Source of the DNA: an uncultured Acidobacteriota bacterium
GTDB taxonomy: Bacteria; Acidobacteriota; Thermoanaerobaculia; UBA5066
Assembly (NCBI GenBank): GCA_963779415.1
Contig: CAVZYA010000001.1
Location: 352,001 to 416,000, forward strand
DNA: 64,000 nt
Direction: 5' to 3'
The notes beneath the pieces are model-generated. The model had not been told where the DNA came from. It was given only the letters and a program-made list of their open reading frames with translations, and searched no databases. Below, in pieces: positions 1 through 64,000 of this stretch (its first letter is position 1; the number at the start of each line of letters is the position of its first letter). Made by a program: the position numbers and the translations under genes.

Positions 1-1
1 G

Positions 2-2140
2 CTCCGGGAAGACGTCCGCCAGGTCGGGCAGCTCCGGATCGCCGTCTCCGGCCCGTCCGGCGACGCGCTCGTGCCGATCGCCGACCTCGTCAAGGCGGAG
101 CGGACCGTCTCTCCTTCGGAGATCAGCCGGCAGGACCTCTCCCGACAGGTCGTCCTTTCGGGGAACCTCGACCGTCTCCCTCTCGGCACGGCGGCGGAGA
201 CGGCCCTCCGGGAGGCCGCGAAGATCCCGATGTCGCCCGGCTACCGCGTCGTCATGTCGGGCGACACGGAGATCATGGAAGAGTCGTTCGGCTACCTCGC
301 CGAGGCGCTCGTCCTCGCCATCGTCTTCGTCTACCTGATCCTCGCGGCGCAGTTCGAGTCGTTCATCGACCCGCTCGCCATCATGCTGTCGCTCCCGCTC
401 TCGATCGTCGGGATGGCCGGGATGCTCGTCCTGACGCGCGACACCGTCAGCATCATGTCGCTCATCGGGCTCATTCTCCTGATGGGGCTCGTCACGAAGA
501 ACGCGATCCTCCTCGTCGACTACACGAAGGTCCTGAGACGGCGGGGAATGGACCGCCGGAGCGCGCTGATCACGGCCGGCCGGACGCGGCTCCGTCCGAT
601 CCTGATGACGACCCTCGCGATGATCTTCGGGATGCTGCCGCTGGCCCTCGCGATCGGGCAGGGGGCGGAGATGCGGGCGCCGATGGCGCGAGCGGTCATC
701 GGCGGGCTCGTCACGTCGACCCTCCTGACGCTCGTCGTCGTGCCGGTCGTCTACACCCTCCTCGACGACTTCGCCGAGTGGCTCCACAGGCGCTGGTCGA
801 AGGCGAATGCCCTCGCCGCGGACTCGACGGGCCCCGTACCGGCTCTCCCGCCCGTCGCCAGGTCTATCGTTCTTCTGGCCCTCCTTCTCCCGTCGCTCGC
901 CGCGCGCGCGGAGAGTCCCGTGGTCCCGATCACCCTCGACGAGGCGGTGCGGCTCGTGCAGGAGAAGAACCGGGACATCCAGAAGGCGAGGGCGTACCAG
1001 GAGTGGGTGCGCGGGAAGTACGTCGAGGAGCGCGCCGCGGCCCTCCCGAGCCTCGCGCTCCTCGGCGGCGGCGTCCGTTCCTGGGACGAGAGCTACCGGG
1101 TCATCTTCGGCGACTTCTACCCTCCGGGCCAGAACCTCGCGACCGCCGACGTGAACCTGACGCAGGCGCTCTTCACCTGGGGGCAGGTGGGCGCGGGGAT
1201 CCGGGCCGCGAAGCGAGGGATGGCCGCCGCGGACGAGCAGCTCGACTCGGCCCGGCAGGCGGCGATCCGGGACGTCACGGCCGCGTTCTACGACGTCCTT
1301 CTGGCCCGCCGGATCGAGAAGATCGCCCGCGAAAACCTCGCCCAGCGGGAGCGGCATCTTGCCGAGGCGAGAAACCGGCAGCTCCTCGGAACGGCGACCG
1401 ACTACGACGTCCTGGCGGCCGAGGTCGCCGTGGAAAACGCCCGCCCGGCGGTCATCAGGTCCGTGAACCTCGTCCTGACGGCCCGCGAGAGGCTCCGCCT
1501 CGTCCTCGCGGACGAGCGCCGCGAGCTGGACGCCGAGGGAACGCTCGACACGGAGGTCACGGACCCGCCGCCTTACGAGGACGCCCTCCGGACTGCGATC
1601 GAGCGAAGGCCCGACCTGAAGGCCCTCCGGCAGCGGGTCGAGGTCTTCCGCGAGTTCGTGAAGATCCAGGCCGCGGGGAACAAGCCGCGCCTCGACCTCC
1701 GAGCCGGTGCGGGCTGGAAGTGGCTCGATGCGAGCGGGCTGACCGGAGACGGCAAGACCTGGAACGCCGGCCTCTACATGTCGTTCCCCTTCTTCGACGG
1801 CCTCGCGACGCAGGGAAAGGTGATCGAGGCGAAGAGCGACGTCTCGACGTCGCAGATCGACCTCGCCAAGGCCGAGGACGGCGTCCGTCTCGAAGTCCGG
1901 ACGGCCGTCGACTCGGTCCGCGAGAGCGCGCTCATCGTCCGCGCGCTGACCGGAACGGTGAGCCAGGCGCGGCGGCTCCTTCAGATGTCCGAGAAGGGAT
2001 TCGAATTCGGCGTGAAGACCCGGCTGGAGGTGGACGACGCGCAGCTGGCGGTCGTCCAGGCCGAGGGGAACCTCGCGACCGCCACGCGCGATCACCTCGT
2101 GGCGTGGGTGACGCTCCGGTACGTACAGGGCCTGCTCTGA
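2..2140 (+). CDS. RND efflux permease (AcrB/AcrD/AcrF family) C-terminal part fused in frame to a TolC-family outer membrane factor; 5'-truncated by window edge
   Basis: AcrB C-terminal motifs (LAAQFES, GLVTKNAILLVD, RLRPILMT, GGLVTSTLLTL) followed without a stop by an OEP/TolC-like domain (TLDEAVRLVQEKNRDI, QALFTWG, PFFDG). Confidence 0.9.
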   Translation, partial: LREDVRQVGQLRIAVSGPSGDALVPIADLVKAERTVSPSEISRQDLSRQVVLSGNLDRLPLGTAAETALREAAKIPMSPGYRVVMSGDTEIMEESFGYLAEALVLAIVFVYLILAAQFESFIDPLAIMLSLPLSIVGMAGMLVLTRDTVSIMSLIGLILLMGLVTKNAILLVDYTKVLRRRGMDRRSALITAGRTRLRPILMTTLAMIFGMLPLALAIGQGAEMRAPMARAVIGGLVTSTLLTLVVVPVVYTLLDDFAEWLHRRWSKANALAADSTGPVPALPPVARSIVLLALLLPSLAARAESPVVPITLDEAVRLVQEKNRDIQKARAYQEWVRGKYVEERAAALPSLALLGGGVRSWDESYRVIFGDFYPPGQNLATADVNLTQALFTWGQVGAGIRAAKRGMAAADEQLDSARQAAIRDVTAAFYDVLLARRIEKIARENLAQRERHLAEARNRQLLGTATDYDVLAAEVAVENARPAVIRSVNLVLTARERLRLVLADERRELDAEGTLDTEVTDPPPYEDALRTAIERRPDLKALRQRVEVFREFVKIQAAGNKPRLDLRAGAGWKWLDASGLTGDGKTWNAGLYMSFPFFDGLATQGKVIEAKSDVSTSQIDLAKAEDGVRLEVRTAVDSVRESALIVRALTGTVSQARRLLQMSEKGFEFGVKTRLEVDDAQLAVVQAEGNLATATRDHLVAWVTLRYVQGLL

Positions 2141-2273
2141 CCGGATCCGGGGTCTCGTGAGGGGGGTTCGCCGATGCAATTCGAGACAGGACCCGTTCGT
2201 GATTAAATGAGAAGTTACGGCGAGCGTCTCCCCCGGCCTCCCGGGGCGCCGGACACGCCGACGGACGAGCCGA

Positions 2274-3698
2274 ATGAGCGAGTCGAATTCGAAACCGGAA
2301 GAGACACCCCGGCTCGCCGACGAGACGCGGTGGTACACGGAGCACACGGCGCTTCTCATCAGCACGCTGAAGTGGTCGTTCCTGGGCGCCGCCGCCGGGC
2401 TCTGCGTCGGGTTCGGAACTCGCTTCTTTCTCTGGTGCCTCCGGGAATCCACGCTGCAGGTACGCCGGCTCGGCGACGGGTTTCTCTCTCCCTACTGGCT
2501 TCTGCCGGTGGTCTTACCGGCCTGCGTCCTGATCATCAGGCGCTTCGCCCCCGACGCCCGCGGCCATGGGACCGAGGCGGTGATCGCCGCCGTCCACCAG
2601 AGGTCCGGAAAGGTCGACTGGGCGGTCGCGCCGGTGAAGCTGCTCGCGACGATCATGACCCTCGCGTTCGGCGGCTCGGTCGGAAAGGAAGGCCCATGCG
2701 CCCAGATCGGGGCCTCCATCACGAGCCTTTTCGCCGACATCCTCCGTTTGAGGGACGAGGACCGCCGCCGCCTCGTGATCTGCGGGATCGGGGCGGGGTT
2801 CTCCGCCGTTTTCGGGACTCCCATCTCCGGGGCCCTCTTCGGCATCGAGGTCCTCTACCTCGGACGGATCGAGTACGCCGTCCTTTTCCCGTGCCTCGTT
2901 TCGGGGATCGTCGCGCACCTCGTCTGCGGCGTGACGCCGCCGGTCGCCGCCATTCACGCGAGCCTCGGGGCGTTCGGCCGGATCGAGATCGTCCTCCTCT
3001 CGATTCTCTTCGGTGCCTTTTTCGGCCTCGTCGCGCTCCTCCTGATCGAGTCGATGCGGGGCGTCGAGCGGGAGCTTCGCCGTTTCGAGCGCTATCCTTA
3101 TCTCGTTGCAGCGTGCGGTGGCCTCGGGCTCGCCGTCCTCTACCACTTCGCCGGCAGCGTCTATTCGGGACTCGGCGTCGAAACGATCGAAGGGACCCTG
3201 GCCGGAACGGCGAAGATCGCCTTCCTCGCGTTCCTTTTCAAGATCGTCGCCACGTCGGTGACCCTGGAGACCGGCGGGAGCGGAGGGATCGTCACCCCCC
3301 TCTTCTTCATCGGCGTGACGAGCGGTGCCGCGCTGGCCCGCCTGATGCACCTTCCTACGGAAATCTTCGCGGGCTTTGGTTTCGTGAGCGTCCTCGCCGC
3401 CGCCGCGAACACGCCCATCGCCGCCGCGGTGATGGGGATCGAGCTTCTCCCCTCGCCGATCGGGGTCTACGCGGCGCTCTCGGCGGGAACGGCTTTTCTC
3501 ATCGTCGGGCACCGGAGCGTCTACGCCAGCCAGAAGATCGGCCTCTCGAAGTCGGCGGGCCTGGAACTCGAGCTCGGCCAGCCTGTGGGAGAGCTTTCCC
3601 GCGGCGATCTCCACCTTCGTCCGGGGAGTCTCGCGGATCGTTTTCAGAAGTTCGGAAGCCGACGTCAAGAAAAAGAGCCTTCGAAGCGAGAGCCCTGA
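2274..3698 (+). CDS. CLC family chloride/anion channel protein
   Basis: GHGTE, GGSVGKEGP, FGTPISGALFGIEV, GGSGGIVTP, AANTPI motifs; multiple TM helices. Confidence 0.9.
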   Translation: MSESNSKPEETPRLADETRWYTEHTALLISTLKWSFLGAAAGLCVGFGTRFFLWCLRESTLQVRRLGDGFLSPYWLLPVVLPACVLIIRRFAPDARGHGTEAVIAAVHQRSGKVDWAVAPVKLLATIMTLAFGGSVGKEGPCAQIGASITSLFADILRLRDEDRRRLVICGIGAGFSAVFGTPISGALFGIEVLYLGRIEYAVLFPCLVSGIVAHLVCGVTPPVAAIHASLGAFGRIEIVLLSILFGAFFGLVALLLIESMRGVERELRRFERYPYLVAACGGLGLAVLYHFAGSVYSGLGVETIEGTLAGTAKIAFLAFLFKIVATSVTLETGGSGGIVTPLFFIGVTSGAALARLMHLPTEIFAGFGFVSVLAAAANTPIAAAVMGIELLPSPIGVYAALSAGTAFLIVGHRSVYASQKIGLSKSAGLELELGQPVGELSRGDLHLRPGSLADRFQKFGSRRQEKEPSKREP

Positions 3699-3756
3699 CT
3701 TTCAGGCGCCTGCGGAAGAAGGCCCACCTGCCGGAACGCCTCTAGAATCCGTCGCC

Positions 3757-4842
3757 ATGGTCGCTCATCGCAGATCGTTTCCGGCTCTCCTCCTCGCCCT
3801 CGGACTCCTCGCGCCACTTACCGCTTTCGGATCGCCGCCGGCCGCGGCCACGCGGTGGCCGGAGACGGTCGAAGCGGGGGAGGCGACGTTCACACTCCAC
3901 CAGCTCCAGGTCGACCTCTACTCGGGCGCCGGGCTGGAAGGGCGCGCCGCCGTGACGGTTCGGCGGAAAGGGGAGAAGGAGCCGAACTACGGCGTCGTCT
4001 TCTTCCGGGCCCGGACGGCGGTCGACGGGGCGACCCTCGATCTGGAAGGGCTCGAGATCACCAAGGGGAGCTTTCCGTGGGAGCGGGACGGAGGGGCCGC
4101 GCTTCTCGCGCTCCTTCGCCCGGCCGCGCCTCATACGGCGACTCTGCCCCTCGTCTCGGTGACAGCGAGCCCGGCGGTCGCTCTCTCGGCGCGCGCCATG
4201 CCGGCGCCTCCCCCGAAGCCCCGGCCGCGCGTCTTCCCGTCGTCGGGGCCGGCGATCCTCGTCCTCGTGGACGGCGACTACGTCATCCGGCCGGTTCCCG
4301 ACTCGAAGGTCCTCCGGGTGGTCAACACCCGGTCTCTTCTCCTCCAGGATCCCGCGACGAGCCGCTTCTACCTCCCGATGGGGAGCGAGTGGCTGGTGGC
4401 CCCGGCTCCGAACGCGAAGTGGAGCGTCGCGAGGAAGGTCCCGGCCGGCTTCGACGCCGTCCGGAAAGCCGCGGCTTCCGAGGCCGGCGTGGAGACCTAC
4501 AGCCATCCGGGCGAGGCGATCACCGGCCTCCTCAGGGCCGGGAAGGCCCCCGCGGTCTTCGTCTCGACGACGCCGGCCGTGCTCGGGGGAAAAGGCGAAA
4601 AGTCCGCGTCCTCTCCTGTGCGAGAGGCCTCCGGTTCCGCTCCGGCGCGCCCCGGAGACATCTATGCGGGTCCGGATGGAAATGCTTACCGGCCGGCCGG
4701 TTCGGGGCGGTGGGAGAAGACGAACGGCCGCGACTGGTATCCGGTCGCGGTGGCGCACGGAAAGGGGATCCCGAAGGCCTCGGGACTCGACCTCGTCGGC
4801 CGCCTCGACGCCGAGCGCCGGGCGCGCGACGCCGGACGCTGA
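3757..4842 (+). CDS. Secreted hypothetical protein
   Basis: N-terminal signal peptide (RRSFPALLLALGLLAPLTAFG); GC3-rich codon usage; TAGAAT box 8 nt upstream of ATG. Confidence 0.6.
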   Translation: MVAHRRSFPALLLALGLLAPLTAFGSPPAAATRWPETVEAGEATFTLHQLQVDLYSGAGLEGRAAVTVRRKGEKEPNYGVVFFRARTAVDGATLDLEGLEITKGSFPWERDGGAALLALLRPAAPHTATLPLVSVTASPAVALSARAMPAPPPKPRPRVFPSSGPAILVLVDGDYVIRPVPDSKVLRVVNTRSLLLQDPATSRFYLPMGSEWLVAPAPNAKWSVARKVPAGFDAVRKAAASEAGVETYSHPGEAITGLLRAGKAPAVFVSTTPAVLGGKGEKSASSPVREASGSAPARPGDIYAGPDGNAYRPAGSGRWEKTNGRDWYPVAVAHGKGIPKASGLDLVGRLDAERRARDAGR

Positions 4843-4912
4843 GGCCCGGTCCGGAACTCTCCGGGTTCATTTTTCGGCCATTGGGGTCAAAATAGGCGCG
4901 GAGCCAACAGTC

Positions 4913-6304
4913 GTGGAAGGGCCGAAGACGCATGACCGGTTCAACGCCGAGCGGATCCGGAAGTCCGTCGGCGTGGACGATTTCGTCCAGATCCTCGAGG
5001 CGCTCGGGGCTTCGGTGGACCGCGAGGCCCGCCACTCCACCTGCCCGGTCCACAAGGGAACGGGCCGTGACGCCGTTCACTACGAGGAGCGGGAGGGAAT
5101 CGTTCACTACCGCTGCGTCACGGGATGCGGCGGGCAGGGAGGCGACGTTCTGACTCTCGTCCAGCGCTCGCTCGGCGTCACGCTTCCGCTCGCGGCGACG
5201 TGGCTGAAGGACACGTGCGGGATCCCGAAGGAGCGCCGGAGAAAGGACCGCCGCTCGGGCTGGGCTCCTCTGGTCTCTGCCGGAGAGGCCTCCGCCGCCG
5301 CGGAGCCGGCCTCCGTCCCGCGTCCCGTCTCCGGCATCGCGGCTCTGCCGCGCAATCCGGCTCTCGAATGGGAACGCGGCCTCGCCGAGTGGCGCTCCGC
5401 GTTCGAGAGGCGCCCCATCTCGACCGGCCTGCGCTCGATCGACGAGCTTCTGGGCGGGGGCCTCCGGGAGCGGCGGGTCTTCGTTCTCGCGGGGTCACCG
5501 GGCTCGGGGCGGACCTCCCTCGCTCTCCGGATCGCGCACGCCGCCGCGTCGGCGGGCTGTCCGGTCCTCTACGTGTCGTACGAGTGCGAGGACGTGGAGC
5601 TGCGCGCACGGCTCGTCGCCTCGGTCGTCAAGACTCCTTACGGACAGATGCTCGCGCCGGAAGGGCTCCTGCAGGTGGAGCGGGAGCAGGTCGCGTCGGC
5701 GTGGAAGCGGTACGCCGAAGGCGGGCCCGGGGCGAGGATGCTCATCACGGTGCCCGGGGCGCGCGACGTCGGCGAGCCGGGGCACCCGGCGGGGTCGATG
5801 ACGTGGCTCCGGGCCGAGGCCGAGAGGCGGGGACGCGATTTCGGCCGTCCACCGCTCGTCATCGTGGACGACCTGAAGGGGGCGGTCGCCTTCTCGGAGG
5901 ACGTGGATCCCTACCACGGAGGGCTCGAGTTCGCCGCGACGCGGACGAGCCTCGCCCTCCGTCTCGTGGCGCGGAGCGCGGGGAGCCCCGTCCTGATTCT
6001 CGCGGGGATCGCGCCGAACTCGATTCTCGGACCGCACGATCCGTGGCGTCTCCCGGAGCTTCCGGACATCGAGAACGTCTCGGGGCTCGGAGCCAATGCC
6101 GACGCGGTCCTCACCCTCTGGCCGGACGGGGAGGACTGGGAGACGTTCGAAGGGAAAGGGATCGCGCGCGACGCCACGTCGCGCCGCCCGGTCGTCGTGA
6201 GGGCCGTCAAGGGGCGGCAGAACGGCTCCGGCCTCGCGCGGCTCGTCTGGTACCCCGTCGTCGGCACGTTCGAGGATGTCGCCAGAACGCCCGTGCACGC
6301 CTGA
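4913..6304 (+). CDS. CHC2 (primase-type) zinc finger fused to DnaB/RecA-like ATPase domain
   Basis: CPVH...CVTGCGGQGGD zinc ribbon; ISTGLRSIDELLGGG, Walker A-like GSPGSGRT, LVIVDD, ADAVL, KGR; GTG start at 4913 preceded by GGAG. Confidence 0.75.
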   Translation: MEGPKTHDRFNAERIRKSVGVDDFVQILEALGASVDREARHSTCPVHKGTGRDAVHYEEREGIVHYRCVTGCGGQGGDVLTLVQRSLGVTLPLAATWLKDTCGIPKERRRKDRRSGWAPLVSAGEASAAAEPASVPRPVSGIAALPRNPALEWERGLAEWRSAFERRPISTGLRSIDELLGGGLRERRVFVLAGSPGSGRTSLALRIAHAAASAGCPVLYVSYECEDVELRARLVASVVKTPYGQMLAPEGLLQVEREQVASAWKRYAEGGPGARMLITVPGARDVGEPGHPAGSMTWLRAEAERRGRDFGRPPLVIVDDLKGAVAFSEDVDPYHGGLEFAATRTSLALRLVARSAGSPVLILAGIAPNSILGPHDPWRLPELPDIENVSGLGANADAVLTLWPDGEDWETFEGKGIARDATSRRPVVVRAVKGRQNGSGLARLVWYPVVGTFEDVARTPVHA

Positions 6305-6349
6305 GGCGCCGGCCGCCGGAAGCGCCGCTTCGGTATCATCCGGCCGCCG

Positions 6350-6799
6350 ATGATTCCCGCCCCGGGGACGGCCGGCGCCGAGCCCGTCGTCCGCATCACC
6401 ACGAGCGCCCACTTCAGCGCCGCCCACCGCCTTCACAACGAGGCGCGCGACGCGGAGTGGAACCGCGCGGTCTTCGGGAAGTGCAACAACCCGTTCAGCC
6501 ACGGGCACACCTACGGGCTGGAGGTGACGGTGGAGGGACCGGTCGACCCGGAGAAGGGATGGGTCCTCGACTTCGCGGTGCTCCGGCGGATCGTCGCGGA
6601 GAAGATCGTCCGCCGGTGCGATCTGAAGAACCTCAACACGGACGTCCCGTTCCTCTCCGGCGTCAACCCGACGGCCGAGAACATCGCGGTGAGGATCTGG
6701 GAGGAGCTCAAGCGGGAGGTCGCTCCGGCGCGCCTCGCCCGGATCGTCCTTCACGAGACCGAACGAAACAAGGTCGTCTATACGGGGCCGGAATCGTGA
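6350..6799 (+). CDS. queD: 6-carboxytetrahydropterin synthase / PTPS
   Basis: FSAAHRL, CNNPFSHGHTY, PTAENIA, LHETE motifs. Confidence 0.9.
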   Translation: MIPAPGTAGAEPVVRITTSAHFSAAHRLHNEARDAEWNRAVFGKCNNPFSHGHTYGLEVTVEGPVDPEKGWVLDFAVLRRIVAEKIVRRCDLKNLNTDVPFLSGVNPTAENIAVRIWEELKREVAPARLARIVLHETERNKVVYTGPES

Positions 6800-6803
6800 C
6801 GAC

Positions 6804-7580
6804 GTGCGCGTCCTGATCTCGAACGACGACGGGGTGCACAGCCCGGGCCTCGCCGCGCTGGAAGGGGCGGCGCGAGCGATGGGCTTCGAGACCTTCGTCG
6901 TCGCGCCCGACCGCGAGCAGAGCGCCTCGTCCCATGCCCTGACGATGCACCGGCCTCTCCGGGTGAGGACGCTCTCGGAACGCTCGTGGGCCGTGGACGG
7001 GACGCCGACGGACTGCGTGAACCTCGCCCTCTGCAGCATCCTGAAGGCGAACCCTCCCGACCTCGTTCTGGCGGGGATCAACGCCGGTCCGAACCTCGGG
7101 GACGACGTGACGTACTCCGGAACGGTGGCGTGCGCCTTCGAGGGGACGCTTCTCGGCGTGCCGTCCATCGCCTTCTCGCTCGACACATGGCAGGACCGGG
7201 CGCGGGGCGAGCCCGACTTCGCGGCGACGGAGCCGGCGGTCCGGGCCATTCTCTCTCTCGCCCTCGAGAAGCCCCCGTCGGGCGACACGCTCTGGAACGT
7301 CAACCTCCCTCCGGGAACGCCGAAGGGATACCGCGTGACGCGAATGGGCCGGCGGCGATACGGCGAGAACATCGTCGAGAAGATCGATCCGCGGGGCCGC
7401 CCCTACTTCTGGATCGGCGGCGCTCACATCGACACGCACGCCGACGGGACCGACCTGACCGCCGTGTCGAAGGGATGGGTCTCGATCACGCCGCTTCACC
7501 TCGACCTGACGGATTACCGTGCGCTCGAGGAGCTGGAGCGGCGCTTTCGCGCCCTCCCGGCGCCGGAACCGTCACGATAG
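6804..7580 (+). CDS. surE: 5'/3'-nucleotidase SurE
   Basis: ISNDDG, GTPTDCV, GINAGPNLG, YSGTV motifs. Confidence 0.95.
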   Translation: MRVLISNDDGVHSPGLAALEGAARAMGFETFVVAPDREQSASSHALTMHRPLRVRTLSERSWAVDGTPTDCVNLALCSILKANPPDLVLAGINAGPNLGDDVTYSGTVACAFEGTLLGVPSIAFSLDTWQDRARGEPDFAATEPAVRAILSLALEKPPSGDTLWNVNLPPGTPKGYRVTRMGRRRYGENIVEKIDPRGRPYFWIGGAHIDTHADGTDLTAVSKGWVSITPLHLDLTDYRALEELERRFRALPAPEPSR

Positions 7581-7590
7581 AATTCCCCGC

Positions 7591-8298
7591 GTGAAGCCTG
7601 CGGATCCCGGGACGCGGCGCGCCGCCGAGGGCGCGCTCGCGCGCCACGCGATGGTTTCGCGGCTACATTCGGCGGGGGTCGTGACGGACCCCCGGGTCGT
7701 CGCCGCCCTCGAGGCCGTGCCGCGGCACCTCTTCGTCCCGAAGCCTCTGGCGGGCGAGGCCTACGGCGACCACGCGCTCCCGATCGGCCATGGCCAGACG
7801 ATCACGCAGGCGGCGAACGTGGCCCGGTCGGTGGAGCTTCTCGCCCTCGCGCCGGCCGCGAGGGTCCTCGAGATCGGCACGGGATCGGGCTACCAGACGG
7901 CCGTCCTCGCCATGCTCTGCCACCATGTCTTCTCTCTGGAGCGGATTCCGGAGCTGGCGGCGACAGCGCGCGAGCGCCTCGGATCGCTCGGCATCCGGAA
8001 CGTCTCGATCCGCGTCTTCGACGGCTCGTACGGCTGGAGCGACCACGCTCCTTACGATGGAATCGTCGTCGCGGCCGCCGCTCCCGAGGTGCCGGAGCCT
8101 CTCGTGACACAGCTGAAGTCGGGGGGGCGTCTCGTCGTCCCGGTCGGAAGCGCGGTGCGCCAGCGCCTTCTCGTCGTGAGCCGGCTTCCCAGCGGCCGCA
8201 CGAGGCGTGAGGACGCGGGAGAGGTCGCTTTCGTCCCCCTCGTCGGGCGCTTCGGCTTCGCGTCCCCCGCCGCGAAAGTGGGGCCGGCCGGTGGCTGA
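7591..8298 (+). CDS. pcm: Protein-L-isoaspartate O-methyltransferase
   Basis: [27 protein letters not shown]; follows surE. Confidence 0.93.
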
Positions 8299-8593
8299 CG
8301 AGGAGACGGGGGGCTGGACGATCGTCCGGAGGCGATACGTCGTCTCCGGCCGGGTGCAGGGGGTCGGATACCGGGCGTTCGCGGCGCGGGCGGCGCGGGG
8401 GCTGCGCCTCTCCGGCGGTGCGCTGAACCTCGAGGACGGACGGGTCGAGGTGGTGGCCGAGGGCCCCGCTCACGCTCTCGACCGGCTCGAGTCGGTGCTC
8501 GCCGAAGGGCCCCGGTTCTCGCGCGTCGACGGTGTCGCCGTCGAACCGGTCGCCAAAGGCGAAGGGACTCCGGCGTTCGACGTCGACTTCTGA
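8291..8593 (+). CDS. acyP: Acylphosphatase
   Basis: [11 protein letters not shown] and NLEDGRVEV signatures; GTG overlaps pcm end. Confidence 0.9.
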
Positions 8594-8606
8594 AGGAGCC
8601 GGCGCG

Positions 8607-9542
8607 TCACGTGCCGCGCGGGGACGCCCGGCCGGCGGGCCTCGAGAACGCCGTGGCGGTCGCGAGCGCGACCCCCGCGAAGATCAGGAGCGCGCCGAGT
8701 CCCGTGCGGGGTCCGGGGCGCTCGCCGAGGACGGCCGCGGCGAGAGCGGCCGCGAAGAGAGGCTGCAGGTAGAAGAAGATCGCCGTCGTGGAGGGCCCCG
8801 TCCGGGCGAGCGCCCACGTGTTGAGCGAGTAAGCGACGACGGTGGGGAAGGCGACGATGGCGGCCAGGGCCGCCCAGCCACCGGCCGTAATCTCCGCCGG
8901 TCGCACGCGTGAAAGGCTCTGGAGCGCGAGGACGAGAATCGGGACGGCTCCCCAGCGAAAGAGCCACGCCGTGACCGCGAGAGGGTGGCGGCGCCGGAGG
9001 ATGCCGCGGGCCGCGACGAGAAAACCGGCGTACGAGAGGCAGTTCAGAACGAGCATCAGGTCGCCCGGTAGCGTCCGGCCGGAGAGGTCGAAACTCTCGA
9101 CGTTCATCAGGACGAGCGCTCCGCAGAGGGCGAGCGGGACCCCGATGAGACGGCGTCTCGAGAGACGGTCGGCCCCCGCGAGGAAGGCGAGCGCGACGGT
9201 GAAGACCGGGATGGTGGCGCTCAGGAGGGCGGCGTTCGTGGCGGTCGACCGGGAGAGTCCCGAGATGAAGAGGACCTGGTTCCCGACGATCCCGAGGAGC
9301 GCGAGGAAGGCCAGCTCGAGGTGCTCGCGCGGGGAGAGAGGCGGCTCCTCCCGGAGCTTCTCCCGCGCGAGCAGGCCGAGAAGGAAGACTCCCGCGAGCA
9401 CACGGACCGCCGCGATGGCGAGCGGAGGGATCTCGCGCATCGCGATCTTCCCGAGGACCGGAAAGGAGCCGAAGCAGAGCTGGACGGCGACGAGCGCGAG
9501 GACGGCCCGGACGTCGGGACGCCCGGGCGGCTCAGGGAGCAA
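8607..9542 (-). CDS. EamA/DMT family transporter
   Basis: About 10 TM helices in two EamA repeats; LQPLFAA..LGE motif. Confidence 0.85.
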   Translation of the reverse strand: MLPEPPGRPDVRAVLALVAVQLCFGSFPVLGKIAMREIPPLAIAAVRVLAGVFLLGLLAREKLREEPPLSPREHLELAFLALLGIVGNQVLFISGLSRSTATNAALLSATIPVFTVALAFLAGADRLSRRRLIGVPLALCGALVLMNVESFDLSGRTLPGDLMLVLNCLSYAGFLVAARGILRRRHPLAVTAWLFRWGAVPILVLALQSLSRVRPAEITAGGWAALAAIVAFPTVVAYSLNTWALARTGPSTTAIFFYLQPLFAAALAAAVLGERPGPRTGLGALLIFAGVALATATAFSRPAGRASPRGT

Positions 9543-10521
9543 GGGGGAGGGAGGTCACGACGGCCTCGGCCGGGCCGCCGGAGAGGGGAACCGAGAGTCG
9601 GCTCCCTGGCCCGGAGTGATCGAGATGGACGAATGCGAGCGCCACGGTCTTCGAGAGGCGGAGCGACCGGACGGCGCTCGTCACGATGCCCGCCTTCTTC
9701 TCCGCGTGGCGGACCTCCGAGCCGGGGGGCGGCAGGACGGCGAAGGAAAGGAGAAGGCCGACGAGCCGGCGGTTGACGTGTCCGTAGGTCCGGATCCTCG
9801 CCACCGTCTCCTGTCCGATGTAGCACCCCTTCGTGTACGAGACGTAGCCGCGCGCCGGAAGGCCCGCCTCGTCGGGCAGAACCTCCTCGGTCAGCTCGGC
9901 TCCCCAGCGGGGAATTCCCGCCTCGATCCTCGCGGCTTCGAGGATCGCGCTCTCCACGGGAGCCGCGCCGGCCGCGACGAGCGAGTCGCGGAGGGATTCG
10001 AGCTCGCCACGCGCGACGCGGAGGTCGAATCCCTCGAAGCCCCCTCGCGACTCCCGGACGACGAGCGCACCCGACGCGAGGAGGCTGGAGTGCGGCTCCG
10101 GAGGCCCCTCCTGACCGATGACCATTTCGAGAATCTTTCCGGCTCCCGTTCCCTCGACGTGCAGAACGCCCATGACGCCCGTCTGGTTCTCGGCCGCGAC
10201 CTGCTGGAAGAAGATGTACTTGCGGAGGAGCGCGTCGAGCGTCCGGACCAGGCCGGGGTCGGCATCGACGATCAGCTCTTCGGGGGCGCAGAGGACGGCG
10301 AGCTCGGCGAGCATCCGTCCCTTGGGGGTCAGGAAGGCCGCGGCGCATCCCTCGCCCGGGCGGAGCTTCTTGACGTCGTTCGTCACGAGGCCGTGGAGGA
10401 ACTCCGCCCGGTCGCGGCCGCGGACGGCGATCGAGCAGCGCCCCGAGAGATCGAAAAGGAGCGGCTTTGCCCGAAATGCGGACGTGTCGAAGGCGGCTTC
10501 GGACGGGGCTTCTGGCGTCAT
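9532..10521 (-). CDS. ygfZ: YgfZ/GcvT-like folate-binding protein
   Basis: KGCYIGQE signature; GRDRAEFLHGLVTND. Confidence 0.88.
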   Translation of the reverse strand: MTPEAPSEAAFDTSAFRAKPLLFDLSGRCSIAVRGRDRAEFLHGLVTNDVKKLRPGEGCAAAFLTPKGRMLAELAVLCAPEELIVDADPGLVRTLDALLRKYIFFQQVAAENQTGVMGVLHVEGTGAGKILEMVIGQEGPPEPHSSLLASGALVVRESRGGFEGFDLRVARGELESLRDSLVAAGAAPVESAILEAARIEAGIPRWGAELTEEVLPDEAGLPARGYVSYTKGCYIGQETVARIRTYGHVNRRLVGLLLSFAVLPPPGSEVRHAEKKAGIVTSAVRSLRLSKTVALAFVHLDHSGPGSRLSVPLSGGPAEAVVTSLPLAP

Positions 10522-10568
10522 CGGCCGATTCTCTCAGAGGGCTGCGGGGCCGCACGTTACAATGAATC

Positions 10569-11519
10569 GTGAACGCAATCGCCAGCACCAGCCCGCCGCC
10601 CGCCGGGAGCGGGCGCCGTCGTCGCCGTCGCGGCCGGTCGGGGGGGCTGCGTCCGGGCGAAGAACCGACCGACCTCCCGTTCCCCGAGGCGGAGCCGCCG
10701 ACCCTGGCCCTCCCGTCGTCCTTCGAGGCCGTCGTCGCGGCGGCCCCCTCCAGCATGAACCAGGAAGAACAGAGACTCGCCCTCTTCATCGACATCGACA
10801 ACGTCGTCATCGGCCTGCGCGAGACGGGACATCCGAAGTTCGACGTCAAGCTCCTCATCTCGCGACTCCTCGAAAAGGGGAAGATCGTCATCAAGCGCGC
10901 CTACGCGGACTGGAACCGCTATGCCGAGTACAAGCGCGCCTTCCACGAGTCCGCCTTCGAGCTGATCGACATTCCCCAGCACCGGCTGACCGGGAAGAAC
11001 TCGGCCGACATCCGGATGGTCGTCGACGCGATGGACCTCGCCTCCAACAAGGAGCACATCAACGTCTTCGTCATCGGCTCGGGCGACTCGGACTTCTCGC
11101 CGCTCGTCTCGAAGCTGAAGGAGAACGACAAGACGGTCCTCGGCTTCGGCGTGAAGGGGTCGACGTCGGAGCTCCTGATCGACAACTGCGACGAGTTCAT
11201 CTACTACGAAGACCTCGTCCGGGAGCAGGTCAAGGTCCCGGTGGCCTACGGCGTCTCCGAGAGGACCGCCGAGAGCTTCGCCCTCCTCGTCGACTCCATC
11301 CTCGCGCTCAAGCGCGAGAACAAGGAAGTCCTCTGGGGCTCGATGGTCAAGCAGACGATGCAGCGGAAGTATCCGAGCTTCAACGAGTCGTACTACGGAT
11401 TCCGGACCTTCTCCGAGCTTCTCGAGGCGGCCGAAAAGGCGAAGATCATCGTCCTCAAGCAAGACAGCAAGAGCGGCTCGTACATCATCACGGGCTTCGG
11501 CCCCGGCGGAGCGGCCTGA
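10569..11519 (+). CDS. NYN (LabA/DUF88) domain protein with C-terminal OST-HTH/LOTUS domain; alternative start 10755
   Basis: ALFIDIDN, GKNSADI, SGDSDF, CDEFIYY; C-terminal PSFNESYYGFRTFSELL. Confidence 0.88.
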   Translation: MNAIASTSPPPAGSGRRRRRRGRSGGLRPGEEPTDLPFPEAEPPTLALPSSFEAVVAAAPSSMNQEEQRLALFIDIDNVVIGLRETGHPKFDVKLLISRLLEKGKIVIKRAYADWNRYAEYKRAFHESAFELIDIPQHRLTGKNSADIRMVVDAMDLASNKEHINVFVIGSGDSDFSPLVSKLKENDKTVLGFGVKGSTSELLIDNCDEFIYYEDLVREQVKVPVAYGVSERTAESFALLVDSILALKRENKEVLWGSMVKQTMQRKYPSFNESYYGFRTFSELLEAAEKAKIIVLKQDSKSGSYIITGFGPGGAA

Positions 11520-11649
11520 GAAGAGGGGGCGCCCCCCGCGTCTCCGCCGCTGGGAACATCTCGAAAAGGGGAGCCCGGTCGACTTCAGGGTCTTCCGGAT
11601 CCGGGAAGATCGGGTCCGGTCGCCCCGGACGGGGCGGGATCACCGGGTC

Positions 11650-12117
11650 GTGGTTCTCGAGGCGCCGAACTGGGCGAACGTCGTCGCCGTGACGAATGAC
11701 CGGAAAGTAGTCCTCGTCCGGCAGTTCCGGCACGGGACCGAAACCGTGACGCTCGAAATCCCCGGCGGAGCCGTCGACCCCGAGGACGCCTCGCCCCTCG
11801 CGGCCGCGAAGCGCGAGCTGCGCGAGGAGACGGGCTACGTCGCCCGACGCTGGAAGCAGCTCGGCATCGTGGAGCCGAATCCGGCGATCCAGTTGAACCG
11901 GTGCTGGACGTTCCTTGCCGAAGGAGCGCACCTCGCGTGCGAGACCGACCCCGATCCGGGCGAGGAGATCGAGGTCGTCCTCGTCCCGGAAAAGAGCCTC
12001 GAATCCCTCGCCCGCAAAGGCGTCATCCGCCACGCCCTCGTCATCGCGGCCTTCTACTGGAAGGGGCTCGGCGAAAAGAAGAGCCCGGTCAGATCTCGCG
12101 GAACACGAAGCGCTTGA
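11650..12117 (+). CDS. NUDIX hydrolase (ADP-ribose pyrophosphatase-like); true start probably near 11516-11550
   Basis: Nudix box GGAVD...AAKRELREETG; frame stays open and protein-like upstream (WEHLEKGSPVDFRVFRIRED). Confidence 0.85.
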   Translation: MVLEAPNWANVVAVTNDRKVVLVRQFRHGTETVTLEIPGGAVDPEDASPLAAAKRELREETGYVARRWKQLGIVEPNPAIQLNRCWTFLAEGAHLACETDPDPGEEIEVVLVPEKSLESLARKGVIRHALVIAAFYWKGLGEKKSPVRSRGTRSA

Positions 12118-13147
12118 GAACCTGGATCCGGTCGTTGTAGCGCGCCGGGTCCATCAGCCAGATCGCTCCCGCCACCGAGGAGAGGAGCGAGTTGCCGTCC
12201 TGCGGGGTGAAGCAGAAGCCGACGACCTCCTTCCCGCCGTCGGCCACGGCGAGGGTCGGCGTCGATATGACGGTCTGGGAGAGGATCCGGCCGTAGTAGC
12301 CGTGGTCGCGACCGAACGAGAAGACCTCGTTCGCGCTCTTCCGATCCGTGAGGGCGACGAGGGCGTTTTCCTTCAGCTTCTCGACGAGCCGCTTCTTCTC
12401 GATCGGCCTCGGGAGCCGGAAGTCGAACCAGACGGCGTGCATGTACTGCGTATTCAGCTTCACGGCCGATGAGAAGACCTTGGGTGCGAGGCCCAGCGTT
12501 TCGTAGAGGTGGAAGACGTCGTGCGCGTGGTGCGTGCCGAACTCGTCGTCGTCATGCTTGCCGACGTAGGGGGCCGGAATGTAATCACTCGTCTGCGAGA
12601 CGTCGTTCGCCCGCCGCATGCAGACGAAGGTGGCGCGGTCCATCGCCAGCGCGTCGCCCTCCATCCCGATCGTCTTGATCAGGATCGCGAGGTTGTGCGT
12701 GTTGCAGGAGACGACCTGCAGGAAGCGGTCCTCTCCGGGGACGAGCGCGCTGTCGTTGATCCCCCGCGCGTACATCTTTCCGAACCCGAACTCCGAGCCC
12801 TGGGCGACGAAGCCCTTAGGCCCCTTGAGGGTCCTGTAGAGACGCTCCTTGTTGTCGTTTCCCGCCGGCGTGCAGTCGATGACGACGGTGGCCCGCTCGA
12901 GCGCTTCCTGCGCGCTGTGGGAGACCTTGTGGCCGAGCGACTCGAATTCGGCGATCTTCTCCTCGTCCGCGGCGAGATGGGCGCCGCGCGCCATCAGGTG
13001 GTTCACCTTGGCCCGCTCGGTCTTGATCGGGGTCCGCTTGTGGAAGGTGACCTCGTCGATTCCGAGATGGTGGTGGAAATCGGTGAAGAGCCCGATCAGC
13101 GGCTCGCCGATGGTCCCGGTGCCGACGATGTGGACGATGTTCTTCAT
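12089..13147 (-). CDS. Archaeal-type (class II) glyceraldehyde-3-phosphate dehydrogenase-like protein
   Basis: GTGTIG Rossmann motif, VIDCTP, QGSE, VVSCNT catalytic Cys, RRAND, THHAHDV. Confidence 0.7.
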   Translation of the reverse strand: MKNIVHIVGTGTIGEPLIGLFTDFHHHLGIDEVTFHKRTPIKTERAKVNHLMARGAHLAADEEKIAEFESLGHKVSHSAQEALERATVVIDCTPAGNDNKERLYRTLKGPKGFVAQGSEFGFGKMYARGINDSALVPGEDRFLQVVSCNTHNLAILIKTIGMEGDALAMDRATFVCMRRANDVSQTSDYIPAPYVGKHDDDEFGTHHAHDVFHLYETLGLAPKVFSSAVKLNTQYMHAVWFDFRLPRPIEKKRLVEKLKENALVALTDRKSANEVFSFGRDHGYYGRILSQTVISTPTLAVADGGKEVVGFCFTPQDGNSLLSSVAGAIWLMDPARYNDRIQVLKRFVFREI

Positions 13148-13191
13148 GGAACGATTCTAATCGCCGCCAGGCCCTGCTAACGTCTCCCCGG

Positions 13192-13842
13192 ATGGCCTCC
13201 CGCGATCACGTCCGGCTCGCTCCGGTCACCATCCCGGGCCCGGTGGGCCCCCTGGAGGGGCTTCTCAGAAACCCCGCCGACCCGGCCGGCGCGGCCGTCA
13301 TCGCCCACCCGCATCCAGAGCACGGGGGGACGATGCTCACGAAGGTCGTCCATCGGGCGGCCCGGATCCTCTCGGACCGATTCGGTCTCTGCGCGCTCCG
13401 GTTCAACTTCCGGGGCGTCGGAAGGTCCGCGGGCTTCTACGACAGCGGAGCGGGGGAGACCGAGGATCTCGTGGCCGCGGGCCGGTGGCTCCGGCAGCAG
13501 CATCCAGGCGGCCCGTTCGTTCTCGGAGGGTTCTCGTTCGGGTCCGTCTGTGCACTGCACGCGGCCCCGGTCCTCGCGCCGGACGTCCTCTTCCTGATCG
13601 GCGTCCCGACGAGACGCTACCGCTCGGTGCCGTCGGCGCCGGCAGGGACGAGCGTCTTCTGGATTCAGGGGAGTCTGGACGAGTACAGTCGCCCCGCGAA
13701 AGCCAGGGCGCTGGCGGAAGCGCGAATGTGGGACTTCGTGGAGGTCCCGGAGGCCGACCACCTCTTCACCGGCCGTCTCGACGCCTTCGAGGAGGCGGCG
13801 ACCGAAGGGCTGTCGGTCGCTCTCGAAGGGAGGTTGGCGTGA
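13192..13842 (+). CDS. Alpha/beta hydrolase
   Basis: HPHPEHGGTM, RFNFRGVG, GFSFG nucleophile elbow, ADHLF. Confidence 0.9.
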   Translation: MASRDHVRLAPVTIPGPVGPLEGLLRNPADPAGAAVIAHPHPEHGGTMLTKVVHRAARILSDRFGLCALRFNFRGVGRSAGFYDSGAGETEDLVAAGRWLRQQHPGGPFVLGGFSFGSVCALHAAPVLAPDVLFLIGVPTRRYRSVPSAPAGTSVFWIQGSLDEYSRPAKARALAEARMWDFVEVPEADHLFTGRLDAFEEAATEGLSVALEGRLA

Positions 13843-14408
13843 GCACGAAACTTCTGACCCCCCCCGAACGCTCGCAGCTCCTCTCCCGGGCCCGACGAGC
13901 CGGCGCCTCGGCCCTCGGGATTCCGGTCGCGGGGCCGGACCCGGCGGAGCCGTCCGGGCGGCTTTCCGAGCCGGGAATGTGCTTCGTCACGTGGAAGCGC
14001 GACGGGCGGCTCCGGGGGTGCATCGGAACTGTCGAGCCGGTCCGGCCGCTCTGGGCCGACGTCGAGGCGAACGCCGTCCACGCCCTCCTTCACGATCCCC
14101 GCTTTCCTCCCGCCACGCCGAAGGAGTTTCCGCGCTACCGGGCCGACGTTTCGGTCCTCTCGCCCTTCGTCGCGGCGCCGGATCCGCTCTCGGCCATCGT
14201 CATCGGCGTCCACGGTCTTCTCGTCGAAAAGGGGAGCAGACGGGGCCTTCTCCTGCCACAGGTCGCGGTGGAGTGGGGATGGGACGTTCCGACGTTTCTC
14301 CGCCAGGCATGTCTCAAGGCGGGCCTTCCGGAAGAAGCGTGGCGGGAGGGAAACCCTCCGGCGACCGTCTATACCTTCTCCGCGGAGGTCTTCGGCGAGC
14401 CGCTCTGA
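13839..14408 (+). CDS. amrA: AMMECR1-domain protein (AmmeMemoRadiSam system protein A)
   Basis: FVTW..LRGCIG, DPRFPP, GLLLPQVA, CLKAGL; GTGA overlap with upstream gene. Confidence 0.9.
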   Translation: MSTKLLTPPERSQLLSRARRAGASALGIPVAGPDPAEPSGRLSEPGMCFVTWKRDGRLRGCIGTVEPVRPLWADVEANAVHALLHDPRFPPATPKEFPRYRADVSVLSPFVAAPDPLSAIVIGVHGLLVEKGSRRGLLLPQVAVEWGWDVPTFLRQACLKAGLPEEAWREGNPPATVYTFSAEVFGEPL

Positions 14409-15262
14409 CTCGGGGATCCCGCGGCGGCGCCCGCCGCGAAGGCGAGGAGGATCCCGGCCGCGACGGCGGCGTTGAGGGAGTCGACCCGTCCCGAGAGGGG
14501 AATCGTCACCCGTCGGGAGAGGCGGGACTCGAGGGCCGGCGAGATCCCGCGCCCCTCGGAGCCGAGAACGAGAACCAGCGGTCGAAGTCCCGAAAGCGAT
14601 GAAGGGGGATCACCGCCTCGCGTTTCGGCTCCTGCCAGCGTCGCCCCGACTCCATCGGCCCATGCGGCGGCTTCATCGGGAGTCACCCCTGTCGCAATCG
14701 GTATCCGGAGGGCGGAGAGGGCCGAGGCCCGGACCGCTTTCGGCGAGAAGGGAGAGGCGCAGTCGGGCGTCAGGAGGACGCCGGCGACTCCGAAAGCCTC
14801 CGCCGACCTGAGGATCGCCCCGACGTTGGCCGGGTCCTGAATGCCATCGAGGAGGACGAAGAGCGAAGACGAAAAGGGAGACGAAGACGGGGGCGAAGAG
14901 GAAGAAGGAAAGGAAGAAGGGAGGGGGGCCGACGGGGGATGCTTCGAAGCAAAGAGCTCCGGAAGCGATCGGCGGGGCGGAGCGGCCAGCGCGACGACTC
15001 CCCGAGCGGAGGGGAGATCCGAGAGTTTCGAGAGGACCTTCGAAGTGACAAAGTAAAGCGAGGCCCCGCGCTCGGCCGCATTCCGAATTGCTGCGTCCTC
15101 GCCGGCGCCCTCTTCACCTTCTAAGAAGATTTCTCTTGGGACGATCCCCGCCGCGAGGGCCTCGCCTACGGCACGCGCCCCCTCGAGAAGCAGGCTCTCG
15201 CCGCTCTCGACGGCCCGGAGGGCCGCCTGAATCCGCGGGTTCGACGTCGCGGTGATCCGCAT
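14369..15262 (-). CDS. TrmH/SpoU family RNA methyltransferase with a Ser/Pro-rich insertion
   Basis: LDGIQDPANVGAILRSA, LGSEGRG, DSLNAAVA. Confidence 0.9.
   Translation of the reverse strand: MRITATSNPRIQAALRAVESGESLLLEGARAVGEALAAGIVPREIFLEGEEGAGEDAAIRNAAERGASLYFVTSKVLSKLSDLPSARGVVALAAPPRRSLPELFASKHPPSAPLPSSFPSSSSPPSSSPFSSSLFVLLDGIQDPANVGAILRSAEAFGVAGVLLTPDCASPFSPKAVRASALSALRIPIATGVTPDEAAAWADGVGATLAGAETRGGDPPSSLSGLRPLVLVLGSEGRGISPALESRLSRRVTIPLSGRVDSLNAAVAAGILLAFAAGAAAGSPSQSGSPKTSAEKV
15111..15130 (-). repeat. Intragenic AT-rich motif copy (ATCTTCTTAGAAGGTGAAGA)
   Basis: Near-identical to copies at 24073, 41816, 56261. Confidence 0.7.
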
Positions 15263-15311
15263 CGGCAGCCCCGAGCGTAGCCCACCTTCCTCACCGTGCT
15301 AAAACGTCGCG

Positions 15312-16529
15312 GTGAAATCGGAGACGGCGGCGGCAGCGACGGCGGCGGGGGCGGCTGCAGCCAAGGCCGTGCCCCTCTCGGCTCTCTGGACCTTCCCTTC
15401 GATCCTTTTCTCCGCGTTCATCATCGGCTGGGCGGCCGAGGCGGCGCAGTTCCTCGTCTCCCAGGGATTGGCCCTCGCGATCCTCGCGTGGCTCCAGACG
15501 CTTCCCGAGTTCTCCGTGGAAGCCGTCATCGCGTGGCAGGCCGGGAAGGATCCGGCGAAGGTCCATCTCGCGATCGCGAACTTCACCGGTTCCATCCGGC
15601 TTCTCGTCGGCCTCGGTTGGCCGCTCGTCTACTTCGTGGCGGCTTTTTTCGCGGCCCGGACGGGAAAGCGGAAGACCTGGGTGGAGATCCGGCTCGAGGA
15701 CGAGCACGCGGTGCAGGTGATGAGTCTCTTCCCGGTGCTTCTCTGGTTCACGGTGATCTGGTGGAAGGGGACGCTCGGCCTCCTGGATGCCGCGGTCCTC
15801 GTATTTCTCTACGTCGTTTACCTCTGGCTTTTGTCGCGCGTCCCGCCCCGGGAAGAGGACGAGGAAGAGATCGACGATCTCCCGCGCGTCTCCCGGTGGG
15901 CGCTCTCTTTCGGGCCGGGAAAGCGGGCGATTGCCATCGCCGCCCTCTTTCTCGCGGGAGGCGCCATCCTTTATTTCGCGGCGGAAGCCTTCGTCGGGTC
16001 GATGCTCGCGCTCGCCGTCTCGATGGGGGTGGCCCCGTTCTTCTTTGTCCAGTGGGTCGCCCCGTTCCTCTCGGAGTTCCCCGAGAAGCTCTCGGCCTTC
16101 AACTGGGCGCGGCAGATCTCGAAGGCCCCGATGGCGCTGATGAATCTCCTTTCGTCGACGATCAACCAGTGGTCCGTCCTCTCCGGCCTGATTCCCGTCA
16201 TCTACTCGATATCGAGGGGCGAGCCGTCGGCCATCGTCTTCGACACCCACCAGAGGGCGGAGATCCTCCTGACGATTCTCCAGAGCGCTCTCGGATTTCT
16301 CCTGCTCCTGAACCTCAAGTTAGAGGCCTACGAGGCCGGAATTCTCTTCGTCTTCTGGCTGGTGCAGTTTCTTTTCCCCTCGACGCGCGATGCGATGGTC
16401 TGGGTCTACGCCGGCTGGTGCGGGATCGAGCTGATCCGGATCGTCACGGGCGGCCGGAAACCCGTCGCCGTCGAGGCGGCGTGGCGCGTCGTCCGCCAGC
16501 GCGGGGGAGTTCCCGCGGGAGTGGAATGA
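15312..16529 (+). CDS. Ca2+/cation antiporter (CaCA) family membrane protein
   Basis: Alpha-repeat-like TLPEF..ANFTG and SEFPEK..SSTINQ; about 11 TM helices. Confidence 0.7.
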   Translation: MKSETAAAATAAGAAAAKAVPLSALWTFPSILFSAFIIGWAAEAAQFLVSQGLALAILAWLQTLPEFSVEAVIAWQAGKDPAKVHLAIANFTGSIRLLVGLGWPLVYFVAAFFAARTGKRKTWVEIRLEDEHAVQVMSLFPVLLWFTVIWWKGTLGLLDAAVLVFLYVVYLWLLSRVPPREEDEEEIDDLPRVSRWALSFGPGKRAIAIAALFLAGGAILYFAAEAFVGSMLALAVSMGVAPFFFVQWVAPFLSEFPEKLSAFNWARQISKAPMALMNLLSSTINQWSVLSGLIPVIYSISRGEPSAIVFDTHQRAEILLTILQSALGFLLLLNLKLEAYEAGILFVFWLVQFLFPSTRDAMVWVYAGWCGIELIRIVTGGRKPVAVEAAWRVVRQRGGVPAGVE

Positions 16530-16588
16530 CGGATGGATGATGCGTTCGCGTCAGGCCCGGCGAAGGAACCCTCCTCTAGACTCGTGAC

Positions 16589-17813
16589 ATGAGCATCAGC
16601 CATCTCGCAAGGTCCATCGCTGAGTCGCCGACGCTCCGCCTGAACGAGGAGGCGCGGCTTCTTCGGGAGAGGGGCGAGCCCGTCATCCACCTCGGAATCG
16701 GCGAGCCGAAGAACAAAGCCCCGATCAGCGCGATCCTCGGCGCCGCGGGGAAGCTCTTCGCCGGCGACGTGAAATACACGCCGACGGACGGCCTCCCGTC
16801 GCTCAAGAAGGCGATCCTCCGGTACACGGAGGAGAACTACGACCGGGTGATCGCCCCGGAGAACGTCATCGTCTCCGAGGGGGCGAAGCAGTCGCTCTTC
16901 AACGTCCTCTACTCGATCCTGAACCCGCAGGACGAGGTGATCGTCCTCGCCCCGTACTGGGTCAGCTATCCCGAGATCGTGAAGATGGTGCAGGGGGTGC
17001 CGGTCGTCGTGACGCCGGAGGACGGCAGCTTCGTCCCGCAGTTCTCCGAGATCGAACGGGCGGTCTCTTCCTCCACGAGGGCGATCCTCCTGAACAGCCC
17101 GAACAACCCTTCGGGCGCCGTCTTCCCCGAGGCGCTGGTCTCGAAGCTCGTGGAGTTCTGCGAGAGGAAGGGGATCTGGCTGATCACCGACGACATCTAC
17201 CACAAGCTCGTCTTCGACGGGAAGGTCGCCGTCCCCGCGTGGCGATACACGCCGAAGGACGTCGAGACGTCGAAAGTGATCGTCGTCAACGGCGTCTCGA
17301 AGATCTACGGGATGACCGGATTCCGGATCGGCTGGGTGGTCGCGAACCGGGAGCTGGTCCGGATCATGACGAACGTGCAGGCGCAGACGACCTCTTGCGT
17401 GGCAACGGTCTCGCAGGCGGCGGCGGAGGGGGCGCTGACGGGCCTCCAGAGCTACGTCGAGATCTCTCCGCCTCACGCATCCAGAACAACCGCGACGTCC
17501 TGCTGCAGGAGATCCGGACCTTCACGGGACGTGAAGACGGTCGAAGCCCGAGGGAACGTTCTACGCGCTCCCCGACTTCCGCGCCTACGCGAATGGGATC
17601 CGTCGCGATGTCGGAGCTTCTTCTCAAGAAGGCGATGGTCGTCACGGTGCCGGGCAAGCGAATTCGGGATGGAAGGGCACCTCCGCCTCTCGTTCTCGGG
17701 CTCGGTGAAGGAGATCACCGGAGGGGATCGCCCGGATGAAGTGGGCGCTCGATCCCTCGTCCCCGAACGAGATCTACATCGGGGAACGGAAGCTCGTGAG
17801 GGACTGGCTGTGA
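16589..17813 (+). CDS. PLP-dependent class I/II aminotransferase (aspartate aminotransferase); frameshifted after ~17460
   Basis: GEP, NSPNNPSG, DDIY, SKIYGMTGFRIG; C-terminus continues across frames to TGA at 17811-17813. Confidence 0.8.
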
Positions 17814-19460
17814 ACAACATCCTCGACATCAGGACCCCGGCCGAAGGGCGAGGCCCAGGCGCGGAAGGCCGACTACGGCCTCGCCTACCTCGGCCTCTCG
17901 AACCTCCGGAAGGTCTACTGGAACCTTCCGACCGAGGCCCTCTACGAGGAGATCATCTTCCGGCGCGAAGGGCGGATCGCCCGTCGGGCGGCCCGGTCGT
18001 CGTCGACACGGGGAAGCACACGGCCCGCGCCGCGAACGACAAGTTCGTCGTCCGCGAGGAGGACTCGGAGGGGCACATCTGGTGGGGCGTCGTACAACCG
18101 CCCGCTCGCCCCGGAGAAGTTCGACGAGCTCTTCGGCCGGCTGCAGGGGTACCTGCAGGGGCGCGACCTCTTCGTCCAGGACTGCTTCGGCGGTGCCGAC
18201 CCCGACTACCGGCTCCCGGTCCGGATCGTCACCGAGCAGGCGTGGCATCGCCTCTTCGCCCGGAACATGTTCCTGAAGCCCCGGACCGCACGACGAATAC
18301 CGGCGCCACGTCCCGGAGTTCACGGTCCTCTGCGTCCCCGGCTTCAAGGCCTTCCCGCCCGTCGACCAGACACCCTCGGAGACCTTCATCGTCCTCAACT
18401 TCGCCCGCCGGATCTGCCTCATCGGGAACACCGGCTACGCGGGGGAGGTCAAGAAGTCGGTCTTCACGATCCTGAACTACCTCCTCCCGCTCGAGGGGGT
18501 CATGACGATGCACTGCTCGGCGAACGTCGGGAAGGACGGGGCCACCGCGCTCTTCTTCGGCCTTTCCGGGACCGGGAAGACGACGCTCTCGGCGGACCCG
18601 AACCGGGGCCTGATCGGCGACGACGAGGCGGGGTGGAGCGACAAGGGGATCTTCAACTTCGAGGACGGCTGCTACGCGAAGGTCATCGCTCTTTCCGCCG
18701 CGGCCGAGCCGCAGATCTGGGCGACGACGCGCCGCTTCGGGACGATCCTCGAGAACGTGATGTTCGATCCGGTCACGAGGCTGATCGACCTCGACGACGA
18801 CCGCCGGACGCGAAAACACGCGCGCTTCGTACCCTCTCGACTTCATCGAGAACGCCGTCCGAGAGCCGGATGGGCGGGCATCCCCGAAGAACATCATCTT
18901 CCTGACGTGCGACGCCTCCGGGGTGATGCCGCCGATCGCGAAGCTGTCGCCGGACCAGGCGCTCTACCACTTCATCTCGGGCTACACGTCGAAGATCGCC
19001 GGGACCGAGATCGGCCTCGGCAAGGAGCCCGAGATCACCTTCAGCGCCTGCTTCGGCGGGCCGTTCATGGTCCACACCCCGTACACCTACGCGAAGCTCC
19101 TCCGCGGAGAAGATCGAACGGCACGGCGTCGACTGCTGGCTGGTGAACACCGGATGGGTCGGCGGGCCGTACGGCATCGGAAAGCGGATCAGCATCCGGT
19201 ATACGCGGGACCTTCTGAACGCGGCGCTGGACGGAAAGCTGAAGGACGTGGAATACCAGGCCGACCCGGTTTTCGGCTTCGCGGTCCCGAAGAGCTGTCC
19301 GGGGGTCCCCGACCACGTCCTGAAGCCGGCCGACGCGTGGCACGACAAGGCCGAGTACATGAAGAAATACAGGCAGCTCGCCGCGCGCTTCATCGAGAAC
19401 TTCCGGAAGTTCGAGGGAGAGACGCCGGCCGAAATCGTGGCGGCGGGTCCGAAGATCTGA
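17810..19460 (+). CDS. pckA: Phosphoenolpyruvate carboxykinase (ATP); multiple frameshifts
   Basis: [56 protein letters not shown] in successive frames. Confidence 0.88.
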
Positions 19461-20665
19461 TGGGGTTTCGCTTCTCCCGCCGTGCCTCTTCCGTCGCCCC
19501 CTCGGCCACGCTCGAGGTCCTGCAGGCCGCGGCGTCGCTCCGCGAGCGGGGCGTCGACGTCGTCGATCTCGGCCCCGGCGAGCCCGACTTCCACACGCCG
19601 GAGTTCGTCAAGGAAGCGGCCATCGCGGCGATCCGCGCGAACTTTACGAGGTACACGGACGTCTTCGGCATTCCCGAGCTTCGCTTCGCGGTCTCGGACC
19701 ACTACCGCAGGGCGTGGGGGAGCCCGTGGGGCCCGCGGAACGTTCTCGTCACCGCCGGTGGGAAGCAGGCCCTCCACACGGCGTGTCTCGCCCTCTTCGA
19801 GGAGGGGGACGACGTGCTGGTTCCCCGTCCCTACTGGGTCTCGTTCCCCGAGATGGTGAAGCTGGCCGGGGCGAGGCCCGTCTTCGTCCCGACGAGCCCG
19901 GAGAACGGCCACCGGCTCCGGGCCTCCGACGTCGAGCGGAGCGCGACCGACGCGACGCGGGGCGTCATCCTCAACTCACCGAACAACCCGACGGGCGCCG
20001 TCATGGAGGCGGGGGAGATCGAGAAGATCGTCCGCCTCGCTGCGGACCGGGGGTGGGTCGTTATCTCGGACGAGTGCTACGACCGGCTCGTCTACGAGGG
20101 AAAGCACTTTTCGGCGGCCGCGCTTGGCGATCGGTACCCGAAGACGGTCCTCGTCTGCGGGTCGCTCTCGAAGACGTTCGCCCTGACGGGCTGGCGGATC
20201 GGCTTCGCCCTCGGCCACGAGGAGCTGGTCGCGATGATGGGGCGGCTCGTCTCGCACGCCACGACGAACGTCTGCTCGATCACCCAGCGGGCTGCGCTCG
20301 CGGCCCTCACCAGCCCGGACGAGGCGGAGGCCGCCACGCACGCGATGTTCCGCGAGTACGCGAGGCGGCGGGACTTCCTGATCCCGGCTCTCGCCTCCCT
20401 CCCCGGAGTCCGCTGCGCCCCCCCGGGGGGCGCCCTCTACGCCTTCCCCGACGTCTCCGCGCACTTCGGAAAGCGGCTCGGAGGGATCGACCTGACCGGC
20501 TCGGCCCCCTTCGCGAGGGCGCTTCTCGATACCGTCGCCGTCGCCGTCACCCCCGGCATCGCCTTCGGCGACGACCGCGGCGTCAGGCTCTCCTTCGCCA
20601 CCTCGATGGAGCGGCTCGAGGAAGGGATCGCCCGGATCCGGAAGGCGCTGGGGGAGATCGGTTGA
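19460..20665 (+). CDS. PLP-dependent aspartate aminotransferase (second paralog)
   Basis: [29 protein letters not shown]; ATG overlaps pckA stop. Confidence 0.9.
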
Positions 20666-20698
20666 ACGACCGATCGGCTCTTCAGCCCGAAAACACCC

Positions 20699-21118
20699 TC
20701 AGGCCACGCCGACGACGGGAATCCCGTGTGCCCGGGCGGCGCGGGCAAGGGCAGCGTCGTGCGTGGCGAAGGTGAGCGGCTCGCGAACGGCTTCCTGGTA
20801 GAGGAGTGCGGTCGCCAGGTGGATGGCGTCCAGCGTTCCGAGAACGGTCGGAAGCGGCTGTGCCGCCCGCTCGAGGATCTCGCGGCTCGGATCGACGAGC
20901 GTCAGGCTGTCGAGGAGGGCGATGAGACACTCCCGACGACGGGCGGTCTCCTCGTCGCTCAAGCTCTCCTCGAGTCTCAGGCGGTCCAGAGTTCGAAGGC
21001 ATTCGACCTCCGCAAGGCCGCTCGAAACGCCCCGGCGGATCCGTCTCCAGCTCCGAAGTCGCCGCGGCTGGTCCAGAGCGACCCGCAGGAGCACGGACGA
21101 ATCAATGTAGACGATCAA
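20699..21118 (-). CDS. vapC: VapC PIN-domain toxin
   Basis: IVYIDSS, LDAIHLATA, FATHD; TTG start overlaps antitoxin stop. Confidence 0.88.
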   Translation of the reverse strand: MIVYIDSSVLLRVALDQPRRLRSWRRIRRGVSSGLAEVECLRTLDRLRLEESLSDEETARRRECLIALLDSLTLVDPSREILERAAQPLPTVLGTLDAIHLATALLYQEAVREPLTFATHDAALARAARAHGIPVVGVA

Positions 21119-21378
21119 CGGGCGCTCTGCCGCTCCTCGAGCAGGAGCTCCACGACGTCTCGCCGGGTCTTGAGCCGGCGCGGAAGGCGGACGCGCCCGG
21201 GCACCGGCGCTCCGGCTTTCGGCGGCCGAAGGCTCAGACTCGTCGCCGTCGGGCCGACGGGCACCAGCCGGGCGACAGGCTCTGTGCGGTTCAGGACCGT
21301 CACGCTTCCGCCCCTTCGGGCGATACGGACATAGTGCGAAAGGCGCGCCTTGAGTGCCGCGATCGAAACCGTGCTCAT
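21115..21378 (-). CDS. Phd/YefM family antitoxin
   Basis: VSIAALKARLSHYV...G..VTV...PVARLVP; directly upstream of vapC. Confidence 0.88.
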   Translation of the reverse strand: MSTVSIAALKARLSHYVRIARRGGSVTVLNRTEPVARLVPVGPTATSLSLRPPKAGAPVPGRVRLPRRLKTRRDVVELLLEERQSAR

Positions 21379-21405
21379 GACCAGATGATAGCCCTTTCTG
21401 GTCAT
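21377..21405. promoter_or_regulatory. Inverted-repeat operator over the TA promoter
   Basis: ATGACCAGA-N11-TCTGGTCAT perfect 9-bp arms overlapping the minus-strand TATCAT -10 box and the start codon. Confidence 0.7.
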
Positions 21406-21536
21406 CCACGGAATGGCGTGGCCAGCGAAAGAGCGATGCGTCCGGATCTGCTTCCCCACTTGTATGGAGCGACTCGAGGAAGGGATCGCCACGGGTCCGG
21501 AAGGAGCTTTCCGAAATGCGGTAGGCCTGCGTCAAC

Positions 21537-24225
21537 TCACTTCGCCCCCGGGACCCGCCGCTTCACCTCCTCGAACCAATTCAGGACGACTTTGACGTGC
21601 GCCGGGCCCGATTCGGCGGGGTCTGGTTTGATCATGAGGAAGCGCGTCCCGTCGGGCGCGACGTCGTAGCTCCCGCGAAAACGCCCCTCGAAGAGCGTCC
21701 GCGGGCGCCCGGGACGAAACGTCGGCTTCGTCTCGACGTCTGCGGCCATCATCTTGTCCCCGTTCCGGTAGAAAAGTTCGCGGCCGCTCTTGGACCAGCG
21801 CGGCCCGTACCCCCCTTCGGTCGAGATCTGCCACCTGGGGCCCGGGAACGGCCGGACGAAGACCTCCCCGTGCCCCGACTCGTTCGAGAAGTACGCGACC
21901 CATCGGCCGTCGGGTGAAAACTGAGCGGCTCCTTCCATGAACTTTGTCTGGAAGAAGGGACGCGACGTTCTCTCACCGCTGAGCGGCAGAACGTAGATGT
22001 GCTGTTTGATGTCTAGGAGGCCGCGGGGGTCATGAAGTATTCCCGTGAAAATCACAACACTTCCATCGGGTGACACAGAGGAAGGGAGTTCTTGCAGGTT
22101 GTTCTGGGTGCCCATTGTGGCAAGCTCGGGCGGGGTGCTCCCATCGGCGCTCAGCCAATGGACTTTTTCCGGGTAGAACGCCGACGTCGAAATGCCGAGG
22201 GCAATCCGTTTCCCTTCCGGCGCCCAGGCCGGACCCCGGAGAATCCCCTCTACCGGCGACCGCGTCAGTGTCCCCCGGGCGAGTTCTCCGATAAGCAGTG
22301 CCGTCGTTTCGGCTTCCTCGAAGACAATCGCTGCAATGCGCCCTCCGTCCGCCGAGAGGGCCACCTCCTTGTAGTCCCGGGGCGGAAAAGGAACCGTTTC
22401 CACCGTGCCTTTCCGGTCCACCCAGACCAAGCTTCGCTGCAATCGCCCTCGTGAGCGGTAGACAAGCGTCCCATGGGACGAGAGGGCCATTTGGGCCGAA
22501 TTCGTGAAGATGCGATTCGTAACGAGGTCGTCGAGCACCGGTACGGCGAGACCGGACACTTCGAGCCGCTTCAGACTGAACGGCACTGCTAGAAGAGAGC
22601 CGCTCCGTGTGAAGACAAGGTGGCCCGTCTGTAAGAACCGGGGATTCGCCGCGTTCTCCGCAACGGCCCTGCGCTCCCCCGTCCGGAGCGAGACAACGGC
22701 GGCGCGGGGTACCGCATTCGGGGCCACGCTTCCGATCTGGAAGAGGACATGTTCACCGTCCGGAAGGATCTCTGCGAACTCGTGTACTTCCGAGCTTGAG
22801 GCATCGACTTTAGTCAGCGCCTGGGATTCGCCGCCCGACGCCGGGATGCGGTAGAGACCCGACATGGCGCTGGGCGCGAAGACGATCGTTCCGTCCGCCC
22901 CCCAGCTTCCATGGCTACCGTAAGTCGGAGCGTCGCAGAGAATGATCGGCGAGCCGCCGGCGAGTGACACCTTCTTCAGCTTTCCTTCGGAAAAGAAGCC
23001 GACCCAGAGTCCGTCCGGAGAAAAGAAGGGGCTGACTCCGCCCTCGGACCCCGCGATCGACTTGATCTCCTCCCGGTCGAGCGAACGGACGAAAAGCCTG
23101 CTTCCGACGTAGACGAGGGTCTTCCCGTCGGGGGACAGAGCGAGCGAGTGGAAATCCGCAGAGAATCGAGGCGGGGCATCGATCGGAAAAGAGAGCGAAA
23201 GGCTGATGGGCGAAGCGAGAGGAGATCCAGATCGCAGAAACCGATTACCGAGGAGGAGACCAATCACGGCGGTGAGCGCGGCGACAGCCGCCAGCGCCCA
23301 GAAGGGGACCCTGCGGCGAAGACGCGGCACGCCAGCGAGAGAGACATCCGCCGTGCTGACCGCCTCCGAGAGGTGAACCCGGAGGTTCTGCAGCTCCTTC
23401 GCGAGGTCCTTGGTCGAGGAGTAACGCTCCTCCCTGTCCTTCGAGAGACATCGTTGGACGATCCAACTAACGAGCGCCGGGAGCTTCGGGTCGAGCTTTG
23501 ATAGCGGCTCGGGTTCCTCGCGGATGATGGCGACCATTGTCTCGGCCGCGGAGTCGCGGACGAACGGCCGCTTTCCCGTCAGCATCTCGTAAAGAACCGT
23601 TCCGAGCGAGAACTGGTCGCTCCGGAAGTCGACAGTCTCCCCTCGTGCCTGCTCCGGCGACATGTAGGCCACCGTCCCGAGGACGACCCCTTTCTCGCTC
23701 ACGGCTGCCAGCGTGGGAGACCGGGTGTCGGAGGGGTCGTGGCGCGTGACGTCGTGCCGGGCGAGGCCGAAGTCGAGGAGCTTGGCGTGGCCGTCCTTCG
23801 TCAGGAAGATGTTCTCGGGCTTGACGTCCCGGTGGACGATTCCTTTCCCGTGCGCCGCCGCCAGCCCTTCCGCTACCTTCAGCCCGACGTCGAGGGCCTT
23901 CTTGAGCGGCAGCGGCCCCTTGCCCAGCGTCTCGCGCAGCGTCCCGCCTTCGAGAAGCTCCTGAACTAGGAGGAGCCGACCGGAGATTTCTTCGAATGAG
24001 TAGATCGCGGCGATGTTCGGGTGGTTCAGCGCCGCCAGCGCGCGAGCCTCTCTCTCGAAGCGCGCCTTCCCGTCTTCACTTTCTAAGAAATCTCCCGGCA
24101 GGACCTTCATCGCCACTTCCCGGCCGAGCCTCGTGTCCTTCGCCCGGTAAACCTCGCCCATTCCGCCCGCGCCGAGGGGCGAGGATCTCGTATGGGCCCA
24201 GCTTGGTGCCAACGGCCAGAGTCAT
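21537..24225 (-). CDS. Ser/Thr protein kinase with TM helix and TolB/WD40-like beta-propeller; frameshift near N-terminus
   Basis: MTLAVGTKLGPYEI (ATG 24225) then LGAGGMGEVY, HRDVKPEN, DFG, YMSPE; repeated SPDG propeller blades. Confidence 0.88.
24073..24091 (-). repeat. Intragenic AT-rich motif copy (ATTTCTTAGAAAGTGAAGA)
   Basis: Near-identical to copies at 15111, 41816, 56261. Confidence 0.7.
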
Positions 24226-24231
24226 TGCACA

Positions 24232-24300
24232 CCGCAGCAGGGGGTCCGGGGGACGCCCGTAGGCGAGTCCCCGGGAAGCAGCCGAGGCGGGTCCCTGCGG
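24232..24300. repeat. GC-rich multi-stem palindromic element between the two kinase genes
   Basis: CCGCAG..CTGCGG outer arms enclosing CCGGGGGAC-GCC-CGTA-GGC-GA-GTCCCCGG hairpin. Confidence 0.45.
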
Positions 24301-24323
24301 CGATCATGCCGGTCAGTGACTCC

Positions 24324-26894
24324 CTATTTCAGGCCTTCCACGAGATAGAGTTCGTCGAGAATTCGCAGATAGCCGTACGCGTAACTCCGTGCATCCCGCG
24401 TGACGACGAATTTCGCCACACGGACGCCGGCAGGATCCGGAACCTCGAACGTCTTCCACAACCGCCTCTCTCCGGACTGGACGTCGATACCAAACACATC
24501 GAGGCGGGTTCCCTCGTGGCTGACGAAGAGTGTCCGGCCATCCGCGCTCCACTGGCTGACCCATTCTCTGGGGACGAGCTTCGCCACCGGCTTGGGCTCC
24601 CCGCCCTGCAGCTGAAAGAGCACGACCGTGGAATCCTGAGTGACCGCGGCCACCCACTGTCCATCGGGAGATGTCACGACACCCACGGCGCCCTCGGGCG
24701 TCACCGCGCGTGGCACGCCGCCGGGTAGCTCCTGAACCCAGGTTCGCTGCGGACGCTCACGCTCGGCTCCCACAAACACAATCTGGCGGCCGCCCGGAAG
24801 GAAACTCCCGTTCTGGTAGGTCTCCACCTTGGCGGGCGGCAAGGAGAGCGTCTCCCCGGGGCCGGTCGGGATGAGAACCAGTCGATGCGGGGGGCCGTAG
24901 CGAATCGCGAGGGCCCACCGACCATCCGGCGAGAGCGCGCACCCCGAGCCTTCCCCGAGCCGCACCGGGGGAGATCCGTCCATGCTCCTCAGATAGGCCG
25001 TGTAGGTAGGGCCGGCGGTCTCGCCGATATCGTTAAGGAGCAGCAGCCTGCCGTCAGACGAAAGAGCCCGCGGCCATGGAAAGTCGAGCCAGCCAAGCTC
25101 TTTCTCCTTGTCCTCCGCGGATGACCTGCCCCGGATGCCCGACTGTTCTCTCTCGGAGGCGAGCAGGGCGCGGCCATCCGGGGCCACGTCAAAGAGGACG
25201 ACGTTCGACGGGAATCGAGCGACGGTGCGCTGCCGGCCGTCCAGATTCACGCTGAAAAGATCGCGCCGCGACGCGGAAGGGCTGGCCGTGAACCAGACCT
25301 CACGCCCGTTCGCCGACCACGCAAGGCCCGCGACACTATTGAACTCGCTCGTGAGCGTCGTCTTTCGGCCCACCAACTCCACGACCGCTACGCTGCCTCT
25401 GTCGTCATCCACGACGGAATGCTCGGTGAAAGCAATCCGGCGGCCGTCCGGTGAGACGCGGGCGTCGCCAAACCAGCCCGACGTCCTGGCGAGAACGTGC
25501 CCCGGGGGCATTTCGAGCCGGTCCTCGCCACCGATGCGCCTCACGACGGCCAGGGTCGTTCCGTCAGGCGACCAGTCGGCGCAGGAGACATCCTCCAACA
25601 GATCACGCGGCGCGCTCCCGGAACCAGGGACGACCGCCAGCGAGCCATACCCCCAGGCGAACCCTTCCGCCTGCCTCCTCAAGGCGAGCTCCCCTGTGCG
25701 CGAAATGGCTTGCAGGGCGATGTCTGGCAGGCCAAGTGAACGGGTCGTGGAAAGATCCGTTCGCGTCTCGAAAACTTCGTGGGAACGTCCGTCCCACGCG
25801 GCGCTGTAGAGCACGCCCTTCCCGTCCGGAGTGAATCGGGCGTTCGCGATGGAGCCCCGCTGGAACGAAAGACGCCTGAATGTCGGAGGCTCGGGCCCAC
25901 GTTTCGTCAGACGACCCGCAAGGAAGAAACCGGCGACAAGGAGGGCGGCACCGAGTCCGATCCCCGCGATCGTCTTTACGGCGAGCCGTCTTCTGAAAGG
26001 TGCCTTACCGCCTTCGATTGCGGGCGCAACCGCGCCGGCTCCAGTCATCCCCTCCAGATCGAAAGCCAGGTCCCGAGCCGACTGGAAGCGTTCGTCCGGG
26101 TCCTTCGCCAGGCAGCGCTTTACGATCCGATCCAGCGCCGGCGGAGTGAGGGGCCGTAGCTCCACCATCGACCGCGGCACCTCCTTGAGAATCGCCGCGA
26201 TCAGGCTCGCCTGGCTCGCCCCCTCGAAGGCACGCTTGCCCGTCGCCATCTCGTACATCACGCACCCAAGTGCCCAGAGGTCCGTCCGCGCGTCCGCTTC
26301 CTTCCCCTCCAGTTGCTCGGGCGCCATGTACTGGAACGTTCCGACGATCGTCCCCTCGGCCGTCAGCGACCGGCTCACCGTCGGCGATTCGGTCAGGGCG
26401 CCGGCCCCCGGCGCCAACCCGGTGGCGCGAGCGAGACCGAAGTCCATGAGCTTCGCCCCGCTCTTCGTCAGCATGACGTTACCGGGCTTCAGGTCCCGGT
26501 GGACGATCCAGCCGCGGTGGGCGCGATCCAGCGCGCTCGCGATTTCGGTTCCGATGCGAAAAACGTCCGTGAGCGGCAGCGCCTCTTTCTCCAGCCGGTG
26601 GGCGAGGGTCTCTCCCTCGAGCAGCTCCATCACCAGATAGTCGATCCCCTCGTGGCGACCGATGTCATGGAGGGTGCAGATGTGAGGGTCGTTGAGCTGC
26701 GAGATCGCCCGCGCTTCGCGCTCGAATCGCGCGCGGACTTCCGAGTTCGCCGAGAGGTGCGTCGGCAGCACTTTGATCGCCACGTCGCGCCCGAGCCGCG
26801 TGTCCCTCGCCCGGTAGACCTCGCCCATCCCCCCCGCGCCGAGAGGGGCAACGATCTCGTAGGGCCCGAGGCGCGTGCCCGCGGAGAGGCCCAT
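24324..26894 (-). CDS. Ser/Thr protein kinase with TM helix and TolB/WD40-like beta-propeller
   Basis: LGAGGMGEVY, HRDLKPGN, DFG, YMAPE; WSPDG/SPDG repeats. Confidence 0.92.
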   Translation of the reverse strand: MGLSAGTRLGPYEIVAPLGAGGMGEVYRARDTRLGRDVAIKVLPTHLSANSEVRARFEREARAISQLNDPHICTLHDIGRHEGIDYLVMELLEGETLAHRLEKEALPLTDVFRIGTEIASALDRAHRGWIVHRDLKPGNVMLTKSGAKLMDFGLARATGLAPGAGALTESPTVSRSLTAEGTIVGTFQYMAPEQLEGKEADARTDLWALGCVMYEMATGKRAFEGASQASLIAAILKEVPRSMVELRPLTPPALDRIVKRCLAKDPDERFQSARDLAFDLEGMTGAGAVAPAIEGGKAPFRRRLAVKTIAGIGLGAALLVAGFFLAGRLTKRGPEPPTFRRLSFQRGSIANARFTPDGKGVLYSAAWDGRSHEVFETRTDLSTTRSLGLPDIALQAISRTGELALRRQAEGFAWGYGSLAVVPGSGSAPRDLLEDVSCADWSPDGTTLAVVRRIGGEDRLEMPPGHVLARTSGWFGDARVSPDGRRIAFTEHSVVDDDRGSVAVVELVGRKTTLTSEFNSVAGLAWSANGREVWFTASPSASRRDLFSVNLDGRQRTVARFPSNVVLFDVAPDGRALLASEREQSGIRGRSSAEDKEKELGWLDFPWPRALSSDGRLLLLNDIGETAGPTYTAYLRSMDGSPPVRLGEGSGCALSPDGRWALAIRYGPPHRLVLIPTGPGETLSLPPAKVETYQNGSFLPGGRQIVFVGAERERPQRTWVQELPGGVPRAVTPEGAVGVVTSPDGQWVAAVTQDSTVVLFQLQGGEPKPVAKLVPREWVSQWSADGRTLFVSHEGTRLDVFGIDVQSGERRLWKTFEVPDPAGVRVAKFVVTRDARSYAYGYLRILDELYLVEGLK

Positions 26895-27061
26895 GGAACC
26901 GCCTCCCCGGGTCGGAGGAAGGTGCGGGTCGTGCCCCCCGCGCGGCGGCGCTCGTTCCGGCGGCCCGTCAGGTTCGTGTTACTGCGGAGATTCTAAACCC
27001 GCCCCGTTTGTCGGAATTCCTCCCTCTGTTACATTGGCCGGCGGAAGGAGCCGAAAGCGCC

Positions 27062-27352
27062 ATGAACGAAGAGCGACGCGAGAACGCCGACGCCGGCAAG
27101 GCTCCCGAAAAGCACGACGAGCGGGTCCGGACGGCGTTCGACGGCCTGCACGAGTCGCTCGGCGAGCGGGCGACGCCCGAAGCGCGCGAGTCGGTCGAGA
27201 AGCTGCGGGAGGCGGCTCTCGGCCGCGACGGCGCCCGCGTCAGAACCCTCCTCGAGGAGGTCCGGGAGCGCCATGGCTGGCTCTACGAGGAGCTGGCCCG
27301 CCACCCGAAGGTCGCCGAGCTGATCAACGAGCTGGCGTTGATGGGGCTCTGA
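27062..27352 (+). CDS. Small helical hypothetical protein (DUF4404-like C-terminus)
   Basis: AAGGAG RBS; ends HPKVAELINELALMGL. Confidence 0.6.
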   Translation: MNEERRENADAGKAPEKHDERVRTAFDGLHESLGERATPEARESVEKLREAALGRDGARVRTLLEEVRERHGWLYEELARHPKVAELINELALMGL

Positions 27353-27375
27353 GAGCCGGGAGGTTTGAAAGAAGA

Positions 27376-27624
27376 TCAGGCCGCAGCCTGGCTGCCGCCG
27401 GCGTTTCGCACGAGAACGGTCGGTTCGGCGTCGGGTGGCGGGACCGGGAGTTTCTGCTCGCGAAGAATGGACACGTGCTCGGCCATGCCGAAGCGCGCCT
27501 TGTAGACACAATCCTCGATCGAGCTGCCGACCCCCGTGAAGCCTTCGAGAGTAGGCGAGAAGAAGCTGAAAAAGAGGGGATCGGCGGTCGCCTCGATCAC
27601 GAGCGAGTACTTCAGGTCGATCAT
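27376..27624 (-). CDS. hicB: HicB family antitoxin
   Basis: YSLVIE..F..PTLEG..G.G.SIED...EH...L...VP; downstream of hicA. Confidence 0.82.
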   Translation of the reverse strand: MIDLKYSLVIEATADPLFFSFFSPTLEGFTGVGSSIEDCVYKARFGMAEHVSILREQKLPVPPPDAEPTVLVRNAGGSQAAA

Positions 27625-27628
27625 GTCG

Positions 27629-27823
27629 TCACCGCTCCTTCCGGATCCCCGCCGCCTTCAGTATTGCGTGGCAGGTTCCCGATGGGATCTCCTTCGCCCC
27701 ATGAAAGTCTACGCGAACGATTCGTTCATGGCCCGTTTTCGCGTAGTACCGGACCGAGCCCTTCTCCCGGATCACGCGAAAGCCGTTCGCCTCCAGCAGC
27801 TGAACCAGCTCGCTGAATCTCAC
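27629..27823 (-). CDS. hicA: HicA family toxin
   Basis: LEANGF...KGS...HGAKEIPSGT...ILKAAG, 64 aa. Confidence 0.85.
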   Translation of the reverse strand: MRFSELVQLLEANGFRVIREKGSVRYYAKTGHERIVRVDFHGAKEIPSGTCHAILKAAGIRKER

Positions 27824-27872
27824 CGCCTGATTATCGAGGAGCCTAAGTCCCGAGGAGAAGGATCACGAAAGA

Positions 27873-28817
27873 TCACACCGGGGCTGGCACCACCGCATCC
27901 GCCGGCGGGACTTCCCACGGGACGGGGACGTAGATGGGCGGCGTCAGCTCGTCCCGCCGGACCTCATCGAACCGGATGAGGCTGGCCCAGAACCCGATGC
28001 GCGCCATTGCCGAGATGACGAACCCGATCTGCCGGACAAGGACGAGCCAGAGGACCCCGGCTCCCGTCTGCGGATTCATCCTCACACCGATGTTCGTGAA
28101 GAGCGCCTGGACGGCGACGGCGACGACGGTCCAGACGAGGGCGATCATGAGGACACGTCCCCGGGCCCCCCTCATCCGCTTCTTCGCGAGCTTGTATGCG
28201 CCGCGGGCGTTCCGGGCTTCGCTCCGTGCGAGAGCGATCCGGGCGAGATCGAATTTCAGCGAGACGAGGTAGAGAACGAGGATCCCCGCCACGAGGACCC
28301 ACAGCTCCCGCGTCGAGGCCCAGAAGGCGTTCGGCGGCTGGTTCTCGGCCAGCTTCTTGAAGAGCCGCGCCGGTGCCGCGACGAGAAGGCCCATCCAGAA
28401 CGCGAGCCCGATCAGGTAGCGGGCGCCGGCCCAGAGATTCGGCTTGAAGAGCGCCGCGGACTCGGCCACGACGCGCCGGAAGACCGGCCTCGGAATCCCC
28501 GTCATGAGGGTCCTGAAAACGCCCCCCGTCAGGAAGAACTGGATCAGGAGGGACGCCGTGAGGGTCGCGACGAGGAGCGCGTGGAGGAGTCCCCACTCCC
28601 CGGGATGGAGGAGATACCACGACAGCATCCCCCACGAGTCCCACCCCTTCAGGAGACCCTCCCGAAACGGACTCTCGTCGAAGAGCCGCGTGAGCCTGCC
28701 GAGCGGGGTGCAGACGAGGCCGGCCGGCACGGCGATGGCGAGCCAGAGGACGATCGCGAGCCGGCGGTGCGCGAAGGCGGCGTGGACGCCGGCGGCGAGA
28801 GGGCGTTCGTTCTTCAC
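27873..28817 (-). CDS. Hypothetical multi-pass membrane protein
   Basis: About 6 hydrophobic segments; GTGA overlap with M1 peptidase stop. Confidence 0.7.
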   Translation of the reverse strand: MKNERPLAAGVHAAFAHRRLAIVLWLAIAVPAGLVCTPLGRLTRLFDESPFREGLLKGWDSWGMLSWYLLHPGEWGLLHALLVATLTASLLIQFFLTGGVFRTLMTGIPRPVFRRVVAESAALFKPNLWAGARYLIGLAFWMGLLVAAPARLFKKLAENQPPNAFWASTRELWVLVAGILVLYLVSLKFDLARIALARSEARNARGAYKLAKKRMRGARGRVLMIALVWTVVAVAVQALFTNIGVRMNPQTGAGVLWLVLVRQIGFVISAMARIGFWASLIRFDEVRRDELTPPIYVPVPWEVPPADAVVPAPV

Positions 28818-30889
28818 GGCAGGCTCCAAAGGCTCGAGAAGAGGATCTCGACGAGGTTCATCGCGTAGGCGCGGACCTTGGCGGAGGCCGAAGGCTCCTT
28901 CACCTTTCCGACGTTCCGGACGTTGTTGAAGGGGTCGCGGTCGAGGACGATCTTTCCTTCGGGATCGACGACGACCTGCGAGAGCTTTGAGACATACGTG
29001 GTCTTCAGCCGCAGCCACTTCGTCGTGCCGTCCCACGTCGTCCGGTACGTCTCGCCGTTCTCGAACCGGAGGAGGACGTCGACCGGGAGCGGGAGGTTTC
29101 CGGCGCGGCCGACGACGACGGTCGTCTCGTACGGTCGCTTGTCGTCCTTCTCCTTCGGCTCTTTTCTCTTCTTCTGTCCGGGCTCGAAGTCGACCGGCTT
29201 TTCGGCATCGTCGAAGCCGATGAAGCCGTCGTGTCGCTCGCTGACGGCCCGGAGGATGCGAAAATCGACCTCACCCGTGCCGTAGAACGTCTTGCGGACG
29301 AACTCCTCGAATTCCGGGATCCCGAGCGGGCGCATCTCGTCGATGAAGTCCTCGCTCGCCGGATGGTCGAACCGCCATCTCTCGGCGTATTTCCGGAAGG
29401 CGCGCCAGAACTTCTCTTCGCCGGCGAGGCGCCGGATCTGCTCCACGACGGTCGCGGCACGCGGGTAGGAGTTCCGGCCGTACGAGCCCGGGGTCGAGTA
29501 CTGCCAGGCCTTCGTGACGATCGGGTCGAAGTCGGGGGCGGAGACGATGGTCCGTTGCGTCTCTTCGTCCGTGATGCCGACGCCGAAGGGAGCCTCGAGG
29601 ACGTACCGGTATCTCCTGTCCATCATCACGGCTTCCGTGAACGAGTTGATCCCCTCGTCCATCCAGCTCTCCTCGAATTCGTTGGAGGCGAGGAGGCCGT
29701 ACCAGTAGCCGTGCCCGAACTCGTGGATGACGACCCCCTCCTGCGCGCGGACGCCCGTCAGCGGCCACCGCCCGAGCCACTTCGAGGTTCCCGCCGTATA
29801 GATCGTCTGGTACTCCATCCCGCCCGCCCCGAGGCCGTCTTCGGGGGGATCTACGATCGAGACCTGCTCGTAGGGGTAGGGGAAGGCCCAGAGGCCGAAC
29901 CACGCCAGCGCCCACTTCTGAGCGTCCTCGTACCGGGTCCACTGCGAGAGGTGGTCGGGCTGCATGTAGAAAGAGAGCTTCACCGGGTGGAAGCCCTTCA
30001 TCAGCTCCTCGCTCGTCCGGCCGAGGATCTTCGAGGCCCGCTCGATCTCTTCCTTCGGAACGTCCTTCGCGGGGTCGAAGAGCGACGTCTTGACGACGTA
30101 GCGCGGATCGGCCGTCCAGGCGAAGTCGTGAATCCGGCTCTGGACGAAGGTGAGCGTCTTCTTCCCGTTCGCCTTCTTCTCGGCGACCAGCGCACCCGCC
30201 GATCCGACGACGAACCGCTCGGGGAGGGTGATATCCACTTTGTAGTCGCCCCAGTCGGCGTAGAACTCGGAATTGGCGTGGTACTGGTGGCAGTTCCAGC
30301 CGGCCTCCGCGCGGCGGCGGGTCCCCTTCGGCTCGAGGACGCCGATCTTCGGGAACCACTGGCCGACGAAGTAGAACTCACGGACGTAGCCGGAACGGGC
30401 GAAGACCTTCGGAGCCTTCGCCTTCCAGGCGATCTCGAGCGTGATCGTCTCGCCGGGAGCGACGGGCCTCGGGAGCGTGACGGAGAGGACGGTCCGGTCG
30501 TCCGGATTCCCGTCGTCGGGGCTCTCGAACCGGAACCCTTTCGCGAGGTCCTGCCCATCCAGGGTCATCGAGGTGACATCGATGTAGCCCCAGCCGTCGG
30601 CAAGGTTCGCCCGGTCCCCACGGAGCTGACCGCCGGATTCCCTGAAGAAGGTCGACTCGTCGTTCCGAAAGGCATTCCAGTAGAGGTGGAACTTCAGCTC
30701 GGAGACCGGTATGTCGGCCGGGTTCGTCCACTTCAGCGTCTCCCGCCCGTCGAAGAGCTTCGTCTCGGGATCGAGGGAGACCCTGATGTCGTAGTCGACG
30801 ACCTTCCGGGGCGCTTCGAGAGCGAGGAGCCGGCCGGCCTGGAGAAGAACAGCGGCCGGAAGGATTGCCGCGAGGATGAAGCGTTTCAT
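28814..30889 (-). CDS. Secreted M1 family (gluzincin) aminopeptidase
   Basis: Signal peptide MKRFILAA; GGMEY exopeptidase motif; HEFGH-x18-E. Confidence 0.92.
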   Translation of the reverse strand: MKRFILAAILPAAVLLQAGRLLALEAPRKVVDYDIRVSLDPETKLFDGRETLKWTNPADIPVSELKFHLYWNAFRNDESTFFRESGGQLRGDRANLADGWGYIDVTSMTLDGQDLAKGFRFESPDDGNPDDRTVLSVTLPRPVAPGETITLEIAWKAKAPKVFARSGYVREFYFVGQWFPKIGVLEPKGTRRRAEAGWNCHQYHANSEFYADWGDYKVDITLPERFVVGSAGALVAEKKANGKKTLTFVQSRIHDFAWTADPRYVVKTSLFDPAKDVPKEEIERASKILGRTSEELMKGFHPVKLSFYMQPDHLSQWTRYEDAQKWALAWFGLWAFPYPYEQVSIVDPPEDGLGAGGMEYQTIYTAGTSKWLGRWPLTGVRAQEGVVIHEFGHGYWYGLLASNEFEESWMDEGINSFTEAVMMDRRYRYVLEAPFGVGITDEETQRTIVSAPDFDPIVTKAWQYSTPGSYGRNSYPRAATVVEQIRRLAGEEKFWRAFRKYAERWRFDHPASEDFIDEMRPLGIPEFEEFVRKTFYGTGEVDFRILRAVSERHDGFIGFDDAEKPVDFEPGQKKRKEPKEKDDKRPYETTVVVGRAGNLPLPVDVLLRFENGETYRTTWDGTTKWLRLKTTYVSKLSQVVVDPEGKIVLDRDPFNNVRNVGKVKEPSASAKVRAYAMNLVEILFSSLWSLP

Positions 30890-31055
30890 GCGCAATTTCA
30901 GAGCCAGGGCCGGCCGACTATACGCTGGCCCCGACGTGGCGCCGCGAAGGATCCGCTTGAACGTCGCCCTCCGTGGCGGATACGCTAGGCGATTCGTGGA
31001 CCGTGATGAAGCCGATCCGGGACCGCCCGTGCGCGAGCGAGACGCGTCTCGCGAG

Positions 31056-32063
31056 GTGATTCCCGGGCGAATCTTCGTTACGGGCGGCTCAGGCTTCATC
31101 GGCGAGCGGCTGCTGGAGGCTCTCCTGAGGGAAGGGCGTTCTGTCCGGGCACTCTCGCACTCCGCCCGAAACCGAGGCCTCGCCGGCGGCCGACGGTTGG
31201 ATTGGGTGTCTGGCGACATCCTCGACCGCGAATCCCTTCGCCGTGGAATGGCGGGCTGCACGGAGGTCTTCCATCTGGCCGCCTATGCGAGGAACTGGGC
31301 GAAGGACCCGGCGGTCTACTCGCGGGTAAACGTCGACGGCGCCCGGAACGTCTTCGAGACGGCACGGGAGGCCGGCGTCCGGCGGATCGTCCATACCTCC
31401 ACCGTCGTCGTCTGCGGCCCGACGCCTCCCGGAGTGGTCGGCACCGAGGAGACGCCCCGGGCGACTCCCCGCTTCCTCACGAAGTACGAGGAGAGCAAGG
31501 CCGTCGCCGAGAAGGAAGCCCTGGGGCTGGCGTCGCGCGGTCTCCCGATCGTCGTCGTCGAGCCGACGCGCGTCTACGGACCAGGGAAACTGACAGAGGG
31601 CAACTCGGTCTCCATGATGATCGGCCAGTACGGCCGCGGCCGGTTTCCCTTCCTGCTCGACCGGGGCCGGAACGTCGGAAACTATGCCTTCGTGGACGAC
31701 CTCGTCGAGGGACACATCCTGGCGATGAAGAAGGGGGTCGTGGGGGAGCGTTACATTCTCGGAGGAGAGAACGCGTCCCTCGAACGGCTCTTCCGGATGG
31801 TGGACGAGCTGACGGACCGGAGGCACCGGCAGCTGAGCCTGACCCCCACTCTGGCGAGGCTCTTCGCCCGCCTCGAAGAGCGGAAGGCCGAGTGGCTCGG
31901 CCTCTACCCCAGCATCACGCCCGGGTGGGTGGAGACGTTCCTGAACGACTGGGCCTTCTCGAGCGCGAAGGCGGAACGCGACCTCGGCTACCGGGTCACG
32001 CCTCTCCGCGAAGGCCTCCGGCGAACGCTCGCCTGGCTCTTCGGGGAGAAGAGGGCGGCATGA
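31056..32063 (+). CDS. NAD-dependent epimerase/dehydratase (extended SDR, HpnA/3-beta-HSD-like)
   Basis: VTGGSGFIG, FHLAA, YEESK, VYGPG. Confidence 0.9.
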   Translation: MIPGRIFVTGGSGFIGERLLEALLREGRSVRALSHSARNRGLAGGRRLDWVSGDILDRESLRRGMAGCTEVFHLAAYARNWAKDPAVYSRVNVDGARNVFETAREAGVRRIVHTSTVVVCGPTPPGVVGTEETPRATPRFLTKYEESKAVAEKEALGLASRGLPIVVVEPTRVYGPGKLTEGNSVSMMIGQYGRGRFPFLLDRGRNVGNYAFVDDLVEGHILAMKKGVVGERYILGGENASLERLFRMVDELTDRRHRQLSLTPTLARLFARLEERKAEWLGLYPSITPGWVETFLNDWAFSSAKAERDLGYRVTPLREGLRRTLAWLFGEKRAA

Positions 32064-32797
32064 GCGCGGAGAGGACGGGGCCTTCCCTCGCGGAGCTGTT
32101 CCGAACGGCCGATCGGAAGCCGACCGTGATTCTCCTGTCGGTGACCGTGCTCGGGGCGGTCTACAGGTACTTCGGGAGCAAGGCGTTCTTCCTCTCGCAC
32201 CTCGCGTCGTGGCTGTCTCCCGGTCGGGACGCGGATCTCTTCGGAGGGCTCTACACCTTCGGCTCCTCCTTCGTCCTGTTCGGTCTCGTCCCTGTCCTCA
32301 TCGTGAAGACCCTGTTCCGGGAGCCCCTCTCGGCCTACGGCGTCGCGCTGGGTGACTGGTCATTCGGCTGGAGGGTCGTCGTCTTCACGATCCCGCTGTC
32401 GCTGGCCCTCAGCTTCGCCGCGTCGAGGAACCCCGAGTTCCTCGTCGAGTACCCGCTCATCCGGGCGGCCACGGGAAGCACGACCGTCTTCGCGGGCCAC
32501 GCTGCGGCCTACCTCCTGTTCTACATAGGCTGGGAGGTCGCGTTCCGCGGATTCCTGCAGTTCGGCCTGCGGGATGCGATCGGTGACTGGAATGCCATCC
32601 TCGTCCAGACATTCGGTACGTGCCTTCTCCACATCGGCAAGCCTTTCGGCGAGACGATGGGAGCGATCGTCGGAGGGGTGGTCTGGGGAATCATTGCCTA
32701 CCGCTCGCGCTCGCTTCTCTACCCCATCCTGACGCACTGGCTGCTGGGGATCTCGCTCGACCTCTTCATCGCTCTTCGCGGCGCGGAGGTGCGGTGA
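32060..32797 (+). CDS. CPBP (CAAX/Abi) family intramembrane glutamic protease
   Basis: WEVAFRG, HIGKPFGE, H in last TM; ATGA overlap. Confidence 0.85.
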   Translation: MSAERTGPSLAELFRTADRKPTVILLSVTVLGAVYRYFGSKAFFLSHLASWLSPGRDADLFGGLYTFGSSFVLFGLVPVLIVKTLFREPLSAYGVALGDWSFGWRVVVFTIPLSLALSFAASRNPEFLVEYPLIRAATGSTTVFAGHAAAYLLFYIGWEVAFRGFLQFGLRDAIGDWNAILVQTFGTCLLHIGKPFGETMGAIVGGVVWGIIAYRSRSLLYPILTHWLLGISLDLFIALRGAEVR

Positions 32798-33729
32798 CGG
32801 GGCGAGCACCGGGAAGCGCGGACGCGGGCCGGATCGTCTTCGCGAAGGCCGGCCTGATGGCGACCGACGCTCTCATCCTCGCGACCCTCGCGCTCTTCAT
32901 CGCTCTGGCGCTGCTTTTCCGGAACCGCGTCGACGGCTGGGGCCTTCTCGTCGCGAGGAGCCTCGTCGTCTTTGTCGCGGTCCTCGCATCGGCGGCTCTC
33001 GCACGACGCATCCGGGTTCCGTTCGGCCGGTTCCTGCTCCGCACGGCCACGGTCACGCTCTCGTTCGCCTACCTGTTCGAGACGGTCGCCGGACTACAGA
33101 TGATCCTCCACGGACGTTTCCTCGACGACGTCGTTCTCGCGTTCGAGCAGCGGCTCTTTGGCGTCCAACCTACCGTCTGGCTGGAGCGGTTCATGAGGCC
33201 GGCTCTCACGGAGTGGCTGATGTTCTGCTACGTCGTCTACCTTCCGCTCTATCCGGTCCTCTGCGCGATCCTCTGGGTCCGGCGCGGGGAGGCGGCCGTC
33301 GAGGAGTATTTCTTCATCCTGGGCCTGACGAACGTTCTTTGCGACGTCGGCTTCATCCTCTTCCCCGTGGCCGGCCCGCTCTACAGCATTCCCGGCCAAT
33401 ACAGCGTGCCCCTCGACGGCTGGGTGTTCACCTGGGCGGGCGAGCTCATCCGGTCCAGGGCTCACTTCGCGGGGGGCTCGATTCCGAGTCCTCACGCCGC
33501 CGTCGCAACGGTGATGTGGATGATGACCTGGAAGCATTACCGCCCGGCGTTCTGGGCCCTCTCGCCGGTGATCCTCTCCCTCTACATCTCCACGGTCTAC
33601 TGCCGGTATCACTATTTGACGGACCTGGTCGCGGGGATCGCGACGGCCACTCTGGCGGCTCTCGTGGCGCCGCCATTGCTCCGCGTGTGGGACCGGCTCG
33701 CCCGCGGTCGCGACCTCCACGCACAGTAG
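32794..33729 (+). CDS. PAP2/Aur1-like membrane phosphotransferase or phosphatase
   Basis: PVAGP, IPSPH, YHYLTD motifs; multi-TM. Confidence 0.82.
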   Translation: MTGRAPGSADAGRIVFAKAGLMATDALILATLALFIALALLFRNRVDGWGLLVARSLVVFVAVLASAALARRIRVPFGRFLLRTATVTLSFAYLFETVAGLQMILHGRFLDDVVLAFEQRLFGVQPTVWLERFMRPALTEWLMFCYVVYLPLYPVLCAILWVRRGEAAVEEYFFILGLTNVLCDVGFILFPVAGPLYSIPGQYSVPLDGWVFTWAGELIRSRAHFAGGSIPSPHAAVATVMWMMTWKHYRPAFWALSPVILSLYISTVYCRYHYLTDLVAGIATATLAALVAPPLLRVWDRLARGRDLHAQ

Positions 33730-33741
33730 ACTTGGCGGATC

Positions 33742-34758
33742 TTGGAGAAGCGCCCCCTCGTCGCCCTCACCGGGGGAACCGGGTTCGTCGGAAGCCACGT
33801 GGCAGACGCCCTCCTCGCCTCGGGCTACCGGGTTCGGGCTCTCGTCCGGCGTCCGGAAGCTCCCGGCTGGCTGAAAGGGATGGACGTCGAGATCGTCAAG
33901 GGCGATGTTCGCGACGCCTCGTCCCTGGACGCCCTGGTGGAGGGAGCGGAAGCCGTCGTTCACGCGGCGGGGAAGACGTCGGCAAGGAACGAGGCGGAGT
34001 ACCTCGCGGCGAACGCGGGGGGAACGGCGAACGTCGCGGCCGCGACGTCGCGAGAGGCGAGAGGTGCGCACGTCGTCCTCGTCTCGTCTCTGGGGGCGGC
34101 AGGTCCGGGCCGGGCCGGTGCGCCGCTCAAGGCAACCGATCCCGCACGGCCGGTCTCCTCGTACGGACGGTCGAAGCTCGCCGGAGAGCTGGAACTCCGG
34201 CGTGCGACCGGCATCTCGTACACCATTCTCCGCCCCTCGGCCGTCTACGGTCCGCGCGAGACCGCCATCCGGGACCTCTTCGTCGCGGTCTCGAAGGGAA
34301 TCGTCCCTCTTCTCGCCGGCGGGACCCCCCGGATCCAGCTCGTCTATGCCCCCGACTTCGCCTCTGCCGTGATCGGTGCCCTCCGGAGAGGGGGGAGAGG
34401 CGAGACCTTCTTCGTGGCCCACCCGGAGATCCTCACGTACGGGACGATCGCCGAGACCCTGGCCGGCCTCCCGTCGAAGAGGCCGTTTCTCGTCCCGGTT
34501 CCCGGCCCCCTGATCCGGTTCGCGGGCGTCGTCGTCGGCGCCGCCTCGTGGTTCGGGAAGGGACCTCCGGTCTTCAATGCCGAAAAAGCAGACGAGATGC
34601 TTCAGCCGGCGTGGCTCTGTGACGTCTCCGAAACGCAGTCTGCGCTGGGCGGGCCGCTGAAGACGGAATTCCGGTCGGGGGCCCGCCGGACATGGGACTG
34701 GTACGCGGCGAACGGATGGATTCGCTCTGATAACATCACCGCAGGGAAGAGGAGCTAG
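33742..34758 (+). CDS. NAD-dependent epimerase/dehydratase (candidate ceramide/3-oxo reductase)
   Basis: LTGGTGFVG, YGRSK, RPSAVYGP; directly upstream of spt. Confidence 0.85.
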   Translation: MEKRPLVALTGGTGFVGSHVADALLASGYRVRALVRRPEAPGWLKGMDVEIVKGDVRDASSLDALVEGAEAVVHAAGKTSARNEAEYLAANAGGTANVAAATSREARGAHVVLVSSLGAAGPGRAGAPLKATDPARPVSSYGRSKLAGELELRRATGISYTILRPSAVYGPRETAIRDLFVAVSKGIVPLLAGGTPRIQLVYAPDFASAVIGALRRGGRGETFFVAHPEILTYGTIAETLAGLPSKRPFLVPVPGPLIRFAGVVVGAASWFGKGPPVFNAEKADEMLQPAWLCDVSETQSALGGPLKTEFRSGARRTWDWYAANGWIRSDNITAGKRS

Positions 34759-36036
34759 ATGACCGATTCTCGTCTGGCGCGGCCGGCGGCCGCCGGAGCG
34801 GAAGAGATATCCGGGGTGGCCGTCCGCTCCGCCGTACCGTCCGCGGGCCGTTCAATCTTCGAGAAGTGCCGCGCCTACACGACGCCGGACGACCTGAAGG
34901 CGGCGGGCCTCTTCCCCTACTTCAGGACCGTCGAGTCGGGACAGGACCCGGTCGTCATGATGAACGGCCGTGAGATGGTCATGCTGGGGTCGAACAACTA
35001 CCTCGGTCTGACTTCTCACCCGAAAGTCAAGGAAGCCGCCATCGCCGCCGTGAGGAAATACGGCGCGGGGTGCGCCGGGAGCCGGCTGCTGAACGGCACG
35101 CTCGACATTCACGTCAAGCTCGAGGAGCGGCTGGCCGGTTTCATGAACAAGCCCGCCTGCGTGACGTTCTCGACCGGTTTCGCCGTCAACCTCGGGGTTC
35201 TCGCGACGATGGCGCAGAAGGGCGACACGATCTATCTCGACCGGCAGGACCACGCCTGCATCTACGACGGGGCGCGCCTCGCCATCGGGGCCGACGTCAA
35301 GAAGTTCCGGCACAACGACCCGTCGGACCTTCGCCGGCTCCTTTCCATGGGCGTCCGGAAGGGAGGCCGGTTCCTCGTCGTGGACGGCATCTTCTCCATG
35401 GAGGGCGACATCGCCCCGATCCGCGAATACGTCGATCTCTGCGAGGCGTGGGACGTGGGGTTCATGGTGGACGACGCGCATGGCATCGGCGTCCTCGGAC
35501 GGCACGGGCGGGGGACGGTCGAGCATTTCGGCCTCGAGGACCGGGTCGATCTGATCATGGGGACTTTCTCGAAGTCCCTCGCGACGGTCGGCGGCTTCGT
35601 CGTCGGAGACGTCGACGTGATCAAGTACATCAAGCACCGGGCGCGCTCGCTGATGTTCACGGCGGCGCCCCCCCCCGCCTCGGTCGCCGCGGCCCTCGCC
35701 GCGGTGGACATCATCGAAGCGGAGCCCGAGCGGCGCGAGAGGCTCTGGGAGAACACGCGCTTCATGCTGACGGAGCTCCGGGCCATGGGATTCGACTGCG
35801 GCCACTCCAACACGCCCGTCATCCCCATCGTCGTCGGCGAGGACATGGACGCTTTCCGGACGGCGGTTCGCCTCCAGGAGGAAGGGGTCTTCGTGAATGC
35901 GGTCGTGAGCCCCGCCACCCCGCCGGGGCGTGCCCTCATCCGGACGTCGTACATGGCGACCCACACGAGGGAACAGCTCACCCGCGCCCTCGGGGCCTTC
36001 CGGAAGGTCGGCCTCGAGATGGGCCTCATCTCCTAG
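34759..36036 (+). CDS. spt: Serine palmitoyltransferase (alpha-oxoamine synthase)
   Basis: FPYFR..ESGQD, GSNNYLGL, GSRLLNGT, DDAHG, GTFSKS; adjacent to ceramide synthase-like gene. Confidence 0.78.
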   Translation: MTDSRLARPAAAGAEEISGVAVRSAVPSAGRSIFEKCRAYTTPDDLKAAGLFPYFRTVESGQDPVVMMNGREMVMLGSNNYLGLTSHPKVKEAAIAAVRKYGAGCAGSRLLNGTLDIHVKLEERLAGFMNKPACVTFSTGFAVNLGVLATMAQKGDTIYLDRQDHACIYDGARLAIGADVKKFRHNDPSDLRRLLSMGVRKGGRFLVVDGIFSMEGDIAPIREYVDLCEAWDVGFMVDDAHGIGVLGRHGRGTVEHFGLEDRVDLIMGTFSKSLATVGGFVVGDVDVIKYIKHRARSLMFTAAPPPASVAAALAAVDIIEAEPERRERLWENTRFMLTELRAMGFDCGHSNTPVIPIVVGEDMDAFRTAVRLQEEGVFVNAVVSPATPPGRALIRTSYMATHTREQLTRALGAFRKVGLEMGLIS

Positions 36037-37184
36037 GTGGCCGACCCCGTCGTCACCGGCGTGGGGTCGGGCGGAGATCTCCGCGCCTTCGTCGAGCTTC
36101 CTTACCGGCTCTATCGGGGCGACCCGGACTGGGCCCCCCCCTCCGGAGCGACGTGAAGTGGATGCTCGACGAGGCGAAGAATCCGTTCTGGAAGCACGCG
36201 AGGAAGCGGCTTTTCATCGCCCGGCGGGACGGAAGAGTGGTCGGGCGGATCGCCGCGATCGCCGACGACGAGCACAACCGCGTCTGGGGAGACAAGACCG
36301 CCTTCTTCGGCTTCTTCGAGTGCGAGAACGATGCGGAGGCCGCGAAGGCGCTCTTCACCGCGGCCGAAGGCGCCGCGAAGGAGATCCTCCCGGGCTGCGA
36401 CAAGCTCCGCGGACCGGCCAACCCGTCGCTGAACGAGGAGGTCGGTGCGCTCATTCCCGCGGAGAGCGACGCCGGCATTCCGTTCCTGATGATGACCTAC
36501 AACCCGGCTTATTACCTCGACCTCTTCGCCTCCGCCGGTTTCGTCAAGGAGAAGGATCTCGTCGCGATCCTCGCGCCGGTGGACGACCGCTCCCTCGGCC
36601 GGCTCGGGCGGATTGCGGAGGGGGTACGGCGCCGCGAGAAGGGGGGGCTGGTCATCCGGCCGATCCGGATGGACAAGTTCGCCGAGGACCTCGCCATCGT
36701 CAAGGAGATCTACAACAAGGCGTGGGAGAAGAACTGGGGCTTCGTGCCGATGACGTCGGAGGAGATCGATGCCATGGCGAAGAAGCTCAAGCCGCTCCTC
36801 TATCCCCCGTGGGTGCTCTTCGTCGAGCTGAACGGGACGCCCGTCGCTTTCCACCTCGCGATCCCGGACTACAACCTCGTCCTGAACAAGCTCGGGGGCT
36901 CGCTCTTTCCGTTCGGGTGGCTGAAGTTCCTGCTCCTGAAGGGGAAGATCGACCGCAGCCGGACGATGGCCCTCGGCGTCCTCCCCGAGTACCGCAAGAG
37001 AGGCTTCGACGCGGTTCTCTACTACGAGGCGATGAAGGAAGGGGTCCGGATCGGGACGAAGTGGGCCGAGTTCTCCTGGATGCTCGAGGACAATCTCGAC
37101 ATCCTCCGGCCCCTCGAGGTCTTCGGCGGCCGGATCTACCGCCGCTACCGGCTCGTCTGCCGGCCGGTTCCCTCCGGCGCGTAG
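36037..37184 (+). CDS. GNAT-fold protein, bacterial ceramide synthase (bCerS)-like; frameshift in the C-run near 36133-36141
   Basis: FVELPYRLY (GTG 36037) then GRIAAI..HN, FGFFEC.ND, GPANPS.NEE.G, YNP.YY, WEKNWGFVP, SWMLEDN. Confidence 0.78.
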
Positions 37185-38053
37185 ATCCCGGGCTCCCGCC
37201 AGCGGAGCCAGGCGTCGCCGGCCCAAAGGACGAGCGGCGTGAGGGCGAACCCCGCGAGGACGTCGACGAGGTAGTGGTACCGGCCGTAGATCGTCGCGAC
37301 GTAGAGCGGGACGGCGAAGAAGAGGAAGCCGAGGAAGGTCTTCCGCGAGCGCTTCGCGGCTTCGATGAGGACGAGCGTCACGACCATCGTGTGCCCGGAG
37401 GGGAAGATGTCCCGCTTGTTCGACTCCGCCTTTTCGAGGGCCTCGTCGATCGCATGACCGACGGGGCCCCGGACGACCGGCGAGGGGAAGGAGAGGGTGA
37501 AGCGCGGCCCGACGGCGGGAACTGCGAAATAACCCGCGTAGCTGACGTAGAAGGTCAGGACGAGAAGGAAGCCGAGCCGCAGAAAGCGTTCGCCGGGACG
37601 CCCGAGGTCGCGAAGGTCGTCGGCGTAGACGAGGGCGCCGAGGGCGATCGGGTGGAAGTAGTAGAGGGCGTAGAAGACGGTCAGGAGCGTGCCGAGAAGG
37701 GGAGAGGAGAACGGCTCGAGGAGCCGCGCGGCATCGGTGCCGAGGAGCAGGCGGTCCGCGGCGATGAGCCATCCGTCCCGGTCGACGGGGTGGACGGCGC
37801 GGACGAGCGGCCCGACGCTCTCGAAGATGAGGAGTATCGGGGCGACGATGTGAAAGTCGAGGAGGGCCGCAACCGGCCGGGGGAGCCGCGGCCACCGGGC
37901 CCGGGCGGCCGCGACGAGAATCGGCACGACGCCGGCCACGGCGATCTTCGCGATCGAGGCGTGATCGGCCACGCGAGGCCAGCAGACGAGCCCCGTCGCG
38001 ACGAGGAGCGCCGCGAAGGCGATCGTCAGCTTCTCGACGGGCTGAAAGCGCAC
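37145..38053 (-). CDS. PAP2/Aur1-like membrane phosphotransferase or phosphatase
   Basis: PAVGP, FPSGH, YHYLVD; GTG 38053 lies 5 nt after an extended -10-like TGcTACAAA. Confidence 0.82.
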   Translation of the reverse strand: MRFQPVEKLTIAFAALLVATGLVCWPRVADHASIAKIAVAGVVPILVAAARARWPRLPRPVAALLDFHIVAPILLIFESVGPLVRAVHPVDRDGWLIAADRLLLGTDAARLLEPFSSPLLGTLLTVFYALYYFHPIALGALVYADDLRDLGRPGERFLRLGFLLVLTFYVSYAGYFAVPAVGPRFTLSFPSPVVRGPVGHAIDEALEKAESNKRDIFPSGHTMVVTLVLIEAAKRSRKTFLGFLFFAVPLYVATIYGRYHYLVDVLAGFALTPLVLWAGDAWLRWREPGIYAPEGTGRQTSR

Positions 38054-38101
38054 GGCGCTTTGTAGCACGCGCGGACCACCGCCGGTTCCTATAATGACCT
38101 C

Positions 38102-39439
38102 ATGAGGCGAGACCTGCTTCTCCTCCCGGTTCTCCTGCTCGCGGCGCTCCCGATCCGTGCGGGTGAGGAAGCCGGGAAGAAAGGGTCATTGCCGACGCGG
38201 CAGGACGTCGTCGTCGCGGACCTGAACACCGAGGTGCACGACGTCAGCGCCGAGTTTCTGACGAAGACGATCGAGGAGGCCGCGGCGGCGGGATCGCCGC
38301 TCGTCGTCATCCGGATCAATACCCCCGGCGGGCGGCTCGACTCGACGCGAAGGATCACGCAGGCGATCCTCGCCTCTCCGATTCCCGTCGTCGGCTACGT
38401 CTGGCCTCCCGGGGGGCAGGCGGCCTCCGCCGGCTTCTTCGTCCTGATGTCTTGTGACGTGGCAGCCATGGCGCCCGGGACGAACGCCGGAGCGGCGTCG
38501 CCGGTCGGAAGCGGCGGCGCGGATCTCCCGAAGACGATCGGAAAGAAGATCAGCGAGGATTCCGCGGCACTGATGCGCTCCCTGACCGAGCCGCGCGGGC
38601 GCCCTTCCGATCTCGCCGTCAAGACGATCACCGAGGCCGTCTCGTTCTCGGAGACGGAATGCCTGGAGAAGAAGATCGTCGAGATCGTGGCCCGCGACAT
38701 GGACGACCTCCTCCGGCAGCTCGACGGCCGGACGATCCGGCGGGTGGGGCGTCCCGAGGTGACTCTTCGGACGGCGGGACTCCCGTGGATGGTGGTGGCC
38801 ATGTCGCCGCTTCAGCGGGCCCTCGCGGTCATCGCGAGCCCGGTGCTGGCCGGCCTCCTGATGCTCCTCGGCCTCGTCGGCCTCTATGCCGAGCTTCAGA
38901 ACCCGGGGGCCATCCTGCCGGGTGTCCTCGGCGGCATCTGCCTCCTGCTCGGGCTCTTCGCCCTGTCGGTCCTGCCGACGAACTGGGTGGGGATCGGCCT
39001 CATGATGCTCGGCCTTCTCTTCTTTCTCCTCGAGGTGAAGCTCACGGGGCACGGGCTCTTCGCCCTCGGCGGCGCCGTCTCGATCATCCTCGGGGCCGTG
39101 CTCCTCGTCTCCCGCGCCGACGGCGCGCCGAGCGGCGAACTCTGGTTCCTCGTCGCGGCGGCGGCCACCACGGCGGCGATCCTCGCCGCGCTCTCGTTCA
39201 AGGCGATCGCGGTTCAGCGGCTTCCGGACAGGACCGGGGACGGGAGCCTCGTCGGGCTCGTCGTCCCGGCGCGGACCGACCTCGCCCCCGCCGGAAAGAT
39301 CTTCGCCGACGGCGCGCTCTGGGACGCGCGGTCGGAGACCCCCGTCAACGCCGGAGAGCCGGTCCGGATCGTGGCCGTCGAGGGGCTCTCCCTCGTCGTC
39401 CGCCCGGAGCCGGCTGCCGCGAGCCATAAGGAGCCCTGA
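38102..39439 (+). CDS. nfeD: NfeD membrane-bound serine protease (ClpP class)
   Basis: NTPGG, AASAG, APGTN.GAA, TM region, C-terminal OB fold (G.LW.A). Confidence 0.92.
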
Positions 39440-40218
39440 TGAGCCAGATGCTGCCCGGTCCCTTCGTCATCGCGGTCATCCTCGTCGTCATCATCTTTCT
39501 CTCGCGATGGATCAACATCCTGAACGAGTACGAGCGGGCCGTCACGTTCTGGCTCGGCCGGCTCGGCGAGGTTCCGAAAGGTCCGGGCCTGACGTTCATC
39601 TTCTGGCCCTTCGAGAAGATGGTGCGGATCGACCTTCGCACCGTCACGCACAACGTCCCGCCCCAGGACGTCATCACGAAGGACAACGTCTCGGTCAAGG
39701 TGAACGCGGTCGTCTACTTCCACGTCATGGACCCGGCGAAGGCGCTCGTCAAGGTGGCGAACTACTTCGACGCCACCTCGCAGCTCGCCCAGACGACGCT
39801 CCGCTCCGTCCTCGGCCAGGCATCGCTCGACGAGCTCCTCTCCGAGCGCGACAAGCTGAACCAGTCGCTCCAGGAGATCATCGACCGGCACACCGAGCCG
39901 TGGGGGATCAAGGTGACCCTCGTGGAGGTGAAGCAGGTCGACCTGCCGATCGAGATGCAGCGCGCCATGGCCAAGCAGGCCGAAGCCGAGCGCGAGAAGC
40001 GGGCCAAGATCATCCATGCCTCGGGCGAGTACGAGGCGTCGCGTCAGCTCTCCGAGGCGGCGGAGATCATCGGACGGCAGCCCGCCACGCTTCAGCTCCG
40101 CTATCTGCAGACGCTGACCGAGATCGCCACGGAGAAGAACTCCACGATCATCTTCCCCCTTCCGATCGACCTGATCTCGACCTTCCTGAACGCGAAGAAG
40201 CCCGGGGCCGGAGGTTGA
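39439..40218 (+). CDS. SPFH/stomatin-like (slipin) protein
   Basis: [40 protein letters not shown]. Confidence 0.95.
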
Positions 40219-40225
40219 GGCACAC

Positions 40226-40864
40226 GTGAACGAAGAGAACCCGGGCGTCCACTACCAGATCTCGGTCACGGGACGACAGGCGGCGGCCTTCTTTCTCGCG
40301 ATTCTCGTCGCCCTCGCGCTCGCCTTCTATTTCGGAATGAGGACGGGCGCGGCCGCGACGAAAGGCCCGGGGGTCGCCACGACGCTGGCGCAGGTCTCCG
40401 ACCTTCCGGTGCCGTCGCCCGCAGCGACGGCCGAGACGGCACCCGGAAAACCGGAAGAGGTGAAGCTCGGCTTCGCCCCGCCCGCGAAACCCGACACCTC
40501 CTCTCCGGCCGCGGCACCGGCTAAGGAGGCGACGCCGGCACGCGCGAGGGAGGCGGCGGCCCCGACGCCGCGGCCCCAGCCGACGGCGGCTCCTCCGGCG
40601 CCGACGCCCGCTCCGAAGGCGGCCAGGAAGTCCGGGCCATACTACGTACAGGTCCTCGCGACGCAGAATGCGGGCGAGGCCGACGAGAAGACGAAGAAGC
40701 TCCGCGGCGACGGCTTCGCGGCCGACGTGACGCCTGTTCCGAACAAGCCGGGGTGGTTCCGGGTCCGTGTGGGGCCGTTTTCCGACCGGAGCAAGGCCAC
40801 GGCGGCGGCGACGAAGATCCAGAAGGTCGAAAAGACGAAGAGCCGTCCGATCGTCGTTCCGTGA
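40226..40864 (+). CDS. SPOR domain cell division protein (FtsN/DedD-like)
   Basis: N-terminal TM, Pro/Ala linker, YYVQV...FRVRVGPF. Confidence 0.85.
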   Translation: MNEENPGVHYQISVTGRQAAAFFLAILVALALAFYFGMRTGAAATKGPGVATTLAQVSDLPVPSPAATAETAPGKPEEVKLGFAPPAKPDTSSPAAAPAKEATPARAREAAAPTPRPQPTAAPPAPTPAPKAARKSGPYYVQVLATQNAGEADEKTKKLRGDGFAADVTPVPNKPGWFRVRVGPFSDRSKATAAATKIQKVEKTKSRPIVVP

Positions 40865-41739
40865 GCCGCCCCGGGCCGGTCCGCGGCGAGCCGGCGCTGC
40901 CGCCCTGGATCCGCGAAAAGAAGCTGCGCCTCTCGGGCCTCCACGAGATGAAGTCGCGGATGCGGCGGGGAAAGCTCTCGACCGTCTGCGAGGAGGCACG
41001 TTGCCCGAACCGGACGGAGTGCTTCGAGCGGAAGACCGCCACCTTCCTCCTCTGCGGAGACGTCTGCACCCGCTCCTGCGGCTTCTGTCACATCGTGTCG
41101 GGACGGCCCCGCCCCCTCGATCCGGAGGAGCCGCGGGAGGTCGTCCACGCCGTGGGCGAGATGGGGCTCTCCCACGTCGTCCTCACCTCGGTCGACCGCG
41201 ACGACCTTCCGGACGGCGGAGCCGCTCACTGGGCCGCCGTGGTCCGCGCTTTGAAGGAGGACGACGCGCGGCGGACCGTGGAGGTCCTGACCCCCGATTT
41301 CGGCGGCGCGGAGCCATCGATCGACCTCGTCGCGGACGCCGGTCCCGACGTCTACAACCACAACGTCGAGACGGTGCCGCGGCTCTACCCGACCGTTCGG
41401 CCGAAGTCCGGGTTCGAAAGGTCGGTCGGGCTCCTCGCGCGCGTGAAGAAGCGTCACCCCTCCATGACGACGAAGTCGGGGTTCATGCTCGGCCTCGGCG
41501 AGAAGGACGACGAGGTCCTGGAGGTGCTGCGTGCCCTCCGGGGCGCGGGGGTGGAGGTCGTCACGGTGGGGCAGTACCTGCGCCCCTCGGCGTGGAACCT
41601 GCCGGTCGTCGAGTACGCGACCCCCGAACGGTTTGCCTCGCTTCAGGAAGCCGGCGAAGAGCTCGGATTCCGCCACGTCTTCGCGGGGCCGTTTGTCCGA
41701 TCGAGCTATCGGGCCGAAGAATTTCTTGGAAGCGAATAG
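40861..41739 (+). CDS. lipA: Lipoyl synthase
   Basis: CEEARCPNRTEC, CTRSCGFC, RSSY. Confidence 0.95.
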   Translation: MSRPGPVRGEPALPPWIREKKLRLSGLHEMKSRMRRGKLSTVCEEARCPNRTECFERKTATFLLCGDVCTRSCGFCHIVSGRPRPLDPEEPREVVHAVGEMGLSHVVLTSVDRDDLPDGGAAHWAAVVRALKEDDARRTVEVLTPDFGGAEPSIDLVADAGPDVYNHNVETVPRLYPTVRPKSGFERSVGLLARVKKRHPSMTTKSGFMLGLGEKDDEVLEVLRALRGAGVEVVTVGQYLRPSAWNLPVVEYATPERFASLQEAGEELGFRHVFAGPFVRSSYRAEEFLGSE

Positions 41740-41806
41740 GGAAATTTCTTAAAGGTGAATAGGGCGAAGGTGAAGCCGAAGCGCAACTCGCCGCGCGAGC
41801 CATCGC

Positions 41807-43390
41807 ATGCTGCCTCTATTACCTTCTAAGAAGATCCCCCGGGCTCTTTCGGCCTCTCTCTCGGGCCTTCTTCTGGCTCTCTGTTTCCCGAATGCCTCTC
41901 TTCTCCCGCTTCTTCCCGTCGCCCTGATCCCGCTGATGGCGGCGGTCGATGGCGTTCGCGGGCGCGACGCCGTTCTCTTCGGCTCGATCTTCGGCTTTGT
42001 CTTCTGGGTCACGGCGATTCCCTGGATCGCTTTCACGGTGAGCACATTCGGCGGCGTGGGACCCGTGATCGGCCTCCTGGCCCTCGCCATCACGGCCGGC
42101 ATCCTTGCCGTCCCGTTCGCCCTGATGACGTGGGCGGTTTCTCTCGTGTCGCCACGGTCCGGGACAGGGTTCGTCTTGACATGGGGCGCGGCGTGGGTGG
42201 CTCAGGAGGGATTCCGGACGTACGTCTACATCTTCGGCGGCTTCCCGTGGATCCTTCTCGGAAGCGCGATGGCCGACCATCCCGTTCTCGTCCAGAGCGC
42301 CGCCCTCGGAGGGATCGAGCTGACGTCCTTTCTCGTCGCGGCCCTGAATGCGGCGCTCTATGTCGCCCTGACGCGCCCGGACAGGACGAAGCGGCTCCTC
42401 TGGCTGGCGGGAGCCTGCGCGGCGTCCCTCGCCGTCGTCGTCGCCGGGGGCGCCCGCCTCGGAGAAACCCCCGACGCCTCGACGATCCTCCGCGTCGGGA
42501 TCGTCCAGTCGAACGTCGAGCAGCAGGTCCGCTGGGACGAAGGGACGTCGAATCGTCAGTGGAAGGGGCTGGAGGCCCAGACGCGACGGCTCGTGGCGCA
42601 GGACCGGCCGGACGTCGTCCTCTGGCCCGAGAGCGCGTCCCCCTATTCCTGGCCGTGGGACGCGGGCTACCGGAAAGAGGTGACGGCCCTCTGCCGAGAG
42701 CTTCGGATCGCAATCCTGCTGAACACCGCCTGGTCGGACGAGCCGTGGCGGCCGGACGCGCCCTACTACAACGCCGCTCTCCTCGTGACGGGGGACGGCC
42801 CGGTCCTTCCGCCTTACCGGAAGCAGCGCCTCGTTCCGTTCGGAGAGTACGTCCCGCTCGCGTCGATCCTCCGGTTCATCGGGCCGATCAGCCGGGCCGT
42901 CCCCGGCTCCTTCACCCCCTCCCCGTCGTCGGACCTGATCCGGCTCGGCCGCGTCCGCCTCGGCGGCGCCATTTGCTACGAGGTGGTCTATCCGTGGATC
43001 GCCCGCGCGCACGTCCGGGCCGGGGCCGACGTTCTTTTCACCCTTACGAACGACGCCTGGTACGGCCGGATGGGGGCGCAGCGGCAGCACTGGCAGGCCG
43101 CCGTGATGCGGGCCGTCGAGACCGGGCGCCCGCTCGTCCGCGCCGCGATCACCGGGATCAGCGGCGCCGTTGCGCCGGACGGGACCGTTCTCGACTCTCT
43201 CGGCCCGGGCCTGAGAGGGTCGCTCGTCCTGCCGCTCCCGCGGCCGAAGGCCGGGGTCCCGGCCGTCGCGCTCGGGGAGAGCGTCCTTCTGGTTTGCGCC
43301 GGCGGCCTTGGGGCCGCTATCCTCCGCCGCCGGGTCTCCCCGCCCCGGGAGCCCCGCGCGGCGCGGGCGCAAGACTCGCGCGCCGCTTGA
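41807..43390 (+). CDS. lnt: Apolipoprotein N-acyltransferase
   Basis: GFPW, WPES, KQRLVPFGEY, ICYE, TNDAWY. Confidence 0.95.
   Translation: MLPLLPSKKIPRALSASLSGLLLALCFPNASLLPLLPVALIPLMAAVDGVRGRDAVLFGSIFGFVFWVTAIPWIAFTVSTFGGVGPVIGLLALAITAGILAVPFALMTWAVSLVSPRSGTGFVLTWGAAWVAQEGFRTYVYIFGGFPWILLGSAMADHPVLVQSAALGGIELTSFLVAALNAALYVALTRPDRTKRLLWLAGACAASLAVVVAGGARLGETPDASTILRVGIVQSNVEQQVRWDEGTSNRQWKGLEAQTRRLVAQDRPDVVLWPESASPYSWPWDAGYRKEVTALCRELRIAILLNTAWSDEPWRPDAPYYNAALLVTGDGPVLPPYRKQRLVPFGEYVPLASILRFIGPISRAVPGSFTPSPSSDLIRLGRVRLGGAICYEVVYPWIARAHVRAGADVLFTLTNDAWYGRMGAQRQHWQAAVMRAVETGRPLVRAAITGISGAVAPDGTVLDSLGPGLRGSLVLPLPRPKAGVPAVALGESVLLVCAGGLGAAILRRRVSPPREPRAARAQDSRAA
41816..41835 (-). repeat. Intragenic AT-rich motif copy (ATCTTCTTAGAAGGTAATAG)
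   Basis: Near-identical to other copies; faces plus-strand variants at 41721-41739 and 41744-41762. Confidence 0.7.
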
Positions 43391-43401
43391 GGAGTGTGGC
43401 C

Positions 43402-44554
43402 ATGAACGAAGAGAGGATCGAACGGCTCACGGAGCTGGCGTCCTCGGTCCGCGCCCTCCGGGGCTATCTTTGACCTCGCCCGTGCGGAGAGGGAGAAGGC
43501 CGAGCTGGAGGAGAAGTCGGGTGTCGAGGGCTTCTGGAACGACAACATCACGGCGCAGGAGACGCTCCGGAAGCTGAAGCGGGCCGAGAACGTCCTGGCC
43601 GACGACCGGCTGCTGAAGGAAAAACAGGAGGAGCTGGAGATCCTTCTCGAGTTCCTGAGGGCAGGCGAGCCCGTCGAGAAGGACGTCGACACTGCCCTCG
43701 CCTCGATCGGGGCGTTCGCAAGGGAGAAGGAGCTGACCTTCAAGCTGACCAACCCGGAGGACCCTCTTCCCGCCATCCTCGAAATCCACGCCGGCGCGGG
43801 CGGGACGGAAGCGCAGGACTGGGCCGAGATGCTCCTCCGGATGTACGAGCGGTACGGCGAGCGGAAGGGATGGAAGACGAGCATTCTCGAAGCCTCGTAC
43901 GCCGACGACGCCGGTATCAAGACGGCGACGCTACGCTTCGAAGGGGAGTACGCCTACGGCCACATGAAGTCCGAGCACGGCGTCCACCGGCTCGTCCGGA
44001 TCTCGCCGTTCGACGCGGCCGCCCGCCGCCACACCTCCTTCGCATCGGTCCACGTCTCGCCCGAGATCGACGACTCGATCGAGGTGGAGATCAACGACAA
44101 GGATCTGAAGATCGACACCTTCCGCGCCGGAGGGAAGGGAGGCCAGCACGTCAACAAGACGGAGTCGGCCATCCGGATCACGCACCTTCCGTCCGGGATC
44201 GTCGTCTCGTGTCAGAACGAGCGCTCCCAGCACAAGAACCGGGAGTTCGCCATGAAGGTCCTCCGGTCGCGCCTCTACGTGAAGGCCGTGGAGGAGCGGC
44301 GGGCCAAGGACGCGGCGCGGGCCGGCGTGAAGATGGAGATCGGCTTCGGCTCCCAGATCCGCTCGTACGTTCTCGCCCCCTACCGTCTCGTGAAGGACCA
44401 CCGGACCGGCTTCGAGATGGGGGACGTCGACCGTGTCCTCGACGGGGACCTCGACGGGTACGTCGAGGCGTACCTCCAGAGCTTCGTCCGGCACGGAGAC
44501 AGGATCCGGACGCGCCAGTCGGCGGCCGGCCTTCCGGAGGAGACCGACGCGTGA
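43402..44554 (+). CDS. prfB: Peptide chain release factor 2 with programmed +1 frameshift
   Basis: MNEERIERL..LRGYL then CTT TGA C at 43468-43474; SPF anticodon motif, GGQ. Confidence 0.95.
43459..43474 (+). other. prfB +1 ribosomal frameshift site
   Basis: CGGGGC TAT CTT TGA C, matching the internal SD-like element plus CTT-TGA-C slippery site. Confidence 0.92.
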
Positions 44555-45180
44555 GCCACGAGGCTCCTTCTCCTTCTTCCGGGAGCTGGATGGAGGAGAT
44601 CCGGTCGAAGCTGAACCGGAGCTGGCCCGTCCGCGAGATCCTGAACGAGAAGGTCGGCGACGGCCCGATCAAGCCGGCGGCGGTTCTCCTCCCTCTCTAC
44701 GTCCGTGAGCACGCGCTCTGGACTCTCTTCACGAAGCGGACGGATACGGTCGAGCACCACAAGGGACAGATCTCCTTCCCGGGCGGAGGGAGGCACCCCG
44801 AGGACGAGAATCTCTGGGTGACGGCGATCCGGGAGACCGAGGAGGAGATCGGCGTCCCGCGCGAGAGCGTCCGGCTCCTCGGCGCCCTGCCGCGGATGCT
44901 GACGGTGACGGACTTCGAGGTGTCGCCATTCGTCGGGGCGATTCCCTACCCGGTCGAGTTCCGGCCGGAACCGGGGGAGGTGGAGTCGATACTCGAGATT
45001 CCCCTCTCGTACCTTCTCGACCCGCAGGTCGTCGAGGAGAAGGTCCTCCGCTGGAAGGGGCGCGACGTGCCGACGCTCGTCTACCACTACCACGGCCACG
45101 CCATCTGGGGCGCGACCGCCCGGATCCTCGCCGACTTCCTCGAAGCGCTGCGGGAGGGACCTGCCCCGGTTCCCGGCTGA
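44551..45180 (+). CDS. CoA pyrophosphatase (NudL-like NUDIX)
   Basis: AAVLLPL, HKGQISFPGG, RETEEEIG, IWGATA. Confidence 0.9.
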   Translation: MSHEAPSPSSGSWMEEIRSKLNRSWPVREILNEKVGDGPIKPAAVLLPLYVREHALWTLFTKRTDTVEHHKGQISFPGGGRHPEDENLWVTAIRETEEEIGVPRESVRLLGALPRMLTVTDFEVSPFVGAIPYPVEFRPEPGEVESILEIPLSYLLDPQVVEEKVLRWKGRDVPTLVYHYHGHAIWGATARILADFLEALREGPAPVPG

Positions 45181-45218
45181 GGCTGACATCCTCGAATAGA
45201 TTCGCGTTCGAACCGCGG

Positions 45219-47824
45219 CTACTGGGGTACGCCCGCGACATATGAGCCGTCGTCCGTGCCCGCGCCGGGTGTTGCTCCGTCGTTGAGGATCGCGTAGGCC
45301 GCGAAGGGCCAGGCGACGGGCTCCGAGAAGACCGGCGTCACTGCGAGCCCACCCGCGCGTCACCCCGGGCGCGACCTCCCGGAGAATCGCGTTGAGCTGC
45401 ACGAGCTCGTTTGGTTGCAGCTGCATCGACGTCGTCCCGGCGAGAACTCCCGTCGTTCCGTCGAAGATGTCGATTCGGTAATCCGTCGCCGGTGTAGCCC
45501 AGATTCACGAAGCCGAGATTCGTTCGCGTGTTCATCGTCCTGCCTGAGGTCCGGGAGGACGCATGGAGTACCCACCATGGAGTTCCTGTGACACCGCCGG
45601 CTCGTAAACGCCATACGACCGGCCGGACACGGGAGCGCTCGAGACGCGGATCCCGGCATAGAGCTGCGTCTGGCCGCTCATGCCCTGAAGGTAGAGCGGG
45701 CTCACTACGGGCGTGCCTGCGGCGGGCACGCCGTCGAGCCCACGGCGCCGCATCTCGGCGAAGAGGTCGGGCAGGTAGAACGTGGCGCCGGGAGCGACGG
45801 TCTCGGTGAGAACGGTTCCCGTCACGACGAGCGTGACCCGAAGCGGAAGGGGCTCCGTCCCGGTGTTCGTTGCCATGAACTCCGTCCCGTACCGGCTCGT
45901 CTGGGCGGCGTTAGGAACGATCCACTCGCCGGCGAATTCCGCCGATTCGGTGACGGCCGGAACGAAGGAGCCGTCGCCTGAGCCGGCGTCGTTCACGGCG
46001 CCCCATGCGAGATAGGGCGCGTTGCCTCCGACCCGCTCGATGCGCGCCCACCCGAGCGGAGCGGCTAGTCCCGCCGACGCGAGGAGACGGCTGAACTGGA
46101 AAAACGCCCCCGGCATCAGGACGACGTCGGGCATCGCGACAGGAGTCTCTGTACCGGGCGTGCCGGGAGAGACGGTGACGCGAAGAGTGATCGGGCCGTC
46201 CGCCTCACTCCCGGCGTTGACGAGTGCGAGGTTCGTCCGGTCCTTCGCGCTCTCGATGAGCCACGGCACGACGGAAGGGCCGCGAAGGAGCGCGAGGTTG
46301 GACACGCCTCCGTACGAGACCCCGGCATGCGCCGGCGTCGTCGTCCGGACGGTGGCGACCACGGCGCGGGGCGAGGAAGCACCGGACGTCTCGATCCGGA
46401 GCGTGCCGACGACGTTTCCCTCGCTGGAGATCGCGAGACCGGCCTCGCGGAGGAACTCCGCGGCCGAAGGGAGCGAAAAGCTGCCGCCCGGCCGGAATGT
46501 CCCGCTCGACGGTGCCGCTGCCGTCCCCTTTCGATGCGACGTAGCGCATCGTCACGTGCGCTTGAGACGTCCCCGAGTTCGTCAGGAGAAGGTCCGATTC
46601 GAATCGCGTGCCGTAGAGGCCCGTCGTCGAGACGATGACCGGAACCGCGAGAACGTCCACCCGGGCACCCGAGAGCCCGAGGACCTCGACGCCTCCCGCC
46701 GTCCCGAGAAGAAGCTCGTCGCGGCCGTCGCCATTCCAGTCCGCGCTGCGTCATGCGGGAGCGACGGAGAGTGGTGGGGAGGCGGGAAGGGACAGATGGC
46801 TGGTAGTGAACCCCCGGGCCCGTACGTCATAGAGCGACAGGTACGTGCCCGTCGAATCCTGCTCGGAGAAGACGATCTCGGATTTGCCGTCTCCGTCGAG
46901 ATCGGCCACGGCCAGAATCACCCGCAGGATAGAGGCTCCACGTCTCGGATGGTCGCTATCGAATGGAAGAGGCCGCCGCCGTCGTTCCGGTACACGTTGA
47001 CGTAGGAACGGCGGAAACCCGACCCACGTCGAGATAGAGGATATCAGGCCGTCCGTCGCCGTCGATGTCGGCGAGGAGTGCGGGGCCCGGATAGAGGGCC
47101 TGGCAGGATCGAGCCCGAGGCGGACGAACGTCCCGTCCCCCTTTCCGAGCCAGACGGAGACGGAACCTTGATCAGCCGTGACGACGAGATCGGCGTGGCC
47201 GTCGCCGTCGAGGTCGCCGGCCGAGAGGAGCGTTGAACGCCGACAGCACGTCGGTGATCTCGGTCCTTGTGGGGGCCCTCGAACTGGAAACCGCCTCTGG
47301 AGAGAGAACACCGAGACGACAGGCTGAAGAGCCGGATAAGCCTGAACCGCAGCGAGGTCGGTCCGGCCGTCGCCGTCAAAGTCTGCCGCGACGAGATCAA
47401 ACAGCTGGTCGCTCGTCGGGATCGTCACGGCAGGGAAGAACCGTCCGGTGCCATCTCCTCGCAGGAGGACGATCTCGTTCGTCCCGGTCAGGGCAAGGTC
47501 GGTGAATCCGTCGCCGTCGAAGTCCCCGAGGACCGGCGAAGCAGCGAGGGGCGTCACGATCGGCTCGGAGACCTTCCCGGCAGGCCAGGCGCTGATCGAC
47601 CGGTATCCGAAGCTGAGAACGAAGAGCGGACCGCCCGCCGCAAGACGCGTGACTGCTACCGGGCCGGGTGTCCCGCCCTCCGCGGCAGGCAACTCGGCGA
47701 CGATCGAGAGGCCTTCGCCGCCGGCCGGTGCGCCAAGGAGGGCGGAGAGTGCGGCGAGGACCGTCCCGAGCCGTCTCATGCCGAACCGGAGGAATGCAAA
47801 TCTGGGGCCGGGCCCGGGCGACAT
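45219..47824 (-). CDS. Secreted FG-GAP/VCBS repeat protein with C-terminal tandem uncharacterised beta-domains; multiply frameshifted
   Basis: Signal peptide; GDFDGDG/ADFDGDG/GDLDGDG repeats; RTNLALVN..VNDAGSGDGSFV and RTNLGFVN..LNDG..DDGSYV repeats; stop at 45219. Confidence 0.65.
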
Positions 47825-47836
47825 CTTTTCCGGCCG

Positions 47837-49539
47837 TCAGTGCGGCGGCGGGATCGACGCGTCCTGAAGGAACTTCGCGGCGGCGAGGGCCCGGTCCCGG
47901 CTCGTCCCGTAGGCGGATATCGAGGGGGCCTTCTCCGCGGCGCGCGCGAAATCACGCGAGGCCTCGGTGAACGCCCCTTGCTCCGCCGCGAAGAGCCCGG
48001 CCTCGTTCCAGATCTCGGCCGTCCCCAGCTCCACGGCGCTCTCGATCGTCTCGCCGGCTTCCTTCGTCCGGCCCGAAAGGCGCTCGGCGCGGAGGAGCGC
48101 CCAAAGGGCATCCGCGTTCTTCGGATCGAGCAGGACGGCCCGCCGGAGCGGGTTCGATGGCCTCCGAGGGAAGCTGGCGCTGGAGCTGGAGCGTGCCGAG
48201 CCCGACGAGGGCCGGCACGTAGTCGGGATCGCAACGGAGCGCCTCACGGTACTCGCGCTCGGCCTCCCGGAACTGGTTCTTCATCCGGAGGACGACCGCG
48301 AGGTTCGCGTGGACGACCTCCCGCTCCGGCGCCGCCGTGACGGCCCCCATGAGCGGCTCGATCGCGGCTTCGGGTTTCCTCTCGGCAAGGAGGATCGCGG
48401 CGTACTCGGTCAGAATCGGAGCGTCGCCCGGGAGCGCCTCCGAGGCTGCCGCGAAGACCTGCGCGGCACGCTCGAGATTTCCTTCCGCCCGGAGCTTCCG
48501 ACCGAGGGAGACGATCCGGTCCCGGTTGGCGGGATTGACCTCGGTGGCGCGTTTCAGCGCATCGAGGGCGCCGGCCCAGTTCTTCTCCCCGGAGTAGAAG
48601 TCGTAGAGGACGAGGAGAGTCCTCTCGTTCCTCTCGTTGTACTTGAGCGACTGCTTGAAGAGCGCCTCGGCCATCGTCTTCTCGCCCCGCTGGAGCTGGA
48701 CCTCGCCGAGAAGCCGGTAGGCGTCGCTGGAGCTGGGCTCGATCTCGATCTGGCGGTTTGCCGCCGCGAGGGCGTTCTGGAGATCGCCCCGCTCCAGCGC
48801 CTGCTTTCCGAGCGCGAGATAGTCGACCGATGACGGCGCCGGGCGAGGGGGCGCGGCGGCCGGGGGCGGGGGCAGGAGCCGGCGCGACCGTCGCGGAGGG
48901 AGCGGCCGTCGGCGCCGGAGCCGAATCGGGGGGAGCCGGTTTCGGCGGAGCGGCTCCGGCGGTTCCGAGGCCGGCGGCGGAACGAACACGCGCCGCCTCG
49001 GCGACACGACCCTTCATCTCGAGGGCCGCCGCGAGCGTCTCGGCACCTTCCTTCCCGAGTCTGTCCGGAGGGACGTTGTACGTGAGGTCGTGGATCACCT
49101 CGTCGGCGAGGCCGTCCTTCAGCCTCGCCTTCGCCATCCGGAGAGTCTCGGCCACGTCCACGGCGGCCGCGGCCGCCGCGCTCTTCACGGAGGCACGGAC
49201 CTCCTCGACGAGCTTCATGAAGTCCGCGGAATAGAAATCGGGGACGACCTCCTGATCGGGGTTCAGGGTGAAGACGGAGCGGAGCGCTTCGCGCGCTTCC
49301 TTCGGGTTCCGGGCGTTGAACTGCGACCAGGCCTCTCCGAGATGCATCTTCGCGCGGCGCGAGGGGTCCGACGCGGCTTCGGCCGCGAGCTGGTACTTGA
49401 TGGCCGCCTGGCGGAAGTGTCCCTGGTTGAACTCCTTCCGGGCTTCCCGTTCGTACGACTCGGAGGCTTCCTGCGCGCGGGCCGGCGGCGAGAGAAGCGC
49501 GAAGAGAAGCGCCGCCACGAGGAAGCTCGACCGACCCAC
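47837..49539 (-). CDS. Secreted tetratricopeptide repeat protein; frameshifted
   Basis: Signal peptide, Pro/Ala linker, serial TPR helices in three consecutive frames. Confidence 0.7.
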
Positions 49540-49568
49540 GGGTCGATTCTAGTCGGCCCTCGAGAACG

Positions 49569-51272
49569 TCAAAGCGTCTTCCTGAGGGTGGCGAAGACCC
49601 GGGTCGACTCCAGCTCGCGAACTTCCTGGCTGCCGGAGGACGATTCATACCCTCCGAGGCGTATCTCCACAATGTGGGCGCCGACCGCGAGCGGCTTTCT
49701 GAGCGGAGTCCTCCCCGAGACGGCGCCATCGATCAGGACTTCGGCGCCGGATGGCTGGGAGCCGACGTCGAGGATCCCCCACGGGGGGAAGTTGACGCGG
49801 ACGGAAGAGGGGCCTCCGGGTCGGACCTCGAAGCTCTCACTCTTCTTCATGTAACCCGGAACCTCGAAGACGGCCGTGTAGCGACCCGTCTTCAGGGCGA
49901 CCCGGACCGGGGACGGGAGGCCGCGATGGACCTTGCCGTCCACCGAGAGGAGGGCGTTCGCGTTCGATTCGAAAGTGATCGTGAGCGAGACGGGCGCCGC
50001 ATCCGACACGGTTTCGGGCGCGGCCACCGCCGGCACCGGGGGCGGGACGGCCGTGGGGACCGGGGCGGCGGTGGGCGGGGGAGATGGAGCCGCCGCCGAG
50101 ACCGGTGTCGGTGGGGGCGGAGTGGGCACGGGCGTCGGCTCGCTTCCGCCGCGGCTCCGGTACGCGAACCAGCCGCCCCCGGCCACGACGAGAAGGAGAG
50201 CGGCGAAAGCGAAGAGCCGGAGTGCGCCGCGCCGCTCGTGCACCGGCGTTGCGATCGGCTCGGAAGCAGGCTCCGCGCGGAGGCGGACGTCGGCAACCGT
50301 CGTCGGTCGGGAGATGGCGGGGGAGGAGGGCTCCGGAACGGACGCCGGCGGGCGCGAGAGCCCTTCCACGGGGGTCGGTTTCGTCGGCTCGGCATCCGCG
50401 TCGTCGGGCCCGGTGGCGAGAACCGGACGGCGACCGGCGGGGAGCGTCGGGACGTCGTCGGCAATCTGCTTCAGGGCCGACGCGAGGTCGGACTTCATCT
50501 CCGAGCAGGTCGCGTACCGGTTCGCGCGGTCCTTTTCGAGGGCGCGCAGGACCGCGCGGTCGAGGGCGGGCGGGATCTGCGGATCCAGCTCGCACGGACG
50601 CGGAGGCGTCTCGTTCATGATCTTGTAGAGGACGGTCGAGATGTGGTCGCCGCCGAAGGGCTTCTGGCCGGCGAAGATCTCGTAGGCGACGACACCGAGG
50701 GAGAAGAGGTCGGTCCTCGCGTCGAGCGTCTCGCCCCGGATCTGCTCCGGAGCGAGATAGGAGGCGGTGCCGAGCGTGATCCCCGTCTGCGTCAGCGTGG
50801 AGGGGGAGATCATCGACTTCGCGATGCCGAAGTCCATGATCTTCACGGTTCCGTCGTCCAGAATCCGGATGTTCGAGGGCTTGATGTCGCGATGGATGAT
50901 CCCGGCGGCGTGCGCGTAGCCGAGCCCCTCGCAGACGTCCAGGAGGATCCGGACCTTCCGGTTGAGGGAGAGAAGGACCTTTCTCTTGAGGAGGCGGTCG
51001 AGGTCCTCGCCCGTGAGGAACTCCTGCACGATGTACGGGGTCCCGTCCTCCGTCACGCCGAAGTCGTAGATCGTCGTGATGTTCGGGTGGTGCAGGTTTC
51101 CCGCGAACTCGGCCTCGCGGAAGAAGCGCTTCTTGATCTCTTCTTCGTCGCTCTGGCAGGTCTTGATGGCGACGAGACGCTTGATGAAGGGGTCGCGGCC
51201 CTTGTAGACGGTCCCGAAACCGCCGACGCCGACTCTTTCGACGATCTCGTACTTGCCGACCTTCGTCAGCAT
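49569..51272 (-). CDS. Ser/Thr protein kinase with TM helix and PEGA domain(s)
   Basis: VGVGGFGTVY, HRDIKPSN, DFG, YLAPE; SQPSGAEVLIDG..GRTPL. Confidence 0.92.
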   Translation of the reverse strand: MLTKVGKYEIVERVGVGGFGTVYKGRDPFIKRLVAIKTCQSDEEEIKKRFFREAEFAGNLHHPNITTIYDFGVTEDGTPYIVQEFLTGEDLDRLLKRKVLLSLNRKVRILLDVCEGLGYAHAAGIIHRDIKPSNIRILDDGTVKIMDFGIAKSMISPSTLTQTGITLGTASYLAPEQIRGETLDARTDLFSLGVVAYEIFAGQKPFGGDHISTVLYKIMNETPPRPCELDPQIPPALDRAVLRALEKDRANRYATCSEMKSDLASALKQIADDVPTLPAGRRPVLATGPDDADAEPTKPTPVEGLSRPPASVPEPSSPAISRPTTVADVRLRAEPASEPIATPVHERRGALRLFAFAALLLVVAGGGWFAYRSRGGSEPTPVPTPPPPTPVSAAAPSPPPTAAPVPTAVPPPVPAVAAPETVSDAAPVSLTITFESNANALLSVDGKVHRGLPSPVRVALKTGRYTAVFEVPGYMKKSESFEVRPGGPSSVRVNFPPWGILDVGSQPSGAEVLIDGAVSGRTPLRKPLAVGAHIVEIRLGGYESSSGSQEVRELESTRVFATLRKTL

Positions 51273-51312
51273 GACGGCCCGGGACGTTACCACCCTTCGC
51301 TATCATCCGAGC

Positions 51313-51987
51313 ATGCCGCGAAAGCGTCCGAAGATCGTCGTCGCCGTGACCGCGGCCGTCTTCGCCGCCGCCTGTCGTCGCGAGGCCACGCCCGCGGCCG
51401 AGCCGGCTCCGGTGCCGCGCGCGCCCGAGGCGTCGCGCCCCACGTACCGGGCCCCCGCGGACGGAAGGGTGACGAAGGCGCAGGTCGAGGCGTACCTCGG
51501 CGTCCTGGAGAAGGTGAAGCTCGACCGGAGCCGGAAGCCCTCGGGGAGCATCCTCGTCCCGGGCGACCCGCTCAACATGGAGTCGAGTGATGTCGCGGCG
51601 GCGCGCGAGAGAGGCTGGAACGTCGCGGAGTACCTCTGGGTGCGCGAGCGCGTCCTCGAGGCGGAGGCCGTCGGCCTCGGCGACCGGCTGATGGCCTCGC
51701 ATCTCGCCATGCTGGAAAGGACTCTCGCCGAGCTCCGGACACGCCGGGCCTCCGCGCCGGACGAGGGCTCCAGGAAGCTCCTCGGCGAGCAGATCGCGAA
51801 TTTCGAGACCGAGGCGAACCGGACGCGCCGGGAGTCGCGCGAACGGGATCCGGAAAACGTCCGCGCGAACCTGAAGACGATCGAGCCGCTGCTCGCTCGG
51901 CTCGAGGCGGCGGGAGACGTCCTCGATCAGCCCCTCCCGCGGGGGGCGGCGCCGGTACGCAGCCCCACGCCGGCTCCGTCCCGATGA
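51313..51987 (+). CDS. Hypothetical lipoprotein
   Basis: Lipobox FAAAC after basic/hydrophobic leader; coiled-coil C-terminus. Confidence 0.65.
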   Translation: MPRKRPKIVVAVTAAVFAAACRREATPAAEPAPVPRAPEASRPTYRAPADGRVTKAQVEAYLGVLEKVKLDRSRKPSGSILVPGDPLNMESSDVAAARERGWNVAEYLWVRERVLEAEAVGLGDRLMASHLAMLERTLAELRTRRASAPDEGSRKLLGEQIANFETEANRTRRESRERDPENVRANLKTIEPLLARLEAAGDVLDQPLPRGAAPVRSPTPAPSR

Positions 51988-52024
51988 TTCCCCTCTGACG
52001 CCTCCGCCCCTTCCGGGCCGGCTC

Positions 52025-54112
52025 CTACCAGACGAGTGCGCCGAGGAGGCTGCTCCGATCGTCGGTCCAGAGGGAGACCTTCCGCCCGTGGTCCGTGAGC
52101 GGGACGGCGGCTCCGGCGATCCCCGGACGCGCGAGGACGTCGGCCCGGCGGCTCATCAGGACCCAGACGCTTCGCCGGTTGGCATGGCCGGGGGGATCCG
52201 CGTCGACTTCGACGGCGGCAAGGCCGGAGTTCCGCGCGGCGGCGAGGAGGACGGGCTGGAGGCGGACGTGTCGGTTCGAGACGTGGAAGGCGAGGATCCC
52301 GTCGTCGTCGCGAAGATGTGCGAGGTAGACGGCCATAGCCTCGGCGGTGAGGAGATGGACCGGCACGGCGTCGCTCGAGAAGGCATCAAGGGCGAGGATG
52401 TCGAATCGTCCGGGCTCCCCACGCGCAAGCTCGCGCTCGAGTGAGAGGCGCGCGTCTCCTTCGACCACGTCGACCCTCCCCGGGGCGTCGGCAAGGAAGG
52501 AGAACGTCGGGTCGACACCCCTCGAGAGCGCCACGACGTCGGGGTTGATCTCGTAGAACCGGATCGCATCCGCGGCCGTGGTGTAGGCCGCGAGCGTCCC
52601 GACGCCGAGCCCGACCACGCCGATCCGGAGAGGCTCGCCGGCCGCCCGGCGCGGGTGGCTCCGGATCGCCCGGCCGACGCCGCTCTCTTCGCCGTAATAC
52701 GCCGTCGGCTGTCGGCGCTTCCCGGGCTCCAGGTACTGGAAGCCGTGCTGTATCCGGCCGTGCGTGAGACTCCGGAGGTGCCACGATGGGTCGCCAGGCA
52801 GCTCCTCCCGGACGCGGAGGACGCCGTAGAAGCTCCGCGAGGTCATGACGGCGCTCTCGAGTCCCTGCTTTATCGGAAGGACGAAGGCCAGAGCGAGGGC
52901 GAGCCAGAGAGCTCCGGCCACGGCGAGAACGGCGAGACTCCGCGCGACCTGCGTCTTCGGGTCTCGCGCCAGGACGACGACCAGAAGCGCGCCGCAGAGA
53001 AGCAGCCCCAGAGGGTATTCCCAGTACCCCTTGAAGAGGAGCGGCGCGAGGACCCCGACGAAGAGGCCTCCGAGCGCGCCCCCCGCCGCGACCGTCAGAT
53101 AGAAGCCGGTGAGGCGGGACGGGTCCGGGCGGAGGCGGTAGAGCTCGCCGTGGCAGACGAGGCATCCCGAGAAGAGCGTCACGGCGAACGCGGCGACCTG
53201 CAACGGCGTCCGAAGGCGGGCGGCCTCCCGGAGAACGACCAGGAGAGGGATGAGGGAGAGGACGAAGAGGAAGGAAGCGATCGGACGCCACGGAACGCGG
53301 GGAAGGTCGAAACAGAGGACGAACGAGAGAAGGTAGAGGGCGAGCGGGAGAACCCAGAGGAAGGGAACCACCGCGACCTCCTGGCACATCTGGTTCGTCG
53401 TCGCCATCAGGAGAATCGAGCCGCAGGCCGAAAGAGCGAGCCAGAGGAAGCGACGGCTCGGCGGCGGCGGATCTTCTTCTTTCACGGCTTCGAGGGGCGG
53501 CGCCGAAGAGTCCCGGGCCTGACGAGACGCCGTGATCGAGAGGGCCGCTGCCGCGACGAGGAAGAGAACCGACCAGGCCCAGTCCTGGGCGCGGAGGCTC
53601 AGCGCGGGCTCGATCACGAATGGGTAGGCGAGGAGGGCGAGAAGCGACCCGAGGTTGGAAAGCGCATAGAGCCGCCAGACGCGGTCCGGCGCCGGGAGCC
53701 GCGCGGCCCACGACTGGAGGAGAGGCCCGGTCGCTGCGAGAAGGAAATAGGGAAGGCCGACGCTCACGGCGAGGAGAGCGAGGATCCGGAGCGACGGGGC
53801 GCCGCTTCCGACCGGCTCGAACCGGCGCGGAGGGGCGAGCGGGGTCCCGAAAGAGAGGGCGAAGAGAGCGATCTGGAGGAGCGCGAGGAGAAGGAGCGCC
53901 GTGTGGATGCGCCGCTGCGCTCGGGGAGAAAGGCGGGCGAGGCGGTCGGCGTAGAGGTAACCGGCGAAGAGAAGGGCCTGGAAGAAGAGGAGGCAGGTGG
54001 TCCAGACCGCCGGGGTGCCGCCGAACCAGGGGAGAAGATGGCGACCGACGATCGGCTGGAGCTGGAACAGGAGAAACGCCGAAAGGAAGATCGCGAGGGC
54101 GTAAAGAGCCAT
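52025..54112 (-). CDS. Fused membrane domain / spermidine synthase-like SAM-binding protein
   Basis: FLLFQLQP, YALSNLGS, HG..HG.Q, VGLGVGT, EINP, GDAR, DAFSSD. Confidence 0.88.
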   Translation of the reverse strand: MALYALAIFLSAFLLFQLQPIVGRHLLPWFGGTPAVWTTCLLFFQALLFAGYLYADRLARLSPRAQRRIHTALLLLALLQIALFALSFGTPLAPPRRFEPVGSGAPSLRILALLAVSVGLPYFLLAATGPLLQSWAARLPAPDRVWRLYALSNLGSLLALLAYPFVIEPALSLRAQDWAWSVLFLVAAAALSITASRQARDSSAPPLEAVKEEDPPPPSRRFLWLALSACGSILLMATTNQMCQEVAVVPFLWVLPLALYLLSFVLCFDLPRVPWRPIASFLFVLSLIPLLVVLREAARLRTPLQVAAFAVTLFSGCLVCHGELYRLRPDPSRLTGFYLTVAAGGALGGLFVGVLAPLLFKGYWEYPLGLLLCGALLVVVLARDPKTQVARSLAVLAVAGALWLALALAFVLPIKQGLESAVMTSRSFYGVLRVREELPGDPSWHLRSLTHGRIQHGFQYLEPGKRRQPTAYYGEESGVGRAIRSHPRRAAGEPLRIGVVGLGVGTLAAYTTAADAIRFYEINPDVVALSRGVDPTFSFLADAPGRVDVVEGDARLSLERELARGEPGRFDILALDAFSSDAVPVHLLTAEAMAVYLAHLRDDDGILAFHVSNRHVRLQPVLLAAARNSGLAAVEVDADPPGHANRRSVWVLMSRRADVLARPGIAGAAVPLTDHGRKVSLWTDDRSSLLGALVW

Positions 54113-54155
54113 CGGCGAGACTACGATACAGGCTGGAGCCGTGAGGGAGGATCCG

Positions 54156-54658
54156 ATGAGGATGATCGACCCCCTGCTGATGGAGTTCGACCGCGAGGCG
54201 GGAACGACGCGGAAGCTCCTGGAGCGATGCCCCGACGGAAAGCTGGGGTGGCAGCCACACGCGAAGTCGAGGAGCCTCGGGAAGCTGGCCCAGCACCTCG
54301 CGACGATCCCGGCCCTCGTCGGAATGTCGGTTCTGAAGAGTGGCCTCGACCTCGCGGCCGCTCCTCCCGTCCCCCCGTCCCCGCGACGACCGCCGAGATC
54401 GTGAAGAGCTTCGAGGCGGCCTGCGCCGCAGCGAAGGGGGCGATGGCAAGGCTGGACGACACGATGGCGATGGAAACCTGGACGTTCTCGTATGGTCCGA
54501 AGACGCTCCTGGCGATGCCGCGGATCGCGTTTCTTCGGACGATCCTCCTCAACCACTCGTACCATCACCGTGGACAGCTCTCGGTCTACCTCCGGCTCCT
54601 CGACGTTCCCGTCCCGTCCGTCTACGGGCCGAGCGCGGACGAGAACCCGTTCGGCTGA
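54156..54658 (+). CDS. DinB family protein; frameshift near 54370-54390
   Basis: GGGAGG RBS; WQPHAKSRSLG.LA.H; HSYHHRGQL.VYLR, YGPSADE. Confidence 0.85.
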
Positions 54659-54727
54659 AGTCAGCGAGCCGGGGAAGAAAGGGGTGGCGGCATTTCTCGG
54701 AAGACGCTCAGCAACGTTCACGGAGCG

Positions 54728-55492
54728 CTGATCCCGGAGCCTCTCGACCCGGCCCTTCCGCGCCGGATCGAGAGCTGGGAAAGCACCGCTCTCGGCGAGC
54801 CCGCCTCGATCGCGTTCTACGGGATCTCGGGGCGGGCGGTCCTTCTCTTTCCTTCCGACACGGGAGATCATCTCGAGGCCGAGGACTCCGGGCTCGTCAA
54901 GGCGATCGAGCCGGTTCTCCAAACCGGGCGCCTCCGCGCCGTCGCCGTCGACACGATCAATCGCCGAGCCTGGGCGAACACCGACATCGAGATCGCCGAG
55001 CAGGCGCGCCAGCAGGCGCTCTATGCAACGTTCCTCGAGGAGGAGGTCGTGCCCCGAGTCCGTGCCGGACCGGGGGAAGCCGAAGTCCGGATCGCCGTGG
55101 CGGGAGCCAGCTTCGGCGCCTTCCACGCCGCGAACGCCTTCTTCCGGCGCCCTGACCTCTTCGACGCTCTCATCGCGATGAGCGGCTTTTTCGACCTCGC
55201 GCCGAACTTTCTCCGGGGCTACACCGACGACAACTGCTACTACAACAATCCCGCGTGGTACCTGCCGCGCCTCGAGGGGAAATACCTCGACCTCCTGCGC
55301 GACACGACGGCGATCTACCTCGTCACGGGGCGCGGCCCGTACGAGATGCCGGACGCCTCCTTCGGCCTCTCGTCCATCCTGAGCTCGAAGGGAATTCCCC
55401 ACACCCTCGACATCTGGGGGACGGACGTGACCCACGAGCCGGTCTGGTGGCGGAAGATGCTCTCCCACGCCGTCGAGAAGCTGGGGTGGTAG
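54728..55492 (+). CDS. Putative esterase (alpha/beta hydrolase); start uncertain, possibly CTG
   Basis: GASFG nucleophile, MSGFFD, YYNNP, THE..WW; frame open and homologous-looking well upstream of GTG 55049. Confidence 0.75.
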   Translation: MIPEPLDPALPRRIESWESTALGEPASIAFYGISGRAVLLFPSDTGDHLEAEDSGLVKAIEPVLQTGRLRAVAVDTINRRAWANTDIEIAEQARQQALYATFLEEEVVPRVRAGPGEAEVRIAVAGASFGAFHAANAFFRRPDLFDALIAMSGFFDLAPNFLRGYTDDNCYYNNPAWYLPRLEGKYLDLLRDTTAIYLVTGRGPYEMPDASFGLSSILSSKGIPHTLDIWGTDVTHEPVWWRKMLSHAVEKLGW

Positions 55493-55505
55493 GGACGGCT
55501 CTCCG

Positions 55506-56654
55506 TCAGCCCCGCCAGGAGTCGTGGTACGCCGGGTCTTCGAGGGCGAGAGCTTCGGGGGTGAGCCTCAGCGGGAGGAAGGTGTCCATCATGACCGCCA
55601 GCTCGTCGGTCGAGCGGCCGCCGATCGACTTCTCGTAGGCCCCCGGGTGCGGGCCGTGCGGGACGCCCGCGGGGTGGAGCGAAACGGCCTTCGGCCCGAT
55701 GCCGCGGCGGCTCGTGAAGTTTCCCCGGACGTAGTAGATGACCTCGTCGCAGTCGACGGAGGTGTGCGGGTAGGGACAGGGGATCGCGTCGGGATGCGTG
55801 TCGGTGACGCGCGGGACGAAAGAACAGATCAGGGCGCCACGCCCGGCGAACGTGGAGTGGACCGTCGGCGGGAGGTGGACGAGCCCCGTCCGCGGCTGAT
55901 AGGAGAGGATCGGGAAGGCGAAGGGCCAGACGGTTCCGTCCCAGCCGACGACGTCGAAGGGGGAGGCGGCGGGGAAGCGCTCGACGAACGAGTCGTCCTT
56001 CTTCACGACGATCCGCCTCGGGCCGGGGCGCGCCCCGCGGAACTCCGGCCTCACGAAGTCGCGGTGCGTGTAAGGCGCGTCCATCCGGAGCTGGCCGACC
56101 GGGTTGCGGAACTCCCGCGGAATGTGCAGGCCGCCGCGAAGCTCGAAGAGGATCCCTTCGAAGGGGGAATGAATCCGGAATCGACGGATGACGCCCCTCG
56201 GGACGAGGACGTAATCGCCGGGGCGGATCGGGAGATCGCCGAAAGGGGACTCGAGGGTTCCCTCACCTTCTAAGAAGAAGAACAATTCGTCTCCGTCCCC
56301 GTTGCAGAAGCCGTCCTCGGTCGTCGCTTCCTTCGGGAGCCGGAAGAGCGAAACCGCGACGTCGTCGTTCGTCAGGAGGGGCGTGAAGCCCTCGGGAGCC
56401 TTCCCGCCGAGGAGGAGCCGCCGGCGGAGCGGCCGCCGGGGCCCTTCGCGGGCCGGCTTGATGTCGAAGCGGCCGGCCTCGCAGGGTCCGATCCGGTCGT
56501 CGGTCATCGGCGGCCCCTCGTGGTAGAGGATCGAGAACTCGCCGTCGAACCCCTTCCGCGTGAGGCACTCCTCGAAGCGGAGCTTTCCCTCCGGGGAGCG
56601 GAAGGCGGTGTGGGGCTTGGCGGGAAGCTGGCCCGCCGCCATCCGGTCGATCAA
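55506..56654 (-). CDS. hmgA: Homogentisate 1,2-dioxygenase
   Basis: NGDGDEL, DVVGWDG, HLPPTVH, CSFVPR, LHP.G.PHGP; downstream of hppD. Confidence 0.9.
   Translation of the reverse strand: MIDRMAAGQLPAKPHTAFRSPEGKLRFEECLTRKGFDGEFSILYHEGPPMTDDRIGPCEAGRFDIKPAREGPRRPLRRRLLLGGKAPEGFTPLLTNDDVAVSLFRLPKEATTEDGFCNGDGDELFFFLEGEGTLESPFGDLPIRPGDYVLVPRGVIRRFRIHSPFEGILFELRGGLHIPREFRNPVGQLRMDAPYTHRDFVRPEFRGARPGPRRIVVKKDDSFVERFPAASPFDVVGWDGTVWPFAFPILSYQPRTGLVHLPPTVHSTFAGRGALICSFVPRVTDTHPDAIPCPYPHTSVDCDEVIYYVRGNFTSRRGIGPKAVSLHPAGVPHGPHPGAYEKSIGGRSTDELAVMMDTFLPLRLTPEALALEDPAYHDSWRG
56261..56280 (-). repeat. Intragenic AT-rich motif copy (CTTCTTCTTAGAAGGTGAGG)
   Basis: Near-identical to copies at 15111, 24073, 41816. 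Confidence 0.7.
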
Positions 56655-57811
56655 CCGACCACCTCCAGCGCGCTCGAGGTGCGCTGGCTCGACTCGATCG
56701 ACTCGAAGAGGGCGCGGAAGTTCCCGTAGCCGAACCCCTTGTCCCCCTCTCGCTGGATGATCTCGTAGAAGAACGGCCCGGCCTTCTCGTCTCCGTACAT
56801 CGCCTGCGCGTCCTGCATGAAGATCTGGAGCATGTATTTGTCGTCGGCGCCGTCGACGAGGATGTGGTTCTTCCGGAGCGCTTCCAGCGGCTCCTTCACG
56901 TTTCCGACCTTCACCTCCGAGAGGCGCTGCGGCAGCCGGTCGTAATAGAGGCCGGGAGCGGGGAGGAAGCGGACGCCGCTCGTCCGGAGCGCCTCGACGG
57001 CCGGGAGGATCTCCTTCACGTGAAAGGCGACGTGCTGGACGCCGGCGCCGTGGTGGTCCTCGCAGAAGCGGTTGATCTGGCTGTCGCGGAAGAAGGGGCG
57101 CATCGGCTCGTTCGTCGCGAACTTGATCCCGCTTTCCGGGTCGGCCATGACGATGGAGCGGAGGCCCGAGCCGGTCATCCTCTTTCCGCCGTCGACGTCG
57201 GCCGTGTGGAACTCGACGTCCCAGTAATGCGAAAAACCGAGGACGTCGCGGTACCAGTGGACGACCGGAAGCATCGTGTAGGCGTTCGAGGTGACGTGGT
57301 CGATCGTCGCGAAGCCGTGACGGTTCTCCGCCGTCTTCCCGTCCCCGACCCGGTCGAAGTCGGGGGCGAAGCGAGGGTAGCTTCCGTCGCGCTCGATGAA
57401 CCGAAATGTCACGTCGTCGAGCGGCGTCGCGATCGAGAAGGTCCGGAACCGCCCGCCCTCCTCCTCGTCGGTCTGGATGTCCGAGAGGAAGGTCCCTCCC
57501 CGCTTCTCGAGAAAGGCCCATGCGGCGTCGACGTTCTTGACGCGGAAGGCGAGGGAAGAGATGCCGTCCGGGTGGATCCGGAGATACCGGGCCGCGCGGG
57601 ACTCCTTCCGGGCGGAGGTGGAGACGAGGACCCGGATCTGACCGGCTCCGAAGACGGCGGCCTCCTCGCCCCCTTTCCTGACCTTCGCCGCGGAGGCGCG
57701 GGCCAGCTCGGTGAAGCCGAGCGCCTCGACGTAGAAACGGCGGCTCCTGCCGAGGTCGTTCACGATGAAGTGGAAGGAGTCGTATCCAACGATGCCCAGC
57801 GAATCGGCCAT
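56651..57811 (-). CDS. hppD: 4-hydroxyphenylpyruvate dioxygenase
   Basis: IDHV, GVQHVA, LQIF, FFYEIIQR, GFGYGNFRALF. Confidence 0.93.
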   Translation of the reverse strand: MADSLGIVGYDSFHFIVNDLGRSRRFYVEALGFTELARASAAKVRKGGEEAAVFGAGQIRVLVSTSARKESRAARYLRIHPDGISSLAFRVKNVDAAWAFLEKRGGTFLSDIQTDEEEGGRFRTFSIATPLDDVTFRFIERDGSYPRFAPDFDRVGDGKTAENRHGFATIDHVTSNAYTMLPVVHWYRDVLGFSHYWDVEFHTADVDGGKRMTGSGLRSIVMADPESGIKFATNEPMRPFFRDSQINRFCEDHHGAGVQHVAFHVKEILPAVEALRTSGVRFLPAPGLYYDRLPQRLSEVKVGNVKEPLEALRKNHILVDGADDKYMLQIFMQDAQAMYGDEKAGPFFYEIIQREGDKGFGYGNFRALFESIESSQRTSSALEVVG

Positions 57812-57886
57812 GACCTGAGTTTAGACCGTGTCTCATCGACGGGGAACCGGTCAGGTCCGCAACGCGGCGCGGGTCCGCTCCGTACA

Positions 57887-58825
57887 ATGGAGCGGTTGAA
57901 AGGAACCTCTCCTACCAGACCACCGGCCGGTGACTTTTTCGTCCGACACCTTCCACTCTTTCTCGATTACCTCGCCGTCGAGAAGGGGCTGGCGAAGAAC
58001 TCCCTCGAAGGGTATCGCCGCGACCTCTCGGCCTTCGGAGAGCATCTCGCCGACCGGCGTCTGAAGACGAAGGACGTCACCCGCGGGGAGATCGTCTCTT
58101 TCTTCGGAACTCGCCGCGCCGCCGGGGCCTCGCCCCGGAGCCTCGCCCGTGCCACTTCGGCGCTGCGTGGCTTCTTCAAGTTCCTGGTTTCCGAGGAAAT
58201 TCTTCCGTCCGACCCGACGTCCGACCTCGCGAACCCGCGCCGGTGGGCCGTCCTCCCGAAGTTCCTTTCCGCCGACGAAGTGACGAAGCTCCTCGACGCG
58301 CCCGACGCCGAGACGCCGAAGGGGCTTCGGAACCGGGCGATGTTCGAGCTTCTCTACGCCTGCGGCCTCAGGGTCTCGGAGCTGGCTTCTCTTCGAGTCG
58401 AGAACCTGCGCCTTCCGGACGGCTTCGTCATCGTCCGGGGCAAGGGGTCGAAGGAGCGGGTCGTCCCGATCGCGGACGTCTCCGCCCGGTGGGTGGAGCG
58501 GTACCAGAAGACGGTCCGGGCGAAGAAGCGGGGCGCGGCTTCCTCCCCGTGGCTCTTCCCGGGGGCGAAGGGAAGGCCCGTGACGAGGCAGACGGTCTTT
58601 CTGGCGCTGAAGGCTGCGGCCCGTGCGGCCGGGCTTCCGCCGGCCTCGGTCTCGCCGCACGTCCTCCGGCACGCCTTCGCGACGCACCTCGTCGACAACG
58701 ACGCGGACCTGCGCGCCGTCCAGATGATGCTCGGGCACGCCGACATCGCGACGACGGAGATCTACACGCACGTCTCCCGGGCCCGGATCCGCCGCGTCTA
58801 CGACCGGACGCATCCCCGCGCCTGA
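57887..58825 (+). CDS. xerD: Site-specific tyrosine recombinase XerD (alternative leaderless TTG start 57896)
   Basis: EKGLAKNS..YRRDL, LYACGLRVSE, GKGSKER, HVLRHAFATH, LGHADI.TTEIY. Confidence 0.9.
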   Translation: MERLKGTSPTRPPAGDFFVRHLPLFLDYLAVEKGLAKNSLEGYRRDLSAFGEHLADRRLKTKDVTRGEIVSFFGTRRAAGASPRSLARATSALRGFFKFLVSEEILPSDPTSDLANPRRWAVLPKFLSADEVTKLLDAPDAETPKGLRNRAMFELLYACGLRVSELASLRVENLRLPDGFVIVRGKGSKERVVPIADVSARWVERYQKTVRAKKRGAASSPWLFPGAKGRPVTRQTVFLALKAAARAAGLPPASVSPHVLRHAFATHLVDNDADLRAVQMMLGHADIATTEIYTHVSRARIRRVYDRTHPRA

Positions 58826-58860
58826 CGTCCGGGTTCCGCTATAGTCGGCCGGCCCGACCG

Positions 58861-60312
58861 ATGCCTGCCGCTCCCGTTCTCGATTCCTTCGTCGCCGGCA
58901 ACCGCCGGAGGAGCGATTCCTCCTCCACGCTGCCGAGCCTCAATCCGTCGAGCCCGGCCGACGTCGTGGCGCTCGTACCCGAGGGGGCGGCCTCCGATGT
59001 CGACGCGGCCGTCTCCGCGGCGGCCGAGGCCGGGAAAGGCTGGAGCCGTCTCACCGGCATGGCCCGGGCCGAGCATCTCCATCGATTCGCCGAGGCCGTC
59101 GGCGCTCGGGCGGAAGAGCTGGCGCAGGCGATGGCCCGGGAGGTCGGAAAGCCGATCAGCGAGGCCCGGGGCGAGGCCGCCCGCGGCGTGGCGATCCTCC
59201 GTTACTACGCGGGGGAGGCCGTCCGGGAGGCGGGCTCCGTGATCCCGTGCCAGCTTCCGGAGACGCTGCAGCTGACCCTCCGCGAGCCCCTCGGCGTCGT
59301 CGGCCTGATCACGCCGTGGAACTTCCCGGTGGCGATCCCGCTCTGGAAAGCCGCTCCGGCGCTCGCGTTCGGGAACACCGTCGTCCTCAAGGCGGCCGAA
59401 GCGTCGTCGTACGTCGCCTCGCTCCTCGCCGAGACGGCGGCGGCCGCGAATCTCCCGCCCGGCGTCTTCAACGTCGTCTTCGGCCTCGGACCGACCGTCG
59501 GAGAGGCGCTCGTCTCGCATCCGCTCGTCCGGGGGATCAGCTTTACGGGCTCGGTGAAGGTCGGGGCGCGGGTGGCGGAGATCTCGGCGAGGCGAAACGT
59601 CCGCTACCAGACCGAGATGGGGGGCAAGAACGCCGCCCTCGTCCTCGCCGACGCGGATCTCGGGCGCGCGGGGGCGATGACGATCGCGGGCGCCATGCGC
59701 TTCGCCGGGCAGAAATGCACGGCCACGAGCCGCGTGATCGTCGTGAAGAAGATCTTCGACGAGTTCGTCGGCCTCCTCGCGTCGCAGGCGGCGGCGCTCC
59801 CGATCGGCCCGGTGACCGACCCGGCCGCCGCCGTCGGCCCTCTCGTCTCGGAAAGCTCCCGGACGCGCGTCGCGCGTCTCCTTTCGGGCTCTCCCTGCCG
59901 CGTCCACTCCGGGGGCGGCTTGCCGAAGGACCCGCGCTTCTCGGACGGGTGGTTTCTCTCTCCGACCGTTCTTTCGGAGGTCGATGCCGGCTCCCCGCTT
60001 CTTACGGAGGAGCTTTTTGCACCCGTTCTCGTCGCCATACCCGTGGACGATCTGGACGAGGCGATCGCGGTCGCGAACGCGACGCCGTACGGCCTCTCGG
60101 CCTCGCTCTTCACCCGCGAGGTGAAGAGCGCGCTGACCTACGTCCGGCGGATCGAGGCGGGCCTCGTCCGCGTCAACGGCGACACGACCGGAGTCGACCC
60201 GCACGCGCCTTTCGGCGGCGTGAAGGGCTCCAGCTCCGGAAGCCGGGAGCAGGGGCCTGCGGCCCGGGAGTTCTACACGGAGATCAAGACCGTCCAGATC
60301 TCGGGAGGCTGA
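58861..60312 (+). CDS. Aldehyde dehydrogenase (probable alpha-ketoglutaric semialdehyde dehydrogenase)
   Basis: PWNFP, FTGS, EMGGKN, GQKCT, EELFAP; first gene of the hydroxyproline operon. Confidence 0.88.
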   Translation: MPAAPVLDSFVAGNRRRSDSSSTLPSLNPSSPADVVALVPEGAASDVDAAVSAAAEAGKGWSRLTGMARAEHLHRFAEAVGARAEELAQAMAREVGKPISEARGEAARGVAILRYYAGEAVREAGSVIPCQLPETLQLTLREPLGVVGLITPWNFPVAIPLWKAAPALAFGNTVVLKAAEASSYVASLLAETAAAANLPPGVFNVVFGLGPTVGEALVSHPLVRGISFTGSVKVGARVAEISARRNVRYQTEMGGKNAALVLADADLGRAGAMTIAGAMRFAGQKCTATSRVIVVKKIFDEFVGLLASQAAALPIGPVTDPAAAVGPLVSESSRTRVARLLSGSPCRVHSGGGLPKDPRFSDGWFLSPTVLSEVDAGSPLLTEELFAPVLVAIPVDDLDEAIAVANATPYGLSASLFTREVKSALTYVRRIEAGLVRVNGDTTGVDPHAPFGGVKGSSSGSREQGPAAREFYTEIKTVQISGG

Positions 60313-60315
60313 AAC

Positions 60316-61272
60316 GTGAGCGACGATCTTCCCCGCACGCTGAGGATCGTCGACTCGCACACGGAAGGGGAGCCGACCCGCGTCGTCGTGGAAGGGTGGC
60401 CGCCCCTCGTGGCCCCGACGATGGAGGGGAGGCGCGAGGAGCTGGTCCGGAGGTTCGACGCGCTCCGACGGGCCGTCGTCCTCGAGCCGCGCGGACACGA
60501 CGCGGTCGTCGGGGCGCTCCTGACGCCGCCCGTCTCACCGGGCGCCACCGGGGGGGTCGTCTTCTTCAACAACGTCGGCCCGCTCTGGATGTGCGGGCAC
60601 GGTCTCATCGGCGTCGTCCGGACGCTTCAGTTTCTCGGGAGGATCGGCCCGGGGGAGGTCCGGATCGACACGCCGGCAGGACCGGTCGCGGCCCTCCTCG
60701 AGCCGTCGGGCCTCGTCACGATCGAGAACGTCCCGGCCTATTGCCACGCGAGGGACGTCGCGATCGACGTCGAGGGTCTCGGACGCGTCGTCGGCGACGT
60801 GGCGTGGGGAGGCAACTGGTTCTTCCTGACGAAGCTGGCCGGAGAGAAAGTGGAGCTTTCGAACCTCTCGCGGCTGACCTCGGCAGCATCGGCGATCCTC
60901 GACAACCTCCGGAAGAGCGGCATCACGGGGCAGGGCGGCGGCGAGATCGACCACGTCGAGATCTTCGGCCCCGCGAGCCGTCCCGACGCCGACAGCCGCA
61001 ACTACGTCCTCTGCCCGGGGGGCGAGTACGACAGGTCGCCGTGCGGGACGGGGACCTCCGCGAAGATGGCGACGCTTCACGCCCGGGGAGAGCTGGGGCT
61101 CCTCGAGAGGTGGCGACAGGAGAGCATCACGGGAAGCCTCTTCACCGGCTGGCTCACCGGGAGGGACGGCGCCCTCATCCCGCACATCCAGGGGATGGCG
61201 TACGTCACGGGAGAGACGACGCTCCATTTCGATCCGGCCGACCCGTTTCGGCTGGGGTTCTCCTCGAGGTGA
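60316..61272 (+). CDS. 4-hydroxyproline 2-epimerase (proline racemase family)
   Basis: DSHTEGEPTR, MCGH, DRSPCGTG catalytic Cys pair. Confidence 0.9.
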   Translation: MSDDLPRTLRIVDSHTEGEPTRVVVEGWPPLVAPTMEGRREELVRRFDALRRAVVLEPRGHDAVVGALLTPPVSPGATGGVVFFNNVGPLWMCGHGLIGVVRTLQFLGRIGPGEVRIDTPAGPVAALLEPSGLVTIENVPAYCHARDVAIDVEGLGRVVGDVAWGGNWFFLTKLAGEKVELSNLSRLTSAASAILDNLRKSGITGQGGGEIDHVEIFGPASRPDADSRNYVLCPGGEYDRSPCGTGTSAKMATLHARGELGLLERWRQESITGSLFTGWLTGRDGALIPHIQGMAYVTGETTLHFDPADPFRLGFSSR

Positions 61273-62384
61273 GCGTCTCCCGCTCCGACGTGGCCGTCGT
61301 CGGCGCGGGAATCGTCGGCGCCTCCTGCGCCGAGGCGCTCGCGGCACGCGGCCTCCGCGTCGAGATCTTCGAGGCGCGGTTTCCCGGCAGCGGTTCGACC
61401 GGAAGCGCGATGGGGCATCTCGTCGTCCTCGACGGCTCGGAGGCGCAGTTCGCTCTTTCCGCCTATTCCCGCGCTCTCTGGACGGAAAGGAAGGCGGAGC
61501 TTCCGGCAGAGGTCGAGGACGTGCCGGCCGGAACGCTCTGGGTAGCCGCGGACGAAGAGGAGATGGCCCATGTCCGCGGAAAAGCCGCCTTCTACGGCGC
61601 GCGCGGCGTGAAGACCGAGATCCTCGATCCGAAAGGCCTCTTCGAAGCCGAGCCGAACCTCCGCCGCGGCCTCGCGGGGGGACTCCGCGTCCCGGGCGAC
61701 CGGGTCCTCTATCCCCCCGCCGCGGCGCGCTTCCTTCTCTCGATGGCCCAGAGGCGCGGCACCCGGCTTCGCCCGGAGGAGGTTCTCGAGGTCGGGGCGG
61801 GCTTCGTCCGGACCGCGGAAGGGCGGACGGAGGCGGGGGCGGTTCTCGTCGCCGCGGGAGCCGCGTCGCCGTCGCTCCTCCCGGGGCTCCCCGTCGTTCC
61901 GAAGAAGGGCCATCTCGTCATCACCGACCGTTCCCCCGGCTTCTGCCGGCATCAGATGATCGAGCTCGGCTACCTCAAGAGCACCCACGGAGGCGCTCGC
62001 GAGTCGGTGGCCTTCAACCTGCAACCGCGGGCGACCGGGCAGATGCTGCTCGGCTCCTCCCGCGAGCTCGTCGGTTTCGACGCATCGGTGAACCGCCCGC
62101 TCGTCACCCGGATGGTTCGCCGCGCGATTGACTACGTGCCGTCGATCGGGACGCTTCCAGTCCTCCGGACATGGACCGGCTTCCGTCCCGCGACGCCCGA
62201 CAACCTCCCGCTCATCGGCGCGTGGCCCGCTCTCCGGGACGTCTGGGTGGCTGCCGGGCACGAGGGGCTCGGGATCACGACGTCGCTCGGGACGGCGAGC
62301 CTCATCGCGTCTCTCATATCGGGGGAAGCTCCGCCGATCGACCCGTCTCCCTATGCTCCGGACCGGAAGGCGCTCCATGCGTGA
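61269..62384 (+). CDS. FAD-dependent oxidoreductase (D-hydroxyproline dehydrogenase beta subunit / HcnC-like)
   Basis: VVGAGIVG, WTGFRP, GHEGLGIT. Confidence 0.85.
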   Translation: MSVSRSDVAVVGAGIVGASCAEALAARGLRVEIFEARFPGSGSTGSAMGHLVVLDGSEAQFALSAYSRALWTERKAELPAEVEDVPAGTLWVAADEEEMAHVRGKAAFYGARGVKTEILDPKGLFEAEPNLRRGLAGGLRVPGDRVLYPPAAARFLLSMAQRRGTRLRPEEVLEVGAGFVRTAEGRTEAGAVLVAAGAASPSLLPGLPVVPKKGHLVITDRSPGFCRHQMIELGYLKSTHGGARESVAFNLQPRATGQMLLGSSRELVGFDASVNRPLVTRMVRRAIDYVPSIGTLPVLRTWTGFRPATPDNLPLIGAWPALRDVWVAAGHEGLGITTSLGTASLIASLISGEAPPIDPSPYAPDRKALHA

Positions 62385-62625
62385 CGCGGTGACGATCCTG
62401 CTGGACGGGCGGAGCGTCCTCGTCCCACGCGACGCCACGGTCGCGGCCGCGCTTCTCGGCCTCGGCGTCCTGGCCTTTCGCGCATCCGTGACCGGGGAGC
62501 CGCGCGGCCCTCTCTGTGCCATGGGGGTCTGCTACGAGTGCCGGGTCACGATCGACGGAAGGCCCCAGGAGAGGGCCTGCATGACTCTCTGTCGGAACGG
62601 GATGGAGGTCTCGACCCGTGTCTGA
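62377..62625 (+). CDS. 2Fe-2S protein (dehydrogenase gamma subunit / HcnA-like)
   Basis: CAMGVCYEC...RAC. Confidence 0.88.
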   Translation: MRDAVTILLDGRSVLVPRDATVAAALLGLGVLAFRASVTGEPRGPLCAMGVCYECRVTIDGRPQERACMTLCRNGMEVSTRV

Positions 62626-63904
62626 GCCCATTCGGGCCGACGTGGCGGTCATCGGAGCGGGTCCGGCCGGCATCGCGGCGGCCACGCGGGCGGCGGAGTC
62701 GGGAGCGCGAGTCGTTCTTCTCGACGAGAACCCGTCTCCGGGGGGACAGATCCATCGTCACTTTCCGGGCGAGGCGCCTCCGGCGAAAGCCCGTCCGTGG
62801 CTCGAGCGGCTGCGAAAGTCGGGGGCCGAGGTCGTCACGTCCGCTTCTCTCTTCGATGCCGAAAGGCGCGCCGATGCATGGCACCTGCGCACGATCAGGG
62901 GGCAACGCGTAGACGTCGTTCGGGCACGGCGGCTCGTCATCGCCACCGGGGCCCGGGAGCTCTTTCTCCCGTTTCCCGGCTGGACCCTTCCCGGCGTTCT
63001 CGGCGCGGGAGCGGCTCAGGCCCTCGTGAAGAGCGGGGCCGACCTCTCGGGAAGGCGCGCCGTCGTGGCCGGTTCCGGGCCTCTCCTTCTCTCCGCGGCG
63101 GCGGCGCTCGCGAAGGCCGGAGCGAAGGTCGTCTTCGTGGCCGAGCAGGCGCCGCTCTCGAGTCTTGCTCTCTTCGTCGCCATGCTCCTCCGGACGCCCG
63201 GGAGGATCCTCGAAGGCGCGCGGTATCGCGCCGCCGTTGCCGGGACTCCCTTTCGGAACGGATTCTGGGTGAAGGCGGCGGGGGGAGACGGACGTGTCGA
63301 GCGGGCGCACGTGACGAACCAGAGACGCAAGCTGGAGGTTGCCTGCGATCTCCTCTGCGTCGGCTGGGGGCTCGTCCCGAACCTCGAGCTTCCGAGGCTG
63401 ATCGGGTGCGAGATCGGCTCACGGGGCGTCCTTGTGGCTCCGAGTCAGGAGACCTCCTCTCCCGGCGTCTTCGCCGCGGGGGAGGTCTGCGGCGTCGCCG
63501 GGGCGGAGAACGCCGTCTCCGAAGGGGAGATCGCCGGTCTCGCGGCCTCGGATTCGCTTTCGCCCTCGGGAGCGGAGATGCGGCGTCTCTTCGCGGCCCG
63601 GGAGCGCGGGCGCCGGTTCGGCGAGGCGCTCGCGGAGGCGTTCGCTCTCCGCCCGGAGGTCCTCGGCCTCGCGATGCCCGAGACGCTGGTCTGCCGCTGC
63701 GAGGACGTCTCCTTCGGCCGTCTCTCCGGCGCCCGGTCGATGCGGGAGGCGAAGCTGGAGACGCGCGTCGGGATGGGTGCCTGCCAGGGACGGATCTGCG
63801 GCAGCGCCCTCTCCCGGATACTCGGCCTCGCGCCCGACACGGTCCGCCCCCCGATCGTCCCCGTCCCGATGAGTGCGCTCGCCTCCGAGGAGGAACCGAC
63901 GTGA
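62618..63904 (+). CDS. FAD/NAD oxidoreductase with BFD-like Fe-S domain (alpha subunit / HcnB-like)
   Basis: IGAGPAG, ATGARE..PFPGW, CRCEDV, GMGACQGRIC, RPP. Confidence 0.88.
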   Translation: MSEPIRADVAVIGAGPAGIAAATRAAESGARVVLLDENPSPGGQIHRHFPGEAPPAKARPWLERLRKSGAEVVTSASLFDAERRADAWHLRTIRGQRVDVVRARRLVIATGARELFLPFPGWTLPGVLGAGAAQALVKSGADLSGRRAVVAGSGPLLLSAAAALAKAGAKVVFVAEQAPLSSLALFVAMLLRTPGRILEGARYRAAVAGTPFRNGFWVKAAGGDGRVERAHVTNQRRKLEVACDLLCVGWGLVPNLELPRLIGCEIGSRGVLVAPSQETSSPGVFAAGEVCGVAGAENAVSEGEIAGLAASDSLSPSGAEMRRLFAARERGRRFGEALAEAFALRPEVLGLAMPETLVCRCEDVSFGRLSGARSMREAKLETRVGMGACQGRICGSALSRILGLAPDTVRPPIVPVPMSALASEEEPT

Positions 63905-64000
63905 AATGGCATGGAGTCGTCCCCGCGATCACCACCCCGTTCCGGGAGGATCTTTCGATCGATCACGGCTTTCTCGGCCGGCACGCCGGGATCCTCGTCG
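63901..64000 (+). CDS. DHDPS-family protein (probable pyrroline-4-hydroxy-2-carboxylate deaminase), 3'-truncated
   Basis: VKWHGVVPAITTPFREDLSID N-terminus; GTGA overlap; operon context. Confidence 0.8.
   Translation, partial: MKWHGVVPAITTPFREDLSIDHGFLGRHAGILV

Follow-up and report, generated by a model that had tools for sequence, protein, structure and literature searches.

The 64-kb window, i.e., the whole stretch of DNA analyzed, contains four copies of the AT-rich word TTCTTAGAARGT at 15116-15127, 24078-24089, 41821-41832, and 56265-56276, all on the minus strand as claimed in an earlier note on this DNA, and the four 19-20-mers quoted there were found letter for letter when the sequence was re-read. 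The word had no matches in 100 dinucleotide shuffles of the window, and its 9-mer core has four window matches against a shuffle mean of 0.05. The host genes, as previously assigned, encode a TrmH-family methyltransferase, a protein kinase (Pkinase), an LNT_N/CN_hydrolase protein (lnt), and an HgmA_N/cupin protein. Each of the four motifs is one half, the better preserved one, of a head-to-head pair of an approximately 25-base repeat, and all four have decayed partners.

The first arm (15107..15133, minus strand; core 15119-15127) is strong, with a position-weight score of 42.6, and lies inside the TrmH-family gene, where it is read in sense as EIFLEGEE. Its orthologues in four species retain both GAGATCTTC and GAAGGTGAAGA, with a varying Leu/Phe codon between them, and motif-free genera have TVFHVP-like residues at this position. 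The decayed partner (14900..14960, plus strand), which is the best convergent partner (d = 179, score -6.5), has a core-like TGCTTCGAA near 14940 and a 30-nt purine-rich outer flank; on the TrmH gene strand, it encodes a Ser/Pro-rich insert of approximately 24 residues that is missing from motif-free genera. The second arm (24069..24095, minus strand; core 24081-24089; score 35.4) lies in the Ser/Thr kinase gene, reads DFLESED in sense, and faces a weak partner, TTCTTCGAA, at 23982..24008 on the plus strand (d = 93, score 14.7). The antisense reading of this partner is native kinase sequence, IYSFEEIS, the center of the doublet scores as native coding sequence, and the same pair at d = 93 also occurs in paralogous kinases.

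The third arm (41812..41838, minus strand; core 41824-41832; score 34.2) occupies codons 4-10 of lnt and is read in antisense as LLPSKKI; the first codons of the gene read MLPLLPSKKI, in line with the claim that this copy is read on the other strand. One other species has an exact copy of this arm, and two others encode the same peptide with GC-rich codons. Two overlapping partner copies lie at 41717..41765 on the plus strand, namely, TTCTTGGAA at 41723-41731, overlying the last codons and the stop of the upstream lipoyl-synthase gene (AEEFLGSE*), and TTCTTAAAG at about 41746-41754 (d about 80). The fourth arm (56256..56282, minus strand; core 56268-56276; score 22.6), in the homogentisate-dioxygenase-like gene, reads FFLEGEG in sense and has a poorly matching outer flank; its decayed partner, GAGGATCCCTTCGAAGGGGGAATGA, at 56148..56175 on the plus strand (d about 114), is under the scan threshold and was identified by eye against the consensus.

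The unit of the family is a convergent doublet of two near-palindromic arms of approximately 25 bp that face each other. The arm consensus is (GAAGAN)n-GAT(Y)-TTCTTAGAA-GGTGAAGAGGGG, with AYCTTCTWAGAAGRT as its near-palindromic part. The arms are spaced 64-180 bp apart, with a mode of 76-77 bp, and their purine-rich ends are outermost. At 115 loci of other genomes, pairs of exact cores at most 400 bp apart were convergent in 37 cases, same-strand in seven, and divergent in none. Inverted doublets are also over-represented among weight-matrix pairs, with 79 convergent at 60-300 bp and no divergent pair under 300 bp. Twenty-two of the 53 strong arms of this genome have a convergent partner scoring at least 12, compared with 0 of 53 in the divergent control, and the median best partner score of these arms is 5.3 against -20 in the control. 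There is no convergent excess at 0.5-6 kb, and arms 0.7-4 kb apart likewise show no excess over the divergent control; from the latter, it follows that no autonomous element is seen. Two arms of the same doublet resemble each other no more than arms paired at random do (identity within doublets versus shuffled partners, 0.321 vs 0.303, 0.515 vs 0.527, and 0.322 vs 0.322), in contrast to those of a recently copied hairpin; outside the consensus, they are not complementary. The centers are unrelated in sequence among doublets despite the common spacing, and non-paralogous copies within this genome have only 19-28 bp in common.

The genome consists of 4.36 Mb at 68% GC in three contigs, with 45 copies of the 9-mer core (25 plus, 20 minus) and 21 of the 12-mer (10 plus, 11 minus). 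Twenty synonymous-codon shuffles of the genes predicted by our own caller, which is crude and missed the TrmH gene, gave 9-mer means of 0.25 in sense and 0.75 in antisense against 14 and 17 observed, and no 12-mers on either strand against five and six observed. The motif is thus far above the codon-preserving null, as was suspected from its disregard of codon bias. As to the concentration of TTA codons in the motif, TTA being the rarest codon of the genome and yet used by the motif, TTC-TTA-GAA is the commonest context (9 of 188 in-frame TTA codons), but it accounts for only 5% of them. A weight-matrix scan found 53 strong and 132 scored copies in the 4.36 Mb, a density of approximately one strong copy in every 80 kb, or one in every 33 kb when the weak copies are counted too. 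By the same crude caller, 36 of the 53 strong arms lie within predicted genes and 17 (32%) are non-coding, compared with 14% of the genome. The arm-bearing genes alr, RNase R, hisD, sua5, fmt, the kinase, and lnt were confirmed by Pfam and PDB matches. Copies occur in sense, in antisense, and between genes, and the feature is one of the DNA rather than a protein motif, as originally claimed.

Of 107 genera sampled, only two, both of uncultured Acidobacteriota and related to each other, have the family in abundance, with 4-30 copies per genome at three or fewer mismatches in genus g1 and 20-88 (about 90) at two or fewer in genus g4, while other sampled genera have none or one. The low counts of 4-5 were found in near-complete genomes (G003, 99% complete; G007, 94%), and g4 genomes have dozens of exact 21-mers each. 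All these organisms are known as metagenome bins only, and the comparison covered assembled contigs of distant relatives, in which rare variants would not show. Conservation in related genomes was confirmed, as orthologous places retain the motif. Of 28 sites that were picked in relatives and could be aligned, 15 carry the exact 12-mer in this genome, against approximately 0.9 expected from 75% flank identity, and across species, the core at orthologous sites is conserved beyond its flanks. Whole pairs are present or absent at one site depending on the genome; for instance, a 160-bp doublet lies exactly between the stop and the start of two genes in G002 and G010 and is absent in this genome. 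No target-site duplication was found at the one filled/empty site compared. Some whole doublets at different loci of g4 genomes are 75-80% alike over 126-175 bp, including the center but not beyond.

Within genes, the arms replace native coding sequence, with FLEGE in sense and SPSKK in antisense. Of 13 in-gene doublet combinations, 11 have a center with the score of native coding sequence; the center looks foreign in RNase R and in C2:567884. The alr and TrmH centers can be aligned with motif-free genera; therefore, the doublets with native centers were apparently not inserted as units. At these loci, the arms appear from sequence comparison to have arisen by substitution plus 1-4 codons and not by clean insertion. 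Native residues gave way to arm residues with little change in length, such as IRVEG to FLEG, PPAWPAGL to SSPSKKSL, and TVFHVP to EIFLEG. In alr, the SPSKK arm is conserved, but its partner is placed differently in the two genera, a pattern suggestive of selection for paired arms. An Asp-Al_Ex transporter gene is cut short by a doublet that is specific to this genome. In-gene copies may survive because two of three frames are open on either strand and encode tolerable peptides, either the acidic FLEGE(E) or SPSKK with hydrophobic residues after it; decay would mostly affect the costly TTA, which changes to TTC or TTG. The GGTGAATAG form of the arm has stop codons in all three frames.

Sites such as parS, matS, KOPS, and those of nucleoid occlusion are short, often intragenic, conserved at the DNA level, and read by proteins. 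The present motif is likewise short, often intragenic, and conserved at the DNA level, and the earlier note took it for a protein-read chromosome site of this kind. Its DNA-level nature, its excess over the codon null, and its orthologous retention stood, but polarity, clustering near origin or terminus, and the density of an uptake sequence did not. The single orientation seen in the window does not extend to the genome, where the strands are balanced. Mapping relative to origin and terminus gave no pattern; orientation strings ignore the turning points of the cumulative GC skew, and copies are spread over all three contigs. A KOPS-like site is therefore ruled out by the lack of a common orientation and of a GC-skew relation, and a parS- or matS-like site by the absence of origin or terminus clustering. 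The paired asymmetric arms, the range of 4 to 90 copies among close relatives, and the presence/absence differences are also unlike such sites. Pairing, restriction to two genera, copy-number variation, and presence/absence bring the family closer to REP/REPIN-type repeats than to architecture sites.

Dispersed short bacterial repeats are usually extragenic and linked to a known transposase; by contrast, this family is intragenic in essential genes, uses the rarest codon, and is kept in convergent pairs across two genera. The best explanation, which we hold tentatively, is a lineage-specific dispersed repeat of convergent doublets of the REP/BIME/REPIN type, the arms of which are recognized by one putative trans-acting DNA-binding enzyme. 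According to the published description, such repeats are short, partly palindromic motifs with inverted doublets over-represented at preferred spacings, singlets that look like decayed doublets, tens to hundreds of copies, and vertical persistence at orthologous sites (PMC3116915). The present family shares the near-palindromic motif, the inverted doublets at a preferred spacing, the singlets resembling decayed doublets, copy numbers that reach into the tens, and the orthologous persistence. In contrast to REPs, most of its strong arms are intragenic rather than extragenic, its doublets often bracket native coding sequence, and the arms of a doublet are not specially complementary and give no arm-paired hairpin signal. 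Each arm would be the recognition site of the putative enzyme, of transposase or recombinase type, which would bind two arms in a fixed head-to-head geometry and copy or maintain them, with the family acting as a selfish or domesticated repeat. A protein would thus read the arms, and copying rather than host benefit would maintain them. The two-genus limit, the filled/empty 160-bp doublet, the paralogous g4 doublets, the non-coding excess, and the gene truncation count as repeat-like behavior, and the 12-mer kept at 15 of 28 sites together with the exact g4 21-mers counts for DNA-level recognition. An enzyme acting at a fixed distance on so long and well-defined a site would be of mechanistic and possibly practical interest.

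The Rickettsia palindromic elements are described as repeats of approximately 150 bp inserted whole and in frame into unrelated housekeeping genes, where they add peptide segments (PMC10969869). They and intragenic MITEs resemble the present family in being palindromic repeats in frame in housekeeping genes with residues added; however, only approximately 25 bp per arm is in common here, and the center is usually host sequence. Unlike MITEs, the family shows neither a target duplication at the one site nor a parent insertion sequence.

Three candidate mobilizers were rejected. In this genome, inverted repeats starting GGGTCAGGTC, and not the motif, flank the four Y1_Tnp (RAYT-like) genes. Among 31 relatives, 22 yielded a RAYT homologue, but G010, which is rich in copies, did not; with a different flanking repeat and no co-occurrence in these 31 relatives, the family departs from REP-RAYT systems. 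IS110 genes are scattered over 16 of the 31 relatives and do not track the motif, and no reverse transcriptase (RVT_1) was found in g1 or g4. The absence of an enzyme candidate, an autonomous element, and a target duplication, the native centers, the mere 19-28 bp common to non-paralogous copies, the alr partner placed differently in the two genera, and the lack of special likeness between the arms of a doublet run against a REP-type reading.

Several of these features would fit host-functional paired sites, an explanation that we consider unlikely but worth weighing, in which a chromosomal protein confined to the two genera, nucleoid-associated, topoisomerase-like, or a polar roadblock, binds two convergent arms approximately 76 bp apart. 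Mutation would create the sites in situ at any tolerant coding position, and purifying selection would keep them, as is consistent with arms replacing native residues at nearly constant length, native centers in 11 of 13 combinations, a spacing mode held around unrelated centers, an alr partner that relocates between genera with pairing retained, core conservation exceeding that of the flanks, arms not complementary beyond the consensus, and copies sharing only 19-28 bp. However, an essential set of sites would hardly be expected to range from 4-5 copies in near-complete genomes to about 90 in g4, a fresh doublet disrupts a gene, whole-doublet paralogues exist, the perfect 21-mers, of which there are dozens, exceed the uniformity that is usual for sets of binding sites, and no candidate protein was identified. 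If the host did require the pairs, the doublets would mark a new layer of chromosome organization.

Rather improbable, in our judgment, is a DNA-writing process that moves only ends, in which an enzyme complex installs or renews two convergent arms of approximately 25 bp some 77 bp apart around DNA that stays in place. Host sequence, essential frames included, would then be bracketed rather than interrupted, the partner of a decayed arm would be re-created, and the family would be either a mobile genetic unit of a new kind or a binding-site drive that propagates itself.

DNA uptake sequences are short over-represented words that occur on both strands, lie within genes in tolerated frames, and form inverted pairs at the ends of genes, and those described occur about once per kb. 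A molecular drive of this type, in which the uptake machinery favors the motif and transformation with recombination spreads it into tolerant frames, is very improbable here. The motif is likewise a short word far above expectation, with equal strand use, genic copies in tolerated frames against codon bias, conserved orthologous copies, lineage specificity, and sequence sharing confined to the motif itself; however, with only approximately 53 strong copies, or 132 when all scored copies are counted, over 4.36 Mb, its density is one to two orders of magnitude below that of uptake sequences, an analogy of the earlier note that thereby lapses, and convergent pairing at 64-180 bp around native sequence has no role in such a drive. 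Hardly more credible are invertons, in which a global invertase would flip centers of 40-150 bp between inverted-repeat arms and so recode or switch genes. One consensus underlies the inverted-repeat architecture at many loci, the core is near-palindromic as in recombinase sites, and the RNase R center reads open in both orientations; nevertheless, the native centers in alr, TrmH, the kinase, and others could not be flipped without destroying the protein, even though different species have conserved the pairs, and many centers are very short for synapsis. An RNA-level element, the transcribed doublet folding into a long hairpin as a terminator, 3' stabilizer, or processing site, is highly improbable, since the purine-rich 5' and pyrimidine-rich 3' ends on either strand, as in bidirectional terminators, the several intergenic doublets at gene ends, and the arm form stopping all three frames are set against unremarkable folding energies (z = -2.0 and -0.9), no Rfam family, arms lacking any terminator-like or promoter-like match and any complementarity outside the consensus, and copies mostly within essential genes in both orientations.

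Returning to the REP-type repeat, what is familiar is its REP/REPIN/BIME-like architecture, and what is new is the occurrence of intragenic pairs around native sequence that do not track RAYT, IS110, or reverse transcriptase. The arms also contribute parts to proteins, namely, acidic loops, stop codons, and the Lys-Lys and hydrophobic residues with which membrane proteins such as lnt begin, which makes the family a clear case of repeat-driven protein change. The gain at arms or doublets amounts to approximately 20 residues in RNase R, 3-4 in alr, and approximately 24 in TrmH.

The motif is a DNA-level recognition sequence that occurs in obligate convergent pairs and is confined to two genera, which is the safest statement that can be made about the family. 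In the window, the 12-mer TTCTTAGAARGT is present in four copies, all on the minus strand and where the earlier note had placed them, namely in genes for a TrmH-family methylase (15107..15133), a Ser/Thr kinase (24069..24095), Lnt (41812..41838), and a homogentisate-dioxygenase-like protein (56256..56282); it was absent from 100 shuffles. The surrounding assembly, of which the window is C1:352001-416000, consists of three contigs (4.36 Mb, 68% GC) and contains 45 copies of the 9-mer core (25 on the plus and 20 on the minus strand) and 21 of the 12-mer, with roughly 3 and 0.07, respectively, expected from base composition alone. Genes were called with our own crude codon-usage caller (3,714 genes, 86% coding), which missed the TrmH gene, so that all counts depending on it are approximate. 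In the called genes, the 9-mer was observed 14 times in sense and 17 times in antisense versus 0.25 and 0.75 in 20 synonymous-codon shuffles, and the 12-mer five and six times versus none. Dinucleotide and codon shuffles rule out chance or codon usage as its source, and the motif is real, lying well above the codon-shuffled expectation, so that the refutation which the earlier note had proposed on this point fails. As to whether the rare TTA codon is concentrated in the motif, TTC-TTA-GAA is the commonest context of in-frame TTA codons, yet accounts for only 9 of 188. Copies lie in sense, in antisense, and between genes, which rules out a protein-level motif and bears out the earlier note's view of a feature kept at the DNA level.

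Each copy is one arm of about 25 bp, with the core consensus G-A-T-(T/C)-TTCTTAGAA-(G/A)G(T/G)(G/A)AA(G/T)AGGGG in an alignment of 45 copies from this genome and 206 from others; its AYCTTCTWAGAAGRT portion is a near-palindrome, and the commonest weakened arms carry TTCTTCGAA or TTCTTGGAA in the core. A purine-rich stretch of 20–30 nt lies 5' of the core and in high-copy genomes consists visibly of repeated hexamers (GAAGAC or GGATTC, for instance). In the second motif-rich genus (g4), the outer flanks grade into hexamer microsatellites, such as repeated AATCCG or GAAGAC (L064:1897-2100, L040:7371-7520, and L093:4790), which suggests slippage seeded by the GAAGAT end of the arm. Scanning the source genome with a 27-nt weight matrix gave 132 sites scoring at least 16 and 53 strong arms scoring at least 25, versus 8 and 2 in the reversed sequence used as a control.

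The arms are arranged head to head. Among 115 loci (887 kb) extracted from other genomes, exact cores within 400 bp of each other formed 37 plus-then-minus pairs, no minus-then-plus pairs, and seven same-strand pairs, and weight-matrix pairs were convergent in 79 cases at 60–300 bp and divergent in none below 300 bp, the two arrangements becoming equal in number beyond 500 bp. In the source genome, 22 of the 53 strong arms are faced by a convergent partner that scores at least 12 at 55–200 bp, versus 0 of 53 for divergent partners and 0 and 1 for two same-strand controls; the median best-partner score was 5.3 for convergent partners versus −20 for the control. The spacing of the arms (d) ranges from 64 to approximately 180 bp with a mode of 76–77 bp. 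All four window copies are the minus arm of such a pair, and their plus-strand partners are weaker, lying near 14940 for TrmH (d ~179), at 23988 for the kinase (d = 93), at 41723 and ~41746 for lnt (d = 101 and 80), and at ~56154 for the homogentisate-dioxygenase-like gene (d ~114). The single orientation that the earlier note had observed in the four copies does not extend to the genome, where the strands are balanced, and it arises in the window because in all four pairs the same arm chances to be the better kept. A motif-like pair at d = 93 is also found near the N-terminus throughout a paralogous array of Ser/Thr kinases of ~900 aa (C1:943-977 kb and window 21537-24161), and this pair is either older than the duplications or renewed in every copy.

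Across 107 doublets, the likeness between the arms of one pair is no greater than that between arms of separate pairs, and therefore hairpin complementarity is not what is kept. The same comparison rules out quasi-palindrome correction and a hairpin that has only just been copied. At positions −6 to −1 of these doublets (source genome and L011-L125), within-doublet likeness was 0.382, lower than the shuffled 0.482 (sd 0.022), which may stem from a length variant of 1 nt, situated between GAT and the core and alternating within pairs, or may be an artefact of comparing the arms without gaps.

Most strong arms (36 of 53, by our own caller) lie within genes, in sense and antisense alike, and 17 (32%) lie outside them, in a genome of which only 14% is non-coding. 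The genes that carry them are ordinary and include, besides the four of the window, those for alanine racemase (alr), RNase R, histidinol dehydrogenase, Sua5, Fmt, and a copper ATPase. An arm is read as (E/D)(I/L)FLEGE(E) in sense and as S(S/L)PSKK(I/S) in antisense, the latter being extended by the pyrimidine-rich flank into Ser/Pro/Leu/Phe-rich stretches. Where lipA meets lnt, the end and stop codon of lipA come from one arm and the start of lnt, MLPLLPSKKI, comes from the other; this type of start is also seen in a thioredoxin-like secreted protein.

Comparison with motif-free genera of the family showed how the arms alter their hosts. In alr, I-R-V-E-G is replaced by (L)FLEG with one extra residue and PPAWPAGL by SSPSKKSL with three to four; in TrmH, TVFHVP becomes EIFLEG, and the decayed arm's pyrimidine-rich flank (window 14900-14960) encodes a Ser/Pro-rich insert of ~24 residues (SKHPPSAPLPSSFPSSSSPPSSSPFSSS) that is absent in motif-free genera. 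RNase R has ~20 extra residues across both arms relative to solved homologues. The DNA between the arms scored best as coding in the host frame in 11 of the 13 doublet combinations that lie in genes (the exceptions being RNase R and C2:567884), and the alr and TrmH centres align with motif-free genera. It follows that the arms of most in-gene doublets enclose native DNA and did not arrive with it as one insertion. A doublet unique to the source genome (C2:154829/154906, d = 77, 16 nt added) contains its best-scoring arm and lies in an ORF for an Asp-Al_Ex (YidE/YbjL-type) transporter (C2:154326-155000; L006:527-1200) that stops at the arm's stop codon, the remainder being in another frame. This gene was probably split or killed recently, since the doublet is missing from four genomes of the same genus.

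Both conservation and turnover are evident. Of 38 sites located by exact 12-mer in seven same-genus genomes, 28 were alignable with the source genome over the motif, and the 12-mer was kept there in 15 (11 distinct; counted by eye, with the alignment window ~3 nt off for minus-strand cases) versus ~0.9 predicted from a mean flank identity of 75%. The TrmH site has retained GAGATCTTC and GAAGGTGAAGA in five species, around a middle codon that is TTA, CTG, TTG, TTC, or CTC; in lnt, two species carry the arm exactly, and two others have GC-rich codons for the same peptide in its place. The SPSKK arm of alr is common to the source genome and the g4 genome G010 (67% protein identity), while its partner lies at residue 158 in the former (d = 176) and at residue 190 in the latter (d = 101). 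A 160-bp doublet fits exactly from stop to start between two genes in G010 and in the same-genus genome G002, whereas the two genes overlap in the source genome; no target duplication was found at this site. No RNA run was listed as a match, and only contig runs with a small matching share were found; relatives' contigs from four of these were compared at RNase R, where one lacks 57 nt from the centre of the doublet; none contains a strand-change joint, and assembled contigs hide rare forms, so that they are silent on inversion.

The exact 19-mer was found in at least 115 stretches of one-genome-per-species collections, 113 of them labelled Thermoanaerobaculia or Acidobacteriota. Among 31 relatives searched with a 21-mer at up to three mismatches, the eight genomes of the source genus held 4–30 copies, G010 held 50, and the remaining 22 held 0–1. 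In 301 genomes from 107 genera of the class, at up to two mismatches, only the source genus (2 of 2 genomes) and g4 (16 of 16, 20–88 copies each) were rich, with a single match in three further genomes. Non-paralogous copies within the source genome share just 19–28 bp, while some g4 doublets at separate loci of one genome are 75–80% alike over 126–175 bp including the centre and not beyond. Among the papers listed in a literature search, there was none on Thermoanaerobaculia with a palindromic sequence, repetitive element, or MITE, and the string TTCTTAGAAGG occurred only in unrelated contexts as far as the entries show.

The family belongs with the dispersed palindromic repeats, although its behaviour within genes is unusual and none of the known enzymes searched for proved to be its partner, as judged against definitions in portions of one article (PMC3116915) and in abstracts for REPINs (doublets of REP repeats) and in part of another (PMC10969869) for in-frame Rickettsia elements. 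Tentatively, and at somewhat less than an even chance, we regard it as a REP/BIME/REPIN-like family read and propagated by a putative enzyme, because of its genus restriction, wide copy-number range, differences in presence between genomes, whole-doublet paralogues, gene breakage, and many perfect 21-mers. The strongest rival, in itself rather unlikely, is a host protein requiring paired sites; it is favoured by the native centres, by a spacing that is fixed although the centres are not conserved, by the turnover of partners, and by the lack of complementarity between arms. Neither the repeat family nor the host protein explains how two arms ~77 bp apart came to surround untouched host DNA, which is the most interesting point.

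Other candidates were rejected. The RAYT (the Y1 transposase linked to REP repeats) is excluded as the mobiliser by its other flanking repeat and by its homologues, present in 22 of 31 relatives and not found in the copy-rich G010; IS110 is excluded, as mobiliser or motif-targeting element, by a single adjacency, scattered genes, and no co-occurrence; writing templated by reverse transcriptase is excluded because no RVT_1 (the reverse-transcriptase domain) was found in the eight genomes of the source genus or in G010. No excess of arm pairs was seen at transposon-like distances (0.5–6 kb), as an autonomous element with these ends would give. Orientation does not track GC skew, which dismisses replication polarity and with it the polar chromosome-architecture site that the earlier note had conjectured. 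The window and four doublet loci had no Rfam match at the gathering threshold, sigma-70 promoters and intrinsic terminators at arms did not exceed shuffles, and RNA folding was unremarkable.

Several observations concern neighbouring elements. Four RAYT-like Y1-transposase genes of ~320 aa (L163-L166; C2:1647097-1648056, C1:1390518-1391471, C2:1273699-1274388, and C2:1690868-1691797) are flanked by inverted repeats of 22–45 nt starting GGGTCAGGTC and form a separate REP/RAYT-type system in the source genome. A single-copy IS110-family transposase ORF (C2:1589284-1590912; L010) runs ~160 codons beyond its conserved domains, through a motif copy ~15 codons after the usual end, which suggests that the element may have inserted next to an arm. 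RVT_1 was found in seven of ten family genomes of other genera and in none of G000-G007 and G010 (G008-G018 compared). The cumulative GC skew has its maximum at C1:420 kb, 4 kb past the right end of the window, and its minimum at C2:~440 kb. The window may lie beside the replication terminus, and all three contigs may be pieces of one chromosome.
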